DNA from: a virus | DNA: 64,000 nucleotides | Virus record (IMG/VR): IMGVR_UViG_3300042516_003452 | Span: 20,493 to 84,492 of that record | Reading direction: 5' to 3' (one strand) | Shown here: piece after piece, positions 1 to 64,000 of the stretch | Position numbering within the stretch: the first letter of the stretch is position 1 | Layout of the letters: every line of letters starts with the position of its first letter | Translations under genes and position numbers: made by a program | The notes under the pieces: generated by a model | What the model was told of the DNA's origin: nothing | The model's database searches: none | Seen by the model: only the letters and a program-made list of their open reading frames with translations

Positions 1-358
1 ACCTAGGTAATTCCCTGCCTTCGTTTCTGCCGTTATTTTGCCAATGAGCACGGCCCCAGTCTTCTATCGACTGCGTAGGCTCGTCTCTTGGTAGATTACG
101 ACCTTCATTCCGTCCGTATTTTTGCCAGTGATCACGACCCCATGCTTCTTTGTCTTTTGAGCCAGACTTTTGAAATGCGTTTAAAAGATCGGCGTAAGAG
201 TTGACATATTTTCTGAAATTTTTTTCACCTGTATTTTGGTATGCCTGAAGAAGATCTCCGTTATCGCGAACATACGCCTCAAAATCTTTAACGCCAGTTG
301 CTTCATAGGCATTTGTAAGATCTGGGTAAGTATAAACGTAATCTTCGTAGACTCCCAT
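1..358 (-). CDS. Repeat protein with YxxxYxDLxxA[YF] and WGxxHWxxxGRxEGR motifs (3' end outside window)
   Basis: Not in ORF track. Translated by hand from ATG at 358 (TGATG coupling with HNH stop): MGVYEDYVYTYPDLTNAYEATG...EAWGRDHWQKYGRNEGRNLPR...DWGRAHWQNNGRNEGRELPR, open to window edge. Confidence 0.75.
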   Translation of the reverse strand, partial: MGVYEDYVYTYPDLTNAYEATGVKDFEAYVRDNGDLLQAYQNTGEKNFRKYVNSYADLLNAFQKSGSKDKEAWGRDHWQKYGRNEGRNLPRDEPTQSIEDWGRAHWQNNGRNEGRELPR

Positions 359-705
359 CAGCACTCACCAAAAATAAAAGTTGATTCTTGTTTAACCCAG
401 GCTTCAATCTTACCAAGGGTTTCAGAAGAAAAGAAGGTTTGCTTTTCGAACCAGCTCTTCATGTCTTCCGAGCCTTTGTGGGCGTTGCAACGCCGGCAGC
501 AAGGAAGTAAATTATGGCGGTTAGAAGAGCCAGACTTAAACCTTGGGACAATGTGATCCAGGCTTGTTGCGGAATCTCCACAATAACCGCACTTGTAATG
601 CCAGGCTTCGTATATGCTCTCTCTGAACTTTTTTTTTGCAAGTTTGGGCGTGATTTCAACTAGCAGGGCGAGGGGCTCGTGCTCGTTGCAAAACATGCTC
701 TTCAA
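358..705 (-). CDS. HNH endonuclease
   Basis: CGYCG...SLDHIVPRFKSGSSNRHNLLPCCRRCNAHKG motif; start may be ATG at 696. Confidence 0.9.
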   Translation of the reverse strand: MKSMFCNEHEPLALLVEITPKLAKKKFRESIYEAWHYKCGYCGDSATSLDHIVPRFKSGSSNRHNLLPCCRRCNAHKGSEDMKSWFEKQTFFSSETLGKIEAWVKQESTFIFGEC

Positions 706-780
706 TTGCCGTTAATTTATTCTAAATTCAAGACACATTCCCGCGACCAAACTAAAGAGATAAAAGTTTCCTTAAGGGTG

Positions 781-808
781 TTGACAGGTACTTGACGCCA
801 GATATGGT
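781..808 (+). promoter_or_regulatory. Possible sigma70-type promoter for the HTH gene
   Basis: TTGACA-N16-TATGGT, 25 nt before ATG 834. Confidence 0.35.
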
Positions 809-833
809 ATTGAGGCACGCGTTACTCCACGCC

Positions 834-1052
834 ATGACCACCGCCAACGGATGGGTGTCCGTTCAGAAAGCAGAAGAGATCTTGGGCATCGACCGCAAGA
901 CTCTATTCAAGTACCGCGATGACGGCACCCTCAAGCTTGGTCCGCACTTCGCAGCGTTCCCTGGGTGTCTTTCCCGTGATGGCTACCGCTGGAACACCAA
1001 GGCCGTCAGGAAGCACCTGCAAAAGCAAGGGATGATGCCGATGGCTTCTTGA
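834..1052 (+). CDS. Excisionase/MerR-like helix-turn-helix DNA-binding protein
   Basis: WVSVQKAEEILGIDRKTLFKYRDDG winged-HTH pattern; next to integrase-like gene. Confidence 0.7.
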   Translation: MTTANGWVSVQKAEEILGIDRKTLFKYRDDGTLKLGPHFAAFPGCLSRDGYRWNTKAVRKHLQKQGMMPMAS

Positions 1053-1428
1053 TGGACCGATAGCAGTCCTTCCGAAGGCGATGGGCCAGGATTAAATCAG
1101 TGATGTTCAGCTGAAAGTCCTGATAAGCCATGGCTTCGTACAGACGAGAGCAAAGGGTATCCCAGCAGCTCTGCAGTGCGCAGGGCTGTTTTTCTTTGAG
1201 ACCAAACAACAAGACCCACTGAGGGTGCAGTGGGCGAACGGGGCGTTTCTTTTGTGGTACCAGGACAGAGTCCTCCGGTCCCCAGTCGAAGGTGAAAAGC
1301 TCTTCAGGCTTGAGGCCATAGGTGGCAATCATGCCGTAGAGCCAAGCGATGTCTTTAGTTTTACGGTTGAGGACCAGGCGGAAATACTCATCTACAATCC
1401 GCTGATCCAGAGGCGGCTGGTGAGTCAT
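1006..1428 (-). CDS. Short, degenerate tyrosine-recombinase-like protein
   Basis: YGMIATYGLKPEEL resembles integrase box I (LATYGLRPxE) but has K for the catalytic R; only about 140 aa; start 1428 or 1482. Confidence 0.6.
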   Translation of the reverse strand: MTHQPPLDQRIVDEYFRLVLNRKTKDIAWLYGMIATYGLKPEELFTFDWGPEDSVLVPQKKRPVRPLHPQWVLLFGLKEKQPCALQSCWDTLCSRLYEAMAYQDFQLNITDLILAHRLRKDCYRSIKKPSASSLAFAGAS

Positions 1429-1501
1429 AACTGAGATGAGCTGGATACCGGCACCATATACAGCGGTGGTACCAGCTGGCAAGGGGTAAAGAATTCCTTA
1501 A

Positions 1502-1519
1502 TAAGTCTCGTGAGACTTA
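1502..1519. promoter_or_regulatory. Inverted repeat, possible operator or binding site
   Basis: TAAGTCTC-GT-GAGACTTA, intergenic, upstream of the integrase-like gene. Confidence 0.4.
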
Positions 1520-1538
1520 ATATAAGTATACATGATTG

Positions 1539-3068
1539 CTAAGGTTTGTAAGGTTTTCCATCCTTATCAAACATTGTGAAGCCCTGCATCAGTACGAAGT
1601 CTGTAGGGACGTTAAACAGTTTCTGCATCATCGGCATCATCATTGAGCTCTGACAGTTGTACGGTGGTACGTCCATCTGCGACAACGAGAATCTATTCAA
1701 GACAGAGGATTTAATTGATTGTTGTTCGCTTTCAGTTTGATCCACTAGCTTTTGCTCCCATTCAACCATGCCTCCTTCTTGGACAGGAAAATCAGAAGGC
1801 TCTGGCGGGAACGTTTTATCTGCAAACTTCAGGGCGTAGATATGTTTGCAGTAGCGCATTTCATCGAGCAAGGGTTCCCAGTTGTCGTTCAATGCGGTCA
1901 CTACACCCTGAGACGTGTCGTAGTCCGTGTACTTCGGCATACCTTCTGCCGCAGATCCAGGAATAGCAGGGTCTCCAGTACTCCTTAAGAACGTAGCACC
2001 AAAGTCTCGGAAATTACCAGGTCTATCCCTTGTTGCTTGGTTGTCTGTGACTGTGTCTGCAACAGTTGGAGGTAATTCAAACCCCTCTGGTGCGTACACT
2101 TCCATGGTGCGGTTGACCTGCGCACTTGTCATTGCACTGTTATCAAGAACTCCATTGAGCTTGGTAACTTCAAAACGACCTGGCTTAACAGACGCAACAC
2201 TGCTTCTTGGGTAAAGCTTCTTGAGTGGCTTGTTAATGTCACGCATGAAAGCGTAGTCCCGGTGCGTAAAGTCCTGACAGGAACAGCAGAAACGAGGACC
2301 AGTAATTAAATAGCGCCCAGGCGTAAAAGCTATTGGAGACGGAGTTAAGTACTCTTTGTCAGGCGTGGTCTGCACCGAGCCAGCTTTACGGACAGTCAAT
2401 ACACCGGTAAACGGATTGGTATCGACCAAAACTGCAGATATATAGCCATAGCGCTTTTGTGTTGTCGGATCAATCGAGTCACGGTCAATGATGTCACCAC
2501 CGACAGTAATGACTCTGTCCTCCAGGGTTTCACTGTTAAGTGGCTTAAGACCCCCTGGTACACCTGGGATTGCAACATAAAACGGAGGAGGCAGAGGATT
2601 ACTGACACTCCAGTTACCGGCGAGTTTTACATACCAGTTTGTCTTGTCTTCTGTGATGGACTCAATGAAAAGACGTTGTCCTGTACTTGGATCCAATAAG
2701 CGGTCGCTGCGCATGGAACCGGCATAACGCCAGCCAGCCCAGTGCATTCCCATTTCTTTGTTCTTGGTTGGGAAACCTACAAACGTCCCGGAAATAATGG
2801 GAGCAGGGTTGGCGACAGAACTTGGTGTGCCAGACGGTACAGGAATTTGGTATTGAAAAGGATATGTATAACTGTTGTCGTAAAAAGTGGCGCAAGCTAT
2901 TTCAAAGCCGCGTCTCCAGCGGGACCAAGCCGACTCACGGTTGGCACTATAGATTGAATCTGGAACTGAACCTTTGGAGAATTCAGTCGTGATTGGCTTG
3001 ACGCCTGCCGGTTCGATGAAAGGTGTTTGACTGAAATTACCAAAGGAGTTGTTGCTCCTTTTGGCCAT
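1539..3068 (-). CDS. Hypothetical protein with a split SWIM-type zinc finger
   Basis: 509 aa; FCCSCQDF ... YCKHI (CxC...CxH) separated by about 140 aa. Confidence 0.6.
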   Translation of the reverse strand: MAKRSNNSFGNFSQTPFIEPAGVKPITTEFSKGSVPDSIYSANRESAWSRWRRGFEIACATFYDNSYTYPFQYQIPVPSGTPSSVANPAPIISGTFVGFPTKNKEMGMHWAGWRYAGSMRSDRLLDPSTGQRLFIESITEDKTNWYVKLAGNWSVSNPLPPPFYVAIPGVPGGLKPLNSETLEDRVITVGGDIIDRDSIDPTTQKRYGYISAVLVDTNPFTGVLTVRKAGSVQTTPDKEYLTPSPIAFTPGRYLITGPRFCCSCQDFTHRDYAFMRDINKPLKKLYPRSSVASVKPGRFEVTKLNGVLDNSAMTSAQVNRTMEVYAPEGFELPPTVADTVTDNQATRDRPGNFRDFGATFLRSTGDPAIPGSAAEGMPKYTDYDTSQGVVTALNDNWEPLLDEMRYCKHIYALKFADKTFPPEPSDFPVQEGGMVEWEQKLVDQTESEQQSIKSSVLNRFSLSQMDVPPYNCQSSMMMPMMQKLFNVPTDFVLMQGFTMFDKDGKPYKP

Positions 3069-3070
3069 GA

Positions 3071-3844
3071 TCAGAAGAACCCGCCTTGAGCAACGATGTG
3101 AGCGCCTGGGGTGTAACCAGAGGAGTTCACGCCATCTGCGTAGACACCCACATAAATACGGTCGCCACGCTCTAGGTAAACGCCACGGTTACGGAGGGGA
3201 GTGCCGTTGCCAAGTCCCGTGGTGTTACCAGCGGCTACGGTAGGAACTGCTAATTCAGGCATCACGTCTGAACAGTCAACACGCTGGGTATTAGCCGGGA
3301 CTTGTTTGGCGAACAGAACCCGATAGTCACCAGACGCGGGAATGGGCTGGGTAGTGCCACGAGTGTGGTAAAACACGAAGGTCACTTCCGGCTGGTAGCC
3401 GTAATTCACACCGTTGTAAGCAAAGCCACTAGAGGTACCACCTGAGTACTTCAGAGAGGTGTTAACACCAGTAAGCGTGGTTGTACCTGTGTAGGTGTAA
3501 TAACCAAAGCCACTGGCAGCAGGAGTACTAACGACGCCAGTATCAAAGACCAAAACCACCTGACCACTGGTCAGGGAGATAACAGTACCAGAAGTACCAC
3601 TCGAAATAACGTAGTCCGCATCACGATAGTAATCGTTGCGGACGATAGAGATTGAATCAATAACACCGCCGTTATTGTTGTCTTCTTCCAGTGCGGCGTC
3701 CATGTCCACCAAGATGGAAGGAGCCTGACCACCCTGCACAAACAGAGTGGTAGGCGTGCCAACTGTCTGAGTCGTCACCCGGACCGCATCCACCAGGGGA
3801 CGGTCAACTAACAGTGGCTGCTTATTAGTGGCTGTAGATGACAC
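3071..3844 (-). CDS. Putative virion structural protein
   Basis: 257 aa, G/T/S/V-rich with beta-type composition, in the late cluster. Confidence 0.55.
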   Translation of the reverse strand: MSSTATNKQPLLVDRPLVDAVRVTTQTVGTPTTLFVQGGQAPSILVDMDAALEEDNNNGGVIDSISIVRNDYYRDADYVISSGTSGTVISLTSGQVVLVFDTGVVSTPAASGFGYYTYTGTTTLTGVNTSLKYSGGTSSGFAYNGVNYGYQPEVTFVFYHTRGTTQPIPASGDYRVLFAKQVPANTQRVDCSDVMPELAVPTVAAGNTTGLGNGTPLRNRGVYLERGDRIYVGVYADGVNSSGYTPGAHIVAQGGFF

Positions 3845-3876
3845 TTTACTGCTTTCTATTTAATAGTCATTATAAG

Positions 3877-4560
3877 CTATTGACCCATCGTCCCCAACAG
3901 GTTCATGAACTTACCCAACGTGCTGTTTGAGCTTGTTCCTGAAGCAGGAGAAAAGATAGGAGCAAATAACTCCTGAGCAAAACGCAGAAGCGTAGGATTT
4001 TGTCCCGCTAGTTCCTGTGGTTTGGGCTTGGCTGCTGGACCTGGCGCTGCTGGAACAGAAGGCAAGGCAACAGCATTAAACATACCAACACCTTTTTGAT
4101 ATGTCGTGGGGTCTAAAGGGTTGAAGTAATAATTACTTTTCCCTGGAACCGGCATGTAATCACTAGGTTTTTTACTTCCATAAGCAGCGACTCCGCGAAA
4201 AGATTGCGCACCTTTGGATTTTTTAAACGCTTCACCAACAAGAGCAGGGTTATTTACAATGTTGCGAATACGTTCAAATTCAGACTGTCCACCGAGAACG
4301 CGCGCTCCAAAAGCAGGATCAGCTAATTGCTGCATTGAATAATCAAAAACAGCTTCATACTGACCAGGGGCTTTTGCAATATTGCGAATATCAACACCGC
4401 CCCAATTACCTTTTAAACGGCGTGCAAGTACGTTGGCAGCAACTGTTGCAACATCTTTTCCACCCGCACCTCGATAGCCTTCAAGGCCAGAAAGTATTGC
4501 AAGTGCGTTTACTTCTTCTGGCTTTAATTTGAAAGCTTCTTGTACTGTTTTGGGTGCCAT
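3877..4560 (-). CDS. Cell wall hydrolase (SleB/Hydrolase_2-like lytic transglycosylase)
   Basis: LAILSGLEG...VATVAANVLARR...IRNIAKAPGQYEAV pattern with candidate catalytic Glu. Confidence 0.65.
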   Translation of the reverse strand: MAPKTVQEAFKLKPEEVNALAILSGLEGYRGAGGKDVATVAANVLARRLKGNWGGVDIRNIAKAPGQYEAVFDYSMQQLADPAFGARVLGGQSEFERIRNIVNNPALVGEAFKKSKGAQSFRGVAAYGSKKPSDYMPVPGKSNYYFNPLDPTTYQKGVGMFNAVALPSVPAAPGPAAKPKPQELAGQNPTLLRFAQELFAPIFSPASGTSSNSTLGKFMNLLGTMGQ

Positions 4561-4573
4561 GGCGATTGTCTCT

Positions 4574-4690
4574 TTATTCTCCTACCCAATTTGAGTCTGC
4601 GCGGAGACCAGGAACAAAGACAGCTTGTAGTGCAACAACAAGACTGAGTTTGGTAGTCAGGCGTTTGACAAAATTAGGGCAAAGAATCAT
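4574..4690 (-). CDS. Small signal-peptide-like ORF (38 aa)
   Basis: Hand translation: MILCPNFVKRLTTKLSLVVALQAVFVPGLRADSNWVGE. Confidence 0.45.
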   Translation of the reverse strand: MILCPNFVKRLTTKLSLVVALQAVFVPGLRADSNWVGE

Positions 4691-4744
4691 TGGTCTAAAG
4701 CAACAACACTGGCCTCCATGAATCAAAGATTCGTATCCAGCTGG

Positions 4745-4771
4745 TTGGACTTACATGCTGAGCAATGCCAA
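4745..4771 (-). ncRNA. GG-CA/GUAAGU-CC internal-loop hairpin, copy 1
   Basis: Minus strand TTGG-CA-TTGCTCAGCAT-GTAAGT-CCAA; four more copies on the plus strand. Confidence 0.65.
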
Positions 4772-4775
4772 GTAT

Positions 4776-5849
4776 TTATTGTAAGCGAGTGACAGGTGCA
4801 GGGGTCACAACTTGGCCAGGACCAATAAGCATTGGCGCACCGCCTGCTTGGTAACCAAGCAATTCCTGCATCAGGGGGTTATAGGAGCCAACAACACCAC
4901 CCTCTTTACCAAGAGCAGTAGCGCCGTACTTCTTGCGCCAGATCTCTTCACCAAGCTTTTCAGCTGCCTCAATTTGAGCGGTAGTAGCTCCAGGGGCAGC
5001 AGCTGTTTTGCGCATAGAGCTGTAGCGCTGCATGTCAGGGTTCTGACGTGTTAATTGCTCAATACGTGACTTCTCTTGAGCAACAGCACGTTCACGCATC
5101 TGGGCTTGAGGATCAAAAGCCGGAGCTTGTGGAGCTACAGAACCCAAATCAAGTGAGTCAGGAGGGGCTGGTTTGGGTGCTGTCTCGGGGCCAGCATCCA
5201 TATCCCCCCTTGGGTACCAATTTCCATCAGAGCCTTTGTAGCCAAGTACACCACCTTTAACAAAAGGTGTCCCAGCTGACGCATTCGTAAAGGATGTTGG
5301 CTTGGGAGGAAGTGGCTTTGTATTGGGGATAAAGGGTGCCGCTAGAGAGGCAACGGCAGGAGTAACAAGATTCCCAAGGCCAGGAGGTCCCATTAAAAGT
5401 GATGCGGTTTCAAAAGCACCGCCCCAGCCTTTCTTCTCTTGTTCACGTCCATATTGTTGAATTACCTGAGGAGTAATACTCCCGAAGAAACGATCAACCG
5501 CCGGACCAACACCGCCCAGAGCAGTCTCAATACTTCTGGTTAAACCAGTTGGATCTTGGTTAAGAGCAAAATCTGCAGCTGGTAAACCAACTGTCAGTCC
5601 CACAGTTGCCTGCGTCATAGGCATCGCAGACACGCCTTTCACGGTTTGAAGAGCCTGCTGCGTCCTTGTGCCTTCTGATAAAAGTCTTCGACCAGAAAGT
5701 CCTAAGGCCCTGTTTCCAATTAATCCTTGAGACCTAAGAAAGTCATCAAGGTTTTTTTGAGCAGCACTGAGTGCCGGTTTTGCAAACTGCGTCGCTCTCG
5801 TTCCAAGAGGACCAAGTACAGATTGTGCTCTACCAAGTAAACCCCACAT
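4776..5849 (-). CDS. Putative internal virion protein
   Basis: 357 aa, G/A/P/Q-rich, late cluster. Confidence 0.55.
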   Translation of the reverse strand: MWGLLGRAQSVLGPLGTRATQFAKPALSAAQKNLDDFLRSQGLIGNRALGLSGRRLLSEGTRTQQALQTVKGVSAMPMTQATVGLTVGLPAADFALNQDPTGLTRSIETALGGVGPAVDRFFGSITPQVIQQYGREQEKKGWGGAFETASLLMGPPGLGNLVTPAVASLAAPFIPNTKPLPPKPTSFTNASAGTPFVKGGVLGYKGSDGNWYPRGDMDAGPETAPKPAPPDSLDLGSVAPQAPAFDPQAQMRERAVAQEKSRIEQLTRQNPDMQRYSSMRKTAAAPGATTAQIEAAEKLGEEIWRKKYGATALGKEGGVVGSYNPLMQELLGYQAGGAPMLIGPGQVVTPAPVTRLQ

Positions 5850-5851
5850 AA

Positions 5852-6313
5852 TTATCTCCAGATCTGATGTAAGTAAAGACGAGAACCAACGGCGGTGTCG
5901 GCGGGACCAGGTAATGCCTGGATGAATTCAGCACCAGAGCGTTCGTAACGGTATCTGGCTTGGAACGGATCCTTGTAGTTCGGGACGTAAAGGATGCCGG
6001 CAAGGCGATTGGTTTCGTAGAGGTAAACCTCATCCCAAACCTTCAGCGCCTCTTTGGCGTTACTTGAGCGGATCGTACGATCCACGTCACCAGCGATGCT
6101 TTCTAACCGAGTAGAAGGAGAAGTTGCAACCTCTGTCTTTTTCTCGGCAGTATCACAGCGGCCAATCTGAATAGCGATCTTGTCGTAAAAATACGAGTCA
6201 GGGACCGTATTCATCGCCTCTTCCAGACGGGCATAGTCACCCGCCGGCACGGAAACCGTGAAGTAGCCCAGGTGATACCGGACCCTACTTTTGTCAAAGT
6301 CGGATAACTGCAC
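5852..6313 (-). CDS. Conserved-looking phage protein, possible head-tail adaptor
   Basis: 153 aa, MQLSDFDKSRVRYHLGY N-terminus, downstream of capsid genes. Confidence 0.5.
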   Translation of the reverse strand: MQLSDFDKSRVRYHLGYFTVSVPAGDYARLEEAMNTVPDSYFYDKIAIQIGRCDTAEKKTEVATSPSTRLESIAGDVDRTIRSSNAKEALKVWDEVYLYETNRLAGILYVPNYKDPFQARYRYERSGAEFIQALPGPADTAVGSRLYLHQIWR

Positions 6314-6352
6314 CGCTTATTTCCGTATGTTTTTCATTATAAATGACGTGAA

Positions 6353-7099
6353 TTATTGAGCTTGAGCCTGGGCTTGTTGCAGTGGATTCAACAATGGACT
6401 TTGCGGTGCGAAGGCAGACATCTGCTTAATGAAGTCCATGGAAGAAGAGGACGGCTTAAACAACTGTGAGAAAATTTGATTTTGTAAATTGTCTTTGATG
6501 TAGTTAGCCAGGAATTCTTGCTTAGTTTCTTCTTCGGTTTTAGCGGGAGCCGGAAGTTCTGGGGCTGGTGGAACTTCCATTGGAAGCGTAAGATCACCGT
6601 CAGGTTCTGGGCGGTCAATATTACCGTGACCAACACGAGCAATAATGCGGCCAGTGGGATCTAAAGACTCAGAGTAGTAGCCATATCCGCCACCGCTACC
6701 ACGGCGGACTTTACCCCCTGGTACAGCAGGTAGATAAATGGACGCATCCTCTACAGCTCCTTTATCAAAACGACTCTTGCCCTTAAACGGAACGTAGAAA
6801 TCTAAAGAATTCCATCCCTGATGGCGACTATGACTATGTGCAGCTGCTGCACGATTCAGAAGATCAATCTTGTTCGAAAGATCAGCAGTGAGGTTCCAGC
6901 GTTGCCCTGATACTGCAGGATTGGAAAACTCGATATCACGACCAATGGATTGGTATTGACGTGCCAAAGCATCTACCATTTTTGCCTTCTCGGCCACTGG
7001 AAGGGAATCGAGAAGTTTTAAATCAATGTGATAGTCAGTAGATCCGCCAATCTTTGCACTGGGACCCGTAAAACCTGATCTAGCAGTTGTATAAGACAT
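6353..7099 (-). CDS. M23-like peptidase / virion-associated muralytic enzyme
   Basis: GKVRRGSGGGYGYYS...ARVGHG and YHID motifs; Pro-rich linker. Confidence 0.5.
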   Translation of the reverse strand: MSYTTARSGFTGPSAKIGGSTDYHIDLKLLDSLPVAEKAKMVDALARQYQSIGRDIEFSNPAVSGQRWNLTADLSNKIDLLNRAAAAHSHSRHQGWNSLDFYVPFKGKSRFDKGAVEDASIYLPAVPGGKVRRGSGGGYGYYSESLDPTGRIIARVGHGNIDRPEPDGDLTLPMEVPPAPELPAPAKTEEETKQEFLANYIKDNLQNQIFSQLFKPSSSSMDFIKQMSAFAPQSPLLNPLQQAQAQAQ

Positions 7100-7125
7100 C
7101 CCTTTTTATTTTTTATTGTAAGACT

Positions 7126-7152
7126 AAAAAGCCCCCGGTTTCCCAGGGGGTT
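7126..7152 (-). terminator. Intrinsic terminator
   Basis: Minus strand CCCCCTGG-GAAA-CCGGGGGC-TTTTT, after the HhH gene. Confidence 0.8.
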
Positions 7153-7170
7153 TAGTAGGAGATGAGTGTA

Positions 7171-7599
7171 TCAGACGCGGACTAAATCAGCGGCAAAAAC
7201 AGCATCCCAATCAACACGCTTAATTTGCCTTAACTGTTCGAGATTGTTGAACCTTTCACCCGATAAGGACATCTGAAGATCTTTAATCTCACGGGCTGTT
7301 TTCAATCCGATACCCTTAATATGATCAGCGATCATTTGGGCGGTAGCGCCATTGATATTTAAACGGTTGTCCGGGGGGAAAGTGCGAGGCTCTTCCTTTG
7401 CTGCTTTATCTTTTACCTGAAGGGTCTGAACCTTTTTGGTAGCCGCTTCGTCGGGCTCAATCTCGTTTTTGTAAACGGTAAAGAGGCGACCGTCCTGATC
7501 TTCGACCATGAACCAATCGCCGTTATCCCATTCACTTACAACTTTGACACGAGCCCCAGTTTTTTTATGCTGAAAAAGCATCGCTGGAAGAGTTGTCAT
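7171..7599 (-). CDS. Helix-hairpin-helix (ComEA-like) DNA-binding protein
   Basis: LNINGATAQMIADHIKGIGLKTAREI...FNNLEQLRQIKRV. Confidence 0.75.
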   Translation of the reverse strand: MTTLPAMLFQHKKTGARVKVVSEWDNGDWFMVEDQDGRLFTVYKNEIEPDEAATKKVQTLQVKDKAAKEEPRTFPPDNRLNINGATAQMIADHIKGIGLKTAREIKDLQMSLSGERFNNLEQLRQIKRVDWDAVFAADLVRV

Positions 7600-7623
7600 A
7601 GGACCAGTTATTTACTGGTCCTA
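7599..7623. promoter_or_regulatory. Perfect 10-bp inverted repeat over the HhH start codon
   Basis: TAGGACCAGT-TATTT-ACTGGTCCTA. Confidence 0.55.
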
Positions 7624-7634
7624 GTTTAACTCAA

Positions 7635-8426
7635 TCAGCTAACGGTGCGACCAAGCAGGTAGCCGTCGATATCCTCGTAGCCAGGTGCTTCATCGGGTTG
7701 GATGTAGCACACTTCAACCACGAAGTAACCAGTGCGGCCAGCGTTGGAGTCATCGTTGGAGATGTACCAGCCACCGGAAGTGGAGGTAGCGGTCTGCGAA
7801 CCACGGGCCTGCACGGTGTAGGTAGTGGCAGCAGTCACTACCTTGTACACCTTATCCACACCAACACCTGCGGCGCCGGTAGCGGTGAGAAGAGCGTTGG
7901 CGCTGTAAGCAGCAGAACCACCAGCAAAGAAGATTTCGCCGCCTTGTGCACCAGCAGTGGTGGAGGTCAGGTTGGCTTGGGCCACAGCCTCACCAGCGGT
8001 ACCGGTCGAGGTCAGACCAGGACCGAAGGTAACCACGTTACCGGTGGCAGCGTAGATACCAGAGGCCACACGACCGTCACCCCAGCCAGAAGCCACGGAG
8101 ATGGTTGCGCGGTACACATAAGCAGGGACGGTAGCGTTACCAGAGATCACCATGCCGGTGATGTCGGTACGGGTGTCGTCATTCCGATAAGGGGAAGGAA
8201 CGATCACGCTGCCAGAAGCAACTGCACCAGCACCAGACGTGGCGGTCACGGGGACATAACCACGCTGCTGGAAGTAGCGATAGCCGGGGACGGCCAGCAC
8301 CGAAGTGGGGCCGCCCTTGGAGGCGTTGTTGCTACCGTCATCGTTGGTATCAATGTTCTTGTACCAACCGTTCAGAGGCTCTGCCCAGTTACCTGGGTAG
8401 ATCTTTTTAGCGGACAAATAGGTCAT
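7635..8426 (-). CDS. Putative capsid decoration / minor capsid protein
   Basis: 263 aa, G/A/T-rich, directly after MCP, similar codon bias. Confidence 0.6.
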   Translation of the reverse strand: MTYLSAKKIYPGNWAEPLNGWYKNIDTNDDGSNNASKGGPTSVLAVPGYRYFQQRGYVPVTATSGAGAVASGSVIVPSPYRNDDTRTDITGMVISGNATVPAYVYRATISVASGWGDGRVASGIYAATGNVVTFGPGLTSTGTAGEAVAQANLTSTTAGAQGGEIFFAGGSAAYSANALLTATGAAGVGVDKVYKVVTAATTYTVQARGSQTATSTSGGWYISNDDSNAGRTGYFVVEVCYIQPDEAPGYEDIDGYLLGRTVS

Positions 8427-8463
8427 TTATCTTTTCCTATGTTGTGGATTTATGGTTTGATTA

Positions 8464-9627
8464 TCAGACGGTGCCGTCGTCCTGAACGAAGCTGAAGGCG
8501 GTGGTCACGAAGTCCTTGTTCAGGATTTCGAAGCCAGCGTACAGTTGCCAGATCAGGATGATGAAACGGCTGAAGTCATCGTTGTTGTTAATGAGCACCT
8601 GAGCGTTAGGACCGCCGATACCCACGCCAACGGACTGAGGACCGAAGAAATAACCCTGAGCCACTTCCTTAGAAGCGTAGGTGGAACCGCCATCGAAGGA
8701 GGCAGTCACGTTCTTGATCGGGAAGTTGGTCGATTCGAAGAACTTCACACCTTCAAACTGGACGCCAGTAGGCATCACGGGCTCACCAGCCAGGAAGTAG
8801 CCCTGACCAGCTTGGGGACCCATGTAGAAGCTGGCGTTGTTAGGCATCATGGGGTTGCCCATGTACATGCCTTGGCCAGGGTTGCCGCTGTAGCGAGCAA
8901 TCTCACGGAAGTCAGGATCACGACGCAGGTGCATCATGAAAGTAGGATCGCAGATGCAGCGATATAGACCATCAGCGAAGGTCGGCACGTTGCGCTTACG
9001 CAGATCCTTAACAACGGTCAGCAGGTCGGTACGAACCTGGAACTGCTGAACTTCGTTGCCGTACTCAGTGGTGGTATAGGACACACGACCAGAGGAATCC
9101 TTGGTCTTGCCACCAGCGAAGTAGTAACCGCCTTGGGTGGTACCAGCAGCACCGTTAGCTTCTGCTTTGGCAAGTTCGTCAATGAAGACGCGGTCACGCC
9201 AACGGCGATAGTCGTCGAGCAGGGTCAGGCTGCCGATCGACTGGTGGAACATGTTCAGGTTACCGGTGTCCAGCAGCAGGCGCTGGGCGGTAATCAGAGT
9301 TTCACGAGCGATCTTGAAGGTCGAAGGCTGGGTGGGGTCGCCCGGATCCGCAGGACCGGTGTACTCCTTAAGCACCACCAAGACCTTCTCCTTGGTGATG
9401 TTACGGCTGTTGGCCGTACCGATGGTCTGGTCGGACACGCGCTCACGGCTGTCCTTAGTACCAGGGGTACCCCAGAACTTATAGCGGTCTAACTGAACGG
9501 TTTGACCAGGCTGACGGGTGAAGTCGTGGACCACCACAGGCTCCACTGCCATTTCGGCAATGTAAGCAGGGTGAGGACGGTAAAGTTCCGCACCCAGAAT
9601 CTTTGGAAAGTCGTTATCAATGAACAC
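8464..9627 (-). CDS. Major capsid protein
   Basis: 387 aa, HDFTRQPGQTVQLDRY N-terminal motif, GGAGG SD, strong codon bias, in portal-scaffold-capsid order. Confidence 0.85.
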   Translation of the reverse strand: MFIDNDFPKILGAELYRPHPAYIAEMAVEPVVVHDFTRQPGQTVQLDRYKFWGTPGTKDSRERVSDQTIGTANSRNITKEKVLVVLKEYTGPADPGDPTQPSTFKIARETLITAQRLLLDTGNLNMFHQSIGSLTLLDDYRRWRDRVFIDELAKAEANGAAGTTQGGYYFAGGKTKDSSGRVSYTTTEYGNEVQQFQVRTDLLTVVKDLRKRNVPTFADGLYRCICDPTFMMHLRRDPDFREIARYSGNPGQGMYMGNPMMPNNASFYMGPQAGQGYFLAGEPVMPTGVQFEGVKFFESTNFPIKNVTASFDGGSTYASKEVAQGYFFGPQSVGVGIGGPNAQVLINNNDDFSRFIILIWQLYAGFEILNKDFVTTAFSFVQDDGTV

Positions 9628-9732
9628 TTTGTTTTATCCTCCAGTGTCGCAGGAAGTGTTTTTATCGGGTGAAAGATTCAGACATTGATATGTCTTATCT
9701 AACACAAATTTTAGCAGTCGGTAATTTATTTA

Positions 9733-10314
9733 TTACACGTACTGCAAGGTGGGAGCTTTATAGCGAGCACCCATGGAATTGCTGGAGCCGTAAGACTCAG
9801 GATCAAGTGCAGGTTCTTGAGCAAAACCAGGAACACCAAGTGCGCCAGGAATCTGAGCAGCTGCAGCACCACCGATGCCAGCGGCTAAGGCAGAAGCTGG
9901 TACTAAGCCAGCAGCAATGCCTTTACCAACATTACGTTGGACGCCTTGGGTTGGGAAAGGAATCGCCGCAGAAATACCAGCATTTGGATCACCAAAGAGG
10001 CGAGTATCAACTGCAGAAGTAACATCGGCCGCAACATTAGCAGCTGCGCGACGTAAACCTTTTTCAGGTAGATCGCGGGCAACGTCACCGATCTTGTTGC
10101 CAAGACCAGTCACACCTTTTTGTGCTGCTGCAATCAACGCAGGATTGTACTTACCAGCAAGTGCGCGAGCACCAAGAAGACCTGCTGCACCACCGAGGGC
10201 GGCACCGCCACCCATCAGTGCAGCTTCTCCTGGCGTAGCTCCTTGTTGAGCGCCGTAAGCCGCCAGTCCTAAACCAGCGGCAATTGGCACACCATATTTA
10301 AGAGCGCCACGCAT
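9733..10314 (-). CDS. Gly/Ala-rich hypothetical virion or membrane protein
   Basis: 193 aa with glycine-zipper-like hydrophobic segments. Confidence 0.55.
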   Translation of the reverse strand: MRGALKYGVPIAAGLGLAAYGAQQGATPGEAALMGGGAALGGAAGLLGARALAGKYNPALIAAAQKGVTGLGNKIGDVARDLPEKGLRRAAANVAADVTSAVDTRLFGDPNAGISAAIPFPTQGVQRNVGKGIAAGLVPASALAAGIGGAAAAQIPGALGVPGFAQEPALDPESYGSSNSMGARYKAPTLQYV

Positions 10315-10318
10315 GGCC

Positions 10319-11287
10319 TCACTCCATCACAAAGAGTTTGTTAGCAACAACCTGAGGCTGAGCCTGATTCAGAATCCGCCATGCTTGCGAAGGATCGTAA
10401 TCCATCTGTTGCTTGAAGGTACCCCAGAAGTTTTCAGGCTGCTGAGGAGCAGAAGCAGACGGAGGAGCCGGCATGTAGTTGGCGTTCGGATCTACTTGCT
10501 GGGTCGGGTAACCAGGGGTCACCAGTTCCTGCTCGTTTTCGTACACGGGGTACGGACCTTCGGGACCAAAGAACTGCAGCGTGTAATCGCTCAGAACATC
10601 AGGATTGGTCAGGATCTCGTTGTAAGCCTGATTCTCTTGACGCTCGTTCACAGCGAACTCAGCGTACTGTTCAATCAGACCTTTGGCTTCAGTGCCCCAG
10701 GTGACTGCGCTATCCAACATGTTCTCCAGTTGGAGAGCATAGTTATTTAGGATTGCGGGTGCTTCCAGGCCGTACGCGCTTACCACGTACTGGCTTTCCG
10801 GACTCCACCCCAGCATTTCCGACACCTGCTCCAAGGAGAGATTGGAGGAAGTTGGGGAAGAGTTGAGCGAGGATGTCTGGTTGGCTTGCCAGGTCTGCGG
10901 AGCCGATTGTTGCGTAGGCTGGCCGCTGGCCAGGCCGTAATTGGCTGGACTGTACTGAGTCGTTTGAGAGGGTTGACCCTGGAACGGGGATTGAACTGGA
11001 CTGCTCAGCAGGTTCACCACCTTGTTGAACGCCGATTCCCATGGATTGCTCGTCGGGGCTTCCGACTGGGATTGGGGGGCGTACTGAGTAGGGGCGGATT
11101 GGTAACTGGGGGCCGCCTGCGGGACGGCTTGGGGGTAGCTGGTACCCACTTGATACGCCACTGGAGCCGCTTGCGGGACCGGAGCTGCTTGGTAGCTGCT
11201 GGGTGCTGCCACCACGTAGCTGCTGGGAGCCACCGCTGCCGGAGTCGGGCTCGTCTGTGGGATCGATTGGACGGTAGCGTCCTGCAT
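10319..11287 (-). CDS. Putative capsid scaffolding protein
   Basis: 322 aa; AAGGAG SD; Q/P/S/A-rich disordered N-half and acidic helical C-half; between portal and MCP. Confidence 0.65.
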   Translation of the reverse strand: MQDATVQSIPQTSPTPAAVAPSSYVVAAPSSYQAAPVPQAAPVAYQVGTSYPQAVPQAAPSYQSAPTQYAPQSQSEAPTSNPWESAFNKVVNLLSSPVQSPFQGQPSQTTQYSPANYGLASGQPTQQSAPQTWQANQTSSLNSSPTSSNLSLEQVSEMLGWSPESQYVVSAYGLEAPAILNNYALQLENMLDSAVTWGTEAKGLIEQYAEFAVNERQENQAYNEILTNPDVLSDYTLQFFGPEGPYPVYENEQELVTPGYPTQQVDPNANYMPAPPSASAPQQPENFWGTFKQQMDYDPSQAWRILNQAQPQVVANKLFVME

Positions 11288-13034
11288 AACTCATCTCCTT
11301 TTGTAGAGCTTCTAAGGTGCGATACAGATATGGAGTTAAATCCAATCTTGGATCCGCAGCCATCGGTAGATCCGGTGCCTGCGGGTGGGGAGTTTGCATC
11401 ATTCCCCCCACAAGGCGAGCGAACTGAGAGTATGCACCCTGTAATTCGTTCACCATCCTGAACGGGAACCCCGAGAGCATCGAGGCCCGTTCCTCATCCG
11501 TCTTAGACGGGAAGAGGTATTTCAGTGCTTCAATGCTATCAACACCTAACTCTTGCAAATTTCTTACAACAATTGAGTTGTTGAGCACGTCTTGGGTTGA
11601 ATCCTCATAAACAGGACCTAACCAACGCCACTGAACGGTGACATCACCATCAGGAATGAGACCAGTAACCCCAGGTGGAATCATCTGGGTCTCAATTAAC
11701 GCCATCATAAGCTTTTTGAGCTGGTCGTTATAAGCCTGAAGAGCTTCCTGATAACCTTGCTCAGCTTCTGGTGGTGCACCAGGAGGCAGAGGTACTGGCT
11801 TCTCAATACCAGCAGCCGCTGCAAGTGTGGACCGGAAGAGTTGTTCTTCTTGATAAATAATCAGCTCAAGGCACCTACAGATGCCGTGGGTATAAATGGC
11901 ATTTGCTTTTTTCTTAGATGTCGCAGCGACCCGCCCAAATAAGGATTTGTATTCAGTTGCAGTAACACCAGCAGAAATCGACAGCTCATCCACACCGCCA
12001 AGAGCAGTACGAATTTCTTCGCGGTACTGGCGGGCAAAAGCATTTTGGTCACCTGTAATTGCATCAGGGACGATGTAACCAACACGGTCGTTTGGTTCCA
12101 GGTTTGCAATAACGCGTGGAACACGAAGCTGACCATCAACACCACGGCTGACGGGATCAGCCTTAAACATCGACCGACTCATCGGCGATGGACTTGCAAA
12201 ACCGGAGTTCGCTGCAATGGATGGCCGCTGGACCATACCATCGCCACCGGACTCAATTAGGTCAGTCTTGGGCCTGGAGGACAGCAGTGTTGGGTTGCCA
12301 AAGAATGTGATGTTCTTGCGAATGGTTCGCATTAAGTCATCATGGGTGACGATGTGATTCGCCATGGAATCAAACTCACCGACACCCTCAGACGAGAACC
12401 CTTGCGGATTATTGAGAATCTCAACGCAAGGAATGAAGCCCAGGGAATTCTTGAGTTGTTTGGTATTTCCAGTTATGGAATACGTCGGCATGTCGAACGT
12501 CAGTTCGGACTCCGAATGGGTTTCTTCAATTTCGTTCGCTTTAATCGATAGACGGATATAACGCTTAGCGCCAGGGTTATAAGTGGTTTGATTACCGGTC
12601 AGATTGGTAGTATTGATTTGATCACCAAAACCGTTACCTCTCTTGACCTTGTAACTGTAGATGATCACCACTTCATCCAGCTCACCATCAACGTTGTAGT
12701 ACGCACGATACTCGTGTTGACGGAAATAGTAGAGGCGGTAGTTGGATTTAGTTGGCCGGATGTAGAAAAGCCCCTGGCCATCACAAAGGAAATATTCCCA
12801 GATGGAGTCCAAGCGTGTATCCATCTTGTTGTACTTCAGTACACGGTCGACAAAGTCTTTGCGCTGTGCACCAAAGTTATCTTGGGCCGGGAAGAACTCA
12901 ACACCCTGACGAATACCAAAAAGCTTCATCTGGGCGATGTGAGCCGCCACAATGCCAGTATCAACAACGATGTTGCTATCTTTATCGAGATAGGCGTTGA
13001 TGATTTCCTGAAGTCTGGCTTTGGCGTCGGCCAT
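10743..13034 (-). CDS. Portal protein with long C-terminal extension overlapping the scaffold gene
   Basis: 763 aa, between TerL and scaffold; NSLGFIPCVEILNNP and helical core typical of portals. Confidence 0.75.
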   Translation of the reverse strand: MADAKARLQEIINAYLDKDSNIVVDTGIVAAHIAQMKLFGIRQGVEFFPAQDNFGAQRKDFVDRVLKYNKMDTRLDSIWEYFLCDGQGLFYIRPTKSNYRLYYFRQHEYRAYYNVDGELDEVVIIYSYKVKRGNGFGDQINTTNLTGNQTTYNPGAKRYIRLSIKANEIEETHSESELTFDMPTYSITGNTKQLKNSLGFIPCVEILNNPQGFSSEGVGEFDSMANHIVTHDDLMRTIRKNITFFGNPTLLSSRPKTDLIESGGDGMVQRPSIAANSGFASPSPMSRSMFKADPVSRGVDGQLRVPRVIANLEPNDRVGYIVPDAITGDQNAFARQYREEIRTALGGVDELSISAGVTATEYKSLFGRVAATSKKKANAIYTHGICRCLELIIYQEEQLFRSTLAAAAGIEKPVPLPPGAPPEAEQGYQEALQAYNDQLKKLMMALIETQMIPPGVTGLIPDGDVTVQWRWLGPVYEDSTQDVLNNSIVVRNLQELGVDSIEALKYLFPSKTDEERASMLSGFPFRMVNELQGAYSQFARLVGGMMQTPHPQAPDLPMAADPRLDLTPYLYRTLEALQKEMSYAGRYRPIDPTDEPDSGSGGSQQLRGGSTQQLPSSSGPASGSSGVSSGYQLPPSRPAGGPQLPIRPYSVRPPIPVGSPDEQSMGIGVQQGGEPAEQSSSIPVPGSTLSNDSVQSSQLRPGQRPAYATIGSADLASQPDILAQLFPNFLQSLLGAGVGNAGVESGKPVRGKRVRPGSTRNPK

Positions 13035-13069
13035 TAACTATTTCCCCTTTCTTTTAATGGTAGCAGTTT

Positions 13070-13540
13070 TCAAGAAACAATCTTGTTCTGGAAACCTGCA
13101 GGAACTTGACCAAACTGAGGCCCCATAAACATCTGGGCATTATCAACAAACATACCTGCGTTACCCATTGACTGCATGCCTCCCATAGCCATGGGAAGCT
13201 GTGGACCTGTACGACGAAGGAAGATTTCCTTCTCATTTGGATTATCAGTTCCCATCCCTTTGTTATAAATTTTCTGCTGACGGTTTTGCTGTTTATGGGC
13301 TTCACGATTAATCTGTAATCCTTCGCCACCCATGAAATTGCCACCAGCAACACCAGAGCGAGGATCGTGAAGAATAAAACGATCGCGATCTTGGTCTTGA
13401 CGGAATGGGCTGTAATCAGGATTTTGAAAATACCCAGGGCCAGGTTGAACGTTTAACTGTGCAGGATTAAAACGCACGGCCGCAGCAGGAATTTGACCTG
13501 GCGCACCTGGTACGTTTTGTTCTCCGTAATAACGAATCAT
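13070..13540 (-). CDS. Hypothetical protein
   Basis: 156 aa, Q/G/P/M-rich, upstream TAAAAT. Confidence 0.6.
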   Translation of the reverse strand: MIRYYGEQNVPGAPGQIPAAAVRFNPAQLNVQPGPGYFQNPDYSPFRQDQDRDRFILHDPRSGVAGGNFMGGEGLQINREAHKQQNRQQKIYNKGMGTDNPNEKEIFLRRTGPQLPMAMGGMQSMGNAGMFVDNAQMFMGPQFGQVPAGFQNKIVS

Positions 13541-13581
13541 CTTTGGCTCACTGCAATCTTTCTATTTTACTGCGGTATCCT

Positions 13582-13800
13582 TTAACGCTTTTGTTTTGGT
13601 GCGGTCGAGAATTTACCTGGTGGCCTACGAGTCGCCATATAGTCAGATGGCTTTAATGGAGAAGGAACACGAGAGGAAGTGACTCGTCCCATCGTCTCAA
13701 ATGGTTTCGTCGATATTTCCTGTTCTTGATCAGCAGGCATCATGATCATGATAGGAGCCGAATCAAATCCAGTACCAAAATAACGCCCTGCTAATTCCAT
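13582..13800 (-). CDS. Hypothetical protein
   Basis: 72 aa ORF on the late strand, upstream TAAAAT. Confidence 0.55.
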   Translation of the reverse strand: MELAGRYFGTGFDSAPIMIMMPADQEQEISTKPFETMGRVTSSRVPSPLKPSDYMATRRPPGKFSTAPKQKR

Positions 13801-13824
13801 GCCTACTTCCTTGATCTTCTTATT

Positions 13825-14007
13825 TTAATCTTCTATAACTTCGTAGCCAGAGGGATCGTTTACCTTAGAGAGGACAATGCCTTCACCACGTACGTCCCAG
13901 TTAAGGAGATCGCCTTCTAACCAGCCAAGGTCTTCGATTACTTCGTCTGGCAGGACGATAAACTGATCTCCGTTCTCGTCTTCTTGTACTTCAACGACGT
14001 AGGTCAT
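13825..14007 (-). CDS. AbrB/MazE-like DNA-binding protein
   Basis: GDQFIVLPDEVIEDLGWLEGDLLNW swapped-hairpin motif. Confidence 0.7.
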   Translation of the reverse strand: MTYVVEVQEDENGDQFIVLPDEVIEDLGWLEGDLLNWDVRGEGIVLSKVNDPSGYEVIED

Positions 14008-14297
14008 TTGGACAAAATCTTTTCCATTAGCTTATCAAGCTTATTATTTATTTCGCGAAAATTATTGTGCATTTCTTGGATCTCTCTTAGGAAGTCAACC
14101 TTAAGAACGTATTCCATCGGCATGCGATTAATTTGGTCTTCCAAAAGATCAATCCTGCGTTTTTGAGATCCGATGTAATCAAAGGCCTGCTGGACACGTT
14201 CCTGCTGCCTATCAAGTATTTTATTCGCTGCCCAGGAACCGCCTGTAACAGCAGATACAATGGCGGTTAAACCAATGGCTATGTATTCCGGACCCAC
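14004..14297 (-). CDS. Protein with N-terminal TM helix and coiled coil (holin-like or membrane-anchored)
   Basis: YIAIGLTAIVSAVTGG followed by heptad repeats. Confidence 0.55.
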   Translation of the reverse strand: MGPEYIAIGLTAIVSAVTGGSWAANKILDRQQERVQQAFDYIGSQKRRIDLLEDQINRMPMEYVLKVDFLREIQEMHNNFREINNKLDKLMEKILSK

Positions 14298-14329
14298 GAA
14301 TCTGAATTACTTTTCTTTTAATTCTAAAA

Positions 14330-15856
14330 TCAGTAATCAATTTGGAGCTGACCTTTTCTTGCCAGGCCGGTCACCAACCAAACCAAAGCATCAACGCAGT
14401 CGTCATGACTGCTGACACCAAAGTTAGTCAGTTCTTCAAACATAGCCGTGAAGTTGCGGAACCGATTAAAAATGATCTTGCGGTCCTCGAACATTCCCAT
14501 GATTCCACGGAAACGTGCCAATTTATCGGAACGGAAACCTTTGACCGGATGCCAGATCAAGTTGTAAAGACTCTCGTTGTTTAAACAGACACGCTTAAAG
14601 TCAGCTTCTAAGGATGCCTGGTACTGGACTGCCTCACTCCAGATGTCACATGTTGAGTAAGTCGGGAAGTAATTGCCATTGTCGTCCTTACCAAGGATTG
14701 ACCAGTCGTTGAGAAGTTCCTTAAGGGCATCCAATTTTTCCAGGTTGCCCATGACACGCAAGCGGCGGTAATCAATGATGTGTACTTGGTCTCCGATCCT
14801 CCCTCCCAGTACCATCACCGTGTAGTCATTCTTTTCTTTCGTACCCGCCGACAGGTCCACACCCACACCAAGCGCGTCAAATTCCGTAGCGATTTCCGCC
14901 TTAACAATCAGCTCTGGTGCCAGGGACAGCTCATTCTGTCTGACAATCTGATTCATGTACTGGAACGAGAAGGCAATCGGTGCCTGCCTTTTCTTTTCCC
15001 GCAGGTAGTCAAGAGACCACATCTCCGGCCAGTAAGACTTTTCTTCCCCAGTCTTGGGATCGTTCAAGATGGCGGAAAGAACAATCTGCATCCAGTTGTT
15101 CTGCGGATTGAAAGTCGTGGAATGAATGTCGTCATGCCGGAAGCGAGTTCCCAGGCAAATGGCACGACCGCCTTCAAACATGGTTGGTGCGATCACCGCG
15201 TTCCAGTTGTCCTGCATCTGCTTACGGATATCAGGGTTGGAGATGTCCGCTGCAGACTTGATGGCGTCATCGATGATCACCAGGTGTGAACGCTTGGAGG
15301 TCACCGAACCTTTTAGACCAGCAGCGCAGAGTGTGAATTGTTCTTCACCAGTGGTGTCAATGCCTGCAAATTTGTGATCAATGGACCAGTACTCATTACT
15401 AGTAACGTTTTTGAGAAGGCGTACGGTAGGGAAGACTTCTTGATACCGCTTGCTTTCAATGATTCGTTTAATGGTTGCAGACTTGGAGCGTGCAATATCA
15501 ACCGTGTACGACAAGTAAAGAATTTGAAGTGGCTTCTTGGCCATGGTGTGTACACCAATAGCCCATGCAGTAAATAGACCAAGGATCGTGCTTTTAGCAG
15601 AACCCCGTGGTGCAAGAAGGTCAATGTTTGGACCAGCAATCTTCAATAGGCAGCTGCTGTCCTCTTGGGTAACAAAGTGCCGGTGCCACTCTTTGTGGTG
15701 TTCAGCCGGAGGTTTGTCAGCTACGTAGTCGCAAAAGAAACCAAAGTCATCCCTGGCTTGTTGAAGAGTTTCCAGGTTCTTTGGTGGACGGATCTGTTGC
15801 CTACGTGCAGCAGCTCGTGCGTTACGTCGGTATGCGAGATGCTGGTATGCAGGCAC
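14330..15856 (-). CDS. terL: Terminase large subunit
   Basis: Walker A APRGSAKST, Walker B LVIIDD, coupling motif LGTR, nuclease GVDLS and HDDCVDAL. Confidence 0.92.
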   Translation of the reverse strand: MPAYQHLAYRRNARAAARRQQIRPPKNLETLQQARDDFGFFCDYVADKPPAEHHKEWHRHFVTQEDSSCLLKIAGPNIDLLAPRGSAKSTILGLFTAWAIGVHTMAKKPLQILYLSYTVDIARSKSATIKRIIESKRYQEVFPTVRLLKNVTSNEYWSIDHKFAGIDTTGEEQFTLCAAGLKGSVTSKRSHLVIIDDAIKSAADISNPDIRKQMQDNWNAVIAPTMFEGGRAICLGTRFRHDDIHSTTFNPQNNWMQIVLSAILNDPKTGEEKSYWPEMWSLDYLREKKRQAPIAFSFQYMNQIVRQNELSLAPELIVKAEIATEFDALGVGVDLSAGTKEKNDYTVMVLGGRIGDQVHIIDYRRLRVMGNLEKLDALKELLNDWSILGKDDNGNYFPTYSTCDIWSEAVQYQASLEADFKRVCLNNESLYNLIWHPVKGFRSDKLARFRGIMGMFEDRKIIFNRFRNFTAMFEELTNFGVSSHDDCVDALVWLVTGLARKGQLQIDY

Positions 15857-15889
15857 AATAATTGGTATTCACTATCAATGAATACTAAC

Positions 15890-16042
15890 CTACTTCTTTT
15901 TCTTTTGTTCTTGATATTTACGCGCTTTGTCGAGAGCCGCTTTGCGCTTGTCTTTGTCCGACATTTCGCTCCCGTCCTTGTTCTTCTCGCCCTTTTCCTT
16001 GAAGTGGGCGAGGAGTTGAGGTGGCATCTTGCTTTTGGACAT
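15890..16042 (-). CDS. Small basic protein (50 aa) overlapping the 3' end of the upstream gene
   Basis: Hand translation: MSKSKMPPQLLAHFKEKGEKNKDGSEMSDKDKRKAALDKARKYQEQKKKK. Confidence 0.6.
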   Translation of the reverse strand: MSKSKMPPQLLAHFKEKGEKNKDGSEMSDKDKRKAALDKARKYQEQKKKK

Positions 16043-16226
16043 CAGACCGGTTATTGCGAAGGGCGTTTAGAACTTCTGCTCCTTGCTGCGACTCTCCACC
16101 AATTGGTGCGCCTTGAAGTTGACGAGAACCAGAAAGACGATTCTTTTGCAGCTGCTGAACAATATTGATCATGCCGCCGGCAAGTCGTGCATCTGGCGCT
16201 GATTGTGCTTGGGGTGAAGGGTTCAT
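15918..16226 (-). CDS. Hypothetical protein
   Basis: 102 aa ORF. Confidence 0.55.
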   Translation of the reverse strand: MNPSPQAQSAPDARLAGGMINIVQQLQKNRLSGSRQLQGAPIGGESQQGAEVLNALRNNRSDVQKQDATSTPRPLQGKGREEQGRERNVGQRQAQSGSRQSA

Positions 16227-16244
16227 TACCTAATTTAATTCAGC

Positions 16245-16781
16245 TTAACTTTCTTCAAATTGCATTTTAGCCCACACACTCATTGATGCCTCTTCCAGTG
16301 GAAGCTCAATTGGGTCATCCTTAAAAATGGCCATCAATTCACGAATGGCACGGTCTGCACCAGCCATCAGCAAACCTTTACGATCACGGCTACCAGTGGC
16401 CGCCTCAACCTGTGCAATCGTCCCACGAAGTTCTTTTTGCATGCCGGCAATGCGTGCTACGCCAGCATCCCGTTTAACAACACCGTTATCAACGTCATCC
16501 CTTAACTTACGAATATCCTCTTGCATCTCCTCAATTTCATAGAGGAGTTTCTTGCGGTGATCAGGCTTTGGATAGTGGGACTTAACCCACTGCTCACATG
16601 GAATGATGCTACCTCTGTAACCAAGGAACCTGGCGTAAAGGTAACATTCAATTACTGAGAAATTATCAGCAGCAAATTGCGTGAACGATTCCTGCTCAGC
16701 GGATGTTAAGTTATCGACCCATTGGTCAAATAACTCAATATCGATAAGCTCGTTGGGCCTGGTTGTAGTCGCGGGCTTCAT
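16245..16781 (-). CDS. Helical coiled-coil protein, candidate terminase small subunit
   Basis: About 178 aa, close upstream of TerL; start inferred at MKPATT. Confidence 0.45.
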   Translation of the reverse strand: MKPATTTRPNELIDIELFDQWVDNLTSAEQESFTQFAADNFSVIECYLYARFLGYRGSIIPCEQWVKSHYPKPDHRKKLLYEIEEMQEDIRKLRDDVDNGVVKRDAGVARIAGMQKELRGTIAQVEAATGSRDRKGLLMAGADRAIRELMAIFKDDPIELPLEEASMSVWAKMQFEES

Positions 16782-16992
16782 CACCCTGCTTGAACTGCTG
16801 CGCTTGTTCAGCAGAGGTTCTTTGTTCTGTGGCACCTTTACCAATCGTCTCACGTTCTTGTGTGCCGGCTTCTTCCATTTTTTTCTTGGAGAAACCGTAA
16901 GCAACCTCAGCTGCCTGTTTGTACTTATCTAGGTCAAACCAGTCATCAACATCTGTTTGACCAGCTGGTACGCTAGGGAGACTTGAAGTCAT
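16735..16992 (-). CDS. Hypothetical protein
   Basis: 85 aa, DDWFDLDKYKQAAEVAY. Confidence 0.65.
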   Translation of the reverse strand: MTSSLPSVPAGQTDVDDWFDLDKYKQAAEVAYGFSKKKMEEAGTQERETIGKGATEQRTSAEQAQQFKQGDEARDYNQAQRAYRY

Positions 16993-17009
16993 TGTTAAGT
17001 ATACCTAAA

Positions 17010-17174
17010 TCAGAAGTTGCTCATCACGTTGGCGATACCAGCGGCAAACTGATCGCGGCGACCTTCCAATGACTCTTGACGCTTTTGGCGACCTTTGGAA
17101 GCCTCAAGCTTATCAAGCAGTTGCTGGAACTTGCTGATATCAAAATAATCGGTAGGAGAACTAGAGGTGGTCAT
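17010..17174 (-). CDS. Small protein (54 aa), paralog of 60933-61085
   Basis: Hand translation: MTTSSSPTDYFDISKFQQLLDKLEASKGRQKRQESLEGRRDQFAAGIANVMSNF. Confidence 0.7.
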   Translation of the reverse strand: MTTSSSPTDYFDISKFQQLLDKLEASKGRQKRQESLEGRRDQFAAGIANVMSNF

Positions 17175-17209
17175 TGTTTTCCGTTACTAATGTCCTTATT
17201 CTAAGAGTA

Positions 17210-17986
17210 TTAACCGAAGGCAGCGTTAATCAAATTGTACATGTTGCCAGCGAGTTGCATGCCGCCGATCTGCTTGTCGGCTTCACCACGGACGCGGATG
17301 CCTTCAACGTTGTACTTACCAGTGGTCTCGGCTACATCGCGCTGAGCTTGTGCTTCGATACCAGCCACCCTCTCAAGACCTGCGTTAATGATGGGCTGCA
17401 GATCAAGCTTGCCTTTGACTTCGATGTTGGCTACTGCTTGGCGCCACTCGGATTCTTTATCTGCACCGTACTTGACTCCTTCCAGAGAACGCGCAGAACT
17501 AATATCAGTTCCTTTCAGCTCGTTGTCGGAGATGTACTTATCTGCTTCGCTACGAAGGCGAGCAGCTTCTGTAGTGGCACCAGCGCCGATAGTGGCTACT
17601 TGAACATCGTAGCCACCAACGATATTGGCCAGGCTTTCTTGAGCGGCTTGAATCCGCTCAAAATAACCACCGCCGCCTAAATCTTCTGCTGCATCCCCTC
17701 CACTCTTGTCAATGTTTTTATCTTTATTTTTATCTTTATCTTTATCTTTATCTTTGCCTTTGACTTTGCCTCCACTATCTCCTTTAACTTTATTTATGAC
17801 ACCAATTTTATCTTTAAAGTAATCCTTGGCATTTGGACCAAATTTTACATCGTCTTCTTTTTTGACATATTTGACAACAGCTTTTACTGGTTTATCCGGA
17901 AATCTGGACTCAAACTTTTTAACTTCTTTGGCACTAACTTTTGAGCCAAAACTTTTTAACAGTTGAGTGGGTTTTTTTTTGGCCAT
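17210..17986 (-). CDS. Lys-rich putative internal virion protein
   Basis: 258 aa; KDKDKD tract encoded by a TTTATC-type hexamer repeat. Confidence 0.6.
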   Translation of the reverse strand: MAKKKPTQLLKSFGSKVSAKEVKKFESRFPDKPVKAVVKYVKKEDDVKFGPNAKDYFKDKIGVINKVKGDSGGKVKGKDKDKDKDKNKDKNIDKSGGDAAEDLGGGGYFERIQAAQESLANIVGGYDVQVATIGAGATTEAARLRSEADKYISDNELKGTDISSARSLEGVKYGADKESEWRQAVANIEVKGKLDLQPIINAGLERVAGIEAQAQRDVAETTGKYNVEGIRVRGEADKQIGGMQLAGNMYNLINAAFG

Positions 17987-17989
17987 GAT

Positions 17990-18568
17990 TTAAACACTCC
18001 ACATGTAATCGTTGGTATAAACACCGGATTCGGTACGGCGCGGTGCGCCAAACATATATGAAAGCATCTCTTGCTGTGGTGTCATCACTTTACCTTGAGC
18101 CATCAGATTTTGTTTTAAGAAATCACCAAAAGCTCCTGAGCCACGAATACCCGCTTTTTCAGCGCGTTTTGCCATGTTCTGATATTCGTCTTCAGTGAAG
18201 GTCAGTCCTGCATTTGTGTAGATCTGATCTGCTGTGTCCCAGCCGCTGCTGGTTAAATCAACCGGTTTTTTAAGACTTCGCCTCAAGCCTTTTGAATATG
18301 CCTTTTCATTCGGATACATATCCGCCATCATGCGGTAGAAATCCTCTCCCGCACCACGGTCACCACTTTGGACGTATTGACGAAACTGCGCCTTATCAGC
18401 TTTCTTCTTCCACTTAGGAACATCAAGCATTGAAAGGCCGTAGCCTCCAAGTGCCGACATCGTTGGAGAGGGCTGGAAGCCGGGACCTGCCGTTGCTTTG
18501 CCGAGTAGGTTACCAAATAAGGAACCACCAGCACTTACGGCCATACCTCCAAGTATCGCTGGTAACAT
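17990..18568 (-). CDS. Putative internal virion / ejection protein
   Basis: 192 aa, Gly-rich hydrophobic N-terminus. Confidence 0.55.
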   Translation of the reverse strand: MLPAILGGMAVSAGGSLFGNLLGKATAGPGFQPSPTMSALGGYGLSMLDVPKWKKKADKAQFRQYVQSGDRGAGEDFYRMMADMYPNEKAYSKGLRRSLKKPVDLTSSGWDTADQIYTNAGLTFTEDEYQNMAKRAEKAGIRGSGAFGDFLKQNLMAQGKVMTPQQEMLSYMFGAPRRTESGVYTNDYMWSV

Positions 18569-18611
18569 GTGACCTTATAACTTCTATCTTTTTATTTTAA
18601 CGCCTATGACT

Positions 18612-19034
18612 TTAAACGATAAAGGCAGAGTACTTACCAGCAAGACCTGGGTTTAGTAAAGTGTCACGCACTTGTCCACGACGATACTCAGGATTTAGTT
18701 TGATACGAGCTTCATCAATGGGCGCTTTACGCTGCAAAAAGTAATCGTAATTACGATCAAACAGGCTGCGACCAGTGTTGGCGTCAAACATGGCCATGGT
18801 GGCATCTTGCGCATTCTGCGCAGACTGAGCAGCTTGTGCTTGGCCAAAACCACCAATAAAAGAGTTGATGCCAGCAGAAGCCATCATGCCTCCTGGCCCA
18901 CCAAGAAACTTGCTGAAGTCACTAAGACCACCGCCCGCTGCTGCAGGTGCTGCTGATGCAGGGCTAAAAGAAAGACCTGGCGCCGGAATGAAAGAGCCCG
19001 GTTCAGCGTATTGCTGCCAACCAAACATACTCAT
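18612..19034 (-). CDS. Putative internal virion / ejection protein
   Basis: 140 aa; GWQQYAEPGSFIPA motif; G/A/Q-rich. Confidence 0.55.
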   Translation of the reverse strand: MSMFGWQQYAEPGSFIPAPGLSFSPASAAPAAAGGGLSDFSKFLGGPGGMMASAGINSFIGGFGQAQAAQSAQNAQDATMAMFDANTGRSLFDRNYDYFLQRKAPIDEARIKLNPEYRRGQVRDTLLNPGLAGKYSAFIV

Positions 19035-19044
19035 GGTTTTACTC

Positions 19045-19527
19045 CTACAAGTTGATGTACTGACGGGTTACGTAGGAAGGAGCACCTGCATTCTCACGCA
19101 GTACACCTAACTGGTCACCAAAGAAGCGATACTTTTCAGCCATCGCACGTTGGAATTCTTTTGGAGCGTCAAGCAGACTCTTGAAGACGTTGGCCTCCAT
19201 GCCAAGACGCTGATTCTCACGGGCTACATCCTTGAAGTAAGGCCCAAGCACGTCCAGTTGTTCTTGTAGTCTTCCGGGGGAACTTTCTTCTTGGCGAAAA
19301 AGATCAGCAAGAACAGCTAAGCCACCATATTCATCTCCGACCAACTCACGAATCTTGCGAGCCCTTTCCTCATCGAAGTAGGAACCCGCAAGACCGGGAG
19401 GCATTGTATTCCTCGAAGCTCCAGCAGGTGCACCGGTTACCGGAGGAGTTGCTGGGATGTAAGAACCAGCAGGAGCATATTGCTGCCAACCGGAACCTAA
19501 TTGAAACTGTTTAGGTGCCATGATCAA
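19045..19527 (-). CDS. Putative internal virion protein
   Basis: 160 aa; GWQQYAPAGSYIPA motif. Confidence 0.55.
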   Translation of the reverse strand: MIMAPKQFQLGSGWQQYAPAGSYIPATPPVTGAPAGASRNTMPPGLAGSYFDEERARKIRELVGDEYGGLAVLADLFRQEESSPGRLQEQLDVLGPYFKDVARENQRLGMEANVFKSLLDAPKEFQRAMAEKYRFFGDQLGVLRENAGAPSYVTRQYINL

Positions 19528-20432
19528 CCAAAGCGGATGGCAGGAGCCTGAAGAGTAGAGCCGGCGTAAGGATTAGAGGTCAGTGCAGTACGGAGCGTTG
19601 CACCAGTCTCAGCTTGTGCACCTTGGGCCAGAGCGCCGCCGGTAGCAAGAACACCAAGACGCGCTTGGAGCTGACCCTGGGTATTTAACAGAGCTTGTTG
19701 ACGAACCAGGTCGGCATTCTTCATCTGTTGAATGATTGGATTCGTCCGCTGCAGATCATAGAACGCTTGATCGGAATAATACTTAGACAGATCTTTGATA
19801 GCGCTGGTCTCAACGCCAAGATTGTTGCGGTACTGAGTTGTACCTAACTCGCCCATTTGCTGGGCCATCGCCATCTGAGTAGAAAACTGACCTTCTTTGC
19901 CTTTGGTTGGTTCACCGGTTGCTTTTTGGCGAACCGACTCAGAAGCACTAGCAGCTAGCGGAGCGAAAAGCATGCCACCTACTGCAGGAAGAACGGCTTG
20001 AGCAACCTTGCCAAGACCACCAGGAATAAGGCGTGCAACACCTGCACCGATGGCAGCACCCGCACCACCGCCAACAAGAGCACCAGCTGCACCTGTAGCT
20101 CGGCCTGCAGCTGCTTCTTCGGCAGCGGTCATTACTGGAGAAACAAGGCCTGCTACTAAGCCGTAACGACCGACTGGCACGTTTTGAAGAGCGGCACCGG
20201 CTTTTTGTGCTCCGCCACGAACAAAGTCAACGGCTTGATTGGCCATCTGTTGGGCACGTTCTCGACGACCAGGAGCAGCAGCGCCTGTTAAATTTACGTC
20301 GCCCGGTTGAGGTACAGAAGGACCGCCACTAACTCGAACAGAAGGAGATACGCCAGCGCCAAAGGTTGTAGGTCCAGTAGTTTGAAGGCCGATGCTTGGC
20401 ATCCCCATGTAGGGATTGTAATACGGATTCAC
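19524..20432 (-). CDS. Putative ejection/pilot protein
   Basis: 302 aa with glycine-zipper helices and Q-rich coiled coil. Confidence 0.55.
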   Translation of the reverse strand: MNPYYNPYMGMPSIGLQTTGPTTFGAGVSPSVRVSGGPSVPQPGDVNLTGAAAPGRRERAQQMANQAVDFVRGGAQKAGAALQNVPVGRYGLVAGLVSPVMTAAEEAAAGRATGAAGALVGGGAGAAIGAGVARLIPGGLGKVAQAVLPAVGGMLFAPLAASASESVRQKATGEPTKGKEGQFSTQMAMAQQMGELGTTQYRNNLGVETSAIKDLSKYYSDQAFYDLQRTNPIIQQMKNADLVRQQALLNTQGQLQARLGVLATGGALAQGAQAETGATLRTALTSNPYAGSTLQAPAIRFG

Positions 20433-20462
20433 GTCAACAACTCTACTTTTTTATAAATTCTA

Positions 20463-21410
20463 TCACTGCATCATTTCATACTGAGCAGTGGTAGGTAACT
20501 GAGTTTCGGATGGTTTTGCTGCAAGTACAGCATTGGCTAAGTTGCCCATAATTGCACCTGCAGCTGCGCCGCCGGCAGCACCGGCAAGTCCACGCCTGAA
20601 TGCGTTCTTAACTAACGGTGCTGTTCTAATAGCGGCACCAGCACCCACAATTCCACCAACAGCAGTAGTAACAGAAGGAATAGTGACTGGATAACCAAGG
20701 ACACGAGCTTCTGGAACACCTTGTAAATTCTCTGGAGTTGCTTTGACAATGCCAAGGAAGCCCTTGTCTTGGTAGTAGTTCTGAAGATAGTTCCCATAGC
20801 GCTCAGGCGTCAAGGAAGGGATGTCTTCCTTTGCAGTTTCATACTTCAAAGGGCGTCCCGTGCGTCCCAAGAAGAAACGTTCAAACAACTCACTGGCTGG
20901 CTGGGAAGTTTCCCGACGATCTTCTGAGCCTTCTTCTGCATAGGCTTGGGAGAAACCCTTTGGTCTAAACATTTCACCAATATTAGTGATGTCGTAAGCA
21001 CCAGCCAATGCAGTGGTTGGAACGGCAATTGTTGCACCAATTAGGCCCGTCTTTGTTGGGCCTAATGCACGATATGCTTCTTTACCAATAGCCGCCTCTG
21101 CCCCCGCCCCCATGATCGCCAAAGGGTGGTTGTAGCGCCAATAAATACCACGGGTGCCATCGTTCGTGATATCAGTTAACAACCTTGCGCCGAAGGCGCC
21201 CACTGCTTGAGTAGGCGTCTCCTGCATCGACACTCCTAAGGACTTAAGGTTGCGGTGGTATTCACCACGGAGCCCTGGAATGTCCTTGAGAATAGTGGGG
21301 TTGTACTCACCTTTTAAGTAAGCCTGACGACTGGCTTCTGCGCTTTTACGCGCACCGGTCATCAACTCATCTTTGAACTGACCAACTTTATTTAGAAAAT
21401 CTTGAAACAT
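20463..21410 (-). CDS. Putative internal virion protein
   Basis: 315 aa with C-terminal glycine zipper. Confidence 0.55.
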   Translation of the reverse strand: MFQDFLNKVGQFKDELMTGARKSAEASRQAYLKGEYNPTILKDIPGLRGEYHRNLKSLGVSMQETPTQAVGAFGARLLTDITNDGTRGIYWRYNHPLAIMGAGAEAAIGKEAYRALGPTKTGLIGATIAVPTTALAGAYDITNIGEMFRPKGFSQAYAEEGSEDRRETSQPASELFERFFLGRTGRPLKYETAKEDIPSLTPERYGNYLQNYYQDKGFLGIVKATPENLQGVPEARVLGYPVTIPSVTTAVGGIVGAGAAIRTAPLVKNAFRRGLAGAAGGAAAGAIMGNLANAVLAAKPSETQLPTTAQYEMMQ

Positions 21411-21411
21411 A

Positions 21412-21927
21412 TCACAGCCTCGGATTAAGAACGCCTTGAACCATTGCCTGATCTTCTGGACTCAAGTATTGCATCCACTGGTTACGTGGCATCTGGTTAA
21501 GTAAGTTCTCGAAATGCTGAGGATCAGCAAGAGGAAGTTGGTATTGAGTTCCAGGGGAAAGCTCAGTGAGTTGTTGATTTAAGGGAAGTTGATTGACAAC
21601 GGAACGTTGTTCAATCTGTTGTGCAATTTGCTGAGGCTGACCCGCCATCAAGATCGAGGAACCAAGCTCAGTGCCGACCAAGGAACCAGCAATGTTCGCA
21701 CCGCCTTCAATCAAACCACGAGCCGTTTTGTTAGGTATGTTGCGTGCTGCGTAACGACCAAGCAAAGTTGCTGGTAATGACGTGGCAAGATCCGAAAGAC
21801 CAAACGCTAAAGCACCTTTGGGACCTGCGGTAAAAGCACCAAAACCTGCGTTAAGTGCAGTACCAGGGAGAACCGACTTAACGACGGAACCTAAATTCTT
21901 GCTTAACCAGCCTCCAGCTAAGGCCAT
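21412..21927 (-). CDS. Putative internal virion protein
   Basis: 171 aa, Gly-rich N-half and Gln-rich C-half. Confidence 0.55.
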   Translation of the reverse strand: MALAGGWLSKNLGSVVKSVLPGTALNAGFGAFTAGPKGALAFGLSDLATSLPATLLGRYAARNIPNKTARGLIEGGANIAGSLVGTELGSSILMAGQPQQIAQQIEQRSVVNQLPLNQQLTELSPGTQYQLPLADPQHFENLLNQMPRNQWMQYLSPEDQAMVQGVLNPRL

Positions 21928-21958
21928 CTACTTATCCCTTTTTATTCATTATAAATTG

Positions 21959-22492
21959 TTAGTCTTTGGTATCTTCTTTGTCACCAGCAAGAAGCTGAGC
22001 GACTGACTTATCGCCTTCTGCTTCGTTCTCAACTTTTTGCTCCATTTGCGCCATGATGTAGCCCTTGGGATCTGGGTTCTTCGCACGAGGCATTGGGTTG
22101 CTGATTCTTTTACCAGGATCCATGGTTGGGCTAAGGGAGTAGAACTCACCCCAGGTGGTGTTGAAGCCTGGTTGTTCTTCTGGACGCTGGTTTGTTTTGG
22201 CTCGACCATTCATGAAGTCGTAGTCTTTGTTGCGATCAAAGCGACCGATACCAGCAAAGACTTCAGTAGGGCCTTCGCCAACTTGTTGAAGGCCTGGGTT
22301 CTGAATTAACTTCTTGGTTTGAATCCGACGAAGTAAGTCGGTACTATCAAAACGGTTTAGGTTCCAGGGCGGTGCACCACTATTTGCTTTAACGGAGAAC
22401 AGATCGTCAAAGTTAAGATTTTTCTTTTTAACGAAAAGATCTTTACCGTAATCAAGATAACGATCTAGTTCAAGCCTGTGGTCTTTAGCCAT
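21959..22492 (-). CDS. Hypothetical protein
   Basis: 177 aa ORF, coupled to upstream stop. Confidence 0.6.
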   Translation of the reverse strand: MAKDHRLELDRYLDYGKDLFVKKKNLNFDDLFSVKANSGAPPWNLNRFDSTDLLRRIQTKKLIQNPGLQQVGEGPTEVFAGIGRFDRNKDYDFMNGRAKTNQRPEEQPGFNTTWGEFYSLSPTMDPGKRISNPMPRAKNPDPKGYIMAQMEQKVENEAEGDKSVAQLLAGDKEDTKD

Positions 22493-22716
22493 CAGCTTTC
22501 CTTCTTGCCGTCTTTATTCTTCTTCAAGCCTACCAGCGTCTTGCGAAGCCGTGCCTGTTTTACAGTCTTTTCATCGTACTGATCAGGATTGGAAAGGACA
22601 TTTGCCTGGAGCTGAGCAGAGGTAATACCTTTGCGCTTAGCTTTGGCAGTGAAGGCGCCTTCCTTCATATCCATGCCTTGGATCCACTTTTTGTCTTTCT
22701 TTTTCTTTTCAGCCAT
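22492..22716 (-). CDS. Small basic phage protein
   Basis: KWIQG...KEGAFTAKAK...KQARLRKTL pattern. Confidence 0.65.
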   Translation of the reverse strand: MAEKKKKDKKWIQGMDMKEGAFTAKAKRKGITSAQLQANVLSNPDQYDEKTVKQARLRKTLVGLKKNKDGKKES

Positions 22717-22718
22717 GA

Positions 22719-25658
22719 TTAGCGAATACGACGTTTTGCGGCAGCTTGTGACATTAACCGATTACCGAAGTTTTGAAGCTGAGAACCAGAGAGGCCATAA
22801 CGCCTAATGGTTTCAGACTCAGATAACTGACCAATGCCACCCGGTACAGAACCTAGACCTAATCCTAATTCCTGTTTACCACGGACGACCTGTCCTCCTG
22901 GAGTTAAATTAGCAGCCAACGCGAATTGATTGCGTTGTGCACCTTGACTAAGAGAACGTGGTTCCATAGAGACTTGGAGTTGGCTCTCTGGGTATTGATA
23001 ATTACCTGTTGAAACTCGGCTGATCGGTCCCATTGCAGGAGCAGCTGGTCCAGTGTAAGGATTCTGCGTACGAGCAAAGGAACCAATATTCATGGTTGGG
23101 ACACGCGTGCGTCCGACCACATTGCCGGTCTGAGGATCACGCACAGGAACAACCTTCATACCTTCACCGGTTTGAGGTGTTTCCATCTGGCTGCGTAGAG
23201 CAGACATCTGAGCACCAGTTACAGTAGAGGGCTCAATGGCAACACCAGTTGTCCTCAGGGGAGCTGTAGAAATACGCGGTGAGTAATAAGCCACATCGAC
23301 ATCAACGCCGCCATCCCCAACGGTCATTGGATCAATTCCACCTTCGCCTCTGACTTGGTATTGACCAGGGATTGGAGCTGCTTTACCGGTGGTTTTGTAA
23401 ATCGGATAGCCGTATGGATTGAAACCAGCAACAACTTTTTTACCTTCTTTGTTGACTTGGATTCTTTCACCAAAGATTGGTGTATCCTTCTCAGTCTTCA
23501 GAAGACCCATCACCATTGCATTGGCCTCTTGTGGGTAATAAAGCTTGCCGGAAGCTTGACTGATTTGTGGCTTAAGAATGGGAACATCGATCCCTTCTTT
23601 ATTCATTAAGTAATCATCAACTGCTTTAACGATGAACCCTTGGTAGTCATAAGCCTCACCGATGTCGGAAAGCGTTTTGCCTTGCGCCAGGCCCAACTCT
23701 AGGGCTTCGGGATTGTTCTCACGTAAGTAGGCAGCTTTAGCGGAAGGATTATTGAAGTAATCCGATTGGGCTCTTTCTGCCACACTTTGGATCGTGGCAC
23801 GGTCCAGGGCCACAGGCTCTGGTTTTGCCGTTTTCAATGTGGTCCAACCAATACGTTGTTCACCTTGCGTTAAAGGTGTACGTCGAATACCAAGCAAGGG
23901 GCCTTCGCCAACAATCACTCGCCGAGACGTTGGTTTGTACGGCTGGCGAATATTTGTGCCAGGAATGGTTTCTCCATACATGATGTCTGGAGCCCAATCC
24001 GAAATAGGTTGGGTTGTGATCTTGGCAGGAACAACATCAACAGCCGTTTCAAAACCACCGATCAACTTATTGGTGCCAACATTGATGTCAGAAGTTTCAA
24101 TACCCATTCCACCCTTGTAACCAACATCTTGCATGCGAAGAAGTTGACCAAAGGAAAGATTGGGATCTTGGCCAAGAACATTAATACCAGCGGTCTGAAT
24201 ACCAGAAGGATCACGGCGCAGTGGAACAACGACATCGGCAGCGCGTAACTGACGTTCAGAGCCAGGAGCAGCAGCTGAAGCTTCTTGAACAACACCAGGA
24301 ATTTGAGTGGTACCTTTGTTAGTGCGTTCTCGGAAAGACTCCGTTTCGATTAAAAGGTTACCGACACCTTCCGTATCGCCATAATCCGTACCCATTTCGC
24401 GATTGGCGGTCATGACCTCAGTTGGGTCATAGTCGTAATCGTCGACTTCTTGGTAGTAGTTACCAGTGTTGGGGTCGTAACTAAAACCTGCTTGCTCTAG
24501 TTTTTCTTTCTGCTGGAGCTGCTTCAGGTTTGTTGTGTCGTGATAGGTCAAGCCCGTACCACCAACGCCAGCGGTCTCAAGCTCTTCCACCAATGCATCC
24601 GGCATGGAAGCACGAGCGCCACCAGCAATCTCCATGGTTGGGTTGCTGCTAACAGCCCCGCCGCGAATTTTGGGAGTTGTACCGAGATACTCAGTGATCC
24701 TTTCGCGTGGTACTTCAGGATTCAAGATTTGATCACGGATTGCCCGTGGATAAGAAGCGGCAGCCATTGTCCGCTCCAAAATTTCCTCTGGTGTAAAGCG
24801 ATTGCGTGCAGTAGCCGATTCAGAAACCGTACTTAAATCAAGAGCGCGACCTGCACTTAAGCCACTACGTGTAGAAACACTACCAATCTTGGCACCACGT
24901 AATAAACGAGCTTGTTGTGGGGTTAGTTCCAGCTCACCAGTTAGATCTGAGACTGAACGTCCGGTTCTTTCATAACGAGGTCCGTAAAATTCCTGAGCCT
25001 GGCGGCCAAGGTTCTCAAGCTGCTCTTCTAATTCCCAAGCGTTACCGCTGACAATTCTTTTGGGAGTTGTTTGAGCAATACGTTGAACTTCTTGGGGGAA
25101 TTGGGAAACTTGCTCAGCAACTTGGGAAGTTCTTGCGATACGGTCAGCATCTCGACTGAAACTTACAAAGTTATTGACTTCACGTTGTTCGGGTATCACA
25201 ATGCCCTTGGAAATAACTTGATCAAGACCTGCGTCAGAGGCTTCGACCTGCTGACTGCGAACTTCATCGATCAGATTCTGCTGAATGCTGGTTAAATCAA
25301 CAGTTGCCTGCGGAATTGCCGTTTCAGGCGCTGCAACTTTGGAAGGACGGACCAAAGGTGCCTGAGATATGGCTCGAAGATCGGATTCACGCGGAACACG
25401 AGGCTTTCCAACGGGAGCAGGCGCCTGACGACCGCGTAATGCCCGGTAACCAAGGGTGCCAGCTCCCAATGCACCTAAGCCCAGGGCTGCGGCACCCAAA
25501 ATTCCCGCCAATGGGGACTCTTCTTGTGGTTGACGGAGCTGATTGGCGCGAAAATCACGAACTGCTGGGGCTAAAGCAGCCCTTTCCTCCGGATCTTCTG
25601 GGTATGGGGTACCAGTGGCGCGGCTGTAGGCAGCAAAATCGGCAGGTGACAGGGCCAT
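22719..25658 (-). CDS. Large putative internal virion protein
   Basis: 979 aa, first gene of the late block; MALSPADFAAYSRATG N-terminus and one hydrophobic helix. Confidence 0.6.
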   Translation of the reverse strand: MALSPADFAAYSRATGTPYPEDPEERAALAPAVRDFRANQLRQPQEESPLAGILGAAALGLGALGAGTLGYRALRGRQAPAPVGKPRVPRESDLRAISQAPLVRPSKVAAPETAIPQATVDLTSIQQNLIDEVRSQQVEASDAGLDQVISKGIVIPEQREVNNFVSFSRDADRIARTSQVAEQVSQFPQEVQRIAQTTPKRIVSGNAWELEEQLENLGRQAQEFYGPRYERTGRSVSDLTGELELTPQQARLLRGAKIGSVSTRSGLSAGRALDLSTVSESATARNRFTPEEILERTMAAASYPRAIRDQILNPEVPRERITEYLGTTPKIRGGAVSSNPTMEIAGGARASMPDALVEELETAGVGGTGLTYHDTTNLKQLQQKEKLEQAGFSYDPNTGNYYQEVDDYDYDPTEVMTANREMGTDYGDTEGVGNLLIETESFRERTNKGTTQIPGVVQEASAAAPGSERQLRAADVVVPLRRDPSGIQTAGINVLGQDPNLSFGQLLRMQDVGYKGGMGIETSDINVGTNKLIGGFETAVDVVPAKITTQPISDWAPDIMYGETIPGTNIRQPYKPTSRRVIVGEGPLLGIRRTPLTQGEQRIGWTTLKTAKPEPVALDRATIQSVAERAQSDYFNNPSAKAAYLRENNPEALELGLAQGKTLSDIGEAYDYQGFIVKAVDDYLMNKEGIDVPILKPQISQASGKLYYPQEANAMVMGLLKTEKDTPIFGERIQVNKEGKKVVAGFNPYGYPIYKTTGKAAPIPGQYQVRGEGGIDPMTVGDGGVDVDVAYYSPRISTAPLRTTGVAIEPSTVTGAQMSALRSQMETPQTGEGMKVVPVRDPQTGNVVGRTRVPTMNIGSFARTQNPYTGPAAPAMGPISRVSTGNYQYPESQLQVSMEPRSLSQGAQRNQFALAANLTPGGQVVRGKQELGLGLGSVPGGIGQLSESETIRRYGLSGSQLQNFGNRLMSQAAAKRRIR

Positions 25659-25778
25659 TGGGTACTTATTAGCTATAAATTCCTTGTTCTTTGTATTTTA
25701 CTGGGGGAAACTTAGGTAAAAAGTGAATACGGTAGACTATTACCAAAAGAATCGCTGAACATCCGGGTTAATAAGGAC

Positions 25779-25988
25779 ATGAACCCTAAGAATGCTTTAG
25801 AAAAAGCAACTGCACTGTACGCAATTGCGGATGCGGCCGAAGATTTAGAGAAAGCTGGGGCTGCACCATTCGAAGTCAAGGCGTTTACGACTGGTGCCAG
25901 GGAAAAATTGGCAGAAGAACGACCTGATTACGACAAATACGCCAAAGCTTACGCTGCTTCTTCCCGTTTTGCACAAAGCAACCAGTAA
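25779..25988 (+). CDS. Hypothetical protein
   Basis: 69 aa with AAGGA SD, followed by a terminator. Confidence 0.65.
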   Translation: MNPKNALEKATALYAIADAAEDLEKAGAAPFEVKAFTTGAREKLAEERPDYDKYAKAYAASSRFAQSNQ

Positions 25989-26018
25989 GTAAAAGCGTTA
26001 ATTAGCACATTGTTAATA

Positions 26019-26045
26019 GCCGGGGCCACAAACCCCGGCATTTTT
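26019..26045 (+). terminator. Intrinsic terminator
   Basis: GCCGGGG-CCACAAA-CCCCGGC-ATTTTT. Confidence 0.7.
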
Positions 26046-26246
26046 GTGTGTTTTCTTGGGTAAAACCCCTGTAAACATGACACTTTTTGCAAGGGCCGCC
26101 CCCTATAGGGGCCAAAAAGGATAAAAAATTTCCTGACGCTTCTCCAACACCCCACGCGACGCGAGTTGCGTATAGAAAAAAAGAAAGGGCGGGGGCTGCG
26201 CATCCGAAGAACGCAGGCAAATCAAGTCAGTTTACCGACAGGAACC

Positions 26247-26546
26247 ATGACTCAGGCCAAAGTTAGCACCAAGGGACAGCGCTGGCAGCATGACTGGCGG
26301 CGTCAAGTAGGCGAGCGCCCAACAGAGAGTAACGCCAAGCTTTTCCACAGCTATGTGGAGATGGCGTATCAGTTGCTCGAGGAGTTTAGCTCAGCCGACT
26401 TTATCTACAGCGAAGTCAGGCAAGTCTGCCAACCCCAGTATCTCTTCCAGGTGGTCTGTGACATGCGAAGCGAGAAGCTAAGCATGCGCATTTGGACCAC
26501 CGAGGAAGGATATAAGGCGGTGTCCATCCACAAAATCCCTGTCTGA
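26247..26546 (+). CDS. Early hypothetical protein
   Basis: AGGA SD then ATG at 26247; 99 aa. Confidence 0.6.
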   Translation: MTQAKVSTKGQRWQHDWRRQVGERPTESNAKLFHSYVEMAYQLLEEFSSADFIYSEVRQVCQPQYLFQVVCDMRSEKLSMRIWTTEEGYKAVSIHKIPV

Positions 26547-26561
26547 TACGTTCGCGTATCG
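26546..26561 (+). repeat. 16-nt UUCG hairpin repeat (second copy at 28412-28427)
   Basis: ATACG-TTCG-CGTATCG exact in both copies. Confidence 0.7.
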
Positions 26562-26641
26562 CGTACGGGAAAGATCTGCTCCCCGCCCCGCACTTGTTCA
26601 TACAGAACAGTTTCGCAACAGGAGCGTGGTCAAGTCACGGT

Positions 26642-26675
26642 CTTGGCAGCTGCAATCCCGCAGCGTAAGTCCAAG
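26642..26675 (+). ncRNA. GG-CA/GUAAGU-CC internal-loop hairpin, copy 2
   Basis: CTTGG-CA-GCTGC-AATCCC-GCAGC-GTAAGT-CCAAG. Confidence 0.7.
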
Positions 26676-26692
26676 CTCACCGGAGTAACACC

Positions 26693-26920
26693 GTGACCAA
26701 CACCATCGCCACCGTCCGTCGTATCGACTGCGTGGACATCACCAAGATGTCACACGAGGAGATCTTCGACATGTGTGGCGTACCAACCCGGCAAGAAGCT
26801 GGCGACAACGTCATGCTTCAGGTCCTCGACCTGCTTGAGCACGGACGTAGCCAGGTACTTACTGCCGAACACCTCCAGGTCATCAAGTCCTACGTGGACG
26901 AGATGCTGGAGACCAACTGA
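26693..26920 (+). CDS. Early hypothetical protein
   Basis: 75 aa, GGAG SD, GTG start. Confidence 0.65.
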   Translation: MTNTIATVRRIDCVDITKMSHEEIFDMCGVPTRQEAGDNVMLQVLDLLEHGRSQVLTAEHLQVIKSYVDEMLETN

Positions 26921-26961
26921 TCCGTTAAAGCGGGCGGCAGGGTGCAAACCCCTGCCCAGTT
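26915..26961 (+). ncRNA. tRNA-elbow-like three-way junction, copy 1
   Basis: AACTG-A-TCCG-TTAAAG-CGGG-C-GGCAGGG-TGCAAAC-CCCTGCC-CAGTT. Confidence 0.7.
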
Positions 26962-27005
26962 ATTGCCTACAGCGGAGATAGGCACCGCACACACAGGAGT
27001 TACCT

Positions 27006-27086
27006 GTGCACTTCACCACCTACGAATCCGTCGCACTCATCACGATCTTCATCGTGAGTTGCGTAATCGGATACGTAACCGACTGA
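27006..27086 (+). CDS. Small membrane peptide (26 aa)
   Basis: AGGAG SD, GTG start, MHFTTYESVALITIFIVSCVIGYVTD. Confidence 0.55.
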   Translation: MHFTTYESVALITIFIVSCVIGYVTD

Positions 27087-27127
27087 TCCGTCTAAGCGGG
27101 TGACCAGGTGCAAACCCTGGTCCAGTC
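27081..27127 (+). ncRNA. tRNA-elbow-like three-way junction, copy 2
   Basis: GACTG-A-TCCG-TCTAAG-CGGG-T-GACCAGG-TGCAAAC-CCTGGTC-CAGTC; compensatory changes relative to copy 1. Confidence 0.7.
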
Positions 27128-27166
27128 ATTGCCACCCACCGAGGGTGGCTTAATTTAACTCAGCTC

Positions 27167-27322
27167 ATGCGAGTTACCTACCAAGATCTGCTGCAGTGGT
27201 TCACTGAACAGCAACTAGATGATGCCGTCATCATTGCCCGTTGCACAGCAGATGCATTCCCTCACCTCAACTACGAGCAGCGACTTGTCAAAGTCCTGGT
27301 CGAAATGAAGACCTACGCCTGA
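27167..27322 (+). CDS. Early hypothetical protein (51 aa)
   Basis: Hand translation: MRVTYQDLLQWFTEQQLDDAV... Confidence 0.55.
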   Translation: MRVTYQDLLQWFTEQQLDDAVIIARCTADAFPHLNYEQRLVKVLVEMKTYA

Positions 27323-27331
27323 TCTACTACC

Positions 27332-27580
27332 ATGCTGATCTATCAACCCAAGTGTGACGACCGTACTCGCGTAGCCTGGTACGGAGGAGAGTCTACACAG
27401 CTACACTTCCAACACCGTGGTATCACCGAGAGGTGGATCGACATCGAGACACGTACTCTCATGGGTGATATCCCAGGTGGTGTGAAGGAACTGCTTGCAG
27501 AAATGCAAGACTTTTACAACTACTGCTACGGCGAGACTTCCATCCTCGACCAAGATAACCTCATCGGCACGATCTTCTGA
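27332..27580 (+). CDS. Early hypothetical protein
   Basis: 82 aa ORF. Confidence 0.6.
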   Translation: MLIYQPKCDDRTRVAWYGGESTQLHFQHRGITERWIDIETRTLMGDIPGGVKELLAEMQDFYNYCYGETSILDQDNLIGTIF

Positions 27581-27609
27581 CTCCTGCTCTAAGGGCCTTC
27601 GGGCCTTTA

Positions 27610-27630
27610 CTGCAGGACTCAACATCCTGC
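27610..27630 (+). repeat. 21-nt hairpin repeat (second copy at 28441-28461)
   Basis: CTGCAGGACTCAACATCCTGC exact in both; stem GCAGGA/TCCTGC. Confidence 0.75.
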
Positions 27631-27655
27631 CGTCCACTCAACTCAGCTCAACACA

Positions 27656-27871
27656 ATGACAGCTCTTAACTTCCGCAAGAACGTGCGTGAGTTTATGCCT
27701 TGGGCCATCAGTGCTAGCCAGACTACCGCTCGTGTAGTCACCAAGGCAGTCACTGATACTGCAACCAAGGCCAAGGCTACTGAGAAGCTACATGACATCC
27801 GTTGTCGTGCAGCAGCACTCATCATGCCAAACGACATGGCATTCATCATCACTCCTAAGAACAACATCTGA
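27656..27871 (+). CDS. Early hypothetical protein
   Basis: 71 aa after ACTCAACTCA leader. Confidence 0.6.
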   Translation: MTALNFRKNVREFMPWAISASQTTARVVTKAVTDTATKAKATEKLHDIRCRAAALIMPNDMAFIITPKNNI

Positions 27872-27874
27872 CTC

Positions 27875-28084
27875 ATGACTAAGAACCACATGGTTGACTC
27901 TGTGCTTGCCCTCACCATGGGCACTGGCATCGGCTTGTTACTTTCTGTCTTTGGACAGAAGCTACTCAACAAGCATTACGTTGCCAACTGCCACAAGCAA
28001 CCACACCATAACCTCGTGTATGTCGATGGTTTCCTCGGCGACACGTACTACTGCATCAAGAATGCAGACTTTAAGCAGAACTGA
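27875..28084 (+). CDS. Early membrane-anchored protein
   Basis: 69 aa with N-terminal TM helix. Confidence 0.6.
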   Translation: MTKNHMVDSVLALTMGTGIGLLLSVFGQKLLNKHYVANCHKQPHHNLVYVDGFLGDTYYCIKNADFKQN

Positions 28085-28093
28085 AGCCTGCAC

Positions 28094-28399
28094 TTAACCC
28101 TTCCGTACGATCCGCTCTTGACAGAAGCTTGGTTTCCATCGGACTATCAAGCTTCTTTCTGAATCGTATGCATCCCATCCTTCTATCCAGGAAATCTTAG
28201 TGGTGGTGTAATCAACATCACCACGTTGAAAGCCTGGATGTTTAGATGGGTTACGCAATCGATTCCACAGTATTTTGCTTCGACCAATGTACAAGACATT
28301 GTCATTGGCATCAATCAATGCATAGCATCCAGGTTTGGCTGGTATATTTCTGGCGTCTTGCCAGCACACCCACTGCCATTTCCTCGGATCTAGTTCCAT
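28094..28399 (-). CDS. GIY-YIG nuclease
   Basis: PGCYALID...VLYIGRSKILWNRL; antisense to the surrounding early genes. Confidence 0.8.
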   Translation of the reverse strand: MELDPRKWQWVCWQDARNIPAKPGCYALIDANDNVLYIGRSKILWNRLRNPSKHPGFQRGDVDYTTTKISWIEGWDAYDSERSLIVRWKPSFCQERIVRKG

Positions 28400-28489
28400 T
28401 GATCTAGCTTAATACGTTCGCGTATCGTGCGGTGGGTTTTCTGCAGGACTCAACATCCTGCACTCAGTTCACTCAACATCTCAACTCAG

Positions 28490-28684
28490 ATGAAACGTCT
28501 TTACTCCATGGGTAAGAACAGGTACATCACCTTGGATACTTACCACACACACCATGAGTCACTGCGTAGCAAATTGCTACAAGCAATCTTTATCGCCATC
28601 ATTGCATCCATCACTGGTTCTGCAATGGTCGGCGTAGACCTCATTCAACTTCCATCCACTAACAACAATGTATTCACTCGCTGA
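28490..28684 (+). CDS. Early membrane protein
   Basis: MKRLYSMGK..., one TM segment. Confidence 0.55.
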   Translation: MKRLYSMGKNRYITLDTYHTHHESLRSKLLQAIFIAIIASITGSAMVGVDLIQLPSTNNNVFTR

Positions 28685-29018
28685 ACACACCCAAGTTCTA
28701 GAAGCACGTATCAATCGCTTGATCGATAAGCTTCTGGAACACTACCACAAACAGTACGGAGATGGTTGCATCGAATTCAACATTGTGCGTGGCACCAAGT
28801 ATTACAAGATCATCCAGCGCAACGTCATACGTAACAACCTTGGCAGTTACGAAGGCAGCGTCCACGCCTTTATCCATCGTCAATCAGGTGCTGTTTACAA
28901 GCCCGCTTCATGGAAGGCACCAGCCAAACATGTGCGGTACAACCTGTTAGACGATGTGTCTTATGAGACCTGCCTCCTGAAAGCCGACTGGGCTGGATCG
29001 TATTTGTACATGAAGTAA
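28668..29018 (+). CDS. Conserved phage early protein
   Basis: KYYKI...SVHAFI...GAVYKPASWKAPAKHVRYNL motif recalled from other phages. Confidence 0.7.
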   Translation: MYSLAEHTQVLEARINRLIDKLLEHYHKQYGDGCIEFNIVRGTKYYKIIQRNVIRNNLGSYEGSVHAFIHRQSGAVYKPASWKAPAKHVRYNLLDDVSYETCLLKADWAGSYLYMK

Positions 29019-29132
29019 CTACACACTACCTCTGGTGTCCTCACTGCCTGAACCACTACGGCTGGTACTTGCATCCTTGTTTGTACCAGCTATTCTCCAT
29101 CTGCATCCAACGCATTCAACGCAACACGATCC

Positions 29133-29570
29133 ATGGAAGCGCTCAGCCAGCTCGACGTTCACAACCCTGATCACATCAGTGTCATCACTCGCGATGGAAA
29201 GATTACCGTCTCGGTTACCAAGGACGGAGCATCCGTGACCCTTGGCTTTCCTATCCGCAATACATTTGACACTACCCCCCGATTCCCCCTGCAACAACAG
29301 CCAGCACCACAGGTAACGGCTGTTAAGGAGATCCAGGAGACACCTAAAGTTCTCAAGAAGAAGAAGACAAGGGTTAGTCCTGTAGGTAACTGCAAGCTAA
29401 CCCCTGAGAAAGTCAGGAACATTAAGCAAGGTCTTGTTGATCCAGGCGTTGCTAAAGGTTTTGACAGCCGTCAGAAACTTTACGAATGGTTTGCTGACAT
29501 TTATAAGGTGAGCTACCACACCATCTCCAACATTGACAAAGGTCTGGCCTGGAGAGGCGTAAAGATCTAA
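29133..29570 (+). CDS. Protein with C-terminal HTH
   Basis: KLTPEKVRNIK...FADIYKVSYHTISNIDKGLAW. Confidence 0.6.
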   Translation: MEALSQLDVHNPDHISVITRDGKITVSVTKDGASVTLGFPIRNTFDTTPRFPLQQQPAPQVTAVKEIQETPKVLKKKKTRVSPVGNCKLTPEKVRNIKQGLVDPGVAKGFDSRQKLYEWFADIYKVSYHTISNIDKGLAWRGVKI

Positions 29571-29601
29571 CTACCGCCGCTAGTACATCAGTACTACGAC
29601 T

Positions 29602-29629
29602 GGACCTGGACATGTCCTTAAACTGTCCA
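29602..29629 (+). ncRNA. H-type pseudoknot, copy 1
   Basis: GGAC-CTGGACAT-GTCC-TTAAAC-TGTCCA. Confidence 0.75.
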
Positions 29630-29651
29630 TTCCTTTTACTCAGTTCAAACC

Positions 29652-29789
29652 ATGACTCAACTCGATCCCAACTACAACGCTGACTTGCTTGATGCCATGG
29701 CCGACATGGCATACGAACAAGAGCAAGCCATGCGTGAAGAATATGAACTCAACCCACCTGAACAGGAGACTTATGATGACCAAGCATGA
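29652..29789 (+). CDS. Small acidic protein (45 aa)
   Basis: Hand translation: MTQLDPNYNADLLDAMADMAYEQEQAMREEYELNPPEQETYDDQA. Confidence 0.6.
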   Translation: MTQLDPNYNADLLDAMADMAYEQEQAMREEYELNPPEQETYDDQA

Positions 29790-29864
29790 ACACGACGATG
29801 ACATCATCTTGCATGTCATCGTTATCATTTCAATCTTCATTCAAATCATTCTGGAGGCACTCCA

Positions 29865-30233
29865 ATGTCTTACATCTCAGAACTCAAGAAGTTCTACCCC
29901 AAAACTTACAAGGTCCGTTACGCAGTCAACGCCTACAACACTCACAAGTACTTCGAACACGAAGACCCAACGGTCATCACCGTCCACCAAACAACGCTCA
30001 ACTACGGCGGTCCAGAGGAAGGTGGATGGTGGTACCAGCAAGGCAACCCAGTCCTCAGCCACTGCATCTTCTCCAAGAAGCAGGCGATCCAAACCTACGT
30101 CAAGTACTTCGAAGAGTACGAGATCGAAGGTCAGCCCAGTCTTGGAGACACCACAACAAGCTCAAACATTGAGCTAAGTTTCTCCAACGGATACGCTCAA
30201 GTGTATCCTCAGATTCGTCCACACTATTGCTAA
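29865..30233 (+). CDS. Hypothetical protein
   Basis: 122 aa, GGAGG SD, YGGPEEGGWWY motif. Confidence 0.7.
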   Translation: MSYISELKKFYPKTYKVRYAVNAYNTHKYFEHEDPTVITVHQTTLNYGGPEEGGWWYQQGNPVLSHCIFSKKQAIQTYVKYFEEYEIEGQPSLGDTTTSSNIELSFSNGYAQVYPQIRPHYC

Positions 30234-30236
30234 GTC

Positions 30237-30479
30237 ATGCAAGCAACTGCTGTACCAAACCTCAGCATTAATCAACGCAACATCTACATGTATTTCCTGA
30301 ACCACAGGAAGAAGTACGGCAAGACTCCTTGCTTCGTACCAAAGTGTACAACTCAAGTATCAAGGCTTGATCAATATCTCAACGCCTTAACGAAACTTGA
30401 GCAGTACGGATTACTACGCGTTGAACGGTGCAGTGATAACTACACCGGCTGGATCATGACTGAACCTAGACAACACTAG
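30237..30479 (+). CDS. Winged-helix-like hypothetical protein
   Basis: LSINQRNIY...YLNALTKLEQYGLLRVER. Confidence 0.55.
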   Translation: MQATAVPNLSINQRNIYMYFLNHRKKYGKTPCFVPKCTTQVSRLDQYLNALTKLEQYGLLRVERCSDNYTGWIMTEPRQH

Positions 30480-30496
30480 CGTTATACGCACATAAG

Positions 30497-30537
30497 CCTG
30501 GGCATCACCGACGTAAGTACGGTGTGTAAGTCCCAGG
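30497..30537 (+). ncRNA. GG-CA/GUAAGU-CC internal-loop hairpin, copy 3
   Basis: CCTGGG-CA-T-CACCG-ACGTAAGTA-CGGTG-T-GTAAGT-CCCAGG. Confidence 0.7.
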
Positions 30538-30557
30538 ATTCACCTCAACCTAAACCA

Positions 30558-30833
30558 ATGACCTATCCCGAAGTCAACTGGAAGAAGAACGAGTATCACC
30601 AACTGCAAGAGGTGGTGAACCTCCTCAAAGCAATCCAAGAACGTGAGAGCAAGCGCCATCAAATGGACGAGCATCTCACTCCACATACCGCAGATGTGGT
30701 ACTGGAAGTCATAGGCATGCTCGAAGATGAGATCGACTATGACCCAAGTCCTTCCGAAGGGGGCGAACCGCCTATCACACTGGATGAAATGCATACTGCT
30801 GCATGGAAAGAACATCAAGCCATGCATAGCTAA
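30558..30833 (+). CDS. Hypothetical protein
   Basis: MTYPEVNW..., 91 aa. Confidence 0.6.
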   Translation: MTYPEVNWKKNEYHQLQEVVNLLKAIQERESKRHQMDEHLTPHTADVVLEVIGMLEDEIDYDPSPSEGGEPPITLDEMHTAAWKEHQAMHS

Positions 30834-30973
30834 CCCCCCTGCACCCCCCGAAGGGAGTACCAGGAGCTAACCTTCTATTAGATAAGACATACTTATCTGT
30901 TGCTCTCTGTTACTTCCCTTCCTTACCCCTTGACTACCCTGGTAGACTCAACACACTTACTCAACTCATCTCA

Positions 30974-31180
30974 ATGAAAGACAACACTCCTCGCATACCA
31001 GACTCACTGGATATGCAAAGACTTCAAGCCATGCAACTTGTTGCTCGCATGAAGGAAACATCAGATCGTCTCGGCATCGGATTCATCGGGGGCTTTATTG
31101 CCCCCAATGGAGAGAAATTCGTCATGTCCAATATGGACGATGAAGACTACAACGCACTCATGCCGGAGGATCTGAAATGA
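30974..31180 (+). CDS. Hypothetical protein
   Basis: 68 aa after ACTCAACTCA leader. Confidence 0.6.
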   Translation: MKDNTPRIPDSLDMQRLQAMQLVARMKETSDRLGIGFIGGFIAPNGEKFVMSNMDDEDYNALMPEDLK

Positions 31181-31244
31181 ATACCTTATTCATCGCAGTA
31201 CTTTCTGTGATGATTATTTGTGGAACAATCATGATTTTAGAGAA

Positions 31245-31442
31245 ATGACCAAGCGTTTGCCCATCAGCTTTGATCGCACCATCCATGGTGTGAACATCAC
31301 CGAACACGGTGTCAAATCTTATAGCAAAGCAGTGAAGCTTGGTCCTTTCCAAGTAACACTCAATGCTAGTCCGAATGGTGTCAAGGGATCAATCAGTATC
31401 CCTGGCACAGGACTTAGCATTCCAAACATTAAGATAATCTGA
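31245..31442 (+). CDS. DUF4236-like protein
   Basis: KAVKLGPFQVTLNASPNGVKGSISIPGTGLS. Confidence 0.55.
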   Translation: MTKRLPISFDRTIHGVNITEHGVKSYSKAVKLGPFQVTLNASPNGVKGSISIPGTGLSIPNIKII

Positions 31443-31448
31443 AGAATT

Positions 31449-31625
31449 ATGACCTATCAAGAACTTTTATCTCAACTTGAAGTAATGAGTCAAGAACAAT
31501 TAAACATGGATGTAACTGTTTATGTCTGTGATACTGAAGAATATTATGCAATCCAAGATGAAATTGTTTTTGCCACAGAAGAATGTGGCGTACTTGATAT
31601 AGATCATCCCATATTGTATTTGTAA
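31449..31625 (+). CDS. Small acidic protein (58 aa)
   Basis: Hand translation: MTYQELLSQLEVMSQEQLNMDVTVY...LDIDHPILYL; more AT-rich than neighbours. Confidence 0.6.
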   Translation: MTYQELLSQLEVMSQEQLNMDVTVYVCDTEEYYAIQDEIVFATEECGVLDIDHPILYL

Positions 31626-31630
31626 GTAAC

Positions 31631-31656
31631 TGGGCATCCTTACGGTGTAAGTCCCA
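31631..31656 (+). ncRNA. GG-CA/GUAAGU-CC internal-loop hairpin, copy 4
   Basis: TGGG-CA-T-CC-TTAC-GG-T-GTAAGT-CCCA. Confidence 0.65.
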
Positions 31657-31684
31657 AACCTTGTCCACTTACTCAATTCAACTT

Positions 31685-31873
31685 ATGTCTGCTTACACTG
31701 AAGACCTTACCATGTTTGATCGAATTAATCTGGCTGCCTGCGCACAGCGCAGAGCAACAGATAATCTATTTGATTCAAATCGTTGGAATGGCGAGTACGA
31801 CACAGCACGTTTGTGGATGAAGTATCGCCTCATCAAGACCACCACTTATTCGTACATTGACGAAGACTCATGA
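31685..31873 (+). CDS. Hypothetical protein
   Basis: MSAYTEDLTMFDRI... Confidence 0.55.
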   Translation: MSAYTEDLTMFDRINLAACAQRRATDNLFDSNRWNGEYDTARLWMKYRLIKTTTYSYIDEDS

Positions 31874-32127
31874 CTGTCCTTGCAATCGAAGACACCCTAT
31901 TCACTGACACCCATGTCACTGTTACAGCAGTTGTTGACGAAATGCGGTTGCTTTATCACGCAACTCATCTCGACCCTGAAGAGTGGGCTCCTGCATTGTG
32001 TACAACAACTGTTGAACTGGATCCAGAGGAACCAATCCCTCTTGATGAAGATGGCTTCTGTGCCTATCTTGATCAGCTCGATCCTCAATGGGAACTGGTC
32101 GAACGCGATGACTTCGATCTAGATTGA
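31870..32127 (+). CDS. Acidic hypothetical protein
   Basis: 85 aa, ATGA coupling. Confidence 0.6.
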   Translation: MTVLAIEDTLFTDTHVTVTAVVDEMRLLYHATHLDPEEWAPALCTTTVELDPEEPIPLDEDGFCAYLDQLDPQWELVERDDFDLD

Positions 32128-32148
32128 TCGACTAATCATCTGACCAAT

Positions 32149-32176
32149 CGTCCTGGGCATGACGTTAAACTGCCCA
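32149..32176 (+). ncRNA. H-type pseudoknot, copy 2
   Basis: CGTC-CTGGGCAT-GACG-TTAAAC-TGCCCA. Confidence 0.75.
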
Positions 32177-32197
32177 TCCTTTTACCCATTCAAATCA

Positions 32198-33922
32198 ATG
32201 CAATTCCAACTCCCCTCCAACCTGCAAACCGAACTCCTTGCTTATGACCCAACACTGAAGGTGTTGGCTAAGCAGACTAGGACCGCATCAACCAAGAAGG
32301 CTAAGTATCCCCTCGGTAACATTCCGCACCTTATCCCACATAACGTGGTGCGCGAATCAGATCAGCAAGCTGCGATTGATGATATCAACCAGCAGAAAGC
32401 ACCTGATCGTTACAGAGTATTTACCACGCCTGTGGACGTAGCAACTCCACAGGCCAGACTCAAAGTCATTGCCATCTTGTATCACTACGAACAAGTATGG
32501 TACGCAGCATGGCTACCTCCCAAGCAGCAAGCTGATGAGTATGTGTATGGCTATGCCTACGCATTCAAGAACACAGCGGCTGCTGCTAAGACTGCACCCC
32601 ATCACATCTGGACCAGCAAAGACAAGTGCATCGAGCACGAAGGTGCTCGTGGCGTGCAGACCTTTACTTATTCAATGAACATCACCGAGGGTGATGTTCA
32701 ATCAAGTGAAGGTAGTGGCTGGCGTGCCTACCAATGGCAAGCCTTTAATCTTCACTGCCAGAAAGGACGCGAGATTATTGAGCATTGCGTCCGTCCATAC
32801 GAAGCAAGCCTACGGGAAAATATGCCCACATGGTCTGATTCCCGTGGATTGTTTGATCGTATCCGCTGCAAGAACGTCTTTGATGCTGCTGACATTCCTC
32901 CAAAAATGGCCGAGCTTCTTGATCTAGAGCAAGGTCTAACTGTTGATAACTTACTCAATGCAGCAATTGAATTCAACAAGAACCCTAACTTTCCATCATC
33001 AACGTTTTGTGTACTGGAAAGAATCAGTCACATCATTTCCAAGCCAGCAATCAAGAAGCTGCTGCAGGCAGAGCTTGATCGCTGCACACTTGCATACAAC
33101 AACCCTAATAACACTGAGCGCAAGCCAATTACTCAAGGCTTTAGAACCTTTGTCCACGTCATTGATTCCATTGACTGGATCAACAGGCTATGGCCTGACT
33201 GCCCACTTGATTACTACCAAACCTATTACAAAGAACTTCGTTACATCAGACTGAGTCAAGTGCGTACAAGCAGCATTAGCTCCAACTCAAATGCATTTGT
33301 TAGTTGGTTGCGTGAACACATGCCTGTTGCATCGATGTTCACAATGCTGCGCAAACAGCTCGAACAACAAACCTTGACTGGTCGAGATGCGGAGGTTGGC
33401 TATGCACGCTTTAGTTTCTTTGAACTAAATGACACATTTTCCATGGCAATCCGTATCCTTGACCATGGCAAAGAACTTGCACCACCCAAGCGTTGGCGCA
33501 TTGATGACTTCCATGACTATGTGCAAGCTGAATCCTGGAAGATCCAGAACCCTAACGAATCGTTGCGTCAAGATCTATTCCCTGAACCCATCAGGGTTAC
33601 ACGCAATGGTGAGACCTGGTCATTTTTCCAGCCTGTTGACACACATCAACTAGCTATGTGGGGCCAGGCCGTACGCAATTGCGTCGGCTCTGCATCACAC
33701 TATGCTGATGACATCAAGAAGCGTAAGCACTTCATCGTGCTGTGCATGATTGATGGTAAGCCCACATTCACCATCCAGTTGGTGGTTGACATGGGCCTGA
33801 TGTCCGTCAAGCAAATCTCTGGTGTCGCTAACCAGCGGCTCACTGAAGACCAACGTGAGGCTTACACAGAAGCCTTCCGTGAGGTCTTGCAACAACGGGA
33901 GAAGCAGCTACAATCTGCCTGA
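32198..33922 (+). CDS. PcfJ-domain protein
   Basis: C-terminal QLAMWGQAVRNCVGS...KQISGVAN motif; start MQFQLP at 32198. Confidence 0.7.
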   Translation: MQFQLPSNLQTELLAYDPTLKVLAKQTRTASTKKAKYPLGNIPHLIPHNVVRESDQQAAIDDINQQKAPDRYRVFTTPVDVATPQARLKVIAILYHYEQVWYAAWLPPKQQADEYVYGYAYAFKNTAAAAKTAPHHIWTSKDKCIEHEGARGVQTFTYSMNITEGDVQSSEGSGWRAYQWQAFNLHCQKGREIIEHCVRPYEASLRENMPTWSDSRGLFDRIRCKNVFDAADIPPKMAELLDLEQGLTVDNLLNAAIEFNKNPNFPSSTFCVLERISHIISKPAIKKLLQAELDRCTLAYNNPNNTERKPITQGFRTFVHVIDSIDWINRLWPDCPLDYYQTYYKELRYIRLSQVRTSSISSNSNAFVSWLREHMPVASMFTMLRKQLEQQTLTGRDAEVGYARFSFFELNDTFSMAIRILDHGKELAPPKRWRIDDFHDYVQAESWKIQNPNESLRQDLFPEPIRVTRNGETWSFFQPVDTHQLAMWGQAVRNCVGSASHYADDIKKRKHFIVLCMIDGKPTFTIQLVVDMGLMSVKQISGVANQRLTEDQREAYTEAFREVLQQREKQLQSA

Positions 33923-33972
33923 GCCCGCACGGTTTACCAGCCTTAGCCTCGATACTAGGGCTGGTTTCAACT

Positions 33973-34200
33973 ATGACCGACTACACCGATGATCAGCTAC
34001 TCGCTATGGCTATGGCCAACATTGGTGAGTACATCACTGACAACTCACCGCAGTACATCCTGATTGACGAAGATCCTCGCAATGAGGATGACTACGACAC
34101 ATGGGACTATGGCACTGAGCCATTACCCCAAGATCACACTTGGCACTCCACATCAATTGATGTAGAGGTAAGTCCAAGTGACGCAGACGTGACGGAATAG
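33973..34200 (+). CDS. Acidic hypothetical protein (stop lies inside tRNA-Leu)
   Basis: 75 aa, D/E-rich. Confidence 0.5.
   Translation: MTDYTDDQLLAMAMANIGEYITDNSPQYILIDEDPRNEDDYDTWDYGTEPLPQDHTWHSTSIDVEVSPSDADVTE
34137..34180 (+). ncRNA. GG-CA/GUAAGU-CC internal-loop hairpin, copy 5
   Basis: CACTTGG-CA-CTC-C-ACATC-AATT-GATGT-A-GAG-GTAAGT-CCAAGTG, ending 2 nt before tRNA-Leu. Confidence 0.7.
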
Positions 34201-34268
34201 GTATACGTAACGCACTTAAAATGCGTCGGCCATTGGCCTTGCGGGTTCGACTCCCGCCGTCTGCACCA
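34183..34268 (+). tRNA. tRNA-Leu (anticodon TAA)
   Basis: Acceptor GCAGACG/CGTCTGC-A-CCA, anticodon arm ACGCA-CTTAAAA-TGCGT, long variable arm, GGTTCGACTCC T-arm. Confidence 0.95.
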
Positions 34269-34291
34269 ATCCACTTACTCAACTCAAGACC

Positions 34292-34654
34292 ATGCAATTC
34301 TTTGCTGCTTTCAAGTCCCTCATCCCTGAGTTCCATGCTTATTCAGATGAGGACAACCGCTACAACCTTGGTGCCACCTGGACTGCAGCCGATGGCCTGA
34401 AGGACTATCACAACCTGGAGCTACGGTACATCCGTAACTCTGAGCGTCTTGCTCTCCAGGGTGAGCCCTGTCCTGATGGCAGCTGGCGCTACGTCGAGCC
34501 CAGTGGTGCAGTCCATACCATCAGCCCTGAACGTGCTAAGCACTTCATGGAGCAGACACAAGCTCATGCCACACTCATGGTTGGCATGCTTGATAAGTTA
34601 CGAGATGCTGGCATCCTCGATCAGATGGTAGACACCACGGCAGAACCTGCCTAA
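34292..34654 (+). CDS. Hypothetical protein
   Basis: 120 aa after ACTCAACTCA leader. Confidence 0.65.
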   Translation: MQFFAAFKSLIPEFHAYSDEDNRYNLGATWTAADGLKDYHNLELRYIRNSERLALQGEPCPDGSWRYVEPSGAVHTISPERAKHFMEQTQAHATLMVGMLDKLRDAGILDQMVDTTAEPA

Positions 34655-34672
34655 GATCACTGCGGAATGTTC

Positions 34673-34701
34673 GGCCCCTGCGCAAGCGGGGGTCTTTTCT
34701 T
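34673..34701 (+). terminator. Intrinsic terminator
   Basis: GGCCCCTGC-GCAA-GCGGGGGTC-TTTTCTT. Confidence 0.75.
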
Positions 34702-34702
34702 C

Positions 34703-35032
34703 ATGATCACTCCAGCTCAGTCAGAGATAGTTACAGATGTAACTGAACTCATTGCAGATTGTATCCCTGATTCCGAATGGGATCGGGTACGCAATGCAAT
34801 CGTCGAACGCATTGTCGACAACATGCCATCACAAGTTTTGCTGCAGTTAACTGACAGCATCGATAACTTTGATCTGGCTGAACTAATCCTCATTACCCAC
34901 TACAAGGAAGCACCAAATCTTGAGTTGATTGTTGACGCATTCAAACTCATTGGTGCTGAACAAACTGCTGACCTCCTCGACTCACTCAACATTCAACAAG
35001 AGAATGGCATTCCAGAAGGCGATCCTTCCTGA
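34703..35032 (+). CDS. Hypothetical protein
   Basis: MITPAQSEIV..., acidic and helical. Confidence 0.6.
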   Translation: MITPAQSEIVTDVTELIADCIPDSEWDRVRNAIVERIVDNMPSQVLLQLTDSIDNFDLAELILITHYKEAPNLELIVDAFKLIGAEQTADLLDSLNIQQENGIPEGDPS

Positions 35033-35408
35033 CTGTCCTCAATGCAATCAACCTGGACTCAGAGTTATTGAATCCAGGAAGACAGCGATGTCTACCAGAC
35101 GACGCAAGAAGTGTGAATGCTGTGGCTACAGGTTTACAACTCATGAAGTTACAGCAGACTTCTTTGAAGAAGCCAAGCACAACCTCTATCTTGTTGAACA
35201 ACTCCACAAACTTATGAAGGGAACACCACTCACATCCGGGGTGGAACCACCCCCATCTGGGGTGAGTGCATCTGAATTCAAAGCACTCAACAAATGCAGT
35301 GACTGCCATCACAACATTGATGGTTGTCATTGCGCCTTTGACTTTCCTGAGTACGACACTGCTGAGTCGTACGACTGCAATCACTTTCAACTCTGGAAAT
35401 CCAAATGA
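35004..35408 (+). CDS. NrdR-like zinc-ribbon protein without ATP-cone
   Basis: CPQC...RVIESR...RRRKKCECCGYRFTTHE. Confidence 0.65.
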   Translation: MAFQKAILPDCPQCNQPGLRVIESRKTAMSTRRRKKCECCGYRFTTHEVTADFFEEAKHNLYLVEQLHKLMKGTPLTSGVEPPPSGVSASEFKALNKCSDCHHNIDGCHCAFDFPEYDTAESYDCNHFQLWKSK

Positions 35409-35707
35409 CTACCAAGCGTCAATACGATTACATCATTGGTGATCGCGTAGCAGAGCGCCCTAAATCCCATGGCATTTTTGCTGTACGCAATGAAACCAAA
35501 GATCGTATTCAGCAGTACAGGTCCCAACGCTACGGCACTGTTGTTGGTATCAACCTGAAACCAAACAAGTCAGGTGCCAAGCAGAAGTTCCTACTAATCA
35601 GGTGGGATCATCTGCAGACTCCCACGGAACATGCACAGATGAGGATCTGTCCTGCTGATCAGCTTCAGCGTTTACAATCTGAGGGTTATGGATTCGAAGT
35701 CGAATGA
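35405..35707 (+). CDS. Hypothetical protein (SH3/KOW-like)
   Basis: IGDRVAE...YGTVVG...LIRWD. Confidence 0.55.
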   Translation: MTTKRQYDYIIGDRVAERPKSHGIFAVRNETKDRIQQYRSQRYGTVVGINLKPNKSGAKQKFLLIRWDHLQTPTEHAQMRICPADQLQRLQSEGYGFEVE

Positions 35708-36060
35708 AAGTCGACAAGCCATGGGGTTGGTACAACACACTGACCCCAGAACAAACCTCATTGTTCCGTGGCTACCTCGTTAAAGAACTCCATGTCAACA
35801 AAGGCCATCGCCTCAGTCTTCAGCGCCATCAACACCGGTGTGAACACTGGATCGTTGTCAATGGCGAAGGATTGTTTGAGTGTGATGGCCGTACACAAAT
35901 TGTGAATGAAGGTACTCACTTGTACATTCCAAAGCAATCAGTGCATCGCCTTACTGCAACAGAGCAAGACATTCGTATTGTCGAAGTTCAATGCGGTGAA
36001 GTAATCTCTGAAGACGACATCGAACGTCTGGAGGATGACTATGATCGATCACAGAACTAG
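35704..36060 (+). CDS. Cupin, mannose-6-phosphate isomerase type II (ManC C-terminal)-like
   Basis: KPWGWY...LSLQRHQHRCEHWIVV...EVQCGEVISEDDIERLEDDYDR. Confidence 0.85.
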   Translation: MKVDKPWGWYNTLTPEQTSLFRGYLVKELHVNKGHRLSLQRHQHRCEHWIVVNGEGLFECDGRTQIVNEGTHLYIPKQSVHRLTATEQDIRIVEVQCGEVISEDDIERLEDDYDRSQN

Positions 36061-36253
36061 CATGGTTGTTCAAGCAATCATTTGGAGTGTAGTCATCACA
36101 GGATTCAGCCTCCTACTCGTTGGCATGATCTTTGGTGAGCCAGAAACAACCGAGGATAAATTCAAAGTTGTTGACAACTACAAAGATTGCCAAGTCATCC
36201 AGTACAGTCCAAGCAACGCTGCTCGCTACCAGTACTTTCTTCACTGTCCATGA
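36041..36253 (+). CDS. Small membrane protein
   Basis: N-terminal TM helix; KFKVVDNYKDCQVIQY. Confidence 0.55.
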   Translation: MIDHRTSMVVQAIIWSVVITGFSLLLVGMIFGEPETTEDKFKVVDNYKDCQVIQYSPSNAARYQYFLHCP

Positions 36254-36888
36254 ACGTTGAACTTACCTGGGTAACACCCAACGCAGAAGAACTCATTGTC
36301 AAGATGGCACGGGTATCTGCACCCAAGAATCAAGACAACATGGACACTGCTCCACGGTTGTTGCGGTATCTGATCAAACACAAGCACTGGTCGCCATTTG
36401 AAATGGCAAACATGTGCGTAGAAATTGAGACGACGCGTGCAATCTCACCACAGATTCTTCGTCACAGATCATTCTCATTTCAGGAATTTAGTCAGCGTTA
36501 TGCAGACACCAGTGAGCTTGGCTCAGCTGTTATTCCTCATCTGCGTCGTCAAGATCACAGGAATCGTCAGAACAGTATCGATGATCTGTCTGCTGATGCA
36601 ATCAGTGGTTATTACCGCCGCATTAGCAAGTTGTATGAAGACGCTGAACATCTCTACCGCGAGATGGTTAGCAGCGGCATTGCAAAGGAATGTGCAAGGT
36701 CCGTCTTGCCACTTTCGACACAGACTCGTCTTTTCATGAACGGTACACTGCGTTCATGGATCCACTACCTCCAGCTTCGTTGTGACCCAGGAACCCAGCT
36801 CGAACACAGGCAAATCGCAGAAGCAGTCAAAGGAATCTTCTGCAAAGAATTCCCCATCATTGGAGAAGCAGCCTTTGCAGAAGACTGA
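36250..36888 (+). CDS. thyX: FAD-dependent thymidylate synthase
   Basis: HWSPFE and RHRSFSFQEFSQRY signature. Confidence 0.95.
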   Translation: MNVELTWVTPNAEELIVKMARVSAPKNQDNMDTAPRLLRYLIKHKHWSPFEMANMCVEIETTRAISPQILRHRSFSFQEFSQRYADTSELGSAVIPHLRRQDHRNRQNSIDDLSADAISGYYRRISKLYEDAEHLYREMVSSGIAKECARSVLPLSTQTRLFMNGTLRSWIHYLQLRCDPGTQLEHRQIAEAVKGIFCKEFPIIGEAAFAED

Positions 36889-37020
36889 TGAACTCAAGCA
36901 GTGGCGATCAGAAGGTCGCGGCGCTTTGTTTTTTTAATTCCATCACGGCATGCTTGGACTCCACATCCTTGCGTGCCAGCTTCTTCCGTTTGTCCACCAA
37001 GTAAACGATCAATGCTTTGT

Positions 37021-37173
37021 TCATTTGATTTGACCTCCAGTGACAAAGGGAAAGTAGCAAACGTTACGGTAGGTCAGGCAGAGCCAGGGACGGTGGGCTA
37101 AGTTCCACCAAGCTCTGTCTGCCTTGGCCTGATCCTCTTGGTTGTATTTGCAACCACGATACGTTAACGTCAT
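37021..37173 (-). CDS. DUF4278-like small protein (50 aa)
   Basis: MTLTYRGCKY...LTYRNVCY, duplicated LTYRG-like motif. Confidence 0.7.
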   Translation of the reverse strand: MTLTYRGCKYNQEDQAKADRAWWNLAHRPWLCLTYRNVCYFPFVTGGQIK

Positions 37174-37180
37174 GGTTTTA

Positions 37181-37194
37181 GTATCTATTGATAC
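37181..37194. promoter_or_regulatory. NtcA-binding consensus GTA-N8-TAC
   Basis: GTATCTATTGATAC, 7 nt upstream of the DUF4278-like ATG. Confidence 0.6.
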
Positions 37195-37256
37195 GGAAAC
37201 TATATGACGATTGATGTATATGATGTCGTTCACCAGGTAACACAACTCAAGATTCA

Positions 37257-37553
37257 ATGAAAGGTTTTGGTTCAACTCAACAACCAACGAAGTCAGCAGC
37301 GTATTGGATCGCTGCCTATGCCAAAGACAATGAAGATGAACCACTTGGTGTGTTCAAAAAAGTTCTGGCCTACAAACCAGGTCAGGACAAAGAACTCTTG
37401 ATGATTCGTTACTGCAATTCAGTCATGAAGATCAACCGAAACATATGGGAGATGCTGGTCCACCAAGGACCAACTGAAATCCCAGACTCTGGTGACCAAA
37501 TTGTTTTACGATTATCCAGGGAAAAGTTTAAGGGCTCTGCTCAAGTAAACTGA
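37257..37553 (+). CDS. Hypothetical protein
   Basis: 98 aa, MKGFG N-terminus. Confidence 0.6.
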   Translation: MKGFGSTQQPTKSAAYWIAAYAKDNEDEPLGVFKKVLAYKPGQDKELLMIRYCNSVMKINRNIWEMLVHQGPTEIPDSGDQIVLRLSREKFKGSAQVN

Positions 37554-37576
37554 CTAACCATTACCACTAATCACCC

Positions 37577-37759
37577 ATGAACGCTGAAAACAAACGATTG
37601 ATCAAACAGTTTGTACTGGATCGCCTGTGGAGCGACACAGATCAGCTTCGTCTTGATCTCGACGTTTATTCAATTACTCGCAGTATTGATCCGCTGGAAG
37701 CAATGGAGGAATACGAGTACCAAGTTGAGCGAATCCAAAAGATGCTTGCCTGCTACTGA
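37577..37759 (+). CDS. Hypothetical protein
   Basis: 60 aa ORF. Confidence 0.55.
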   Translation: MNAENKRLIKQFVLDRLWSDTDQLRLDLDVYSITRSIDPLEAMEEYEYQVERIQKMLACY

Positions 37760-37780
37760 AAAGCCGCTCCCCAATCACCC

Positions 37781-38140
37781 ATGACACAACAACATCTCAT
37801 CGCCCCACCGCCTGAGCTGGTGCAGCAGTGGCGAGAAGCGCCCGAGTTCTCTGCATTGTCTCCGTGTGTGATGGTCACTTGCACCACTACCAAGCTGCAA
37901 GACATCGCTACTCAAGCTGCCCAATGGGGCGCAGACCAGGAGCTGGAGGCGTGCTGTGCGCTGATGGACGACTGGGGTCTTGATGGCGAAGACCTTATGC
38001 AGTGCCGCCGCCCCAAGCCGCCGAGCTTGAAGGAGCAGGCGCTGGATGATCTGCACATTGCTTTTGACAGGGGCTGTCTCAGCGAAGGACAGGCCGACAC
38101 TATCCGCCGCGCCCTTGAACAACTCGCCGACAACGAGTAG
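37781..38140 (+). CDS. Conserved cyanophage-type hypothetical protein
   Basis: PPPELVQQW...AAQWGADQELEAC...RRPKPPSLKEQAL; more GC-rich than neighbours. Confidence 0.65.
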   Translation: MTQQHLIAPPPELVQQWREAPEFSALSPCVMVTCTTTKLQDIATQAAQWGADQELEACCALMDDWGLDGEDLMQCRRPKPPSLKEQALDDLHIAFDRGCLSEGQADTIRRALEQLADNE

Positions 38141-38172
38141 TCACCTTCACTAACATTCCCGATCAGGAAGAT

Positions 38173-38200
38173 GGACCTAAGTAAGTCCTTAAACTGCTGA
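38173..38200 (+). ncRNA. H-type pseudoknot, copy 3 (weaker P2)
   Basis: GGAC-CTAAGTAA-GTCC-TTAAAC-TGCTGA. Confidence 0.6.
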
Positions 38201-38233
38201 TTAGTTTTTCTTATCATTCAATTCAACTCAACC

Positions 38234-39004
38234 ATGAAACTTCTCAAGTTTTCCAAGGGCAACGGCAAGCTCAGCAACCGCCTGATCTTTAGCCTGCCTG
38301 CTGGCTACTCATGCCCACACGCTGGTGTGTGCAAGACCTTTGCTGATCGCACTACTGGTGCCATCACTGACCTGCCTCAGTACACAGGTGTGACAGCTGA
38401 ACGGGACTTCCGTTGCTTTGCTGCCATGGCAGAGGTACGGCCTAACGTGCGGGAAGCGCGTTGGCACAACTGGGATCTGCTGCGTGAAACCATTCACATG
38501 AATGGGAATCAAGCCATGTTGATTCGTGACTTGATCGACCTGTCTCTCCTGATGCATCCGCCCAAGAAGCTGGTTCGCATCCATGAGTCTGGTGACTTCT
38601 GGACTGAGAACTATATGAAGGCTTGGATGATGGTTGCCCAGGGTAGGCCCGAACAAAAGTTCTATGCCTACACCAAGTCCCTTGGTATGTGGTACAATCT
38701 GCGTGACATGATTCCACCCAACTTCTATCTCACTGCATCGCACGGTGGTACGCTCGACTACCTAATGGAAAAGTATCCCGAAGTATTCACCAGGGTTGCT
38801 CACGTTGTATACACAGAAGAACAAGCCGCAGAGCTTGGTCTTGAGATTGACCATGACGACAGCCATTGTCTTGGTGACAAACCATTCGCACTACTGGTCC
38901 ATGGTTCCCAGCGGGCTGGTAGTGAGGCAAGTCAAGCCATCTCTCAACGTAAGAAAGAAGGTGGATTTGTGGGATACGGCAAATCAAATCAGAAGACAAG
39001 CTGA
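38234..39004 (+). CDS. GP88-like protein (Cys-containing, radical-SAM-like fold suspected)
   Basis: FSLPAGYSCP...C...CFA, VRIHESGDF, FYAYTK motifs. Confidence 0.6.
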   Translation: MKLLKFSKGNGKLSNRLIFSLPAGYSCPHAGVCKTFADRTTGAITDLPQYTGVTAERDFRCFAAMAEVRPNVREARWHNWDLLRETIHMNGNQAMLIRDLIDLSLLMHPPKKLVRIHESGDFWTENYMKAWMMVAQGRPEQKFYAYTKSLGMWYNLRDMIPPNFYLTASHGGTLDYLMEKYPEVFTRVAHVVYTEEQAAELGLEIDHDDSHCLGDKPFALLVHGSQRAGSEASQAISQRKKEGGFVGYGKSNQKTS

Positions 39005-39060
39005 AGACACTTGCGTTATTTGAAAGATCGGATAACATCTGTCCGGTCTTTCAATTATTC

Positions 39061-39294
39061 ATGTCGTACGTCATTGCCACTTGGAAGGAGGGTAAGGCAT
39101 TTGCCATTACTGCCTGCTCTTCTTCCAATCAATTCCAATTAATTCCATTAGATTCAGAAGTAGCTCTGAACAAGATTTTCTCCCATCCTTACCGGGCTGG
39201 TGCTCAGTCGATCTTGGCGTGGATTAACAACAATGACAGCAAACTTGCCGGTGCACAGCTCTCAATTCAAGATGAAGCCAGATTCCGTAAATGA
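39061..39294 (+). CDS. Hypothetical protein
   Basis: 77 aa ORF. Confidence 0.55.
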   Translation: MSYVIATWKEGKAFAITACSSSNQFQLIPLDSEVALNKIFSHPYRAGAQSILAWINNNDSKLAGAQLSIQDEARFRK

Positions 39295-41092
39295 ATCCTG
39301 GTTGATCTTTGACATTGAAACCAATGGCTTGTACGACCAGGCAACGGAAGTCTTTTGCATTGTTATTTATGACATCAACAAACAACAGACTTTTAGTTAT
39401 GGGCCTGATCGCACTGCTGATGCTCTTGCTCATTTGGCAACCGCTGATGTACTCATTGGTCACAATGTGATTTTTTATGACGTTCCTGTTCTGCAAAAGC
39501 TGCATTCATTTGTCAGCAAAGCACGCATCATTGACACGCTCATTTGCACCAGATTGATCTGGCCCAAAGAAATCCTGGAGGATCTTGACAATGAACAATA
39601 TCCGCAGGTTCCCAAGGCGAACCGTGGATCCGCATCACTTAAGGCCTGGGGATGGCGCCTGGCCAATCACAAGATCACGTTCAAAGACTTCTCCGAATTT
39701 TCTCAGGAGATGTTGGACTACTGTGTCCAGGACGTTATGGTCACCCGTAGCCTTTGGCAATTCATCGTCAAACAAAACTATCCAGAGTCATCGCTCCGGC
39801 TTGAGCACGACTTTGCTCTTGCCATTAACAAACAAATTAGAGCAGGTTTTCCTTTTGATGTTGATGCATGCCTTGATCTCGTGGATGGTCTTAGAGCAAA
39901 ACAGAAAGAACTGGAATCTCATCTGAAGGAACTCTTTCCGCCCATTAAGCACGAAGAGATCTTTGTGCCCAAGGTCAACAACACCAAACGTGGTTATGTC
40001 AAAGGACAACCTTTCACCAAAGTCCGCTACGAAGAGTTCAATCCAGGATCTCGTGATCAGATTGTTAATCGACTCGGCGCTAAGTACGGATGGAAACCAC
40101 AGAGCTTTACTGAAAAAGGAAATCCAATTGTTAATGATGAAGTACTAGAGCAGCTTCCGTATCCTGAAGCACAACCACTGGCTGAGTACATGCTTATAAA
40201 GAAGAGGCTCGGTCAAATCGCTGATGGAAACAATGCTTGGCTCAAGCTTGTCAACAACGATGATCTCTGTATACACGGCGATCTGGTTACTAACGGCTGC
40301 ATTACTGGGCGCTGTTCACACCGTTATCCAAACATGGGTCAGGTCCCGGCAGCTTACTCACCGTATGGAAAAGAATGCCGAACTTTGTTCCATGCTCCTT
40401 ACGGGTGGGACCTTGTTGGTGTTGACGCTAAAGCACTTGAACTTCGTTGCCTCGCTGGATACCTTGCCGTCTGGGATGGAGGTGAGTACGCCACTCTGGT
40501 GACAGACGAATCGATTGACATTCACACCTACAACCAACAGCAGTTTGGTGTGGAGACCAGGGACATCAGCAAACGTTTGCTGTATGGAATGCTCTATGGA
40601 TGTGGTGCGGTGAAGGCTGGCACTATCATTGATCCGAATGAAAAAGATCCAGAAGTTCTGCGTCAACTAGGAAGATCTGCAATTAATTCATTCATGACAG
40701 GTGTACCAGCGCTCAAGAAATTGAAGCAACAACTAGAATACACTGTGCAAGAACGTGGATTCCTGCGTGGATTGGATAAGCGTGCACTCTTCTGCCGCTC
40801 TGAATTCAAAGCATTGAATGTATTACTCCAGGCAGCTGGTGCTCTCATCATGAAGCAGGTGGTCATCAACCTGCATAACAACCTGGAAGGACTGGGACTT
40901 GTACATGGCAAGGACTGGATCCAACACGCCATGGTTCACGATGAAGTACAGCTGTCTTGTCCCAAGGATCTGACTGCAACAATCCAAGAACAAGCTTTGC
41001 TTGCATTCCCGCAAGCCCAAGACTTCTTTGGATTCCGCTGTAAGATTGAAGGCGACTCACGCGTCGGCTCGAACTGGGCACAGACACACTGA
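39272..41092 (+). CDS. polA: DNA polymerase family A (T7-like) with 3'-5' exonuclease
   Basis: Exo I FDIET, motif A DAKALELR, motif B KRLLYGMLYG (Tyr at the 762-equivalent position), motif C VHDE. Confidence 0.95.
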   Translation: MKPDSVNESWLIFDIETNGLYDQATEVFCIVIYDINKQQTFSYGPDRTADALAHLATADVLIGHNVIFYDVPVLQKLHSFVSKARIIDTLICTRLIWPKEILEDLDNEQYPQVPKANRGSASLKAWGWRLANHKITFKDFSEFSQEMLDYCVQDVMVTRSLWQFIVKQNYPESSLRLEHDFALAINKQIRAGFPFDVDACLDLVDGLRAKQKELESHLKELFPPIKHEEIFVPKVNNTKRGYVKGQPFTKVRYEEFNPGSRDQIVNRLGAKYGWKPQSFTEKGNPIVNDEVLEQLPYPEAQPLAEYMLIKKRLGQIADGNNAWLKLVNNDDLCIHGDLVTNGCITGRCSHRYPNMGQVPAAYSPYGKECRTLFHAPYGWDLVGVDAKALELRCLAGYLAVWDGGEYATLVTDESIDIHTYNQQQFGVETRDISKRLLYGMLYGCGAVKAGTIIDPNEKDPEVLRQLGRSAINSFMTGVPALKKLKQQLEYTVQERGFLRGLDKRALFCRSEFKALNVLLQAAGALIMKQVVINLHNNLEGLGLVHGKDWIQHAMVHDEVQLSCPKDLTATIQEQALLAFPQAQDFFGFRCKIEGDSRVGSNWAQTH

Positions 41093-41095
41093 ACC

Positions 41096-41272
41096 ATGAG
41101 CAACAAAACTACTGTTGAACTTACAGGAAAAGCAATTGGCTCTTTGCTTGCTTTTGTTTTGTTTTCTGTGTTGATTAAGTACGCTTTTGATTTTACCTGG
41201 TTTCAAGGATGTGTCCTTGGATATTTGTTTTGGTTAATCCGAGAAGGTATCCAAACCATTAAGAGTAATTAG
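41096..41272 (+). CDS. Small two-TM membrane protein (58 aa)
   Basis: Hand translation; T-rich, hydrophobic. Confidence 0.5.
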   Translation: MSNKTTVELTGKAIGSLLAFVLFSVLIKYAFDFTWFQGCVLGYLFWLIREGIQTIKSN

Positions 41273-41277
41273 TAATT

Positions 41278-41305
41278 CGTCCTCAGGTATGACGTTAAAC
41301 TGCCT
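41278..41305 (+). ncRNA. H-type pseudoknot, copy 4 (upstream of ssb)
   Basis: CGTC-CTCAGGTAT-GACG-TTAAAC-TGCCT. Confidence 0.75.
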
Positions 41306-41326
41306 TAACACCAACTTCTCAAAACA

Positions 41327-42157
41327 ATGAACATTGCTGATGTCTGCGCTGTCCTCATGGAACAACCCCGTGAGGTATTCACCAGTGCGACTGCATCCAA
41401 CCTGCGTGCAGTAGTTAATCTACCTCCGGTTGGTTCCAACAAAGCTCCAACTCCAGTCGAACTCAATGTCTACGGAAAAGCCTGCGATCGGTTCCGTCAC
41501 AACAAAGCAAACGACCGTCTACTTATTTACGGCTCCAAGCTACGTTTCGACGTTAACACCCGAGCGTATTCGTTACATGGAGGAGTTGTCCACCAGATCA
41601 CGGATGAGTTTCCAATCCTCAATCGCGTCATCCTCTCGGGACGTTGCGTGAAAGATCTGGATCTCAGTGATCCTCGTGTGTTTAAAACAACGCCTGATGG
41701 CTTGATGATTTGTAACCAGAGCCTTTCTGTTTACATGGGTAAGAATCAGGCTGATCTGTTTAACTTCTATGCCATCAATACGGCTAACGATAAGTTAAAC
41801 AACGCAGAGATCATTGCTAACTTCACCCGTAAAGGTGTGGGCATTACAGTGTCTGGTCGTCTGGTCACCGATGCCTGGACCGATAAGCAAAGCAATGAAC
41901 GCAAGATCAACACCAAGATCCAGGTGAATCAAATCACCTTGGCTCCCAAAGCTGATGCCACCAAGAACACTGAGTCTCAGACAAAACCTGTGCAAACCAA
42001 CACACCGGTTGCACCAAGCTCAAGTGACGCTAGCCTATGGGGCGCAGCTAACGCACCACAACCTACTGATCCCTGGACCCACGCCTCTGGCGGTGGTCTG
42101 CCTGACCTCCCTGGTCAATACTCCAACTCACCTTCATTCGACGAAGTTCCTTTCTAA
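41327..42157 (+). CDS. ssb: Single-stranded DNA-binding protein with two OB folds
   Basis: NRVILSGR...KGVGITVSGRLVTDAWTDK OB fold, extra N-terminal OB-like domain, C-terminal DEVPF. Confidence 0.85.
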   Translation: MNIADVCAVLMEQPREVFTSATASNLRAVVNLPPVGSNKAPTPVELNVYGKACDRFRHNKANDRLLIYGSKLRFDVNTRAYSLHGGVVHQITDEFPILNRVILSGRCVKDLDLSDPRVFKTTPDGLMICNQSLSVYMGKNQADLFNFYAINTANDKLNNAEIIANFTRKGVGITVSGRLVTDAWTDKQSNERKINTKIQVNQITLAPKADATKNTESQTKPVQTNTPVAPSSSDASLWGAANAPQPTDPWTHASGGGLPDLPGQYSNSPSFDEVPF

Positions 42158-42387
42158 TGACACTCCCAAGAGTCAACAACTACACGCTCTTGCAAGAGAG
42201 CGATAACTCCAGTTGCATCTACAAGTTCCAGGGTGATTACTTTCCTGATGTACTTGTTCACATGGTGGACTTTCTAAAGGGAGTTGGTTTCCTTGAAGAG
42301 ACAATCCATCGTGGAATGTACGATGCTGCTGAGGAGTACTTCAAGTACCAGCAAAGCATCTGCTCTGAGTCAAGTCCATTTGACTAA
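42157..42387 (+). CDS. Hypothetical protein
   Basis: 76 aa, MVDFLKGVGF motif. Confidence 0.6.
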   Translation: MTLPRVNNYTLLQESDNSSCIYKFQGDYFPDVLVHMVDFLKGVGFLEETIHRGMYDAAEEYFKYQQSICSESSPFD

Positions 42388-42392
42388 GAACA

Positions 42393-42420
42393 CGTCCTGG
42401 GTATGACGTTAAACTGCCTA
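42393..42420 (+). ncRNA. H-type pseudoknot, copy 5
   Basis: CGTC-CTGGGTAT-GACG-TTAAAC-TGCCTA. Confidence 0.75.
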
Positions 42421-42441
42421 ACTCCAAACCCTGAACTAACT

Positions 42442-43458
42442 ATGACCGCATCCATGACTACTAAGAAAACGTCTGCACTTGCCACTCGTGGACTGGAATC
42501 TTTCAAGATGTTCCAGTCCAAAGAATTTGTATCTGGTTACCAGAACCTTGTTACAATTCAACCCCTGAACAAATCAAAAGTTCGTGGTTGGTTTGTCCGT
42601 AAGTCCGACCTGGATACTTGCGGATGGAATGCTACTGAAGATGACTTTGATTCCAGTTCTGTTATTTGGAACTACAAGCAGACCTTTGGTATGGCGCCCA
42701 ATACCTCCATTGAGGAGGGCCTCAACTTTGTTGCGCCTCGCATGCAGATCTTGTTGCGTTCTCCCCTGATGGTTGAAGAAACCACAGGGATGCGTCAAAC
42801 GATTGGCACCTTTGAGCATCCAGAGGTGAAGGAAATGTTTGAGAACGACAAGCTGGCTGCTGATCTTGCCAATAGTAAAGGTGAGATGTACAAGCGTAAG
42901 TACAGCGTGCGTACCAAGTATCTGGTGTATGTGCTGACCAAGGACAACAAGCGTGCTCATAAGATCCCCATGGTCCTGACCTTGAAGGGATTGAATGGCA
43001 CTGATGTGTCCGAGAAGGTCAAGCTGTATGAAAAGGAAATGTCCAAGTGCCTGAGCAAAGCACTGGACTCTGAGGTGCCCCTGGCATTCAACGAAAAGTT
43101 CTATGCCACAACGGTGTTTATCCCCATGCTTGCCAACGAGATGCGTGGTGCCAACAACGTTGAGATTTGCGCCATCGAATCCTTCGAGATTCCTGACTAC
43201 AGCTCCCAAGATGAAGCGATTAGCTCACTGAATCGCCTCAGCATTCCCGATGAAGATCGTGAATCAACCTGGAAGTTCCAGGAAATGTTTGGTGATTACA
43301 TCAACCAACACGCTCGTCAGGATGCAGAACGCCTTGGTGGTGCCTATGGAATCAAGCAAGGTGTTGAAATCCTTCCCGTGTCCCGTACTACGGATGCAGT
43401 TGAAGTAAAAGCTTTACCTGCTCGTGACCCGATGACTGGTGAGGATGAGTCACTCTGA
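42442..43458 (+). CDS. Hypothetical replication/recombination-module protein (possibly DUF5895-like)
   Basis: About 338 aa next to ssb; family assignment from memory only. Confidence 0.5.
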   Translation: MTASMTTKKTSALATRGLESFKMFQSKEFVSGYQNLVTIQPLNKSKVRGWFVRKSDLDTCGWNATEDDFDSSSVIWNYKQTFGMAPNTSIEEGLNFVAPRMQILLRSPLMVEETTGMRQTIGTFEHPEVKEMFENDKLAADLANSKGEMYKRKYSVRTKYLVYVLTKDNKRAHKIPMVLTLKGLNGTDVSEKVKLYEKEMSKCLSKALDSEVPLAFNEKFYATTVFIPMLANEMRGANNVEICAIESFEIPDYSSQDEAISSLNRLSIPDEDRESTWKFQEMFGDYINQHARQDAERLGGAYGIKQGVEILPVSRTTDAVEVKALPARDPMTGEDESL

Positions 43459-43713
43459 TTGACCAATGATCGGGGGGTTATCCAAGCCGCCTTCAACTGA
43501 AACATTGTTGAAGATAAACATATCTTGGACTAATCCCCTGATTACACCTTGACGATTAGTGGCGATCTGCGCAAGCAAGGTCGCCATTTCTTTTAAGGCA
43601 CTTACCGAATTACATTCTTCTATTGATCGTTTGATCTTTTCGAGCCAGAACTTGTCATCAAGCGTTGGCTCAATCTGGAATTGTGTAAGAGGTACGTACT
43701 TAATCTCGTCCAT
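43450..43713 (-). CDS. Hypothetical protein
   Basis: 87 aa ORF. Confidence 0.55.
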   Translation of the reverse strand: MDEIKYVPLTQFQIEPTLDDKFWLEKIKRSIEECNSVSALKEMATLLAQIATNRQGVIRGLVQDMFIFNNVSVEGGLDNPPIIGQSE

Positions 43714-43794
43714 TTTGTATTCAATTGTTACAGCAATTCTACTTCTACAGTTAAAGGTATCTACAAACTTTGCAATGTATTAAGGATTACACAC

Positions 43795-44001
43795 ATGAAA
43801 CCAGAAGACAAAGCAGCAATCAAGGCAGGTGGCGCCACGGCTTTGGTCGTTGGTACTATTGCCACATTCATGGCCAACCCTGTAGCATGGGGTGCGGTCC
43901 TCTACGGATCGTATAAGATGGCCAAGCTAGCTCGCGATCACGTTCGTGAGACCAAAGCTAAGCAGAACCGTGGTGATAAAGACCATGGTTTCTACATCTG
44001 A
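43795..44001 (+). CDS. Small membrane protein
   Basis: MKPEDKAAIKAGGATALVVG... Confidence 0.55.
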   Translation: MKPEDKAAIKAGGATALVVGTIATFMANPVAWGAVLYGSYKMAKLARDHVRETKAKQNRGDKDHGFYI

Positions 44002-44025
44002 TCTCAACTCAACCCAATTCAAATC

Positions 44026-44973
44026 ATGTCAACCCAACTCCAGAACCAGGAACTCAACACGGCGCAGGCGTCGATCTACACGCGGACGAACATCCGTCGT
44101 GCGTTCCAGGACTTTGATGACACCGACATTGCTGGGATTTATCTGCGAGGCGACAATTGTCTTGTGGTGCGCCGCGATGGTAGTGAGCAGACTTACGCAC
44201 GGGAGCTGATCAAAGCAGCATACTCAACTTATACTCATAGACTCAAGGATTTCTTTTCGTATCTTGGCCCCAATTATCGTGGCCCTAGTGTATGGCATAA
44301 CAATGCTTACATACTTTTTAAGGGCTGGAACTACACCCACGCACTGGGACACCTGACTTCCAATGCAAAACTCCAAGCCCATTGGGCGGACAAATTTATC
44401 CACATCACGGATGAACAAAAGGCAGTGGCCTTACTTCAAGGTGATCAAACCGACTTGGGGCATCTGGTTGCTCCAGACGGGTTGCGGCTTCCGAATCAAC
44501 CGCTTGACTTGGACCGTGACATGGAGGAAAAAGAGTCCGATGTACAGGCAGTCAATGCTGAACCTTATTGCTCATGTGGGTCCTTTCAGCGTCAGCTGCT
44601 TAATGTTTCAGACTTCCAAGCTGAGATCCAGGGATTCAAACCCTGGTGTATCCATCTGACTTGGTTCAATAAGTACAGAGAGCTATTGTGCAAACGTACT
44701 GAAGCACGTAACGCTAGTCCGAGTGGTACACCGGATAAGTGCGTGGCCTGGTGGTACGCACCGCCTGCTGATGCCACCAGTGATGGGCGCTTTGTTCTGC
44801 TCCATACCAAATCTGGTGCTCAGGCTCCACTGACGCACTGGCGTACTTACAAACCCAATGAGGTGTTCACTCAGAACCATGCATGGGATCTGTTCTTCAA
44901 TATGATGGAGGCTGGTTACGTTCCATTCCCTGGTGTTGCCTTACCTCAACTCAAAGCTGCCATCAAGAAATGA
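44026..44973 (+). CDS. SWIM zinc-finger protein
   Basis: YCSCGSF...PWCIHL. Confidence 0.65.
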   Translation: MSTQLQNQELNTAQASIYTRTNIRRAFQDFDDTDIAGIYLRGDNCLVVRRDGSEQTYARELIKAAYSTYTHRLKDFFSYLGPNYRGPSVWHNNAYILFKGWNYTHALGHLTSNAKLQAHWADKFIHITDEQKAVALLQGDQTDLGHLVAPDGLRLPNQPLDLDRDMEEKESDVQAVNAEPYCSCGSFQRQLLNVSDFQAEIQGFKPWCIHLTWFNKYRELLCKRTEARNASPSGTPDKCVAWWYAPPADATSDGRFVLLHTKSGAQAPLTHWRTYKPNEVFTQNHAWDLFFNMMEAGYVPFPGVALPQLKAAIKK

Positions 44974-45191
44974 GTGATCCAATCTTTGATGACATCCTTG
45001 ACTATGCTCGTAAACTTGCAACGCAACCCAAGATGATTAGTCACCTTCGCTACGAACTTGACATCCCAGAAGAGACTCACTGGGAACTTGTCAAGCTAGC
45101 TGCTGACCTTAAAATGCATCACGAAGACTACGCACTTAACGTTCTTATTGGTCATGTTGAATCTGAACTGGATCGAAAAGCTCAAGGTTGA
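44970..45191 (+). CDS. Ribbon-helix-helix-like protein
   Basis: RYELDIPEETHWELVKLAADLKM. Confidence 0.5.
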   Translation: MSDPIFDDILDYARKLATQPKMISHLRYELDIPEETHWELVKLAADLKMHHEDYALNVLIGHVESELDRKAQG

Positions 45192-45372
45192 ATGCATCGA
45201 TGAAGAGGATGGCACCATGACCATCCACATCGAGTGGGATGAAAACGATCCTGAACTTGACTACTGGACTTCTCTAGGTCCAGAAGGTCAAGAAGAGTTT
45301 ATTCTTACTGCACTGCGGAACGCTTGTGCCGCTTACACTGACACCGAAGCTTTTGATTCTGATGTCGATTGA
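45154..45372 (+). CDS. Acidic hypothetical protein
   Basis: EEDGTMTIHIEWDENDPE. Confidence 0.55.
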   Translation: MLNLNWIEKLKVECIDEEDGTMTIHIEWDENDPELDYWTSLGPEGQEEFILTALRNACAAYTDTEAFDSDVD

Positions 45373-45763
45373 CACCTACGGTTTGACTTACGAGCAGTAC
45401 GCTGAGTTCTTTCATAAGAACGTACGGTTTGCTGCCAAGCTTTACCTTGACACTTGCAACATCTTGACTGGAGAAGGTGTTGGTAACGTTGACTTCAAGA
45501 CTGTCTTGGATATGTACCAGGAAGCTGTGTACACAGCCAATGACGACTGCCGGCGTTACCAACGCATTAACAACCCTGAAGCTTTGAAAGAAGCTACGGT
45601 TGAAATCTTTGGCATTACTCCCACCAGGGAAGAGCTGATGGAAGAAATTCAATCGGTTAATGCCAAGGTTGAAGCCCTGACTGATTACGTTTCCAACCTA
45701 GTGACTATCACTACAAGTGGATTGAATGGTGTTATTGAAACCCTTGATAACAAAGAGGGTTGA
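45362..45763 (+). CDS. Hypothetical protein
   Basis: MSIDTYGLTYEQY..., 133 aa. Confidence 0.6.
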   Translation: MSIDTYGLTYEQYAEFFHKNVRFAAKLYLDTCNILTGEGVGNVDFKTVLDMYQEAVYTANDDCRRYQRINNPEALKEATVEIFGITPTREELMEEIQSVNAKVEALTDYVSNLVTITTSGLNGVIETLDNKEG

Positions 45764-45805
45764 TTTGATTGCGGCCATTACAATAACTAAAGATTGGTTT
45801 GCGTA

Positions 45806-46012
45806 ATGGCCATTAAAACCTTTAAGAAAAAACTGCCTGTTCTTATTGAACGTTTTCTTATTCGAATCAAAGTTACTTACTTGATCTGGCGCGTCAGCAT
45901 GAGTAAGCGCAAGCCTACTCGTGTCGATGACTCCTACAAGGTGTACCTCACCCTGATCCATGGAGATGCTGCTGAACTCAAACAACCCTACGTACATCCG
46001 CGCTTGCATTAA
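45806..46012 (+). CDS. Basic hypothetical protein
   Basis: 68 aa ORF. Confidence 0.4.
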   Translation: MAIKTFKKKLPVLIERFLIRIKVTYLIWRVSMSKRKPTRVDDSYKVYLTLIHGDAAELKQPYVHPRLH

Positions 46013-46053
46013 TACTGAAACGCTGTAGCATACTGCTGTTTCTTATTTGATCC

Positions 46054-46689
46054 ATGGCATTCCAAAGCGTTTGGTACGAAACAGAACTACCAAGCGACAT
46101 TGTAAAAATTCTTGAAAGCGTTCTTGAAGAAAAGTATGACGAAGACCTAATCAAGTCTGTGGTTGGTGAAGGTGGTGGTGGTGTTGTCAATGAAAAAGTC
46201 CGCAAAGCAAAGAATGCATGGCTGCCATCTACCCACTGGATCAATGGTTTTGTCATGCACTTTGCAAACCTAGCCAACGTTCAAAACTTTCGTTATGAAC
46301 TAACTGGTCTTGATGGTCAGTCATCCCAGTACACCATCTACGACAAAGGTGAGTTTTACAACTGGCATGTTGATCAGGGTGTAAGCAGTTACTACAAACC
46401 AATCAGCAATCAAACCCACGGATATTCAGAAGAGATTGTTAAAGATCACTTCTATTCTCAGGCTGAGCTGGTGCGTAAGCTTTCGTTCTCTCTCCAACTT
46501 TCTGATGATGAGGACTACGAAGGTGGTGAACTCCAGATCATGGATGAAGCCGAAGGTCTTTATACAGTCCCCAAGAAACGTGGACTGTTGGTTTGTTTTG
46601 ATTCCAGGGCTCGTCACCGTGTTAACAAAGTAACCAAAGGCAGACGTAAATCATTGGTAGGCTGGATCGTTGGTCCCCGCTGGCGCTGA
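46054..46689 (+). CDS. 2OG-Fe(II) oxygenase (prolyl-4-hydroxylase/PKHD-like)
   Basis: FYNWHVD...RKLSFSLQLS..YEGGEL...HRVNKVTKGRRKSLVGW. Confidence 0.9.
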   Translation: MAFQSVWYETELPSDIVKILESVLEEKYDEDLIKSVVGEGGGGVVNEKVRKAKNAWLPSTHWINGFVMHFANLANVQNFRYELTGLDGQSSQYTIYDKGEFYNWHVDQGVSSYYKPISNQTHGYSEEIVKDHFYSQAELVRKLSFSLQLSDDEDYEGGELQIMDEAEGLYTVPKKRGLLVCFDSRARHRVNKVTKGRRKSLVGWIVGPRWR

Positions 46690-46730
46690 TTCTCTGGTAC
46701 ACTGACTCTGCATAAACCTTGCAGGGTCGC

Positions 46731-46758
46731 TGTCCTGGTCACGACATTAAACTGACCA
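46731..46758 (+). ncRNA. H-type pseudoknot, copy 6
   Basis: TGTC-CTGGTCAC-GACA-TTAAAC-TGACCA. Confidence 0.75.
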
Positions 46759-46779
46759 CCAATCCAACTCATTCCATCC

Positions 46780-46896
46780 ATGTTCGAATCCTTGTTTGCC
46801 GCCGTACTTCCGGTGATGAAAGATCTTCTGTGGGCAGCGGCAGGCATGCTGCTGACCTATTGCATCAACAAACTTCAATCCCAATTCAACTTCTGA
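46780..46896 (+). CDS. Small hydrophobic peptide (38 aa)
   Basis: Hand translation: MFESLFAAVLPVMKDLLWAAAGMLLTYCINKLQSQFNF. Confidence 0.5.
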   Translation: MFESLFAAVLPVMKDLLWAAAGMLLTYCINKLQSQFNF

Positions 46897-46898
46897 TC

Positions 46899-47612
46899 AT
46901 GTCCCAAATCACTCAAGTTAAACTAAAGGACCTCAACGTCCTCAAGCTCTACGAGCATTATGCTGCTCTCGAAAAGTCTCTGCCTCTTCTCACTCCTGAA
47001 TCCCGCCAACTGGCAGAAGCTGAGCTGGAAGCATGCGCTCACCTGCGTTCAGAAAAGGTGGACCGCATCTACTACGCCATGGCTGCGCATGAAGATGCCC
47101 TGGAGCGGATCAAGAAAGAAGGGGATCTAATCACCCAGGCCAAGCGGCATCACGAATCCCAACTCCGCTCGCTCAAAAACTTGCTAAGTTACCTGCGTCG
47201 TGTCCTACCCCAGGACTCGAACAAGATCACCGGTCGTAATTACCAGTTCACCCTTGTTAAAAAGAAGGAACTCACAGTCGAAATCTCCACGGACCCGGAG
47301 TTTTGGCACACTAAAGAAAGAGAACTTTATTGCATTACAGAAGAAATCACCACAACCAAACGAGTCGTGTTACGTTCAATGTCAGGAGAAATCCTTGACG
47401 AAAGGATCGAACCCAAAACAACAACTAAAATCGTCCCTAACCTCGATGCCATCCGCAGCGCCTATCAAAGTGGTCAAAAACTACCAGACGGAATCAAAGT
47501 ACAACAAGACTACGCCGTACGCTCAGCCCGAATCTTTGACAAGTCAGGAGTGGACTTGGCTCCATCCGAATATCCAGGAGAGCTTTTACCAGAAGCTGGC
47601 AGCGCCGACTGA
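46899..47612 (+). CDS. Siphovirus Gp157-like coiled-coil protein
   Basis: KVDRIYYAM...IKKEGDLITQAKRHHESQLRSLKNLL...PNLDAIRSAYQSGQKLPDGI. Confidence 0.65.
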   Translation: MSQITQVKLKDLNVLKLYEHYAALEKSLPLLTPESRQLAEAELEACAHLRSEKVDRIYYAMAAHEDALERIKKEGDLITQAKRHHESQLRSLKNLLSYLRRVLPQDSNKITGRNYQFTLVKKKELTVEISTDPEFWHTKERELYCITEEITTTKRVVLRSMSGEILDERIEPKTTTKIVPNLDAIRSAYQSGQKLPDGIKVQQDYAVRSARIFDKSGVDLAPSEYPGELLPEAGSAD

Positions 47613-47859
47613 CGGTGATGACGCACGCATTAAGATGAGTTGCCATGAGCATGCACTCAAAGACTTTGATCTCCAGCTGGAGATGAATGGTCTAGAGATG
47701 GACATGCTCACTGATGGTGACGACATTCCTCCCTACAACGAATCCAAGTACGACGACCTAGAGCAAAAGAAACTACGTCTTCTAACTGGTAAACGTTTCC
47801 ATCAGAACGCTGCCAATGCTTATTGGTACTGGATTCAACGGGAAAAATCTGGTAAATAA
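47536..47859 (+). CDS. Hypothetical protein (start uncertain)
   Basis: WLHPNIQESFYQKL...; TTG 47536 or ATG 47635. Confidence 0.45.
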   Translation: MTSQEWTWLHPNIQESFYQKLAAPTDGDDARIKMSCHEHALKDFDLQLEMNGLEMDMLTDGDDIPPYNESKYDDLEQKKLRLLTGKRFHQNAANAYWYWIQREKSGK

Positions 47860-47893
47860 ACTGCAATACAATAAGTAGATACGCAGGAGTTTC

Positions 47894-48157
47894 ATGGGCG
47901 GCGATCCAGTTCTCAATAAGTTGATTGCTGGGTTTACTAGCGATGGAACTCCTTTATCAGCCACTATTGGTTCGAAGATGGAACATGGCGTCGTCATCTT
48001 GACGGCGTCCATGCTTGCCAATGAAAACCTTGCATCTTCTATGGATGCAGAAGAAATGGTTGATGCTGCAATCAACTACTACAACCTGATTCAAGAGCGG
48101 CTTGGTTACTACCAGCAGCATCAGGCTCATTCGTTGGAACGACTGTTAGGACAATGA
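47894..48157 (+). CDS. Hypothetical protein
   Basis: 87 aa, AGGAG SD. Confidence 0.65.
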   Translation: MGGDPVLNKLIAGFTSDGTPLSATIGSKMEHGVVILTASMLANENLASSMDAEEMVDAAINYYNLIQERLGYYQQHQAHSLERLLGQ

Positions 48158-48549
48158 GTTTTGCTAAAAGATATCTAGAACAATACAATGCAGACACTGC
48201 GTGGAATTCGTTGCGTGGTGGGACTGGTGCTTATGACTACAGCAGCATGCCCGAGTACATCAATACATTCCGTACTATTTATAGCGCAGGTCAAAAACCC
48301 AAGCAGTTTGCAAAGGGTGTTGAAGACATGTCAGGTATTGTTTACGGTTTTCTTGGAAACGCTAGAAAGAATCGAGGCAAGGCTGCGCAGTTTGCTAATG
48401 CATATGATGTTGATTCATTAATGAACAGCGTAGCCACCGGTGGTGGTTTAGAAAGTATTAACAACCTGCCGCAACAACTATTTAAAAATACACTAGCTGG
48501 CAAGTACTCAGGTAACTTCCCCACCTTTGGTGTCAATAGTTTTATCTAA
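48154..48549 (+). CDS. Hypothetical protein
   Basis: 131 aa, ATGA coupling. Confidence 0.55.
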   Translation: MSFAKRYLEQYNADTAWNSLRGGTGAYDYSSMPEYINTFRTIYSAGQKPKQFAKGVEDMSGIVYGFLGNARKNRGKAAQFANAYDVDSLMNSVATGGGLESINNLPQQLFKNTLAGKYSGNFPTFGVNSFI

Positions 48550-48584
48550 ATACTGCTAAAGTTTGTAAGCCATACACATAACGG

Positions 48585-48782
48585 ATGGAACCGGTTCCAG
48601 TGCCTAAATTAACCGTGTCATTTGCGGTTGATCTTGAGGTAGAGTACAACTCCTTTGGCGGCAAAACTGCAGACGAAATTGCAGTGGCGCTCCAGGATGA
48701 CCTAGACGATTTATTGTTTGAGGTCAGTCCTTTTGTCAAAGGCGTATTCACATCCTGTACATCGGTTGCATTCAATGACTGA
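48585..48782 (+). CDS. Hypothetical protein
   Basis: 65 aa ORF. Confidence 0.55.
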   Translation: MEPVPVPKLTVSFAVDLEVEYNSFGGKTADEIAVALQDDLDDLLFEVSPFVKGVFTSCTSVAFND

Positions 48783-49050
48783 CGATCTCGCCAAAAAGCT
48801 CAGAACAGCAGGTGCCTTTGATACTCCTTGGTTAAAGGAGCAGCTCCAGAACTGGAACGTATCCAGTGAGCAACGCAAAGCTGATTTCATGGAGCATATG
48901 TACAAATGCTCTGGTCGTACTAATGGTCTGTACACCGGACTGTGGCAAGACTTCTGCGTCCGTGAGGCTGGCCCTATCATGCGTGATCGGTTCTTTGAGA
49001 TGATGGAAGCTGTCCGTCTGTATGAAGAAGGACAACTACAGCCTGCATAA
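48775..49050 (+). CDS. Hypothetical protein
   Basis: RKADFMEHMY...GLYTGLWQ. Confidence 0.6.
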   Translation: MTDDLAKKLRTAGAFDTPWLKEQLQNWNVSSEQRKADFMEHMYKCSGRTNGLYTGLWQDFCVREAGPIMRDRFFEMMEAVRLYEEGQLQPA

Positions 49051-49114
49051 AAGGTTTAAAATAAACTGACAAAACTTGAAGGACGTGCCATTTTATGGTG
49101 CGTCCTTTATTTAC

Positions 49115-49471
49115 ATGGAACATCCTCACGAACCCATTGATGCCATTAACAGCTGGCAAGAGTGGTACAAAAACAATCGCGTTGTCGCATCCTTGAACAA
49201 ACCCTTGGAAAGCAAAGACAGCCGTGAAGAACTACATGACACATCCAAAGCAATTGATTCATGGCTCCAAACATGTACCTATGACGCAATGAAACAAGCA
49301 ACTGATCACTTTGGTGACACCATTGTTGAAGCGTCTGCAACCCTCTCGGCTGATGAGATTTACTCTTGCTTGCTCCAGGCGGTGCAAGAAAATTATGACC
49401 ACACCAAAAAAGAATTTGACAATGCAGCTCGACTCCTTGAACTAATCAAGAACGATGCCAAAACTAACTGA
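49115..49471 (+). CDS. Hypothetical protein
   Basis: MEHPHEPIDAINSW... Confidence 0.55.
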   Translation: MEHPHEPIDAINSWQEWYKNNRVVASLNKPLESKDSREELHDTSKAIDSWLQTCTYDAMKQATDHFGDTIVEASATLSADEIYSCLLQAVQENYDHTKKEFDNAARLLELIKNDAKTN

Positions 49472-49688
49472 CGACTACCCCACTTGGATCTGCGATGACT
49501 GTGGAACCACGTATGGAAATTGGTACAAGCACGGGTACTACATTGGCCCGCCTCATCGCTGTAGTACTTATCACAACGGAACTTGTGATATTTGTAAAAC
49601 TACTGGCGTTGCTGTAACGGAGCCACGGGACTACGGACATCTCCGTGCAAAGTGGAGGACTGAGATAATAAAGAAAACAGGTCCTTAA
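49455..49688 (+). CDS. Small zinc-binding protein
   Basis: WICDDCG...STYHNGTCDIC...VTEPRDYG. Confidence 0.6.
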   Translation: MPKLTDDYPTWICDDCGTTYGNWYKHGYYIGPPHRCSTYHNGTCDICKTTGVAVTEPRDYGHLRAKWRTEIIKKTGP

Positions 49689-49691
49689 GTC

Positions 49692-51011
49692 ATGCCAGTT
49701 TATAGAGAAGTAGGTGCATCTACGCTGTATGAAGTTGTTAAGGTCCAGACCTGTAGTGGTCAGCCCTTAGAAGTTACAACGGCTAGTGGCAATACAGTTT
49801 ATGTGCAACCTGCAACTACAGCGGGTGATGCATTTGGGCGGCTCCGTACTTCAAGCCCATTAACGCTTTTTGATTCCAGTCATCGTTATGATGACAATGG
49901 ACTATGGGCTACCTCTACTGGAACAGGTGGAACCTATGTGTTCAGTAGCGGTGAAGGCTTGATGAATCTAAATGTAACTACCGCATCAGGTGCGCAGGTC
50001 CTAAGGGAAACCACCAAGGTGTGTTCATATCAGCCAGGGAAATCCCTGCAGATTATGAATACTTTTGTTATGGCTTCTGGTAAAACTAACCTAAGGCAGC
50101 GGGTTGGTTACTACGGAACAGACAACGGTATTTATGTTGAAGTAAGTGGGACTAGTGTTCCTTCTTTTGTTGAACGAAATTCTGTGTCAGGCACTGTTGC
50201 TGAAACACGCGTTCCTCAAACCGAATGGAACATTGACAAACTGGATGGTAATGGTCCTTCTGGTTTCACGCTTGACATCACAAAAGCTCAAATCCATTGG
50301 ATTGATGTGGAATGGCTGGGCCTTGGTACGGTACGTACTGGGTTTGTACTCAACGGACAACTGGTGCATTGCCATTCGTTCCACCACGCAAACTTAATTG
50401 CATCCACTTACATGACAACGGCATCATTGCCGGTGCGTTATGAAATTACAAACCTTGGAACAACAGCAAGCAGCAGCACACTAAAACAAGTTTGTACAAC
50501 CGTTCTTTCGGAAGGTGGTTATGAGCTACGTGGCGCACAATCTTCCGTTGGTACACCCATTGCTTCTCCGCGTGATCTAGCAAACATCTCAACAGATTAT
50601 CCAGTTGTTTCCATCCGCCTTAAGTCAACTCGCCTTGATGCAGTCGTTATCTTGACTGCTATTTCATTGATGGGGATTACCAATAACTCCAACTACAACT
50701 GGAAGGTCATTGTTGGTGGTACAACCAATGGTGGATCATGGACTGAATTAAGTACTGATTCTTCTGTCGAATACAACATCACTGGCACGTCTTACACTCA
50801 AGGAACAGGGCGTGTCTTGGCTGGTGGTTTTGCCACAGGTTCCAACCAGGGGTCAACTGTAATTGACATCTTGAAAGAAGCTTTGTTTAAATTCCAGCTG
50901 GAACGAAATAGTTTTACTGGTGTTGCCACGGAATTAACCTTGGTATGCAGCAGTGCTCAATCTGGGTCTGATGTACTGGCTTCCTTGGACTGGGAAGAAA
51001 TTAGCCGCTGA
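49692..51011 (+). CDS. Putative virion structural protein (lectin/beta-sandwich-like)
   Basis: GDAFGRLRTSSPLTLFDS...YQPGKS...EWLGLGTVR...WEE; T/S/G-rich. Confidence 0.6.
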   Translation: MPVYREVGASTLYEVVKVQTCSGQPLEVTTASGNTVYVQPATTAGDAFGRLRTSSPLTLFDSSHRYDDNGLWATSTGTGGTYVFSSGEGLMNLNVTTASGAQVLRETTKVCSYQPGKSLQIMNTFVMASGKTNLRQRVGYYGTDNGIYVEVSGTSVPSFVERNSVSGTVAETRVPQTEWNIDKLDGNGPSGFTLDITKAQIHWIDVEWLGLGTVRTGFVLNGQLVHCHSFHHANLIASTYMTTASLPVRYEITNLGTTASSSTLKQVCTTVLSEGGYELRGAQSSVGTPIASPRDLANISTDYPVVSIRLKSTRLDAVVILTAISLMGITNNSNYNWKVIVGGTTNGGSWTELSTDSSVEYNITGTSYTQGTGRVLAGGFATGSNQGSTVIDILKEALFKFQLERNSFTGVATELTLVCSSAQSGSDVLASLDWEEISR

Positions 51012-51037
51012 TAAACTAGAACTACTGAGAAAACACC

Positions 51038-51580
51038 ATGTATACTCCTGGCCCCCAAGCAGAGCCTGCACCCGTTGCACAGGTTGCTCCTCAACCACAG
51101 GACAAACCTAAAGCTCCTGGTAAATCAAAGAATGGTGATGTCGGGGCCTTTATCCAGCAGTGCATCTCCCTGTGTTCCTACCTCAAGGAACTTCAGACAC
51201 AATCCCATCTCATTCACCTGAACTACGAGGGGGCTAACTTCCTCGGGGTGCATGCCTTCCTTGGAGATCAATACGAGGCTCATCAAACTCAATTCGATAC
51301 GCTTGCTGAATTCATCAGGTCGATGGACTACCTGATGCCGATGTGCGCCAGGGGATTGGCAGATGCTGGCCCTGGCATCCAGCACGTTACCAGCTACAAG
51401 GGTACCGATCAACTGGCGACGTACTACAAAAACCTGGAAGAGCTGGGCATGAAGACCAAAAAACTGGAGCCCGTTGCTGCCAAGGTAGGTGCCATTGATA
51501 TTCAGAACTACATGGCTGAGTTGTGTGGTCAAGCCTTTAAGGCTGCTTGGTTTGTTAAGGCTACACTGCGGAATGGTTGA
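51038..51580 (+). CDS. Dps/ferritin-like protein
   Basis: HLIHLNYEGANFLGVHAFLGDQYE...DTLAEFIR, ferroxidase-type residues. Confidence 0.75.
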   Translation: MYTPGPQAEPAPVAQVAPQPQDKPKAPGKSKNGDVGAFIQQCISLCSYLKELQTQSHLIHLNYEGANFLGVHAFLGDQYEAHQTQFDTLAEFIRSMDYLMPMCARGLADAGPGIQHVTSYKGTDQLATYYKNLEELGMKTKKLEPVAAKVGAIDIQNYMAELCGQAFKAAWFVKATLRNG

Positions 51581-52455
51581 TGCCAAACGTATTCCAAAAC
51601 TTCCTTAACCAAGTAACTTCTGGTTATAAAGAAGCAGATAAACGTTTGGGTGGGTGGTTGCCAGGTGGTGGTACTGCTTCTCCTTTGACGCGTGCAAAAC
51701 AAAAAGGAGAACAAAAACTTGCTGGCCGTATTGCTGCTCAACAGATGCCGCAATATCCTGGTCAACCAGGGCGATTTGCAAGTCAGGGTCAGTTGTTAAA
51801 TGCTGTACGTGCAACAACAGAAGCAGGTTCTAATCCTTTTTCTCTTTTAATGTCAGATCCAACGGAAACAAAACGTGTTGCAGAATACTACCAACAGAAC
51901 CCAAGCTTGCAAAATCAATATGATTTAAGTACAAACATGTTCTTGCGCTACCTTTCAGGTACTGGTTCAAAAGGATTAGAAATAGCTCCAGATGTTGGTA
52001 AACAGATTTATGCGGATATTCAACAACAAGAAAGAAAATTTGCATCTTCTCCATACCGCGAATCAATAATAAGCGCTAGAACAGGTCCCGCCTCAATTTC
52101 TTATATAAAAGAAAATCTTTTGCAAGGCAATACACCTGTTTATTATGGAGGTCTTTCAGATGCAGTTGCTCCACACAAAGCGCAACTTCCATTTGATGTA
52201 GGTCAGCGTTGGCAACTTCAGAACTCCTTGGGTAGTTTTTGGGCAAAGCCAACAGACACTGGTTACGCCATTGATGATCGTTATAACTTTGTCTATGCTC
52301 CTGCATCAAAAGAAGGCAAAGGCAAGTTGTCTGAATTTAAAATGATTCCCGGAAATATTGCTGACATTGGAAGAAATCTTGTAAGGTCTGGTTACGGAAC
52401 TCCTTATGCAACTAATTTAGAAATTAATCCACAGGGTCAAGTAACTATTCGTTAA
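51577..52455 (+). CDS. Hypothetical protein
   Basis: 292 aa ORF. Confidence 0.6.
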   Translation: MMPNVFQNFLNQVTSGYKEADKRLGGWLPGGGTASPLTRAKQKGEQKLAGRIAAQQMPQYPGQPGRFASQGQLLNAVRATTEAGSNPFSLLMSDPTETKRVAEYYQQNPSLQNQYDLSTNMFLRYLSGTGSKGLEIAPDVGKQIYADIQQQERKFASSPYRESIISARTGPASISYIKENLLQGNTPVYYGGLSDAVAPHKAQLPFDVGQRWQLQNSLGSFWAKPTDTGYAIDDRYNFVYAPASKEGKGKLSEFKMIPGNIADIGRNLVRSGYGTPYATNLEINPQGQVTIR

Positions 52456-52644
52456 ATGGAATCAAAACCAGCATGCACCATCGAGTTGAACATCAATGCT
52501 CTCCGCATGCTGTACAACATCATTAAAGAAGCACACGAAAAATATCCCCCTGACAAAACGGATACACCGGAGATGGAGATGTTGACTCACATGAAGTCAA
52601 AGCTGTATGCCTGCATGATGGAGTATTTGTTTCAAGAGAACTAA
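52456..52644 (+). CDS. Hypothetical protein
   Basis: 62 aa ORF. Confidence 0.55.
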   Translation: MESKPACTIELNINALRMLYNIIKEAHEKYPPDKTDTPEMEMLTHMKSKLYACMMEYLFQEN

Positions 52645-52900
52645 CTTTTTGTTCCCAGTGTTCTAGGCGGTGGCAGTTGCAGCATAACGGAATACATTTG
52701 TTAATTTCCTCCTCAACCCGCTTCCAGGCGTAGCCATGGTTCACCATACTGGAGATGTTGTTATCCTTATCTCCTACGTGGTGAAACTCTAGAACACGGT
52801 GATCATCCAACCCACACTTCTTGCATTGCAAAGTCTGCTTGTACTCCAGCAGCTTCTTTCGATTCTTATTGATACGTTCCTTGGATTGACTCCAGGGCAT
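52523..52900 (-). CDS. HNH endonuclease
   Basis: CKKCG...LEFHH...EEINKCIPLCCNCHRLEH. Confidence 0.85.
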   Translation of the reverse strand: MPWSQSKERINKNRKKLLEYKQTLQCKKCGLDDHRVLEFHHVGDKDNNISSMVNHGYAWKRVEEEINKCIPLCCNCHRLEHWEQKVSSLETNTPSCRHTALTSCESTSPSPVYPFCQGDIFRVLL

Positions 52901-52953
52901 GCATAACTTTTATTCGTTTAATTAATATACGCCATTTATTGAGGTCGTTGATA

Positions 52954-53025
52954 TCGGAGATGTAGGGATCGAACCTACGACCCTCTGCTCCCAAAGCAGA
53001 TGCGCTACCGCTGCGCTAATCCCCG
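52954..53025 (-). tRNA. tRNA-Pro (anticodon TGG), CCA not encoded
   Basis: CGGGGAT...TCTGC-TTTGGGA-GCAGA...GGTTCGATCCC...ATCTCCG-A cloverleaf. Confidence 0.93.
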
Positions 53026-53103
53026 TAAAGTAGAGGCCTCTTTCCAGACTGTCTGCCTGGCGAGTACCTCATGAGCCCCATCGGAAAGAGAGGGGGAACT
53101 CCA

Positions 53104-53655
53104 TTATTCTACAGTTTCATTTGGAGTTTTCCAAAAGTAATCATCACATTCACCAAGGCGACCCCATTTTTCTTCCCGATAATCAATATCCTTATTCAAA
53201 AAATCAATAGCATTCTTTAATGTTTGAAGATTATCTTTTGCATGTCCAAGCATTGTGTTGCAACTGTGACACAAGAGTCCCCTGACTTTGCCTGTTTCGT
53301 GACAATGATCTACGCAAAATGTTTTCTTTGGGCTAGGACTGTTTGTTTTACAGATAGCGCAACAACCTTTTTGAAAATCAAGAATTTGATTGTATCTGCC
53401 TTTCGGTAGTCCATATGAACGCAGGCGATCAAGATCGTTAGCGTGTTCTAGATTGTTTTTGCGCCATCTATTGTAATTTTCTTGATGGCGCTTTTTGTTC
53501 TTTCTTGCCCATTCCCGACTGTACTCATTTGTACAAGCACGGCACCAACTATTCAATCCATCTTTGTTTTTCTTTGCTTTGTTAAAAGCGTCTCTAGATT
53601 TAATCGCTAGGCATTTGGTGCATTTTTTCGTTGGGAGTTTGCCAGAAATAGTCAT
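53104..53655 (-). mobile_element. Free-standing endonuclease VII-family homing endonuclease gene
   Basis: KKCTKC...WCRAC; QKGCCAIC...VDHCHETGKVRGLLCHSCNTMLG; AT-rich; both ends carry a copy of the neighbour's 3' coding segment. Confidence 0.85.
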
Positions 53656-54289
53656 CGCACTCGCCTAAGCGCCCCCATTTTAACGTTCTTTCGGAGTCAA
53701 AGTATCGAGTTGATACCTTAAAGTCTGGCGTTTTCAGCTCATTGTTGGTGAGCGATGGATCAACCATTCGACAACGATTGTTGGGATAAGCGCCAATTTG
53801 ACCGTTGTCCAAAGCCACAATGTTGTGGGACTTATGCTCGTCAGGAAATTCCGCAAAGTAAAAATCTGGTTCGTTCCTGTGAGGATGGTAGTTGTCAACC
53901 GTAAATAAGTATGTGCCCTTCATTACACCAGCACTACGTGTCATAACTTGAAATTCCATGTTGAAGATCAAGTTCTTCTCAATGACCGTAAGCCCGTGAT
54001 CGAACCCATTCCAGAACTGCAGGTCAGTTAGCTCCAGGTCAGGGGTGGGTACTTGAGGTTTGTCAGGGTAATCCGGATCCCAAGCAAGGAATGCACTGAT
54101 GGGAAGCTTGTCGTAAAGAGCGCCATACTCAGTAAGGTACGTCTCAAAATATAAAGCTCGCCCTGTTAAAGACTTACATGTAACCCAGTAGCCAGGGGTG
54201 TACTCACCATGACCATCTCTCAGGTCACGCAGGTATTCGCGCCGTACCCAAACTTTGACTGGCGGTACATTGGCTACAAGAGTTGTCAC
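53600..54289 (-). CDS. Conserved phage hypothetical protein (apparent homing endonuclease target)
   Basis: 229 aa; WVRREYLRD...GALYDKLPISAF...EHKSHN...AYPNNR. Confidence 0.75.
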   Translation of the reverse strand: MTTLVANVPPVKVWVRREYLRDLRDGHGEYTPGYWVTCKSLTGRALYFETYLTEYGALYDKLPISAFLAWDPDYPDKPQVPTPDLELTDLQFWNGFDHGLTVIEKNLIFNMEFQVMTRSAGVMKGTYLFTVDNYHPHRNEPDFYFAEFPDEHKSHNIVALDNGQIGAYPNNRCRMVDPSLTNNELKTPDFKVSTRYFDSERTLKWGRLGECDDYFWQTPNEKMHQMPSD

Positions 54290-54317
54290 AAAAAATCCCG
54301 GTGTATCATGCCGGGAT
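54290..54317 (-). terminator. Intrinsic terminator directly before the GTG start
   Basis: ATCCCGG-CATGATACA-CCGGGAT-TTTTT then GTG. Confidence 0.7.
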
Positions 54318-54415
54318 CATAGCTTCCTTTCACGCTCTTGTGAGCACCACGTTCGTAACGTGGAGGGGTTTTCGACTATTACCCCTAGAGCGGTATTGCT
54401 CCACGTGTCAGCATA
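54318..54415 (-). ncRNA. Structured leader / riboswitch-like or small RNA candidate
   Basis: CGCTCT/AGAGCG closing stem with AGGGGT/ACCCCT and CCACGTT/AACGTGG arms; GAGCA/TGCTC pseudoknot option. Confidence 0.5.
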
Positions 54416-54619
54416 TCAGGATTTAGTGTCGCGATAGCGTCGGGCAGCACGACCTGCTTTCTTTGCTTTCTCAGTGTTTGGTACGAACTGCTTGCCTTCA
54501 CGACTGGCAGCGCGTTTCTTTTGATCCGTCTCCTGACGTTCTTCTTTTGACAATGAGGCCCAAGCCTTTTCAGGTAGGTAACGCTTGGTATATCCTTTTT
54601 GTATAGCTTTGTCTGCCAT
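54416..54619 (-). CDS. C-terminal half of a DUF5872-like protein
   Basis: KRYLPEKAWASLSKEERQETDQKKR...GKQFVPNT. Confidence 0.6.
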   Translation of the reverse strand: MADKAIQKGYTKRYLPEKAWASLSKEERQETDQKKRAASREGKQFVPNTEKAKKAGRAARRYRDTKS

Positions 54620-54906
54620 TACTTACTCTCTTTATATTTCTTGGCGGCGGCTTTAGCTTTGCCACGTTTTTCATATTCGTCCTTTGTCATCCACTTCTCT
54701 TTGCCCCACTTCTCTAAAGACTTCTGTTTTTCTCCTTTGCCACCTTTATATCCACCACCTGCTTCTTTGTATTCCTGTGCAACCAGCTGAGCTTTACGTG
54801 CGCTCCACTGACCAGGCTTACCGCCCTTGGATCCAGCCATCACGCGATCTTTGATGCGTTCGCGTAACTCTGGTTTTGTATACTTATTCGTCTCCTGAGA
54901 CATCAA
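54619..54906 (-). CDS. DUF5872-like protein (N-terminal half)
   Basis: YTKPELRERIK...GGKPGQWSARKAQL...YKEAGGGY. Confidence 0.65.
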   Translation of the reverse strand: MMSQETNKYTKPELRERIKDRVMAGSKGGKPGQWSARKAQLVAQEYKEAGGGYKGGKGEKQKSLEKWGKEKWMTKDEYEKRGKAKAAAKKYKESK

Positions 54907-55075
54907 GATTATTCTTTTTTTCTTCTATTATTTTAGCCCACTTACATGGACGAGCAGACTTAGCCCAATCCCTTGGTGGATTAGGGATCAGGCGTTCCAG
55001 CTGCCAGAAATATTCCTGCAACCGTTCTTGTTCAGTCGGCTGCCTAAATTTCTTTCCGTCCTGCGGCACTGCCAA
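54884..55075 (-). CDS. Hypothetical protein
   Basis: 63 aa ORF. Confidence 0.45.
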   Translation of the reverse strand: MAVPQDGKKFRQPTEQERLQEYFWQLERLIPNPPRDWAKSARPCKWAKIIEEKKNNLDVSGDE

Positions 55076-55244
55076 ACTTCTCCATAAGTTGATCTACTTC
55101 TTCCAGGGATTCAAGCCTGGAGATAATGTCAGCAAGTACGTTAATGACGATGGGGTGTTCGCCACGGGCAGCGAAGGCAATTGCATCGCGTAAGTTTTCG
55201 GATGCTTCCTGGACAGAAGCTTTGACCTGAGTCGACAGGGACAT
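55044..55244 (-). CDS. Hypothetical protein
   Basis: MSLSTQVKASVQEASENLRDAIAFAARGE. Confidence 0.6.
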   Translation of the reverse strand: MSLSTQVKASVQEASENLRDAIAFAARGEHPIVINVLADIISRLESLEEVDQLMEKFGSAAGRKEI

Positions 55245-55288
55245 TTCAGATTCCTTTGGTGTCCTTACTATAGGGGTAATGATTAACA

Positions 55289-56023
55289 TCAGGGTTTATG
55301 CAGGATTGGTATCTTATACATACCAATTCTGTCATGGCCCCTCTTGGCAAACTCAAGGCAAATGGTAGTGGTATCACAATCCCATTGCTTGGTTTTTGGG
55401 TTGATTTCCGAAAACCTCACCCCTTGCTCAATCGGACCAGCCTTGTAAACACAGAAACAATTAAAGGTCGCCGCTAAAGGAAGGCATTCGGGGAGTTCAG
55501 AAATTTTGGGGCCGAAATACTCAGAGTCTTCTGCGTTAACCCTGGTGGCCCAGCTGTCATAGATCCAGTCCGGTACACCGTGCCCTTGTGGAAGAACGCT
55601 GTAGCCAGAGGCGATATCAAGATCGGAGTAGATGATCTTGCCTACGTCAACGGTGTTGTAAGTAACATCGGGTTCAATGCAGATGATCTTGTCGTAGGTG
55701 CCAAGGTCAGTGGTCTCATCTGCAATGGAGAGAGTCTTATTGCGTGCCTGAGCTAGGTACTTAACTCTTTCTTCTGCTTTGATAGAATGGAAGTAGGGCC
55801 AGTCGTAGTTGCGGATCGCAATTGAGACGCGGTTTAACTTCTTCTTGAGCAGAGGTTCAACTGCGTTCAGTGCTTGTTTGGTTCCATCGTTTGAGTCGTT
55901 CTCCAGGACGACGAGATCAAACACAATGTCCTGGTGTACGTCACACAGACTGAGCAGCTGGTTGGCCCAGGTGGAGACGTGCTTTGCTCGGTTGCGAATG
56001 ATGGTCGAGATCAGGCAGCGCAT
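55289..56023 (-). CDS. Glycosyltransferase (GT-A fold)
   Basis: ENDSNDGT, RVKYLAQARN, IEPD, YDSWA. Confidence 0.75.
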   Translation of the reverse strand: MRCLISTIIRNRAKHVSTWANQLLSLCDVHQDIVFDLVVLENDSNDGTKQALNAVEPLLKKKLNRVSIAIRNYDWPYFHSIKAEERVKYLAQARNKTLSIADETTDLGTYDKIICIEPDVTYNTVDVGKIIYSDLDIASGYSVLPQGHGVPDWIYDSWATRVNAEDSEYFGPKISELPECLPLAATFNCFCVYKAGPIEQGVRFSEINPKTKQWDCDTTTICLEFAKRGHDRIGMYKIPILHKP

Positions 56024-57183
56024 GCGTAAAGCTCCTCGATCAAACGGTTGAGTTGATCTTCAGTGATGAAGTGGTTGTTGCCAATATAGAAGGCATGGGT
56101 GTGGATTTCTTCGCTGTTGGGCAAATACGGACTTTTCTTGTAGTCCTTCATGAAGGGTTGACGGAGCAGGTTGCCGACCAGGAAGGGGCGTGTCTCAACG
56201 CCTACCGAACGGAGATAAGTGATCAAGTAGTTGCGTGTCTCAGCTGAGACGCAATGAAACGGGAAAGTCATGGCGCTGTTCCCCCAGGGGTTGGGGAGGT
56301 GCTTGATCCATGGGTGATCTACCATCTGTAGGTAGAAATGGTAGTAATGGTTTTGACGGATCTTGACAAACTTGTCGAGCTTCCGTAGTTGGACCTGACC
56401 GATCACGGCGCCCAACTCATTATTGCGGAAGTTGTAGCCTTCGGTTGGGAACAGGAATGCCGGATCAATGTCGGGGTAGGCGTTCTCTTCATCCAGGCGG
56501 TACTGCCCATACATCTCACGGGACATGCCGTGGGAACGCTTGGCACGCATTAAGTTATATAGTTCTTCGCTATCGGTACTGACCATGCCACCTTCAATGG
56601 TGGTCATGTGGTGGCCAAAATAAAAGGAGAAGGTAGAGCCCAGGCCTGCATTGCCTACCTTGTCGCCTTCAAAATTGATGGCGCCATGGGACTCACAGCA
56701 GTCCTCCAGAAGGATGGCGTTGGGCCAGTACTCTTTGACCTGCTTCAGCTCATTGGCAAAACCCATAATGTGGGTCACATACACCACGTCTGGTTCAATG
56801 TCCAGTTCCTTGTAACGCTTTAAAGATTCGTAACACGGCGAATAGGATTCATAGTTGATGTCATAGAAGAAGATCTCGTGACCTTGTTGTTTAAACGTTG
56901 AAATGTTGGTAGCCCAGTTCACGGCAGGGCAAAAGATCTTTAGCTTGGCACGCTTACCAAAGTGCAACTCACGCACTGCGTCCAGCAAAAGGGTGTTGGC
57001 TGTGGTGCCACTGCTGACGAACAAGGAGAATTTGCGGCCCTGCCACTGGGACCACTGTTCTTCAAACTCCCGGCACTTCGGACCATTCGTAAAGCGATCG
57101 CTGGTCAAAATGAATTTGGTCAGAGCCAGCTTCTCCTGAAAACCGATGGTGTTTTTCTGAAGAGGCCAATCAAATTGAGCCAT
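56011..57183 (-). CDS. colD: DegT/DnrJ-family PLP enzyme, ColD-like GDP-4-keto-6-deoxymannose 3-dehydratase
   Basis: EDCCESHG; SFYFGHHMTTIEGG has His at the PLP-Lys position; no E1/RfbH-type Cys insert. Confidence 0.7.
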   Translation of the reverse strand: MAQFDWPLQKNTIGFQEKLALTKFILTSDRFTNGPKCREFEEQWSQWQGRKFSLFVSSGTTANTLLLDAVRELHFGKRAKLKIFCPAVNWATNISTFKQQGHEIFFYDINYESYSPCYESLKRYKELDIEPDVVYVTHIMGFANELKQVKEYWPNAILLEDCCESHGAINFEGDKVGNAGLGSTFSFYFGHHMTTIEGGMVSTDSEELYNLMRAKRSHGMSREMYGQYRLDEENAYPDIDPAFLFPTEGYNFRNNELGAVIGQVQLRKLDKFVKIRQNHYYHFYLQMVDHPWIKHLPNPWGNSAMTFPFHCVSAETRNYLITYLRSVGVETRPFLVGNLLRQPFMKDYKKSPYLPNSEEIHTHAFYIGNNHFITEDQLNRLIEELYACAA

Positions 57184-57234
57184 TTCTAACGCTTTACTTC
57201 TTGGTTATAGTTGTGAGTATAAACAAAAGTTGCG

Positions 57235-58272
57235 ATGAAAAAAGCACTAGTCACCGGAATTACAGGCCAAGATGGCGCCTACCTCACCCATAGCCTGATC
57301 AATAAAGGATACGAAGTGCTGGGTTTGATTCGTAACAACGCCAACCCAGGCAGTAAGGACAAGCTCAAGTGGATCTTCCATGGGAACATCCCTTCGTCCG
57401 TAAAGTTTGAGTACTCGGACATGACCGATGCCACGTCAGTGCATCGGGCAGTTGAGTCCTTCGCACCAGATGAGGTCTACAACCTGGCGGCCCAAAGCCA
57501 TGTGGGCGTCAGCTTTAAGTCCCCTGGTAGCACCTCGTATACGAACGCAATTGGGGTGTTGAATATTTTGGAGGCTTGCCGTAATGCCAATGCCAAACCA
57601 AAGTTTTACCAGGCCGCAACCTCTGAGATGTTTGGTAAGGTCCAACAGGTACCGCAGACGGAAGACACTCCCTTCTATCCGCGTAGTCCATATGGTGTTG
57701 CCAAGTTGTTTGGGTATTGGCTGACGATCAACTACCGGGAAAGCTACGACCTCTTCGGTTGTAATGGCATCCTCTTCAACCATGAGTCGCCGTTGCGTGG
57801 AGAGGAGTTCGTCACTCGGAAGATCACCAAGGCCGTTGGTCAGATTTGGAGGGGTCGCCAAGAATTTGTGGAGCTTGGAAACTTGGATGCCAAACGGGAC
57901 TGGGGTCACGCCCGTGACTATGTGGAAGCCATGTATCTGATGCTCCAGCAGGATGAGCCGGATGACTATGTGATCGCAACGGGTCAGCAGACCAGTGTTC
58001 GCACCTTCTGTGAAATGGCTTTTGAAACCGCTGGCCTACCCATCGAATGGGATGGGGAAGGTGTGGATGAGGTTGGGTACTGCCGCAGCTTGGATCAAGT
58101 CGTCATCCGTATCAATCCTGAGTACTACCGTCCTGCAGAAGTTGATTCCCTCCTGGGGGATTCCACCTATGCCCAGGAGAAACTGGGTTGGAAGATGGAA
58201 TCTACCCTGGAAAAACTGGTGGAAGAGATGGTTGCTTACGACGTAGCCAACGCTGTACCTAGTCGCTTCTGA
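57235..58272 (+). CDS. gmd: GDP-mannose 4,6-dehydratase
   Basis: GITGQDGAYL, YNLAAQSHV, SPYGVAK, FNHESPLRG, GNLDAKRDWGHA. Confidence 0.95.
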   Translation: MKKALVTGITGQDGAYLTHSLINKGYEVLGLIRNNANPGSKDKLKWIFHGNIPSSVKFEYSDMTDATSVHRAVESFAPDEVYNLAAQSHVGVSFKSPGSTSYTNAIGVLNILEACRNANAKPKFYQAATSEMFGKVQQVPQTEDTPFYPRSPYGVAKLFGYWLTINYRESYDLFGCNGILFNHESPLRGEEFVTRKITKAVGQIWRGRQEFVELGNLDAKRDWGHARDYVEAMYLMLQQDEPDDYVIATGQQTSVRTFCEMAFETAGLPIEWDGEGVDEVGYCRSLDQVVIRINPEYYRPAEVDSLLGDSTYAQEKLGWKMESTLEKLVEEMVAYDVANAVPSRF

Positions 58273-59081
58273 TGGAACCGAATAACGTCGGGGTGGGGAA
58301 CCACCTCTTCGTTATGGATGACTTCAGCGTGAAGAGAAGGATCTGCAATTACTTCATAGCCATTGCTGCGGACTCCAGCGCAAAACTCCCAGTGTTCAAC
58401 GCCATCAATCACGGCCCACTCCACGCCATCCTCACAGTCCAAAGCCTCAGCTTTCACCATGGCAATTGAGCCAAAAGCACTGTTGCAACTGACGGGTTGG
58501 TTGTTGTCCCAAGCTTCTCTGTCTTCAGGACGCAAGAAAGGATTGGCAGCAAACGTTAAACATTGATCGTCGTCCAGATCTTTGAGGGACCAGCTATCAA
58601 AGTAGGACTTACGCTCGGTATCCTCTACAAAATCACGGACGTTTTGGACCGTGTTTGGGGAGATCATTCCCCAAGACGGATTGGCGTCCAGGCGATCAAT
58701 CATCCCGGTGATCAGTTCAGGATCCCAGTAGACATCACTGTCTGCGACAAGTAAGTAGTCAAAGTTGTAGTAGGTGTTCAGTGGTGCCAGGGCCATGTTG
58801 CGGTAACGGGCCTGGTAACGGACACGATCCAAGGAACTAACGCTGCCCCACTTAGGTGCGTCAATCCGTTCGGACTGAAGGATACCTTTGCGTTTTTTTA
58901 GCCAGGACAGCAGCTTGATTGAGGTCTCATCTTTGGAATCATTCTCAAAGAATGAGTAGATCACACGGATGTCACGCTCTTGCAGTTCCTCCTCCATGGC
59001 CTCAAATTGATTCAAGGAACGGGTTAGGTACCGTTCGCTATCACGCCAGAGGGAAAGGACTGCAAGAATTGGGCCTTTCAT
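58236..59081 (-). CDS. Glycosyltransferase (GT-A fold)
   Basis: ENDSKDET, ARYRN, ADSD (DxD), FDSWS, SAFG, VEHW. Confidence 0.75.
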   Translation of the reverse strand: MKGPILAVLSLWRDSERYLTRSLNQFEAMEEELQERDIRVIYSFFENDSKDETSIKLLSWLKKRKGILQSERIDAPKWGSVSSLDRVRYQARYRNMALAPLNTYYNFDYLLVADSDVYWDPELITGMIDRLDANPSWGMISPNTVQNVRDFVEDTERKSYFDSWSLKDLDDDQCLTFAANPFLRPEDREAWDNNQPVSCNSAFGSIAMVKAEALDCEDGVEWAVIDGVEHWEFCAGVRSNGYEVIADPSLHAEVIHNEEVVPHPDVIRFHQKRLGTALATS

Positions 59082-59236
59082 AAATCAATCCGTGTGTACG
59101 GAATATCCATTTTCTTTAACTTAGCCTCAAATTGATCCGCTTCCACGGTTTCGACATCTTCATAGGCAAGATTATTGAGGCAACCCGTGCGGCATTCCTC
59201 GTCGAAGTCGTAGTAAAAGCGGGTGAGGTTAGTCAT
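59078..59236 (-). CDS. Hypothetical protein (52 aa)
   Basis: Hand translation: MTNLTRFYYDFDEECRTGCLNN...; overlaps or abuts both neighbours. Confidence 0.55.
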   Translation of the reverse strand: MTNLTRFYYDFDEECRTGCLNNLAYEDVETVEADQFEAKLKKMDIPYTRIDL

Positions 59237-59476
59237 TTACATGAAGTCCCATATTGAGTTGCCTGAGACTAATTCTAAGATCAGTACTATAGTTAGCACT
59301 AACATGGCAACGCGACCGTTGACTCGTTCTGCGTACCAGATGTGATCATTCCAGTCGCCATGCGGTTTCCAGAACTTCAGGTCAGGGCATTCCTCCCAAA
59401 TCCACTTGACAATTGCCTGGAAAATCCAACCGAAACAAGAGGCATAGCCTTGGACTCCGTACCAGAATTTGTTCAT
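59237..59476 (-). CDS. hli: High-light-inducible protein
   Basis: AERVNGRVAML (ExxNGRxAM) followed by a TM helix. Confidence 0.85.
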   Translation of the reverse strand: MNKFWYGVQGYASCFGWIFQAIVKWIWEECPDLKFWKPHGDWNDHIWYAERVNGRVAMLVLTIVLILELVSGNSIWDFM

Positions 59477-59577
59477 TGACGGCTCGCTACTTCCATGAAA
59501 AACAAGTATGCGTCCATTGTAATGACGACGAGCATGGCCCCAAGGATGGCTGCGATTGCGTAATTAAAGTCGTCCAT
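59473..59577 (-). CDS. Single-TM peptide (34 aa)
   Basis: Hand translation: MDDFNYAIAAILGAMLVVITMDAYLFFMEVASRQ; ATGA-coupled to hli. Confidence 0.5.
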   Translation of the reverse strand: MDDFNYAIAAILGAMLVVITMDAYLFFMEVASRQ

Positions 59578-59628
59578 TCGGTCGCCTTGACATATGTGTT
59601 AAGTTAACAGCAATATACAAAACCATCA

Positions 59629-60483
59629 ATGGTTGCTAAAGTAGAAACTAACGATCCTTGGATTAAGGCCAAGGACGAGCAACCGGAAATGATGCGGGAC
59701 CTGAACAGGACCGCAGCCAGGATTACACTTAACGGAAAGCGTCATTACACAACTCCGTTACCTACTGGACCTGCACCGTCCGTAACTACGATCATCAGCG
59801 AGACAGCTTCCGAAGCAAACAAACGGAAGCTTGAAATGTGGTCGAAAAATAATCCGGGTGTTAAAGAAGCTGCTGCTGAACGCGGGACGGCGATCCACTA
59901 TGGAATGGAATGCTACCTCAAGGGGAATAAAACTCCGGAGATTCCTGAAGAATATGCCGATTTTTGGTCGGGTATGCCACCGATATTGGACCAGTTCCAG
60001 GAGGTCCTTTGGGCGGAATCACCGGTACTTGACAAGTTTGATTTCACTATCGGCGCTGATGACGTTGCTCGTGTGTGGGGTTGCGATGAAGAAGGACGTG
60101 CCTGGGCTGGTGCTCCTGACATCATTGCTGTGGCTAACAACAAGCTTACTCTTGCTGACTTAAAGACCAGCGTCAAACCTTACAGCCGTAAGTGGCCAAA
60201 AGATTTAGAGAAAGGTTCCCAGGAATGGAGGGACCTGCTGGGGGGTCACATGAAATTTAAGAAGACCTGTAAACAGTTAGCCGCCTACGACATTGCAATC
60301 GAGCAAACACTCGGCATGCGGGTTCAGCAGGCAGCCATCCTGGTATCGACTCCTGTGCGTACGCAAGTTTTTAAGATCTCCCGCAACTTCCTCAACTCAT
60401 TGCGAGAAGATTGGTACAAGATCGTAGACGAATATTACAAACAGATTGAAAACTGCAACGTCTACGATCCTGATTTGATTTAG
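59629..60483 (+). CDS. PD-(D/E)XK exonuclease
   Basis: PSVTTII, RGTAIH, AGAPD...ADLKTS, QLAAY. Confidence 0.85.
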   Translation: MVAKVETNDPWIKAKDEQPEMMRDLNRTAARITLNGKRHYTTPLPTGPAPSVTTIISETASEANKRKLEMWSKNNPGVKEAAAERGTAIHYGMECYLKGNKTPEIPEEYADFWSGMPPILDQFQEVLWAESPVLDKFDFTIGADDVARVWGCDEEGRAWAGAPDIIAVANNKLTLADLKTSVKPYSRKWPKDLEKGSQEWRDLLGGHMKFKKTCKQLAAYDIAIEQTLGMRVQQAAILVSTPVRTQVFKISRNFLNSLREDWYKIVDEYYKQIENCNVYDPDLI

Positions 60484-60902
60484 AAGTAACGAATAGGGCG
60501 AGTTCCAGCCAGTGGGAAGTTGGGGCCACTGATGGGGAAATTAGGTCCGCTGATGGGAAAATTTGGACCTCGTACTCCAATACCAGTTGAAGAACCAATG
60601 CCAATCCCAGTAGAACGACCAATACCAATTCCGGTGGAACTGCCGATACCAATGCCGTTGTTTGTGGGAGAAGGTTGTGGTGTAGTTGTTCCCGCAGTAG
60701 GAGTAGTGCGAGTAGTAGGAGTAGTAGGAGTAGTAGGAGTAGTGCGAGTAGTAGGAGTAGTAGGAGTAGTAGGCGTTGTTCTTGTGGTGGGTGTTGCTGC
60801 TTTTGCTGTTTTTGCTGTTTTTGTATAAGCAGAACGTGCTGCAGATTCACCAGACTTTGCAGGTTTTGCAGACTTTGCAGAGGCTTGTTTTTTAGCTTTC
60901 AT
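60480..60902 (-). CDS. Low-complexity tandem-repeat protein
   Basis: Basic N-terminus, (TTP/TTR)n, (GIGIGSST)-like x3-4, (GPNFPIS)-like x3. Confidence 0.6.
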   Translation of the reverse strand: MKAKKQASAKSAKPAKSGESAARSAYTKTAKTAKAATPTTRTTPTTPTTPTTRTTPTTPTTPTTRTTPTAGTTTPQPSPTNNGIGIGSSTGIGIGRSTGIGIGSSTGIGVRGPNFPISGPNFPISGPNFPLAGTRPIRYF

Positions 60903-60932
60903 TGTTTTATCCGATAGTTAAAGGGGAATGAC

Positions 60933-61085
60933 TCACATCATTGCGTTAGCAATGTTGGATGCACCTTGGTCACGGGCTTCGTTAAAACGCTCAGCACGTT
61001 CGTCATTCTTCTCGGCTTGACCAGATTTTTGTGCCTTGAGGTTTTCCAGGAGCTGGCCGAAACGTGAAAGGTCTCCGTCTTGCAT
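60933..61085 (-). CDS. Small protein (50 aa), paralog of 17010-17174
   Basis: Hand translation: MQDGDLSRFGQLLENLKAQKSGQAEKNDERAERFNEARDQGASNIANAMM. Confidence 0.65.
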   Translation of the reverse strand: MQDGDLSRFGQLLENLKAQKSGQAEKNDERAERFNEARDQGASNIANAMM

Positions 61086-61118
61086 GGCTATAGTTAGTTC
61101 TAAAGACATTATAACAAG

Positions 61119-61403
61119 ATGATTCGTACCTTATTTAAAGACATTATTGATGCCGTAATTAAATGGTGGAAGAAGATTTGGTTTGAGGCAAAACTCAAGG
61201 CCAGGCTTGATATGATTGAACTTGAAAATCGGATTGAATCAGAGTTAGAACGGGAAGAACAAAACAAACAGATCTACATTGAACATCCGATTGACCCCGA
61301 GCTTCAGACTGGTGAGTCCCAGAAGCTGGGTGGGGCAATGGAACTGAGGGCACCTTGGTACACTGATGGCTTGGAATCCACACGGGAAGATGGAAAGTCG
61401 TAA
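61119..61403 (+). CDS. Hypothetical protein
   Basis: 94 aa ORF. Confidence 0.55.
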   Translation: MIRTLFKDIIDAVIKWWKKIWFEAKLKARLDMIELENRIESELEREEQNKQIYIEHPIDPELQTGESQKLGGAMELRAPWYTDGLESTREDGKS

Positions 61404-61542
61404 ACGGCACGCATGGCAAGTTGCGTGCGAGACGGCAGTTGTGACAAAGGAAGATGCATTGATGGTGTATGAGAGATTAATGAAACAATTCGAAAAACTG
61501 GATTCTGTACAAACTGATACTGAGTCCAGTAAGTCTTGTTGA
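61390..61542 (+). CDS. Hypothetical protein (50 aa)
   Basis: Hand translation: MESRKRHAWQVACETAVV... Confidence 0.45.
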   Translation: MESRKRHAWQVACETAVVTKEDALMVYERLMKQFEKLDSVQTDTESSKSC

Positions 61543-61615
61543 TCTACAGAAAAATGTAATGGCTCGATTGGATTGGTCGCCGTAGGATAAAGAGACACAC
61601 AACCCGGCCCTCCCC

Positions 61616-61801
61616 ATGGACTACACCGTCGGCGTGGGTGAGTGGATGAATAGTCTCATGAGTCGCATGTTACATGCGGCAGACGGGGACTGTTTTTATC
61701 TGCCCACCCAAATGCATTTGCATGCCTACATACTTTTGAAGGAAGGCTCTTTTGCTGATCGAAACTTTAAAGTAGAAGTCAAGGAACAAGAAACAGCATG
61801 A
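61616..61801 (+). CDS. Hypothetical protein
   Basis: 61 aa, ATGA-coupled to the primase. Confidence 0.55.
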   Translation: MDYTVGVGEWMNSLMSRMLHAADGDCFYLPTQMHLHAYILLKEGSFADRNFKVEVKEQETA

Positions 61802-64000
61802 CCAGTCGTAATCAACAGGCGTTAAAACCAGGCGAAATCAACCTGGCTTACATCCCTTTGGACTGGCCTCTGACTCCGTTGGGTGCCAGGAAAGATCCGT
61901 ATGTCAGTGGATGGCAGAACAAACCATTCAGCGTTAAGGAAGTTGAAGAGGAGATCGCAACAGGTGAATGTCGTGCTATTGGACTCCTTGGTGGTCCTGT
62001 CTACAACCTGCCCTACGGATTGGTATGGGTTGATGTTGATGGCCCCAGCGTTTACAAACTTTTGGAGGAAATCTCTGGGCTTTCGCTTCAGGAAGCACTG
62101 CCGCCAACACTGACCATCCTCAGTGGGAAGATCGGTCGTGAGCGGAAACTGTATCGACTGAGCCGGGAGAAGCACAAGCATTTCGCTCGTAACAAGTACA
62201 CCTGGCACGCAGAAGAAGATAAAGAAAAACTGGAGATCCTTTGGAAGAAACACCAGGGTGTTCTCATGGGACTGCACCCTGAGACTGACGGTTATTTCAC
62301 CGCAGAAGACCAGGGTTTTGAGTGGGCAACTGAATTGCCTGAGCTGCCGGAATGGCTGCTAAATGCCATCATCAATAAGAATGTCCGCAACGGAACTCCG
62401 GCTAAGGAGTGCACCAGGATTGTTGGTCCTGGTTTCGTTGTTCAGTCGCAAATCTCGCTTGAGCGGGACATGAAACTAGCCGTCGAAGCAATGTGGGCAT
62501 TGCCCGCAGATGCTTGCGACGACTACGACATTTGGATCACGATTGGTCAGACCCTGCACAGCTTGGATGATTCCTTGCTGGATGACTGGGATAACTGGTC
62601 AATGCAATCGGAAAAATATCGGGAAGGTGAGTGTCACAGGCGTTGGCGTTCCTTCTCAAGAGATGGAGGCCGTGGTATCGGCTCCCTTATTCACATTGCG
62701 AAGGAGCATGGCTGGAATCCGCCGCCGGATAATTCCCGTGCTCTGAATGTTGATGATGAGACACTTGAGCATGTGTCACAAATACTTGCTGAATTAGAAC
62801 AGGACCTTGCCATGCCCCTTGAAGCTGTTGAAGAAGTTGCAGAGTTTGTTGCGGATCAGAATCCTTCCCGTACGCAGGGGTCAAGGCGAGGACGGAAAAC
62901 AGGAAAAGACCAGCGGACAAAAAATCCTTCATCTGGTGAGATCACCGATCTACTTCTGCAGGACTATAGGGGGAACCTGCTGTTTAGCCAGCCCCATGGC
63001 CAATTCTTTATGTATGCTAAAGAATCGGGTGGTCTCTGGTCGCCACTGACCAAGATCGAGATGCTCGGTGACATCCGCCACCGACTGCAGCGACTTGGCG
63101 ATACGTTGCCCAGTGGGTTCACCAGTAACCTCATGAACGATATCTACGGTCAGTTGCAGTCCGTACTGGCGTTTGAGGATTGGTATGACGGTAGTGATCT
63201 CCTGCTGTTTACCAATGGTGTGCTGAATGTGGATACGAAAGAGCTGCTTCCATTTAACCGGGAGCTGTTCATGCTGCAGCAGATGCCTTACGCCTACAAC
63301 CCTGCTGCTGGGTGTGAAGAAATCATCAAGTGGTTGAAGCACACGCAACACGACAGCTGGGAGCGCACCATGGTTCTGCGTGCTTGGCTACGGGCAACAC
63401 TGCTGGGGCGCTACGAAATCCAAAAGTTTGTGGAGATTGTGGGTCCAGGTAAGTCCGGTAAGTCCACTTACGCCAACTTGGCTGTAGCACTGGTAGGTAA
63501 GAGCAATACCTACTCCACGGACTTTGAGAATATGGAGAAAAACCGCTTTGAAGCAGCGGCCTACATGGGTAAAAAGCTTCTGCTGTTCCAGGATGCTGAC
63601 CGCTGGGGTGGATCGGTCTCTCGCCTGAAGGCCATCACTGGTAACGACTGGATCCGTAGTGAACGCAAGTATCAAGGCGAAGCACTGGACCCATTCCAGT
63701 ACCACGGGATGGTGATGATCACCGCCAACGAGGCAATCCAGTCCACCGACTACACCTCTGGTTTGGCCCGTCGTCGTCTCACTATTCCTTTCGACCGTCC
63801 GTTCACGGGCGGGCCGAATGAACAAAAGGAGTTGATCAAGTTCAATTCCAAAGGTGAACCGCAAGGTGTCTTCGCTCCGCTGCTGCCCGGTCTGGTGAAC
63901 TGGCTGCTGGACATGACGGAAGAAGAAATGCGTGACTACCTGATGGAGACTGCCAAGAAGGTGAAGTTCTTCCAGAAGTACGAGCGCATGCAAACCCTGC
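61798..64000 (+). CDS. Primase-helicase (Prim-Pol + PriCT-2 + D5-like SF3 helicase), 3' truncated by window
   Basis: Not in ORF track. Hand translation from ATG 61798: WPLTPL..KDP, VWVDVDG (AEP motif), DDYDIWITIGQTLH...WDNWS...RWRSF (PriCT-2), Walker A GPGKSGKST. Confidence 0.9.
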   Translation, partial: MTSRNQQALKPGEINLAYIPLDWPLTPLGARKDPYVSGWQNKPFSVKEVEEEIATGECRAIGLLGGPVYNLPYGLVWVDVDGPSVYKLLEEISGLSLQEALPPTLTILSGKIGRERKLYRLSREKHKHFARNKYTWHAEEDKEKLEILWKKHQGVLMGLHPETDGYFTAEDQGFEWATELPELPEWLLNAIINKNVRNGTPAKECTRIVGPGFVVQSQISLERDMKLAVEAMWALPADACDDYDIWITIGQTLHSLDDSLLDDWDNWSMQSEKYREGECHRRWRSFSRDGGRGIGSLIHIAKEHGWNPPPDNSRALNVDDETLEHVSQILAELEQDLAMPLEAVEEVAEFVADQNPSRTQGSRRGRKTGKDQRTKNPSSGEITDLLLQDYRGNLLFSQPHGQFFMYAKESGGLWSPLTKIEMLGDIRHRLQRLGDTLPSGFTSNLMNDIYGQLQSVLAFEDWYDGSDLLLFTNGVLNVDTKELLPFNRELFMLQQMPYAYNPAAGCEEIIKWLKHTQHDSWERTMVLRAWLRATLLGRYEIQKFVEIVGPGKSGKSTYANLAVALVGKSNTYSTDFENMEKNRFEAAAYMGKKLLLFQDADRWGGSVSRLKAITGNDWIRSERKYQGEALDPFQYHGMVMITANEAIQSTDYTSGLARRRLTIPFDRPFTGGPNEQKELIKFNSKGEPQGVFAPLLPGLVNWLLDMTEEEMRDYLMETAKKVKFFQKYERMQTL

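Follow-up and report, generated by a model that had tools for sequence, protein, structure and literature searches.

A small hairpin with a constant inner loop, located 5' of several genes and one tRNA in the genomes of a cyanophage and of many uncultured relatives, is a real and undescribed regulatory signal. The DNA analysed here (the window) is a stretch of 64,000 nucleotides, positions 20,493 to 84,492 of IMG/VR record IMGVR_UViG_3300042516_003452, and its source is an 84.5-kb (84,492-b) phage with Synechococcus phage S-EIV1 as a relative. Phages of the S-EIV1-like type form a widespread cyanobacterial virus lineage in which nearly all early genes lack annotation, and the hairpin is their clearest shared control signal as well as an easy marker for transcription units in uncultured cyanophage genomes. 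The reading preferred here, to which we give a probability of about 0.4, is that the hairpin acts as a folded RNA at cistron boundaries, which would be recognised at its loop, direct processing and protect 3' ends. As an RNA processing or binding site it would represent a new structured RNA family and point to a reader protein yet to be named; as a SigF-type promoter it would tie phage early expression to the host pilus regulon. Under either reading, the hairpin marks the joints where S-EIV1-like phages exchange small genes.

Five copies in the window

The pattern GGCA-N(8-38)-GTAAGTCC has exactly 5 matches in the window, with a shuffle mean of 0.20 and none of 100 shuffles reaching 5 (Table 1). 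These are the five hairpins that the sequence-only reading had placed there, each on the strand it had given, and the whole 84,492-b record contains the same 5 matches and no others. A covariance-model search, which had been proposed as a check, was run on the window as model R1 with filters off: the five copies scored 30.3-42.1 bits and the next match 10.9 bits, and across the window, S-EIV1 and 39 related loci the model yielded 153 copies. In the Rfam 15 scan of the window, the gathering score was reached by two tRNAs only and no family was found for the hairpin; at E<=1 in the 3-kb loci around the copies, only the tRNA and a weak antisense plastid match over it were returned.

Table 1. Hairpin copies and neighbouring features in the window.
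Feature	Position	Strand	Description	Score (bits)	z
Copy 1	26642..26675	+	outer stem CUUGG/CCAAG, loop CA / GUAAGU	30.8	-2.32
Copy 2	30497..30537	+	outer stem CCUGGG/CCCAGG, 21-nt inner hairpin	37.8	-3.57
Copy 3	31630..31656	+	short outer stem (C)UGGG/CCCA, 10-nt inner hairpin	42.1	-0.58
Copy 4	34137..34180	+	outer stem CACUUGG/CCAAGUG, 22-nt inner hairpin	30.3	-3.47
Copy 5	4745..4771	-	outer stem UUGG/CCAA, 11-nt inner hairpin	37.2	-0.54
tRNA-Leu, anticodon UAA	34183..34268	+	directly 3' of copy 4		
G-poor leader	30538..30557	+	copy 2 to its ATG		
G-poor leader	31657..31684	+	copy 3 to its ATG; holds ACUUAC, complement of GUAAGU		
38-aa hydrophobic small ORF	4574..4690	-	downstream of copy 5; conserved in S-EIV1		

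The inner hairpin of copy 1 is 16 nt long (GCUGC-AAUCCC-GCAGC), and the copy is followed by a Shine-Dalgarno-like GGAG and by GTG 26693, 17 nt from the copy end. Copy 2, whose apical loop contains a second GUAAGU, lies 17 nt 3' of the stop codon at 30477-30479 and 20 nt 5' of ATG 30558. Copy 3 ends 28 nt before ATG 31685; it is weakly structured, with an alternative pairing of CUUAC with GUAAG possible, and both copies 3 and 5 fold weakly when taken alone (z in Table 1). These three distances to start codons are as first claimed, as are the 2 nt between copy 4, which lies within the 3' end of ORF 33973-34200, and tRNA-Leu. Copy 5 begins 4 nt past the stop of a 357-aa late gene (4776-5849), with the 38-aa ORF about 52 nt and a 227-aa gene 182 nt downstream. 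The latter two had been described as a small ORF and cell-wall hydrolase pair: the ORF does lie between copy 5 and the gene, but the hydrolase is unsupported, the 227-aa product having no Pfam and no PHROG match.

Structure, conservation and placement in relatives

All 145 covariance-model copies in the 39 related loci are on the gene strand. Complete genomes of relatives carry 4-7 copies each, with a maximum of 8 within one 13.7-kb locus, and the copies cluster in the early region. A single outer-stem variant was found in 117 stretches of IMG/VR and in no fewer than 140 stretches from metagenomes. The motif was not found in a sample of 151 cyanobacterial genomes, so that no host substrate with this shape is known.

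Conservation and covariation were counted on 111 distinct copies. The consensus consists of an outer stem of 6-8 bp (C-U-K-G-G / C-C-M-A-G), an asymmetric loop with C-A opposite R-U-A-A-G-Y, frequently closed by a U.U pair, and an inner hairpin that is free in length and sequence, including its apical loop. The loop had been thought never to change; its C and UAAG are indeed invariant (111/111), but in relatives the A of CA is replaced by G, C or U in 12/111 copies, the first G by A in 12/111 and the last U by C in 8/111. Beside the loop, stem bases U6, G8, G9, C71 and C72 are present in 111/111 copies and A74 in 109/111. A kink-turn comprises tandem G.A pairs after a 3-nt bulge, and the 11-nt tetraloop receptor comprises CCUAAG paired with UAUGG; inspection of the consensus against these usual definitions found only UAAG in common, the opposite strand being just C-A.

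In all, 89.7% of cells pair; shuffles give 72.4%, with 0/500 as high as the observed figure, and pairing falls to 17-57% once the partners are slid. Covariation is present in both stems: pair 7/73 is GC in 72 copies, UA in 35 and AU in 4, without mismatches, pair 4/76 takes five pair types, and in distant relatives an otherwise fixed U-A pair becomes C-G. Covariation of the outer stem, originally claimed from the window, holds with the relatives included, whereas within the window just one pair (G-C or U-A) and the stem length vary. Closure of the inner segment by 2 or more pairs is seen in 118/120 viral matches versus 27/120 chance matches in cellular genomes. GNRA accounts for 10 of the 48 four-base loops (about 1.5 expected), one C(UUCG)G loop occurs in S-EIV1, and the inner helices contain 26 G.U versus 8 A.C oppositions. 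As comparative evidence, the covariation, the GNRA loops and the G.U count above A.C support a structured, strand-specific and sequence-recognised element. The inner segment measures 8-60 nt, its length peaking at 10 and 21-22, and stays at 15-16 nt across four unrelated inner sequences among the orthologues of copy 1. The total helix is 9-20 bp with an upper stem of 2 to 12 bp; short copies combine an outer stem of 6-7 bp with an inner stem of 2-3 bp, and longer copies reach about 18-20 bp. Folding energies of sense and antisense strands are nearly equal (62 vs 45 of 111).

An upstream stop codon is often located 0-10 nt 5' of the stem, and the distance from stem end to ATG is 24-31 nt in 64/81 distinct cases. 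The tRNA-Leu gene lies 3-4 nt past the element end in 36/37 loci, and the copy before it is the best conserved one. Immediately 3' of the stem, position +1 is G in 66% and positions +3 to +5 are U in 48-62%; most copies lead into a short U-run and then a G-poor leader (G 6%, ACUCA repeats), and the leaders mostly lack Shine-Dalgarno sites. The hexamer ACUUAC occurs in 9/81 leaders versus 1.7 in shuffles; this complement of the loop is absent from most copies and, as judged by eye, does not track the loop variants.

Candidate functions and known counterparts

The intercistronic position fits a putative processing or stability site, and the interpretation offered by the sequence-only reading, with its candidate nuclease site, 5' stabiliser or antitermination signal, is partly supported. 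In the folded-RNA reading, which adds an inferred RNA-level action, cut and reader to the observed structure, conservation and placement, a trans-acting protein or nuclease would recognise the loop together with the conserved pairs beside it, the sole contribution of the inner hairpin being stability. A cut would fall just 3' of the stem, within the short U-run, and where the tRNA follows it would be made by RNase P. The upstream RNA would then terminate in a protective hairpin, and the leader kept by the downstream cistron, about 25-30 nt long, would be free, unstructured and G-poor, allowing Shine-Dalgarno-independent initiation. Since the conserved 3' box recurs from copy to copy, the element also provides points of recombination at which small early genes are shuffled. 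Pairing statistics, inner-hairpin closure, GNRA loops, the G.U excess, strand bias, placement and the tRNA link speak for this reading, and none of the 6 predicted sigma-70-like promoters in 25500-35000 lies at a copy. Several observations sit less well with it: the phage encodes no recognisable nuclease or RNA-binding protein and the motif was not found in the cyanobacterial sample; sense and antisense folding energies barely differ; sequence conservation of the loop-adjacent pairs exceeds what pairing requires; and a match of both boxes to a SigF promoter is left as coincidence.

The closest processing counterparts are the RNase III signals of T7 early mRNA (R0.3-R1.3; R1.1 model), which are hairpins between co-directional early genes whose asymmetric internal loop parts lower and upper stems. 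This loop restricts cutting to one strand and leaves protective 3' hairpins (PMC1540722). A 2 x 6 loop is likewise present in all copies here. However, T7 sites span about two helical turns (~20 bp), whereas the hairpins here total 9-20 bp, the smallest at only ~9-10 bp being short for RNase III. The loop sequence is also conserved far beyond the known need of RNase III, one copy abuts a tRNA, and RNase III cleavage of the hairpin is putative.

The main rival, rather unlikely and absent from the sequence-only reading, is that the hairpin forms part of a composite promoter and stem-loop cassette, in which T-N-GGCA and G-TAAGT-C, as DNA, would serve a SigF-type (group 3 sigma) promoter as its -32 and -12 boxes. 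Host RNA polymerase would read the boxes and start transcription just past the outer stem, and in read-through RNA the hairpin would attenuate transcription arriving from upstream. Only SigF reads the pilA1 promoter of Synechocystis, which carries TAGGC(A) at -32/-31 and GGTAA(GTT) at -12/-9 (PMC2532724). The invariant letters T-K-G-G-C-A and R-T-A-A-G-Y of the motif parallel these boxes, TAGGCA and GGTAAGTT resembling the phage T-K-GGCA and N-R-TAAG-Y (PMC2532724), and this match of both conserved boxes makes the promoter reading a serious rival. With transcription starting about 7 nt past TAAGYC, 5' UTRs would measure about 25 nt, and the start would lie 1-2 nt upstream of the mature 5' end of the tRNA. 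Neither an RNA polymerase nor a sigma factor is recognisable in the phage, sigma-70-like matches are rarer in the region than in shuffles (6 vs 10.5), the copies cluster in the early region, and the constant inner length among copy 1 orthologues resembles promoter spacing. On the other hand, the spacing between the boxes varies over the full range of inner lengths, with the same peaks, so most copies cannot use both boxes in the pilA1 manner. The pilA1 spacer is fixed and lies in an AG-rich region, whereas the phage spacer is always a hairpin and is not AG-rich, and the first phage box pairs with bases following the second; SigF dependence is putative. Moreover, covariation of the outer stem extends past the boxes, C can replace the T of the -32 box with a compensating change, and the predicted start region is U-rich. 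Although T-K-GGCA and R-TAAG-Y are conserved, just 4/111 copies have the second-position A and just 13/111 a GG preceding TAAG. In 301 cyanobacterial genomes the SigF pattern showed no enrichment relative to the reversed control, and thus no host consensus was obtained.

The cassette also resembles the promoter-early stem-loops (PeSLs) of T4-type phages, which are intergenic cassettes repeated 5' of small early genes, with a stem-loop between the -35 and -10 boxes or over the -10 (PMC2839356), and which recombine to delete or swap ORFs (PMC2839356, PMC4122927), as the identical hairpins with different flanks do here. PeSLs, however, have a consensus sigma-70 promoter (-35, 16-18 nt, -10) and a Shine-Dalgarno sequence, whereas the phage hairpin has no sigma-70 match, a variable box spacing, a conserved internal loop and leaders mostly free of Shine-Dalgarno sites. 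It is decidedly improbable that the hairpin represents a new promoter architecture, by which a cyanophage without polymerase or sigma factor would hijack the host pilus SigF through hairpin-built boxes that tolerate a variable spacer, or would, as RNA, mimic an open SigF promoter, with early expression tied to pilus-making hosts.

It is improbable, too, that the folded RNA binds a regulator and stays uncut, either as a translational operator (RegA- or coat-protein-like) at the 5' edge of the ribosome site or as a put- or nut-like polymerase-modifying site. Such a role would draw on the same structural evidence as the processing reading; the tight spacing to ATG puts the hairpin at the upstream edge of a ribosome footprint, and some leaders carry ACUUAC, the complement of GUAAGU. 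Nevertheless, the best-conserved copy lies 5' of an untranslated tRNA, the leader complement is missing from most copies, and no candidate binder is known. The lambda nut (boxB) and HK022 put sites have a conserved apical loop or a two-hairpin fold, one site per early operon; the put/boxB-like role suggested earlier fits poorly with many copies per operon and genome, a free apical loop and a copy that abuts a tRNA.

Integron attC sites are folded imperfect hairpins at cassette borders, with conserved outer pairs, unpaired bases, a variable terminal structure, R''/R' core sites and a cognate integrase. A single-stranded DNA hairpin for recombination or replication, like attC or an IS200/IS605 end and bordering mobile gene cassettes, is highly improbable here: the attC-like layout (conserved outer stem, unpaired spacer, variable end) and the position right 3' of stops of small, co-oriented ORFs agree with it, but a scan of 90 ORFs revealed no integrase or HUH domain and no domain of another recombinase, the outer stem CUKGG/CCMAG is unlike attC cores as commonly given, and GNRA loops with fixed distances to start codons and tRNA indicate gene expression. 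Also in agreement with it, identical hairpins are found between different neighbours (among 288 pairs, 30 share the upstream flank only, 28 the downstream flank only and 56 neither), and locus L177 resembles locus L139 minus one ORF between two copies; this shuffling is, however, explained by ordinary homologous recombination at the repeated 12-20 nt box.

The hairpin family in the window and in related phages

The element consists of an outer stem, an internal loop with C-A opposite R-U-A-A-G-Y, and a variable inner hairpin. The five sites proposed by the sequence-only reading were confirmed, and each possesses an outer stem ending GG/CC, CA, a copy-specific hairpin, GUAAGU and a 3' arm (positions are tabulated below). 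The pattern GGCA-N(8-38)-GTAAGTCC has exactly five matches in the window compared with a shuffle mean of 0.2 (none of 100 shuffles reached five), and a pattern search of the remainder of the 84,492-b virus record revealed no additional copies. Outside the copies, GTAAGTCC occurs as six exact words, five within genes and one intergenic, all without a partner arm. The covariance-model search that had been suggested was carried out with R1, a model of the element trained on 20 short copies; with filters off, the five sites scored 30-42 bits and everything else in the 64 kb at most 10.9 bits. When single sequences were folded, copies 1, 2 and 4 clearly exceeded shuffles in stability (z -2.3 to -3.6), and copies 3 and 5 (z about -0.5) did not; therefore, the case rests on relatives rather than on thermodynamics.

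Positions of the hairpin copies and of other features in the window
Feature	Position	Strand	Remark
Copy 5	4745-4771	-	
38-aa ORF	4574-4690	-	MILCPNFVKRL...
979-aa ORF	22722-25658	-	
Copy 1	26642-26675	+	
Second repeated element	26918-26967	+	
Second repeated element	27083-27132	+	adjoins terminator-like hairpin
Terminator-like hairpin	27131-27149		
Copy 2	30497-30537	+	
Apical loop of copy 2	30513-30520	+	ACGUAAGUA, with a second GUAAGU; in orthologues CGCCAAC or another loop
Copy 3	31630-31656	+	
Example of a leader	31657-31684		no Shine-Dalgarno site
75-aa ORF	33973-34200	+	conserved motif ..W.YG.E.LPQDHTW
Copy 4	34137-34180	+	
GGAC-CUAAGUAA-GUCC hairpin	38165-38188	+	
ATG of GP88-family gene	38234		
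tRNA-Pro	52954-53025	-	
Sugar-related block	53104-59081	mixed	

A near DNA search with the window gave zero matches among deposited phage records, and a distant search led to Synechococcus phage S-EIV1. This phage contains three strong copies, and the apical loop of one is C(UUCG)G. With the 587-aa early protein as bait, 39 related IMG/VR loci were gathered (protein identity 43-91%); together with the window and S-EIV1 they yielded 153 copies in an R1 search at E<=0.01, and the 145 copies from the related loci were all located on the early-gene strand. Among the 111 distinct sequences, whose counts are biased towards R1 because the model itself chose and aligned them, the 5' arm reads C (107), U (111), K, G (111), G (111) and the 5' loop C (111), A (99; G in 9, C in 2, U in 1). 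The closing position is U.U in 69 of them and otherwise G-C, C-G, G.U, A-U or U-A, the 3' loop reads R (G 99, A 12), U-A-A-G (111 each), Y (U 103, C 8), and the 3' arm is C-C-M-A-G. The earlier statement that the loop never changes thus extends to relatives for the C and for UAAG, but not for the A of CA or for the R and Y positions, all of which vary.

The stems covary. Paired cells amounted to 89.7%, versus 72.4% in column shuffles, none of 500 attaining 89.7%, and 17-57% when partners were slid. Pair 7/73 was GC in 72, UA in 35 and AU in 4 sequences with zero exceptions, pair 4/76 occurred as five pair types, and double changes were found in six of nine pairs. An otherwise fixed U-A pair was replaced by C-G in two more distant relatives missed by R1, and the outer-stem variant CCUGGG/CCCAGG was present in 117 IMG/VR stretches and in at least 140 metagenome stretches. 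The inner segment closed with at least two pairs in 118 of 120 viral matches, compared with 27 of 120 chance matches to a similar pattern with 18 fixed bases in cellular genomes of unrelated taxa; a loose pattern with 14 fixed bases gave mostly chance matches in IMG/VR. In 151 sampled cyanobacterial genomes R1 found nothing convincing, only four weak matches of up to 24.9 bits, the best of which lay inside a gene and had no loop. No family of curated RNAs in Rfam matched the element, and no description of it turned up in searches of open-access text on S-EIV1 and cyanophages, on cyanophage SigF promoters and on GTAAGTCC in phages.

Folding, placement and gene shuffling

Covariation of the stems demonstrates that the hairpin forms, and the invariance of the unpaired C and UAAG, with an A that is largely invariant, indicates that the loop is read by something; any model has to account for both. 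Four-base apical loops were of the GNRA type in 10 of 48 cases (about 1.5 expected), with one UUCG loop, and inner helices contained 26 G.U versus 8 A.C oppositions (16 versus 0 in the three pairs beside the loop). Together with the complete strand specificity, these loops and the G.U excess appear to be signs of sense-strand RNA folding; sense and antisense folding energies, a weak strand test, hardly differed.

In 81 distinct copy-plus-leader cases the next ORF-opening ATG was located 16-41 nt after the sixth outer pair, and at 24-31 nt in 64 of them. The leaders contain 6% G and abundant ACUCA repeats and have no Shine-Dalgarno site, apart from the GGAG present in the copy-1 group only. Immediately 3' of C-C-M-A-G, G was found in 66%, usually as a seventh pair, and U at +3 to +5 in 48-62%. 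A pseudoknot between GUAAGU and a leader ACUUAC was rejected as a general feature, as most copies are without it and loop variants are not followed by the leader, while ACUUAC as such is enriched (9 of 81 leaders versus 1.7 in shuffles). With a crude open-frame rule applied, stems often begin 0-10 nt after the stop codon that closes the frame before them. Judging by these stop codons, sequence conservation upstream of some copies reflects the 3' end of the gene before, which would make the element mostly intercistronic. Five complete or nearly complete relatives each contain 4-7 copies; these cluster in the early region and, as in the window, a further copy lies in the late region on the other strand.

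Among the 37 loci with tRNA-Leu(UAA), 36 have the C-C-M-A-G of the orthologous upstream copy ending 3-4 nt ahead of the tRNA 5' end, a distance kept although the inner hairpin is 22 nt or 16 nt long depending on the locus. In the exception (related locus L128, 7948-8460), the hairpin is followed by a 5' fragment of tRNA-Leu and an inserted ORF of ~128 aa, with the intact tRNA ~400 nt further; no group I intron was detected. In the window, the motif of the 75-aa ORF encodes the 5' arm of copy 4, and its frame stays open across the hairpin and the first 18 nt of the tRNA.

Flanks were compared for 288 copy pairs with identical inner hairpins: both flanks were shared in 54, only the upstream flank in 30, only the downstream flank in 28 and neither in 56, and sharing was intermediate in 120. 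In the related locus L177, the upstream gene and hairpin of one copy of locus L139 are followed by the leader and gene that belong to the next copy in L139, an arrangement that, judged by its sequence, equals loss of the ORF between the two. The flanks indicate that the element is a joint for gene shuffling. Promoter-early stem-loop (PeSL) cassettes of T4-type phages are reported to behave alike, recombination between copies deleting or swapping ORFs (PMC2839356; PMC4122927).

Candidate functions

In the best reading, to which we assign a probability of roughly 0.4, the element would fold in RNA between cistrons and would be recognised by its loop and processed. From sequence we infer all functions of the element, including recognition and the steps after it. 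A protein or nuclease would recognise the loop and the neighbouring conserved pairs, and cutting would follow just 3' of the stem, with RNase P doing so where the tRNA is next. This would leave a protective hairpin on the 3' end of the upstream RNA and a free G-poor leader on the downstream cistron. The RNase III sites between T7 early genes parallel this proposed processing, in that an internal loop confines cutting to one strand and a 3' hairpin is left (PMC1540722). However, host RNase III as the cutter is disfavoured by the short helices of the small copies (about 9-10 bp), the free length of the upper stem and the strictly conserved loop sequence. The element is related in kind to phage intercistronic processing hairpins and to promoter/stem-loop cassettes.

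A SigF-type promoter, in which the two boxes of the element (T-N-GGCA and G-TAAGT) would act as the -32 and -12 boxes, is the main rival reading and rather less likely. The SigF-dependent Synechocystis pilA1 promoter has TAGGC(A) at -32/-31 and GGTAA(GTT) at -12/-9 (PMC2532724). The element's invariant letters T-K-G-G-C-A and R-T-A-A-G-Y match these mapped boxes, and a chance match of about eleven positions is unlikely by rough estimate, but the first box forms one side of the outer stem and takes part in its covariation. In copy 1 orthologues the boxes stay 15-16 nt apart although the inner sequences are of four unrelated kinds, whereas spacing across the family is 8-60 nt with peaks at 10 and 21-22, and no sigma factor is known to tolerate such a range; looping out the palindrome would bring the boxes too close, and the 10-nt class is already too short. 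If transcription began ~7 nt after TAAGYC, 5' UTRs would be about 25 nt long and the start would fall 1-2 nt before the tRNA 5' end, but the predicted start is U-rich. Sigma-70-like promoters are scarce in the early region, and Pfam and PHROG scans of the phage found no RNA polymerase or sigma factor, both of which fit SigF; the scans also found no RNase or recombinase. No host SigF consensus was obtained from cyanobacterial genomes. TAGGCA-N12-18-GGTAAGT occurred in 59 of 301 such genomes, not more commonly than a reversed control, and one inspected match was coding. A sigma-70 reading (TTGGCA as -35; GTAAGT or TAAGTC as -10) was rejected, as the key -7 T is absent, the spacing is variable and a scan gave no matches.

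Binding without cleavage, as a translational operator or an elongation signal, is improbable, since one copy is linked to a tRNA and operons carry many copies. An attC-like single-stranded DNA recombination site is highly unlikely, because no recombinase was found in those scans and the spacing to start codons fits gene expression. The features of RNase E, RNase P, K-turns, tetraloop-receptors, attC, nut and put used in these comparisons are general background.

The genome and its other features

The Pfam and PHROG scans revealed terminase, portal-like and head proteins, as well as family A DNA polymerase, SSB, ThyX, primase-helicase and sugar-modifying genes. A weak sigma region 4 match outside the window (12.5 bits) falls in a 140-aa excisionase-like helix-turn-helix protein and was not accepted as a sigma factor. 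The 979-aa ORF is the first of the leftward late operon and adjoins the early region. Considered as a polymerase candidate, it gave no Pfam, PHROG, PDB or Atlas match; its protein has 372 homologues, none of them named, with lengths of about 900-1260 aa, and its N-terminus (MALSPADFYAYSRATG..) is strongly conserved. The sole match of the 587-aa ORF was PcfJ-like, with none in PDB. No family match was obtained for the 227-aa gene downstream of copy 5; the hydrophobic 38-aa ORF between the two is kept in S-EIV1 and may encode a holin-like small membrane protein.

The GGAC-CUAAGUAA-GUCC hairpin contains GTAAGTCC without a GGCA arm, lies 45 nt upstream of the GP88-family gene and is kept in two relatives (loci L131/L161, about 3575-3600). 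The block of mixed strands near the tRNA-Pro, which contains endonuclease VII, two CAP59-like mannosyltransferases, a DegT-type aminotransferase and a GDP-mannose 4,6-dehydratase, is probably a sugar-modification module. The second repeated element, probably the 'first RNA family' of the sequence-only reading, lies directly 3' of two small ORFs and reads TGATCCGTYTAAGCGGG..GGTGCAAACCC..CCAGTYATTGCC, with a GC-rich hairpin around a UGCAAA loop.

Follow-up and report, generated by a model that had tools for sequence, protein, structure and literature searches.

The window, a 64,000-nt stretch of an 84.5-kb viral genome, carries six short intergenic elements on the strand of the genes (Table 1). 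All six lie where an earlier reading of the DNA letters (the sequence-only reading) had placed them, and its identification of the downstream genes as PcfJ-like, GP88, SSB, DUF5895, and Gp157-like was borne out, although the Gp157-like gene scored 26.9 bits against PF05565, slightly below the 28.6-bit cut-off. The ATGs at 29652 and 46780 open short ORFs (45 and 38 aa), with the 128-aa ORF and the Gp157-like gene directly 3' of them. The 45-aa ORF overlaps the start of the 128-aa ORF, and no protein family matched either of these two.

Table 1. Pseudoknot elements, spacers, and adjoining genes in the window
Feature	Position	Strand	Description
Copy 1	29602..29629	+	P1 GGAC/GUCC, P2 UGGACA/UGUCCA, linker UUAAAC; 40.5 bits
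Spacer, copy 1	29630..29651	+	G-poor A/C/U tract up to ATG 29652
Downstream unit, copy 1	29652..30172	+	45-aa acidic ORF 29652-29789, 128-aa ORF 29786-30172
Copy 2	32149..32176	+	P1 CGUC/GACG, P2 UGGGCA/UGCCCA; 48.5 bits
Spacer, copy 2	32177..32197	+	equivalent to spacer of copy 1
Downstream gene, copy 2	32198..33922	+	PcfJ-like, 574 aa; PF14284, E 6e-07
Copy 3	38173..38200	+	P1 GGAC/GUCC, P2 UAAGUA/UGCUGA, 5/6 pairs; 32.7 bits
Spacer, copy 3	38201..38233	+	equivalent to spacer of copy 1
Downstream gene, copy 3	38234..39004	+	GP88 family protein; PF17338, E 1.3e-43
Upstream ORF, copy 4	41096..41272	+	stop codon exactly 5 nt 5' of fold
Copy 4	41278..41306	+	29 nt, 9-nt loop; P1 CGUC/GACG, P2 AGGUA/UGCCU; 29.6 bits
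Spacer, copy 4	41307..41326	+	equivalent to spacer of copy 1
Downstream gene, copy 4	41327..42157	+	single-strand DNA-binding protein; PF00436; phrog_44, E 1e-26
Copy 5	42393..42420	+	P1 CGUC/GACG, P2 UGGGUA/UGCCUA, two G-U pairs; 46.1 bits
Spacer, copy 5	42421..42441	+	equivalent to spacer of copy 1
Downstream gene, copy 5	42442..43458	+	DUF5895 protein; PF19247, E 1.4e-12
Copy 6	46731..46758	+	P1 UGUC/GACA, P2 UGGUCA/UGACCA; 40.3 bits
Spacer, copy 6	46759..46779	+	equivalent to spacer of copy 1
Downstream unit, copy 6	46780..47612	+	38-aa hydrophobic ORF 46780-46896, then Gp157-like gene 46899-47612

A covariance model was built from 150 copies of the fold, which included five window copies and left out the one at 41278. 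It recovered exactly six elements in the window at 29.6 to 48.5 bits, with the runner-up at 14.2 bits. The word TTAAACTG occurs six times in the window, each time within one of the elements, and no further element was found in the remaining 20 kb of the genome. A relaxed pseudoknot scan of shuffled genomes returned 0 to 4 matches per genome. Similar-looking pseudoknots also turned up in other genomes. Copy 2 has the family consensus sequence. The uniform length of 28 nt first proposed applies to five copies and fails for copy 4.

Both helices carry compensatory changes, within this genome as well as across the 150 distinct copies from phages and bacteria. P1 covaries among the window copies as originally described, and so does P2, with the correction that copy 3 retains this helix with a single mismatch (A7/G27). 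Standard pairs fill 95.5% of 1,480 pair cells, compared with 82.6% after shuffling and 24 to 42% in slid registers, and 181 double-sided changes were counted versus 54 expected. G-U/U-G wobbles number 156 and A-C/C-A mismatches 11, which indicates that the fold is RNA on the mRNA strand. Because copies in the same genome differ by compensatory changes, a single DNA-binding protein could not read them all. The assignment as an H-type RNA pseudoknot rather than a DNA site is thus well supported by the compensatory changes and the G-U excess. Copies at multi-copy loci are confined to one strand in 22 of 22 cases.

The invariant nucleotides comprise the pairs G2-C15, C4-G13, and A11-U23, together with C5 and the A-rich linker, an apparent invariance that owes part to the search pattern used. 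These positions would coincide with the base triples expected in pseudoknots of the BWYV and SRV-1 type. The linker is invariant within the window, as claimed, but not among relatives, where CUAAAC, UUAAAA, UUAAAG, and UAAAAC occur.

Between the fold and the start codon, the window spacers hold 0 to 1 G per 20 to 33 nt, whereas the 22 nt upstream of ORFs contain 4.9 G on average. The Shine-Dalgarno (SD) sequence is absent, as had been pointed out, but this is phage-wide: an SD-like 4-mer precedes 30 of 146 ORFs versus 15% of random windows. The distinctive feature of the window leaders is the G-poor spacer rather than the missing SD. Five copies end 20 to 22 nt before an ATG, marginally wider than the 21 to 22 nt first given, and the 33 nt for copy 3 stands. 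A fixed spacing holds only loosely, with 18 to 33 nt in the cyanophage lineage and 0 to 45 nt elsewhere.

The pseudoknot is a compact fold that recurs intergenically in some bacteria and in hundreds of phages that are not related to each other. Its carriers come from Firmicutes, Actinobacteria, Cyanobacteria, Desulfobacterota, Omnitrophota, Chloroflexi, and others; the 28-nt fold is near-identical in unrelated phages of the first three groups and in one microvirus. Genes preceded by it encode SSB, PcfJ-like, GP88, and scaffold proteins, RtcB, and DNA polymerase. In S-EIV1-like freshwater cyanophages, 2 to 7 copies were found in the genome stretches examined, before the same downstream genes, with S-EIVl carrying seven in orthologous places. 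The downstream genes are constant among these phages (N-termini MQFQLPSNL, MFESI, MTSSMTTKK, and MKLLKFS) and the upstream genes differ, so the pseudoknot belongs to the downstream unit. In phages and prophages of Firmicutes, head-scaffolding genes from at least three PHROG families have the fold in front of them. At least five independent copies lie 1 to 6 nt 5' of tRNA genes, one of them within a tRNA array.

Upstream reading frames respect the fold in phages. Among 127 phage contexts, no upstream ORF terminates within it, and 26 stop exactly 5 nt before it, with TAA, TGA, and TAG used alike. ORF 42157-42387 likewise stops exactly 5 nt upstream of copy 5. Five nucleotides, the spacing of frameshift pseudoknots, is the nearest that a terminating ribosome can stand without melting P1. 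In Omnitrophota and Desulfobacterales, a conserved, leader-like small ORF of a non-phage operon has the fold at its end; in 46 of 47 bacterial loci, this small ORF ends inside the fold in one fixed frame, with stop positions at -1, +11, or +17 relative to the fold.

No Rfam family matched the window copies, so the earlier statement that the motif belongs to no named family was nearly right; however, its layout is that of the 5' half of GP20-b (RF03003). GP20-b was reportedly described by Weinberg et al. 2017 as a candidate cis-regulatory RNA that precedes the GP20 head-scaffolding genes of phages. Its Rfam consensus (gGuC-a-gcccgca-GgCg-UAAAAg-ugcgg) runs through P1a, loop 1, P2a, P1b, A-rich linker, and P2b in the order of the window fold, and it shares the conserved G2, C4, G13, C15, and A11-U23. 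The canonical 28-nt fold of phi jlb1 aligns to GP20-b, occupies the same place before a scaffold gene, and is followed, as in GP20-b, by a second hairpin, an A-rich tail, and an SD, with a leader score of only 20.5 bits against RF03003 (gathering score, 36.2). The window copies did not match when scored against RF03003. They differ from GP20-b in having no second hairpin, other downstream genes, six copies per genome, and the linker UUAAAC rather than UAAAAG. GP20-b as catalogued leaves out the stand-alone fold before tRNAs, replication genes, and the bacterial small ORF.

Frameshift pseudoknots and viral xrRNAs are mechanical barriers to 5'-to-3' machines. The window fold resembles the BWYV pseudoknot in size (28 nt) and the BWYV/SRV-1 type in its short loop 1 over a 5- to 6-bp stem 2 and A-rich loop 3 over a short GC-rich stem 1, and the stop codon-to-fold gap equals the spacer of frameshift sites. 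Unlike those sites, it lacks a slippery heptamer and an overlapping reading frame, and the upstream ORF simply terminates. It is not predicted to adopt the ring-like topology of xrRNAs, and we know of no comparable bacterial or phage xrRNA. A further parallel is offered by Gram-positive 5' stabilizers (the aprE and gapA stem-loops, cryIIIA STAB-SD, and that of phage SP82), which block RNase J1-type decay. They too mark the 5' boundary of a highly expressed operon segment, and the position of the fold before scaffold and capsid genes fits this; they differ in being simple hairpins or ribosome-binding sequences serving single genes, not a cross-phylum 28-nt pseudoknot.

We favor, at a probability of roughly one in three, the reading that the pseudoknot is a mechanically stable boundary at the 5' end of the downstream unit, which it would shield and insulate. 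What is observed is the fold and its strand, its tie to the gene that follows, the absence of upstream ORFs from it, and how widely it occurs; the barrier or stabilizer function is our inference. The element would be transcribed within the mRNA and fold as a compact H-type pseudoknot (P1, 4 bp; P2, 5 to 6 bp), with loop 1 (1 nt) spanning the deep groove of P2 and the A-rich loop 3 (6 nt, UUAAAC) spanning the minor groove of P1. As part of the downstream expression unit, and acting without a dedicated phage protein, it may halt 5'-to-3' travelers such as a beta-CASP/RNase J-type exonuclease or a 5'-end-tethered RNase E or Y, as well as ribosomes finishing the upstream gene, and it may keep the unstructured G-poor leader free of pairing with upstream sequence. 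The cistron or tRNA precursor that follows would then be longer-lived and more expressed than the upstream part. In favor of this boundary reading, the fold is placed at steps up in expression (scaffold genes, SSB here, and tRNAs), and the breadth of carriers implies that its partner is universal or that there is none. The 5'-3' decay barrier suggested by the sequence-only reading comes close to this and is viable.

RNase J or another Beta-Casp/RMMBL RNase is present in the carriers tested. Several observations nevertheless sit against the boundary reading. In all four Omnitrophota carriers examined, canonical RNase J went undetected, although other beta-CASP RNases are present. A tRNA requires no 5' shield, and its 1- to 6-nt gap suits a processing signal, or a 3' cap left on the upstream RNA once RNase P has cut, equally well or better. 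Of 200 contexts, 53 have a U-rich tract after the fold, compared with 8 of 200 in a control window. At one locus (L066), a terminator hairpin stands behind each of two tandem copies, which suggests that some copies lie at RNA 3' ends. Finally, the strong conservation could equally be explained if the fold is recognized specifically, for example by the ribosome, RNA polymerase, or RNase P.

A role in translation is the best of the alternatives, although we regard it as improbable. Here the pseudoknot and its CA/U-rich unstructured leader would form a standby or enhancer site, or a repressor operator, for the downstream start, along the lines of T4 gene 32. Where a protein gene follows, its start codon always lies 0 to 45 nt from the fold; leaders in this lineage are G-poor and repeat-like (e.g., CAACU, ACUCA), one copy precedes the SSB gene, and the fold is kept clear of upstream ribosomes. 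The P22 scaffold is autoregulated post-transcriptionally, and recurrence before scaffold genes raises the variant that the fold could be a scaffold autoregulation site. However, the tRNA-adjacent copies do not fit, the distance to the SD or start varies across that whole range, and the motif is present in bacteria without these phage proteins. The same sequence stands before unrelated genes (SSB, scaffold, RtcB, etc.), which makes a gene-specific repressor implausible.

We hold a transcription element to be doubtful, whether a pseudoknotted terminator or attenuator with a U tract or a put-like polymerase-modifying RNA. The U-rich tract right after P2 is about six-fold enriched. The bacterial small ORFs ending inside the fold have the layout of the pyrBI attenuator, in which a ribosome translating into the fold could block pseudoknot formation; RNA polymerase would be a universal partner, and read-through matters in tRNA arrays and long late operons. 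Yet the U tract is absent from three of the six window copies and from all tRNA-adjacent copies, and the fold is located where expression should rise (scaffold/capsid genes, SSB, and tRNAs), not fall. An efficient terminator 20 nt 5' of a start codon would silence the gene, and a put-like element should occur singly in an operon rather than before particular genes.

Just as doubtful is an RNA processing signal, either a self-cleaving fold or the target of a universal endonuclease such as RNase P, which would punctuate polycistronic transcripts and leave one product with a structured end. Precedent exists in the MALAT1 3' end, made by RNase P at a tRNA-like structure beside a protective triple helix. 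As with small self-cleaving ribozymes, the occurrences are patchy and phage-rich, lie intergenically between co-transcribed genes and beside tRNAs, and show conservation in the core but not in the flanks. In SPP1, the corresponding site before the scaffold gene holds an acceptor-plus-T-arm-like element, and RNase P cleavage at a tRNA 1 to 6 nt from the fold would leave a minimal 3' overhang. The env25 pistol ribozyme begins with 24 nt, a 16-nt hairpin whose loop forms the pseudoknot and then UUAAAUAG, that resemble the motif. Pistol RNAs have been reported near phage genes in Firmicutes, where they are common (PMC4604425). They (RF02679) share with the motif the phage association, a hairpin loop engaged in a 6-bp pseudoknot, and an A-rich linker after it, but in pistol the pseudoknot 3' strand follows the P2 5' strand and the cleavage site lies in P2/P3, neither of which occurs here. 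The presumed UUAAAU of pistol resembles the linker UUAAAC, yet the RF02679 model did not match the motif, which has no P2/P3 substrate domain. At 28 nt, the fold is also far below the size of any natural ribozyme known to us, no conserved flanking nucleotides mark a cleavage site, and linkage to the downstream rather than upstream gene does not favor a 3' cap.

An operator set read by a phage-encoded RNA-binding protein, such as the SSB regulon first proposed, is very unlikely. The window has six copies in its replication module and S-EIVl has seven, before the same genes, ssb among them. Copy 4 also recalls the T4 gene 32 mRNA leader, the autogenous translational operator of an SSB, in placing a 5' pseudoknot and an unstructured purine-poor/G-poor leader before an SSB gene. 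Unlike in T4, the fold stands before tRNAs as well as many genes with no relation to each other, in bacteria and in phages, so it cannot be an SSB-specific nucleation site. Its breadth, which takes in phages and bacteria with no such protein in common as well as a non-phage operon, argues against an operator read by this phage's SSB and leaves that regulon unsupported, although a lineage-specific secondary use of the fold as an operator is possible.

We give equally little credence to a riboswitch-like sensor, in which a small ligand would stabilize the pseudoknot and alter termination or initiation. The preQ1-I, SAM-II, and guanidine-III aptamers are comparable in size and layout, many nucleotides are invariant across phyla, and P2 adjoins a U tract or SD in some copies. 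However, loop 2 at the junction consists of one nucleotide, which varies (U 84, A 40, C 23, G 4), and thus offers no obvious ligand pocket, the downstream genes have no common metabolic theme and some are tRNAs, and none of the Rfam riboswitch models matched. Least probable is a DNA-level signal with TAAACT as a -10 box, a GC-rich discriminator, and transcription starting 1 to 3 nt after the element: TAAACT retains the key A and T of the -10 hexamer, the predicted start would be the first tRNA base at two loci (L016 and L069), phages B166 and B122 have BPROM-type promoter features annotated over the element, and sigma-70-like promoters are few in the region (11 versus 24 expected), but no -35 box lies at any fixed distance, the linker variants UAAC, UAAAAC, and UUAAAG lose the -10 match and retain the fold, and two interleaved helices show compensatory changes inside a single genome, with a strong G-U versus A-C asymmetry.

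The phage genome is a single contig of 84.5 kb, and the window is its last 64 kb. Its only named relative at the DNA level is the freshwater Synechococcus phage S-EIVl, and the sequencing runs listed for the window phage are lake-water and drinking-water DNA metagenomes. The sequence-only reading had described six pseudoknot-forming elements, and sequence inspection and a covariance model confirmed all six in place on the + strand, in the + strand replication module. The model (R1), a kind of check which that reading had proposed, drew on 150 distinct family copies, with copy 4 not among the training sequences. Exactly six copies stood out in the window, with scores of 29.6-48.5 bits compared with 14.2 bits for the next best match. 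All TTAAACTG words of the window (n = 6) belong to these elements. When the entire genome was scanned for pseudoknots under relaxed criteria, no places beyond them came up, and shuffled genomes yielded 0-4 matches; copy 3 was rejected by the scan's own filter owing to a single mismatch.

The fold consists of two interleaved helices, P1 and P2, and three loops (see table). Its proportions are those of a classical H-type pseudoknot: a single nucleotide bridges the deep groove of stem 2 (6 bp), and a stretch of six nucleotides, rich in A, bridges the minor groove of stem 1 (4 bp). Copy 3 keeps five of the six P2 pairs, and the loop of copy 4 is 9 nt. After each window copy comes an unstructured spacer that is poor in G and has no second hairpin. 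Start codons without a Shine-Dalgarno (SD) sequence, which had been reported as a feature of the elements, are indeed present but are the rule in this phage, and only the G-poor spacers are special. The downstream genes encode PcfJ-like, GP88, SSB, DUF5895, and Gp157-like proteins and include small ORFs. The earlier assignments of ssb, PcfJ-like, GP88, and Gp157-like genes stand, but the ATGs that follow copies 1 and 6 begin only short ORFs of 45 and 38 aa, respectively, with larger genes directly after.

Coordinates of the pseudoknots, their parts, and associated features in the window and in comparison loci
Feature	Position	Strand	Remarks
Copy 1	29602 (start)	+	
Copy 2	32149 (start)	+	
Copy 3	38173 (start)	+	
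Copy 4	41278 (start)	+	
Copy 5	42393 (start)	+	
Copy 6	46731 (start)	+	
P1	nt 1-4 with nt 13-16 of fold		
Loop 1	nt 5 of fold		C5
P2	nt 6-11 with nt 23-28 of fold		
Loop 2	nt 12 of fold		
Loop 3	nt 17-22 of fold		UUAAAC
Mini-ORF	29652-29789		acidic peptide (MTQLDPNYNADLLDAMADM...)
Mini-ORF	46780-46896		hydrophobic peptide (MFESLFAAVLPV...)
tRNA-Leu(UAA)	34183-34268	+	phage tRNA gene
tRNA-Pro(UGG)	52954-53025	-	phage tRNA gene
Strong terminator	34673-34694	+	
Strong terminator	39020-39054	+	
Three tandem pseudoknots	L066:4620-4796		giant-virus-labelled IMG/VR contig
Small ORF ending in fold	L203:5644-5735		bacterial locus
tRNA-like minihelix	L259:255-310		Bacillus phage SPP1, gap before scaffold gene 11
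Second hairpin-pseudoknot	L265:360-395		
Second hairpin-pseudoknot	L266:430-465		
Second hairpin-pseudoknot	L260:455-490		
Second hairpin-pseudoknot	L257:455-490		
Second hairpin-pseudoknot	L261:455-490		
Second hairpin-pseudoknot	L127:1555-1590		
Beta-Casp/RMMBL protein	L267:385-1800		~460-510 aa; metallo-beta-lactamase, Beta-Casp, and RMMBL domains
Beta-Casp/RMMBL protein	L268:1388-2917		as L267
Beta-Casp/RMMBL protein	L269:1407-2801		as L267

The window also holds two phage tRNA genes and two strong + strand terminators. Both pseudoknot-led mini-ORFs abut the next gene and are conserved, the hydrophobic one across S-EIV1-like phages. Between positions 28000 and 47999, sigma-70-like promoter matches were fewer than in shuffles (11 vs 24 ± 4.7), and terminator-like hairpins were more numerous than expected (28 vs 16.7).

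Both helices vary in a compensatory manner. Within this genome, P1 occurs as GGAC/GUCC, CGUC/GACG, or UGUC/GACA, and the central P2 pair is A-U, G-C, or U-A. IMG/VR was scanned with a pattern leaving ten positions free, which gave at least 119 loci; among the matches listed, 94 of 124 had all four P1 pairs and at least five of six P2 pairs in the free positions. Across 148 distinct sequences, filtered at ≥9/10 pairs (unfiltered pattern matches look alike), standard pairs occupied 95.5% of pair cells; shuffles reached 82.6%, and shifted registers 24-42%. Both-sided changes were seen at 7 of the 10 pairs, and G-U or U-G pairs outnumbered A-C or C-A pairs 156 to 11. The invariance of CCUGG, A11, G13, C15, and UUAAACUG in the alignment is partly imposed by the search pattern; linker variants appear among model-based matches, and S-EIVl has pairs out of the pattern's reach (e.g., CAAGCA/UGCUUG). 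In every locus with multiple copies, all lie on one strand. Nested-fold energies of the elements are unremarkable (z of -1.7 to +0.2 for the 28-mers) because pseudoknots are not modeled by the folding. The within-genome compensatory changes and the wobble asymmetry bear out the claim of an RNA pseudoknot and exclude a DNA site, whether a dif-like site, a palindromic operator, or a promoter. A sigma-70-type promoter, with -35 and -10 hexamers 16-18 nt apart, is also rejected because no promoter-like site was found at any copy; the scan called neither a sigma-70 promoter nor a terminator on the + strand at the six copies.

The fold shares its strand order (P1a, 1-nt loop, P2a, P1b, A-rich linker, P2b) with GP20-b (Rfam RF03003), a candidate cis-regulatory RNA described upstream of phage GP20 head-scaffolding genes (Weinberg et al. 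2017). The printed GP20-b consensus (gGuC-a-gcccgca-GgCg-UAAAAg-ugcgg) has the same conserved G2, C4, G13, C15, and A11-U23. Because of this shared order and these shared nucleotides, the element is a stand-alone, multi-copy variant of the GP20-b 5' module. When the copy from Lactobacillus phage phi jlb1 was aligned to the Rfam consensus, the model stem corresponded to P2, the model loop to P1b plus the linker, and the model 5' flank to P1a; the scaffold leader of this phage scored 20.5 bits against GP20-b, under the gathering score of 36.2 bits.

The window copies nevertheless depart from GP20-b in model, architecture, and gene context. The GP20-b model gave no match at E ≤ 10 in window positions 29500-47000, in the whole phage genome, or in 111 nt around copy 2. 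In GP20-b, the first hairpin, which is pseudoknotted, is joined by another one whose A-rich tail directly precedes the SD, and this additional hairpin is missing from the window copies; the two-part layout is present in phiETA, PBC1, Javan308, A500, LL-H, and phiEF-1.1. GP20-b also lies upstream of a GP20-type head-scaffolding gene, whereas the window copies do not, though copies of the fold in other genomes do. Rfam 15 holds no model that matches the window copies, even at E ≤ 10 over 111 nt, and a scan at gathering thresholds matched only two tRNAs. The earlier statement that the motif fits no named family is thus correct for Rfam models, none of which recognizes the stand-alone form, but the GP20-b 5' module has the same layout. 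With strict filters, GP20-b was not found in 151 genomes from the order of a Ligilactobacillus carrier. GP20-b itself is only a candidate cis-regulatory RNA, the main text of the 2017 motif paper contains no discussion of it, and literature searches for the motif sequence or descriptions of it returned nothing relevant. The motif is thus a genuine relative of GP20-b, an RNA module that is widespread but essentially uncharacterised.

Many Firmicute phages carry a second small hairpin-pseudoknot, CGUGG-N6(CGUU)-CCACG-UAAAAC-..AACG, 5-10 nt before the SD of scaffold genes. It corresponds to the second hairpin of GP20-b.

Two further families are architectural look-alikes only. The motif presumably resembles pistol in sequence, but pistol has stems P2/P3 with a G-U cleavage site, whereas the window motif has no conserved sequence or stems after P2b. 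The pistol model (RF02679) had no match in the phage genome at E ≤ 10 or in 151 genomes from the order of a Cytobacillus carrier, and pistol was absent from all-family scans of window positions 29500-47000 (E ≤ 10) and of 15 phage loci (E ≤ 1). In preQ1-I (RF00522), which had no Rfam match at the window copies, loop 2 contains a conserved C that pairs to the ligand; loop 2 of the window motif is one variable nucleotide.

The observation of six elements is not only confirmed but considerably widened. Carriers include Staphylococcus phages B166, B122, 3MRA, and phiETA; Lactobacillus phages phiEF-1.1 and phi jlb1; Latilactobacillus phages; Moorella phage MTATph1, with two copies; Corynebacterium phages phi673 and phi674; Cellulosimicrobium phage DS1; Nostoc phage NMeng1; and a microvirus. 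In bacterial contigs (one genome per species), about two thirds of 120 pattern matches were properly paired. The paired copies came from Firmicutes, Desulfobacterota, Omnitrophota, Planctomycetota, Chloroflexi, Actinomycetota, and candidate phyla; Bacteroidota and Proteobacteria were among the unpaired chance matches and absent among the paired ones. The core of the 28-nt fold hardly differs between cyanophages, staphylococcal phages, and Omnitrophota, which implies a very general need.

In S-EIV1-like contigs, the fold goes with the downstream gene, with the same N-termini after it and unrelated genes upstream, and S-EIVl has seven copies at orthologous places. Outside the cyanophage lineage, a head-scaffolding protein was the downstream gene in 5 of 20 tested cases, representing three PHROG families; a scaffold gene also follows the fold in B166, phiETA, phiEF-1.1, and phi jlb1, and RtcB, a DNA polymerase, and an endonuclease are further downstream genes. 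A tRNA begins 1-6 nt after the fold in four loci, one of them inside a tRNA array, and in NMeng1 an annotated tRNA-like gene begins ~4-6 nt after it. The fold is placed where expression has to step up: scaffold/capsid genes, SSB, and tRNAs. The fixed spacing to the start codon noted earlier is a range of 18-33 nt in the cyanophage lineage; overall, the start lies 0-45 nt after the fold in no fixed register. On the upstream side, no ORF ended inside the fold in any of 127 phage contexts, and 26 ORFs, with TAA, TGA, or TAG, stopped exactly 5 nt before it. At this distance, a ribosome holding the stop codon in its A site just makes contact with the structure. Where the preceding ORF ends further off, hairpins often lie 0-7 nt upstream of the fold.

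In the Bacillus phage SPP1, a tRNA-like minihelix (stem ACGGAC/GUCCGU around a T-arm-like CGGG-UUCAAUU-CCCG) followed by a U tract occupies the position where other phages carry the pseudoknot. It had no Rfam match, and the SPP1 genome paper is silent on the gap before the scaffold gene.

We tentatively favor a reading, with a probability of about one in three, in which the fold is a 5' boundary, acting as a stabilizer-insulator of the RNA that follows. It is preferred because the fold is linked to the downstream unit, stands at expression step-ups, and has upstream ribosomes kept off it. A stabilizer of this kind would halt a 5'-3' exoribonuclease and make the RNA downstream last longer. The barrier idea of the sequence-only reading, an RNase J-resistant 5' cap, survives in this form. 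The conserved nucleotides lie where base triples would stabilize such a fold, which, with the variable junction loop, favors a self-contained, very stable structure. To our knowledge, RNase E is absent from staphylococci and lactobacilli, and RNase Y and Rho are absent from cyanobacteria, so these are set aside as general partners. This leaves a fold that has no partner at all or else a universal one, namely the ribosome, RNA polymerase, RNase P, or an exonuclease working 5'-3' or 3'-5'. Canonical RNase J was present in eight carriers, spanning Firmicutes, Desulfobacteraceae, Anaerolineales, and Actinomycetota, and was not detected in four Omnitrophota MAGs and two others. The three of these that were looked at further, MAGs with small genomes of which two are from Omnitrophota and one is labelled Planctomycetales, encode Beta-Casp/RMMBL RNases. 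A portable barrier or insulator would explain how differing protein doses arise from one long phage transcript, and would be a tiny host-independent part for synthetic biology.

Termination/attenuation and RNA processing are kept alive by three observations that a 5' boundary leaves unexplained: the tight tRNA adjacency, U tracts, and the L066 units. A U-rich tract followed P2 in 53 of 200 contexts (26%), compared with 8 of 200 (4%) in a control window; among the window copies, it is present after copies 1-3 and absent after copies 4-6. In L066, the three tandem pseudoknots are spaced 74-75 nt apart, and each of the first two is followed by a CCCC...GGGG terminator hairpin and a U tract, so that these stretches look like small terminated RNA units. 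A processing signal, polymerase-directed element, or sensor would be a new functional RNA class. A more specific proposal, which we consider improbable, is that the fold is the core of a processing event, either self-cleaving or a minimal RNase P-type recognition module, which would serve as punctuation in polycistronic phage transcripts and in tRNA arrays and produce an end capped by a triple helix, much as in MALAT1. Self-cleavage would make the fold a pared-down relative of pistol and the smallest natural ribozyme by a wide margin.

The earlier proposal of a translational regulon read by the phage SSB is not supported, since the distribution is too broad for a protein of this phage to be the general partner, and a gene-specific repressor is likewise set aside as a general explanation. 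The T4 gene 32-type operator is specific to the SSB leader and read by that SSB, whereas only one of the six window copies precedes ssb; an autogenous SSB operator is improbable because unrelated phages and bacteria carry the same fold in front of tRNAs and of genes unrelated to ssb. A -1 frameshift stimulator is rejected because such pseudoknots follow a slippery heptamer 5-9 nt upstream in an ORF continuing in the -1 frame, whereas here the fold is intergenic, upstream ORFs end ≥5 nt before it, and the preceding sequence is not slippery.

A distinct arrangement was found at 47 bacterial loci (e.g., L131, L138, L145, L159, L182, L199, L203, L224, and L239) from Omnitrophota, Desulfobacterales, Planctomycetes, Peptococcaceae, Anaerolineales, and others, in which the fold coincides with the end of a small, conserved ORF. 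This ORF of ~20-30 aa is Cys-containing, has a good SD, and reads ...YMLRPVAHCKEGC..., ...RPVAHCKEGC..., or MKRFMIPRVAHC(S/T)GGCH...; it belongs to no Pfam or NCBIfam family, and Rfam at gathering thresholds matched nothing in sixteen of the loci. Its frame relative to the fold is identical in 46 of 47 loci, and it stops at UAG (-1), UGA (+11), or the UAA of the UUAAAC linker (+17), so the pseudoknot must be opened by translation. Ahead of the ORF, a TTGACA promoter overlaps the inverted repeat ATGATAC-N6-GTATCAT. From its sequence, this version looks like a leader-peptide switch, and such a natural regulatory switch is suited to tests of mechanism. The ORF frequently precedes a gene for an Rrf2 regulator that is accompanied by Fe-S and SufC-like genes; in the locus examined in detail, the Rrf2-family regulator gene comes next, followed by the Fe-S and SufC-like genes.
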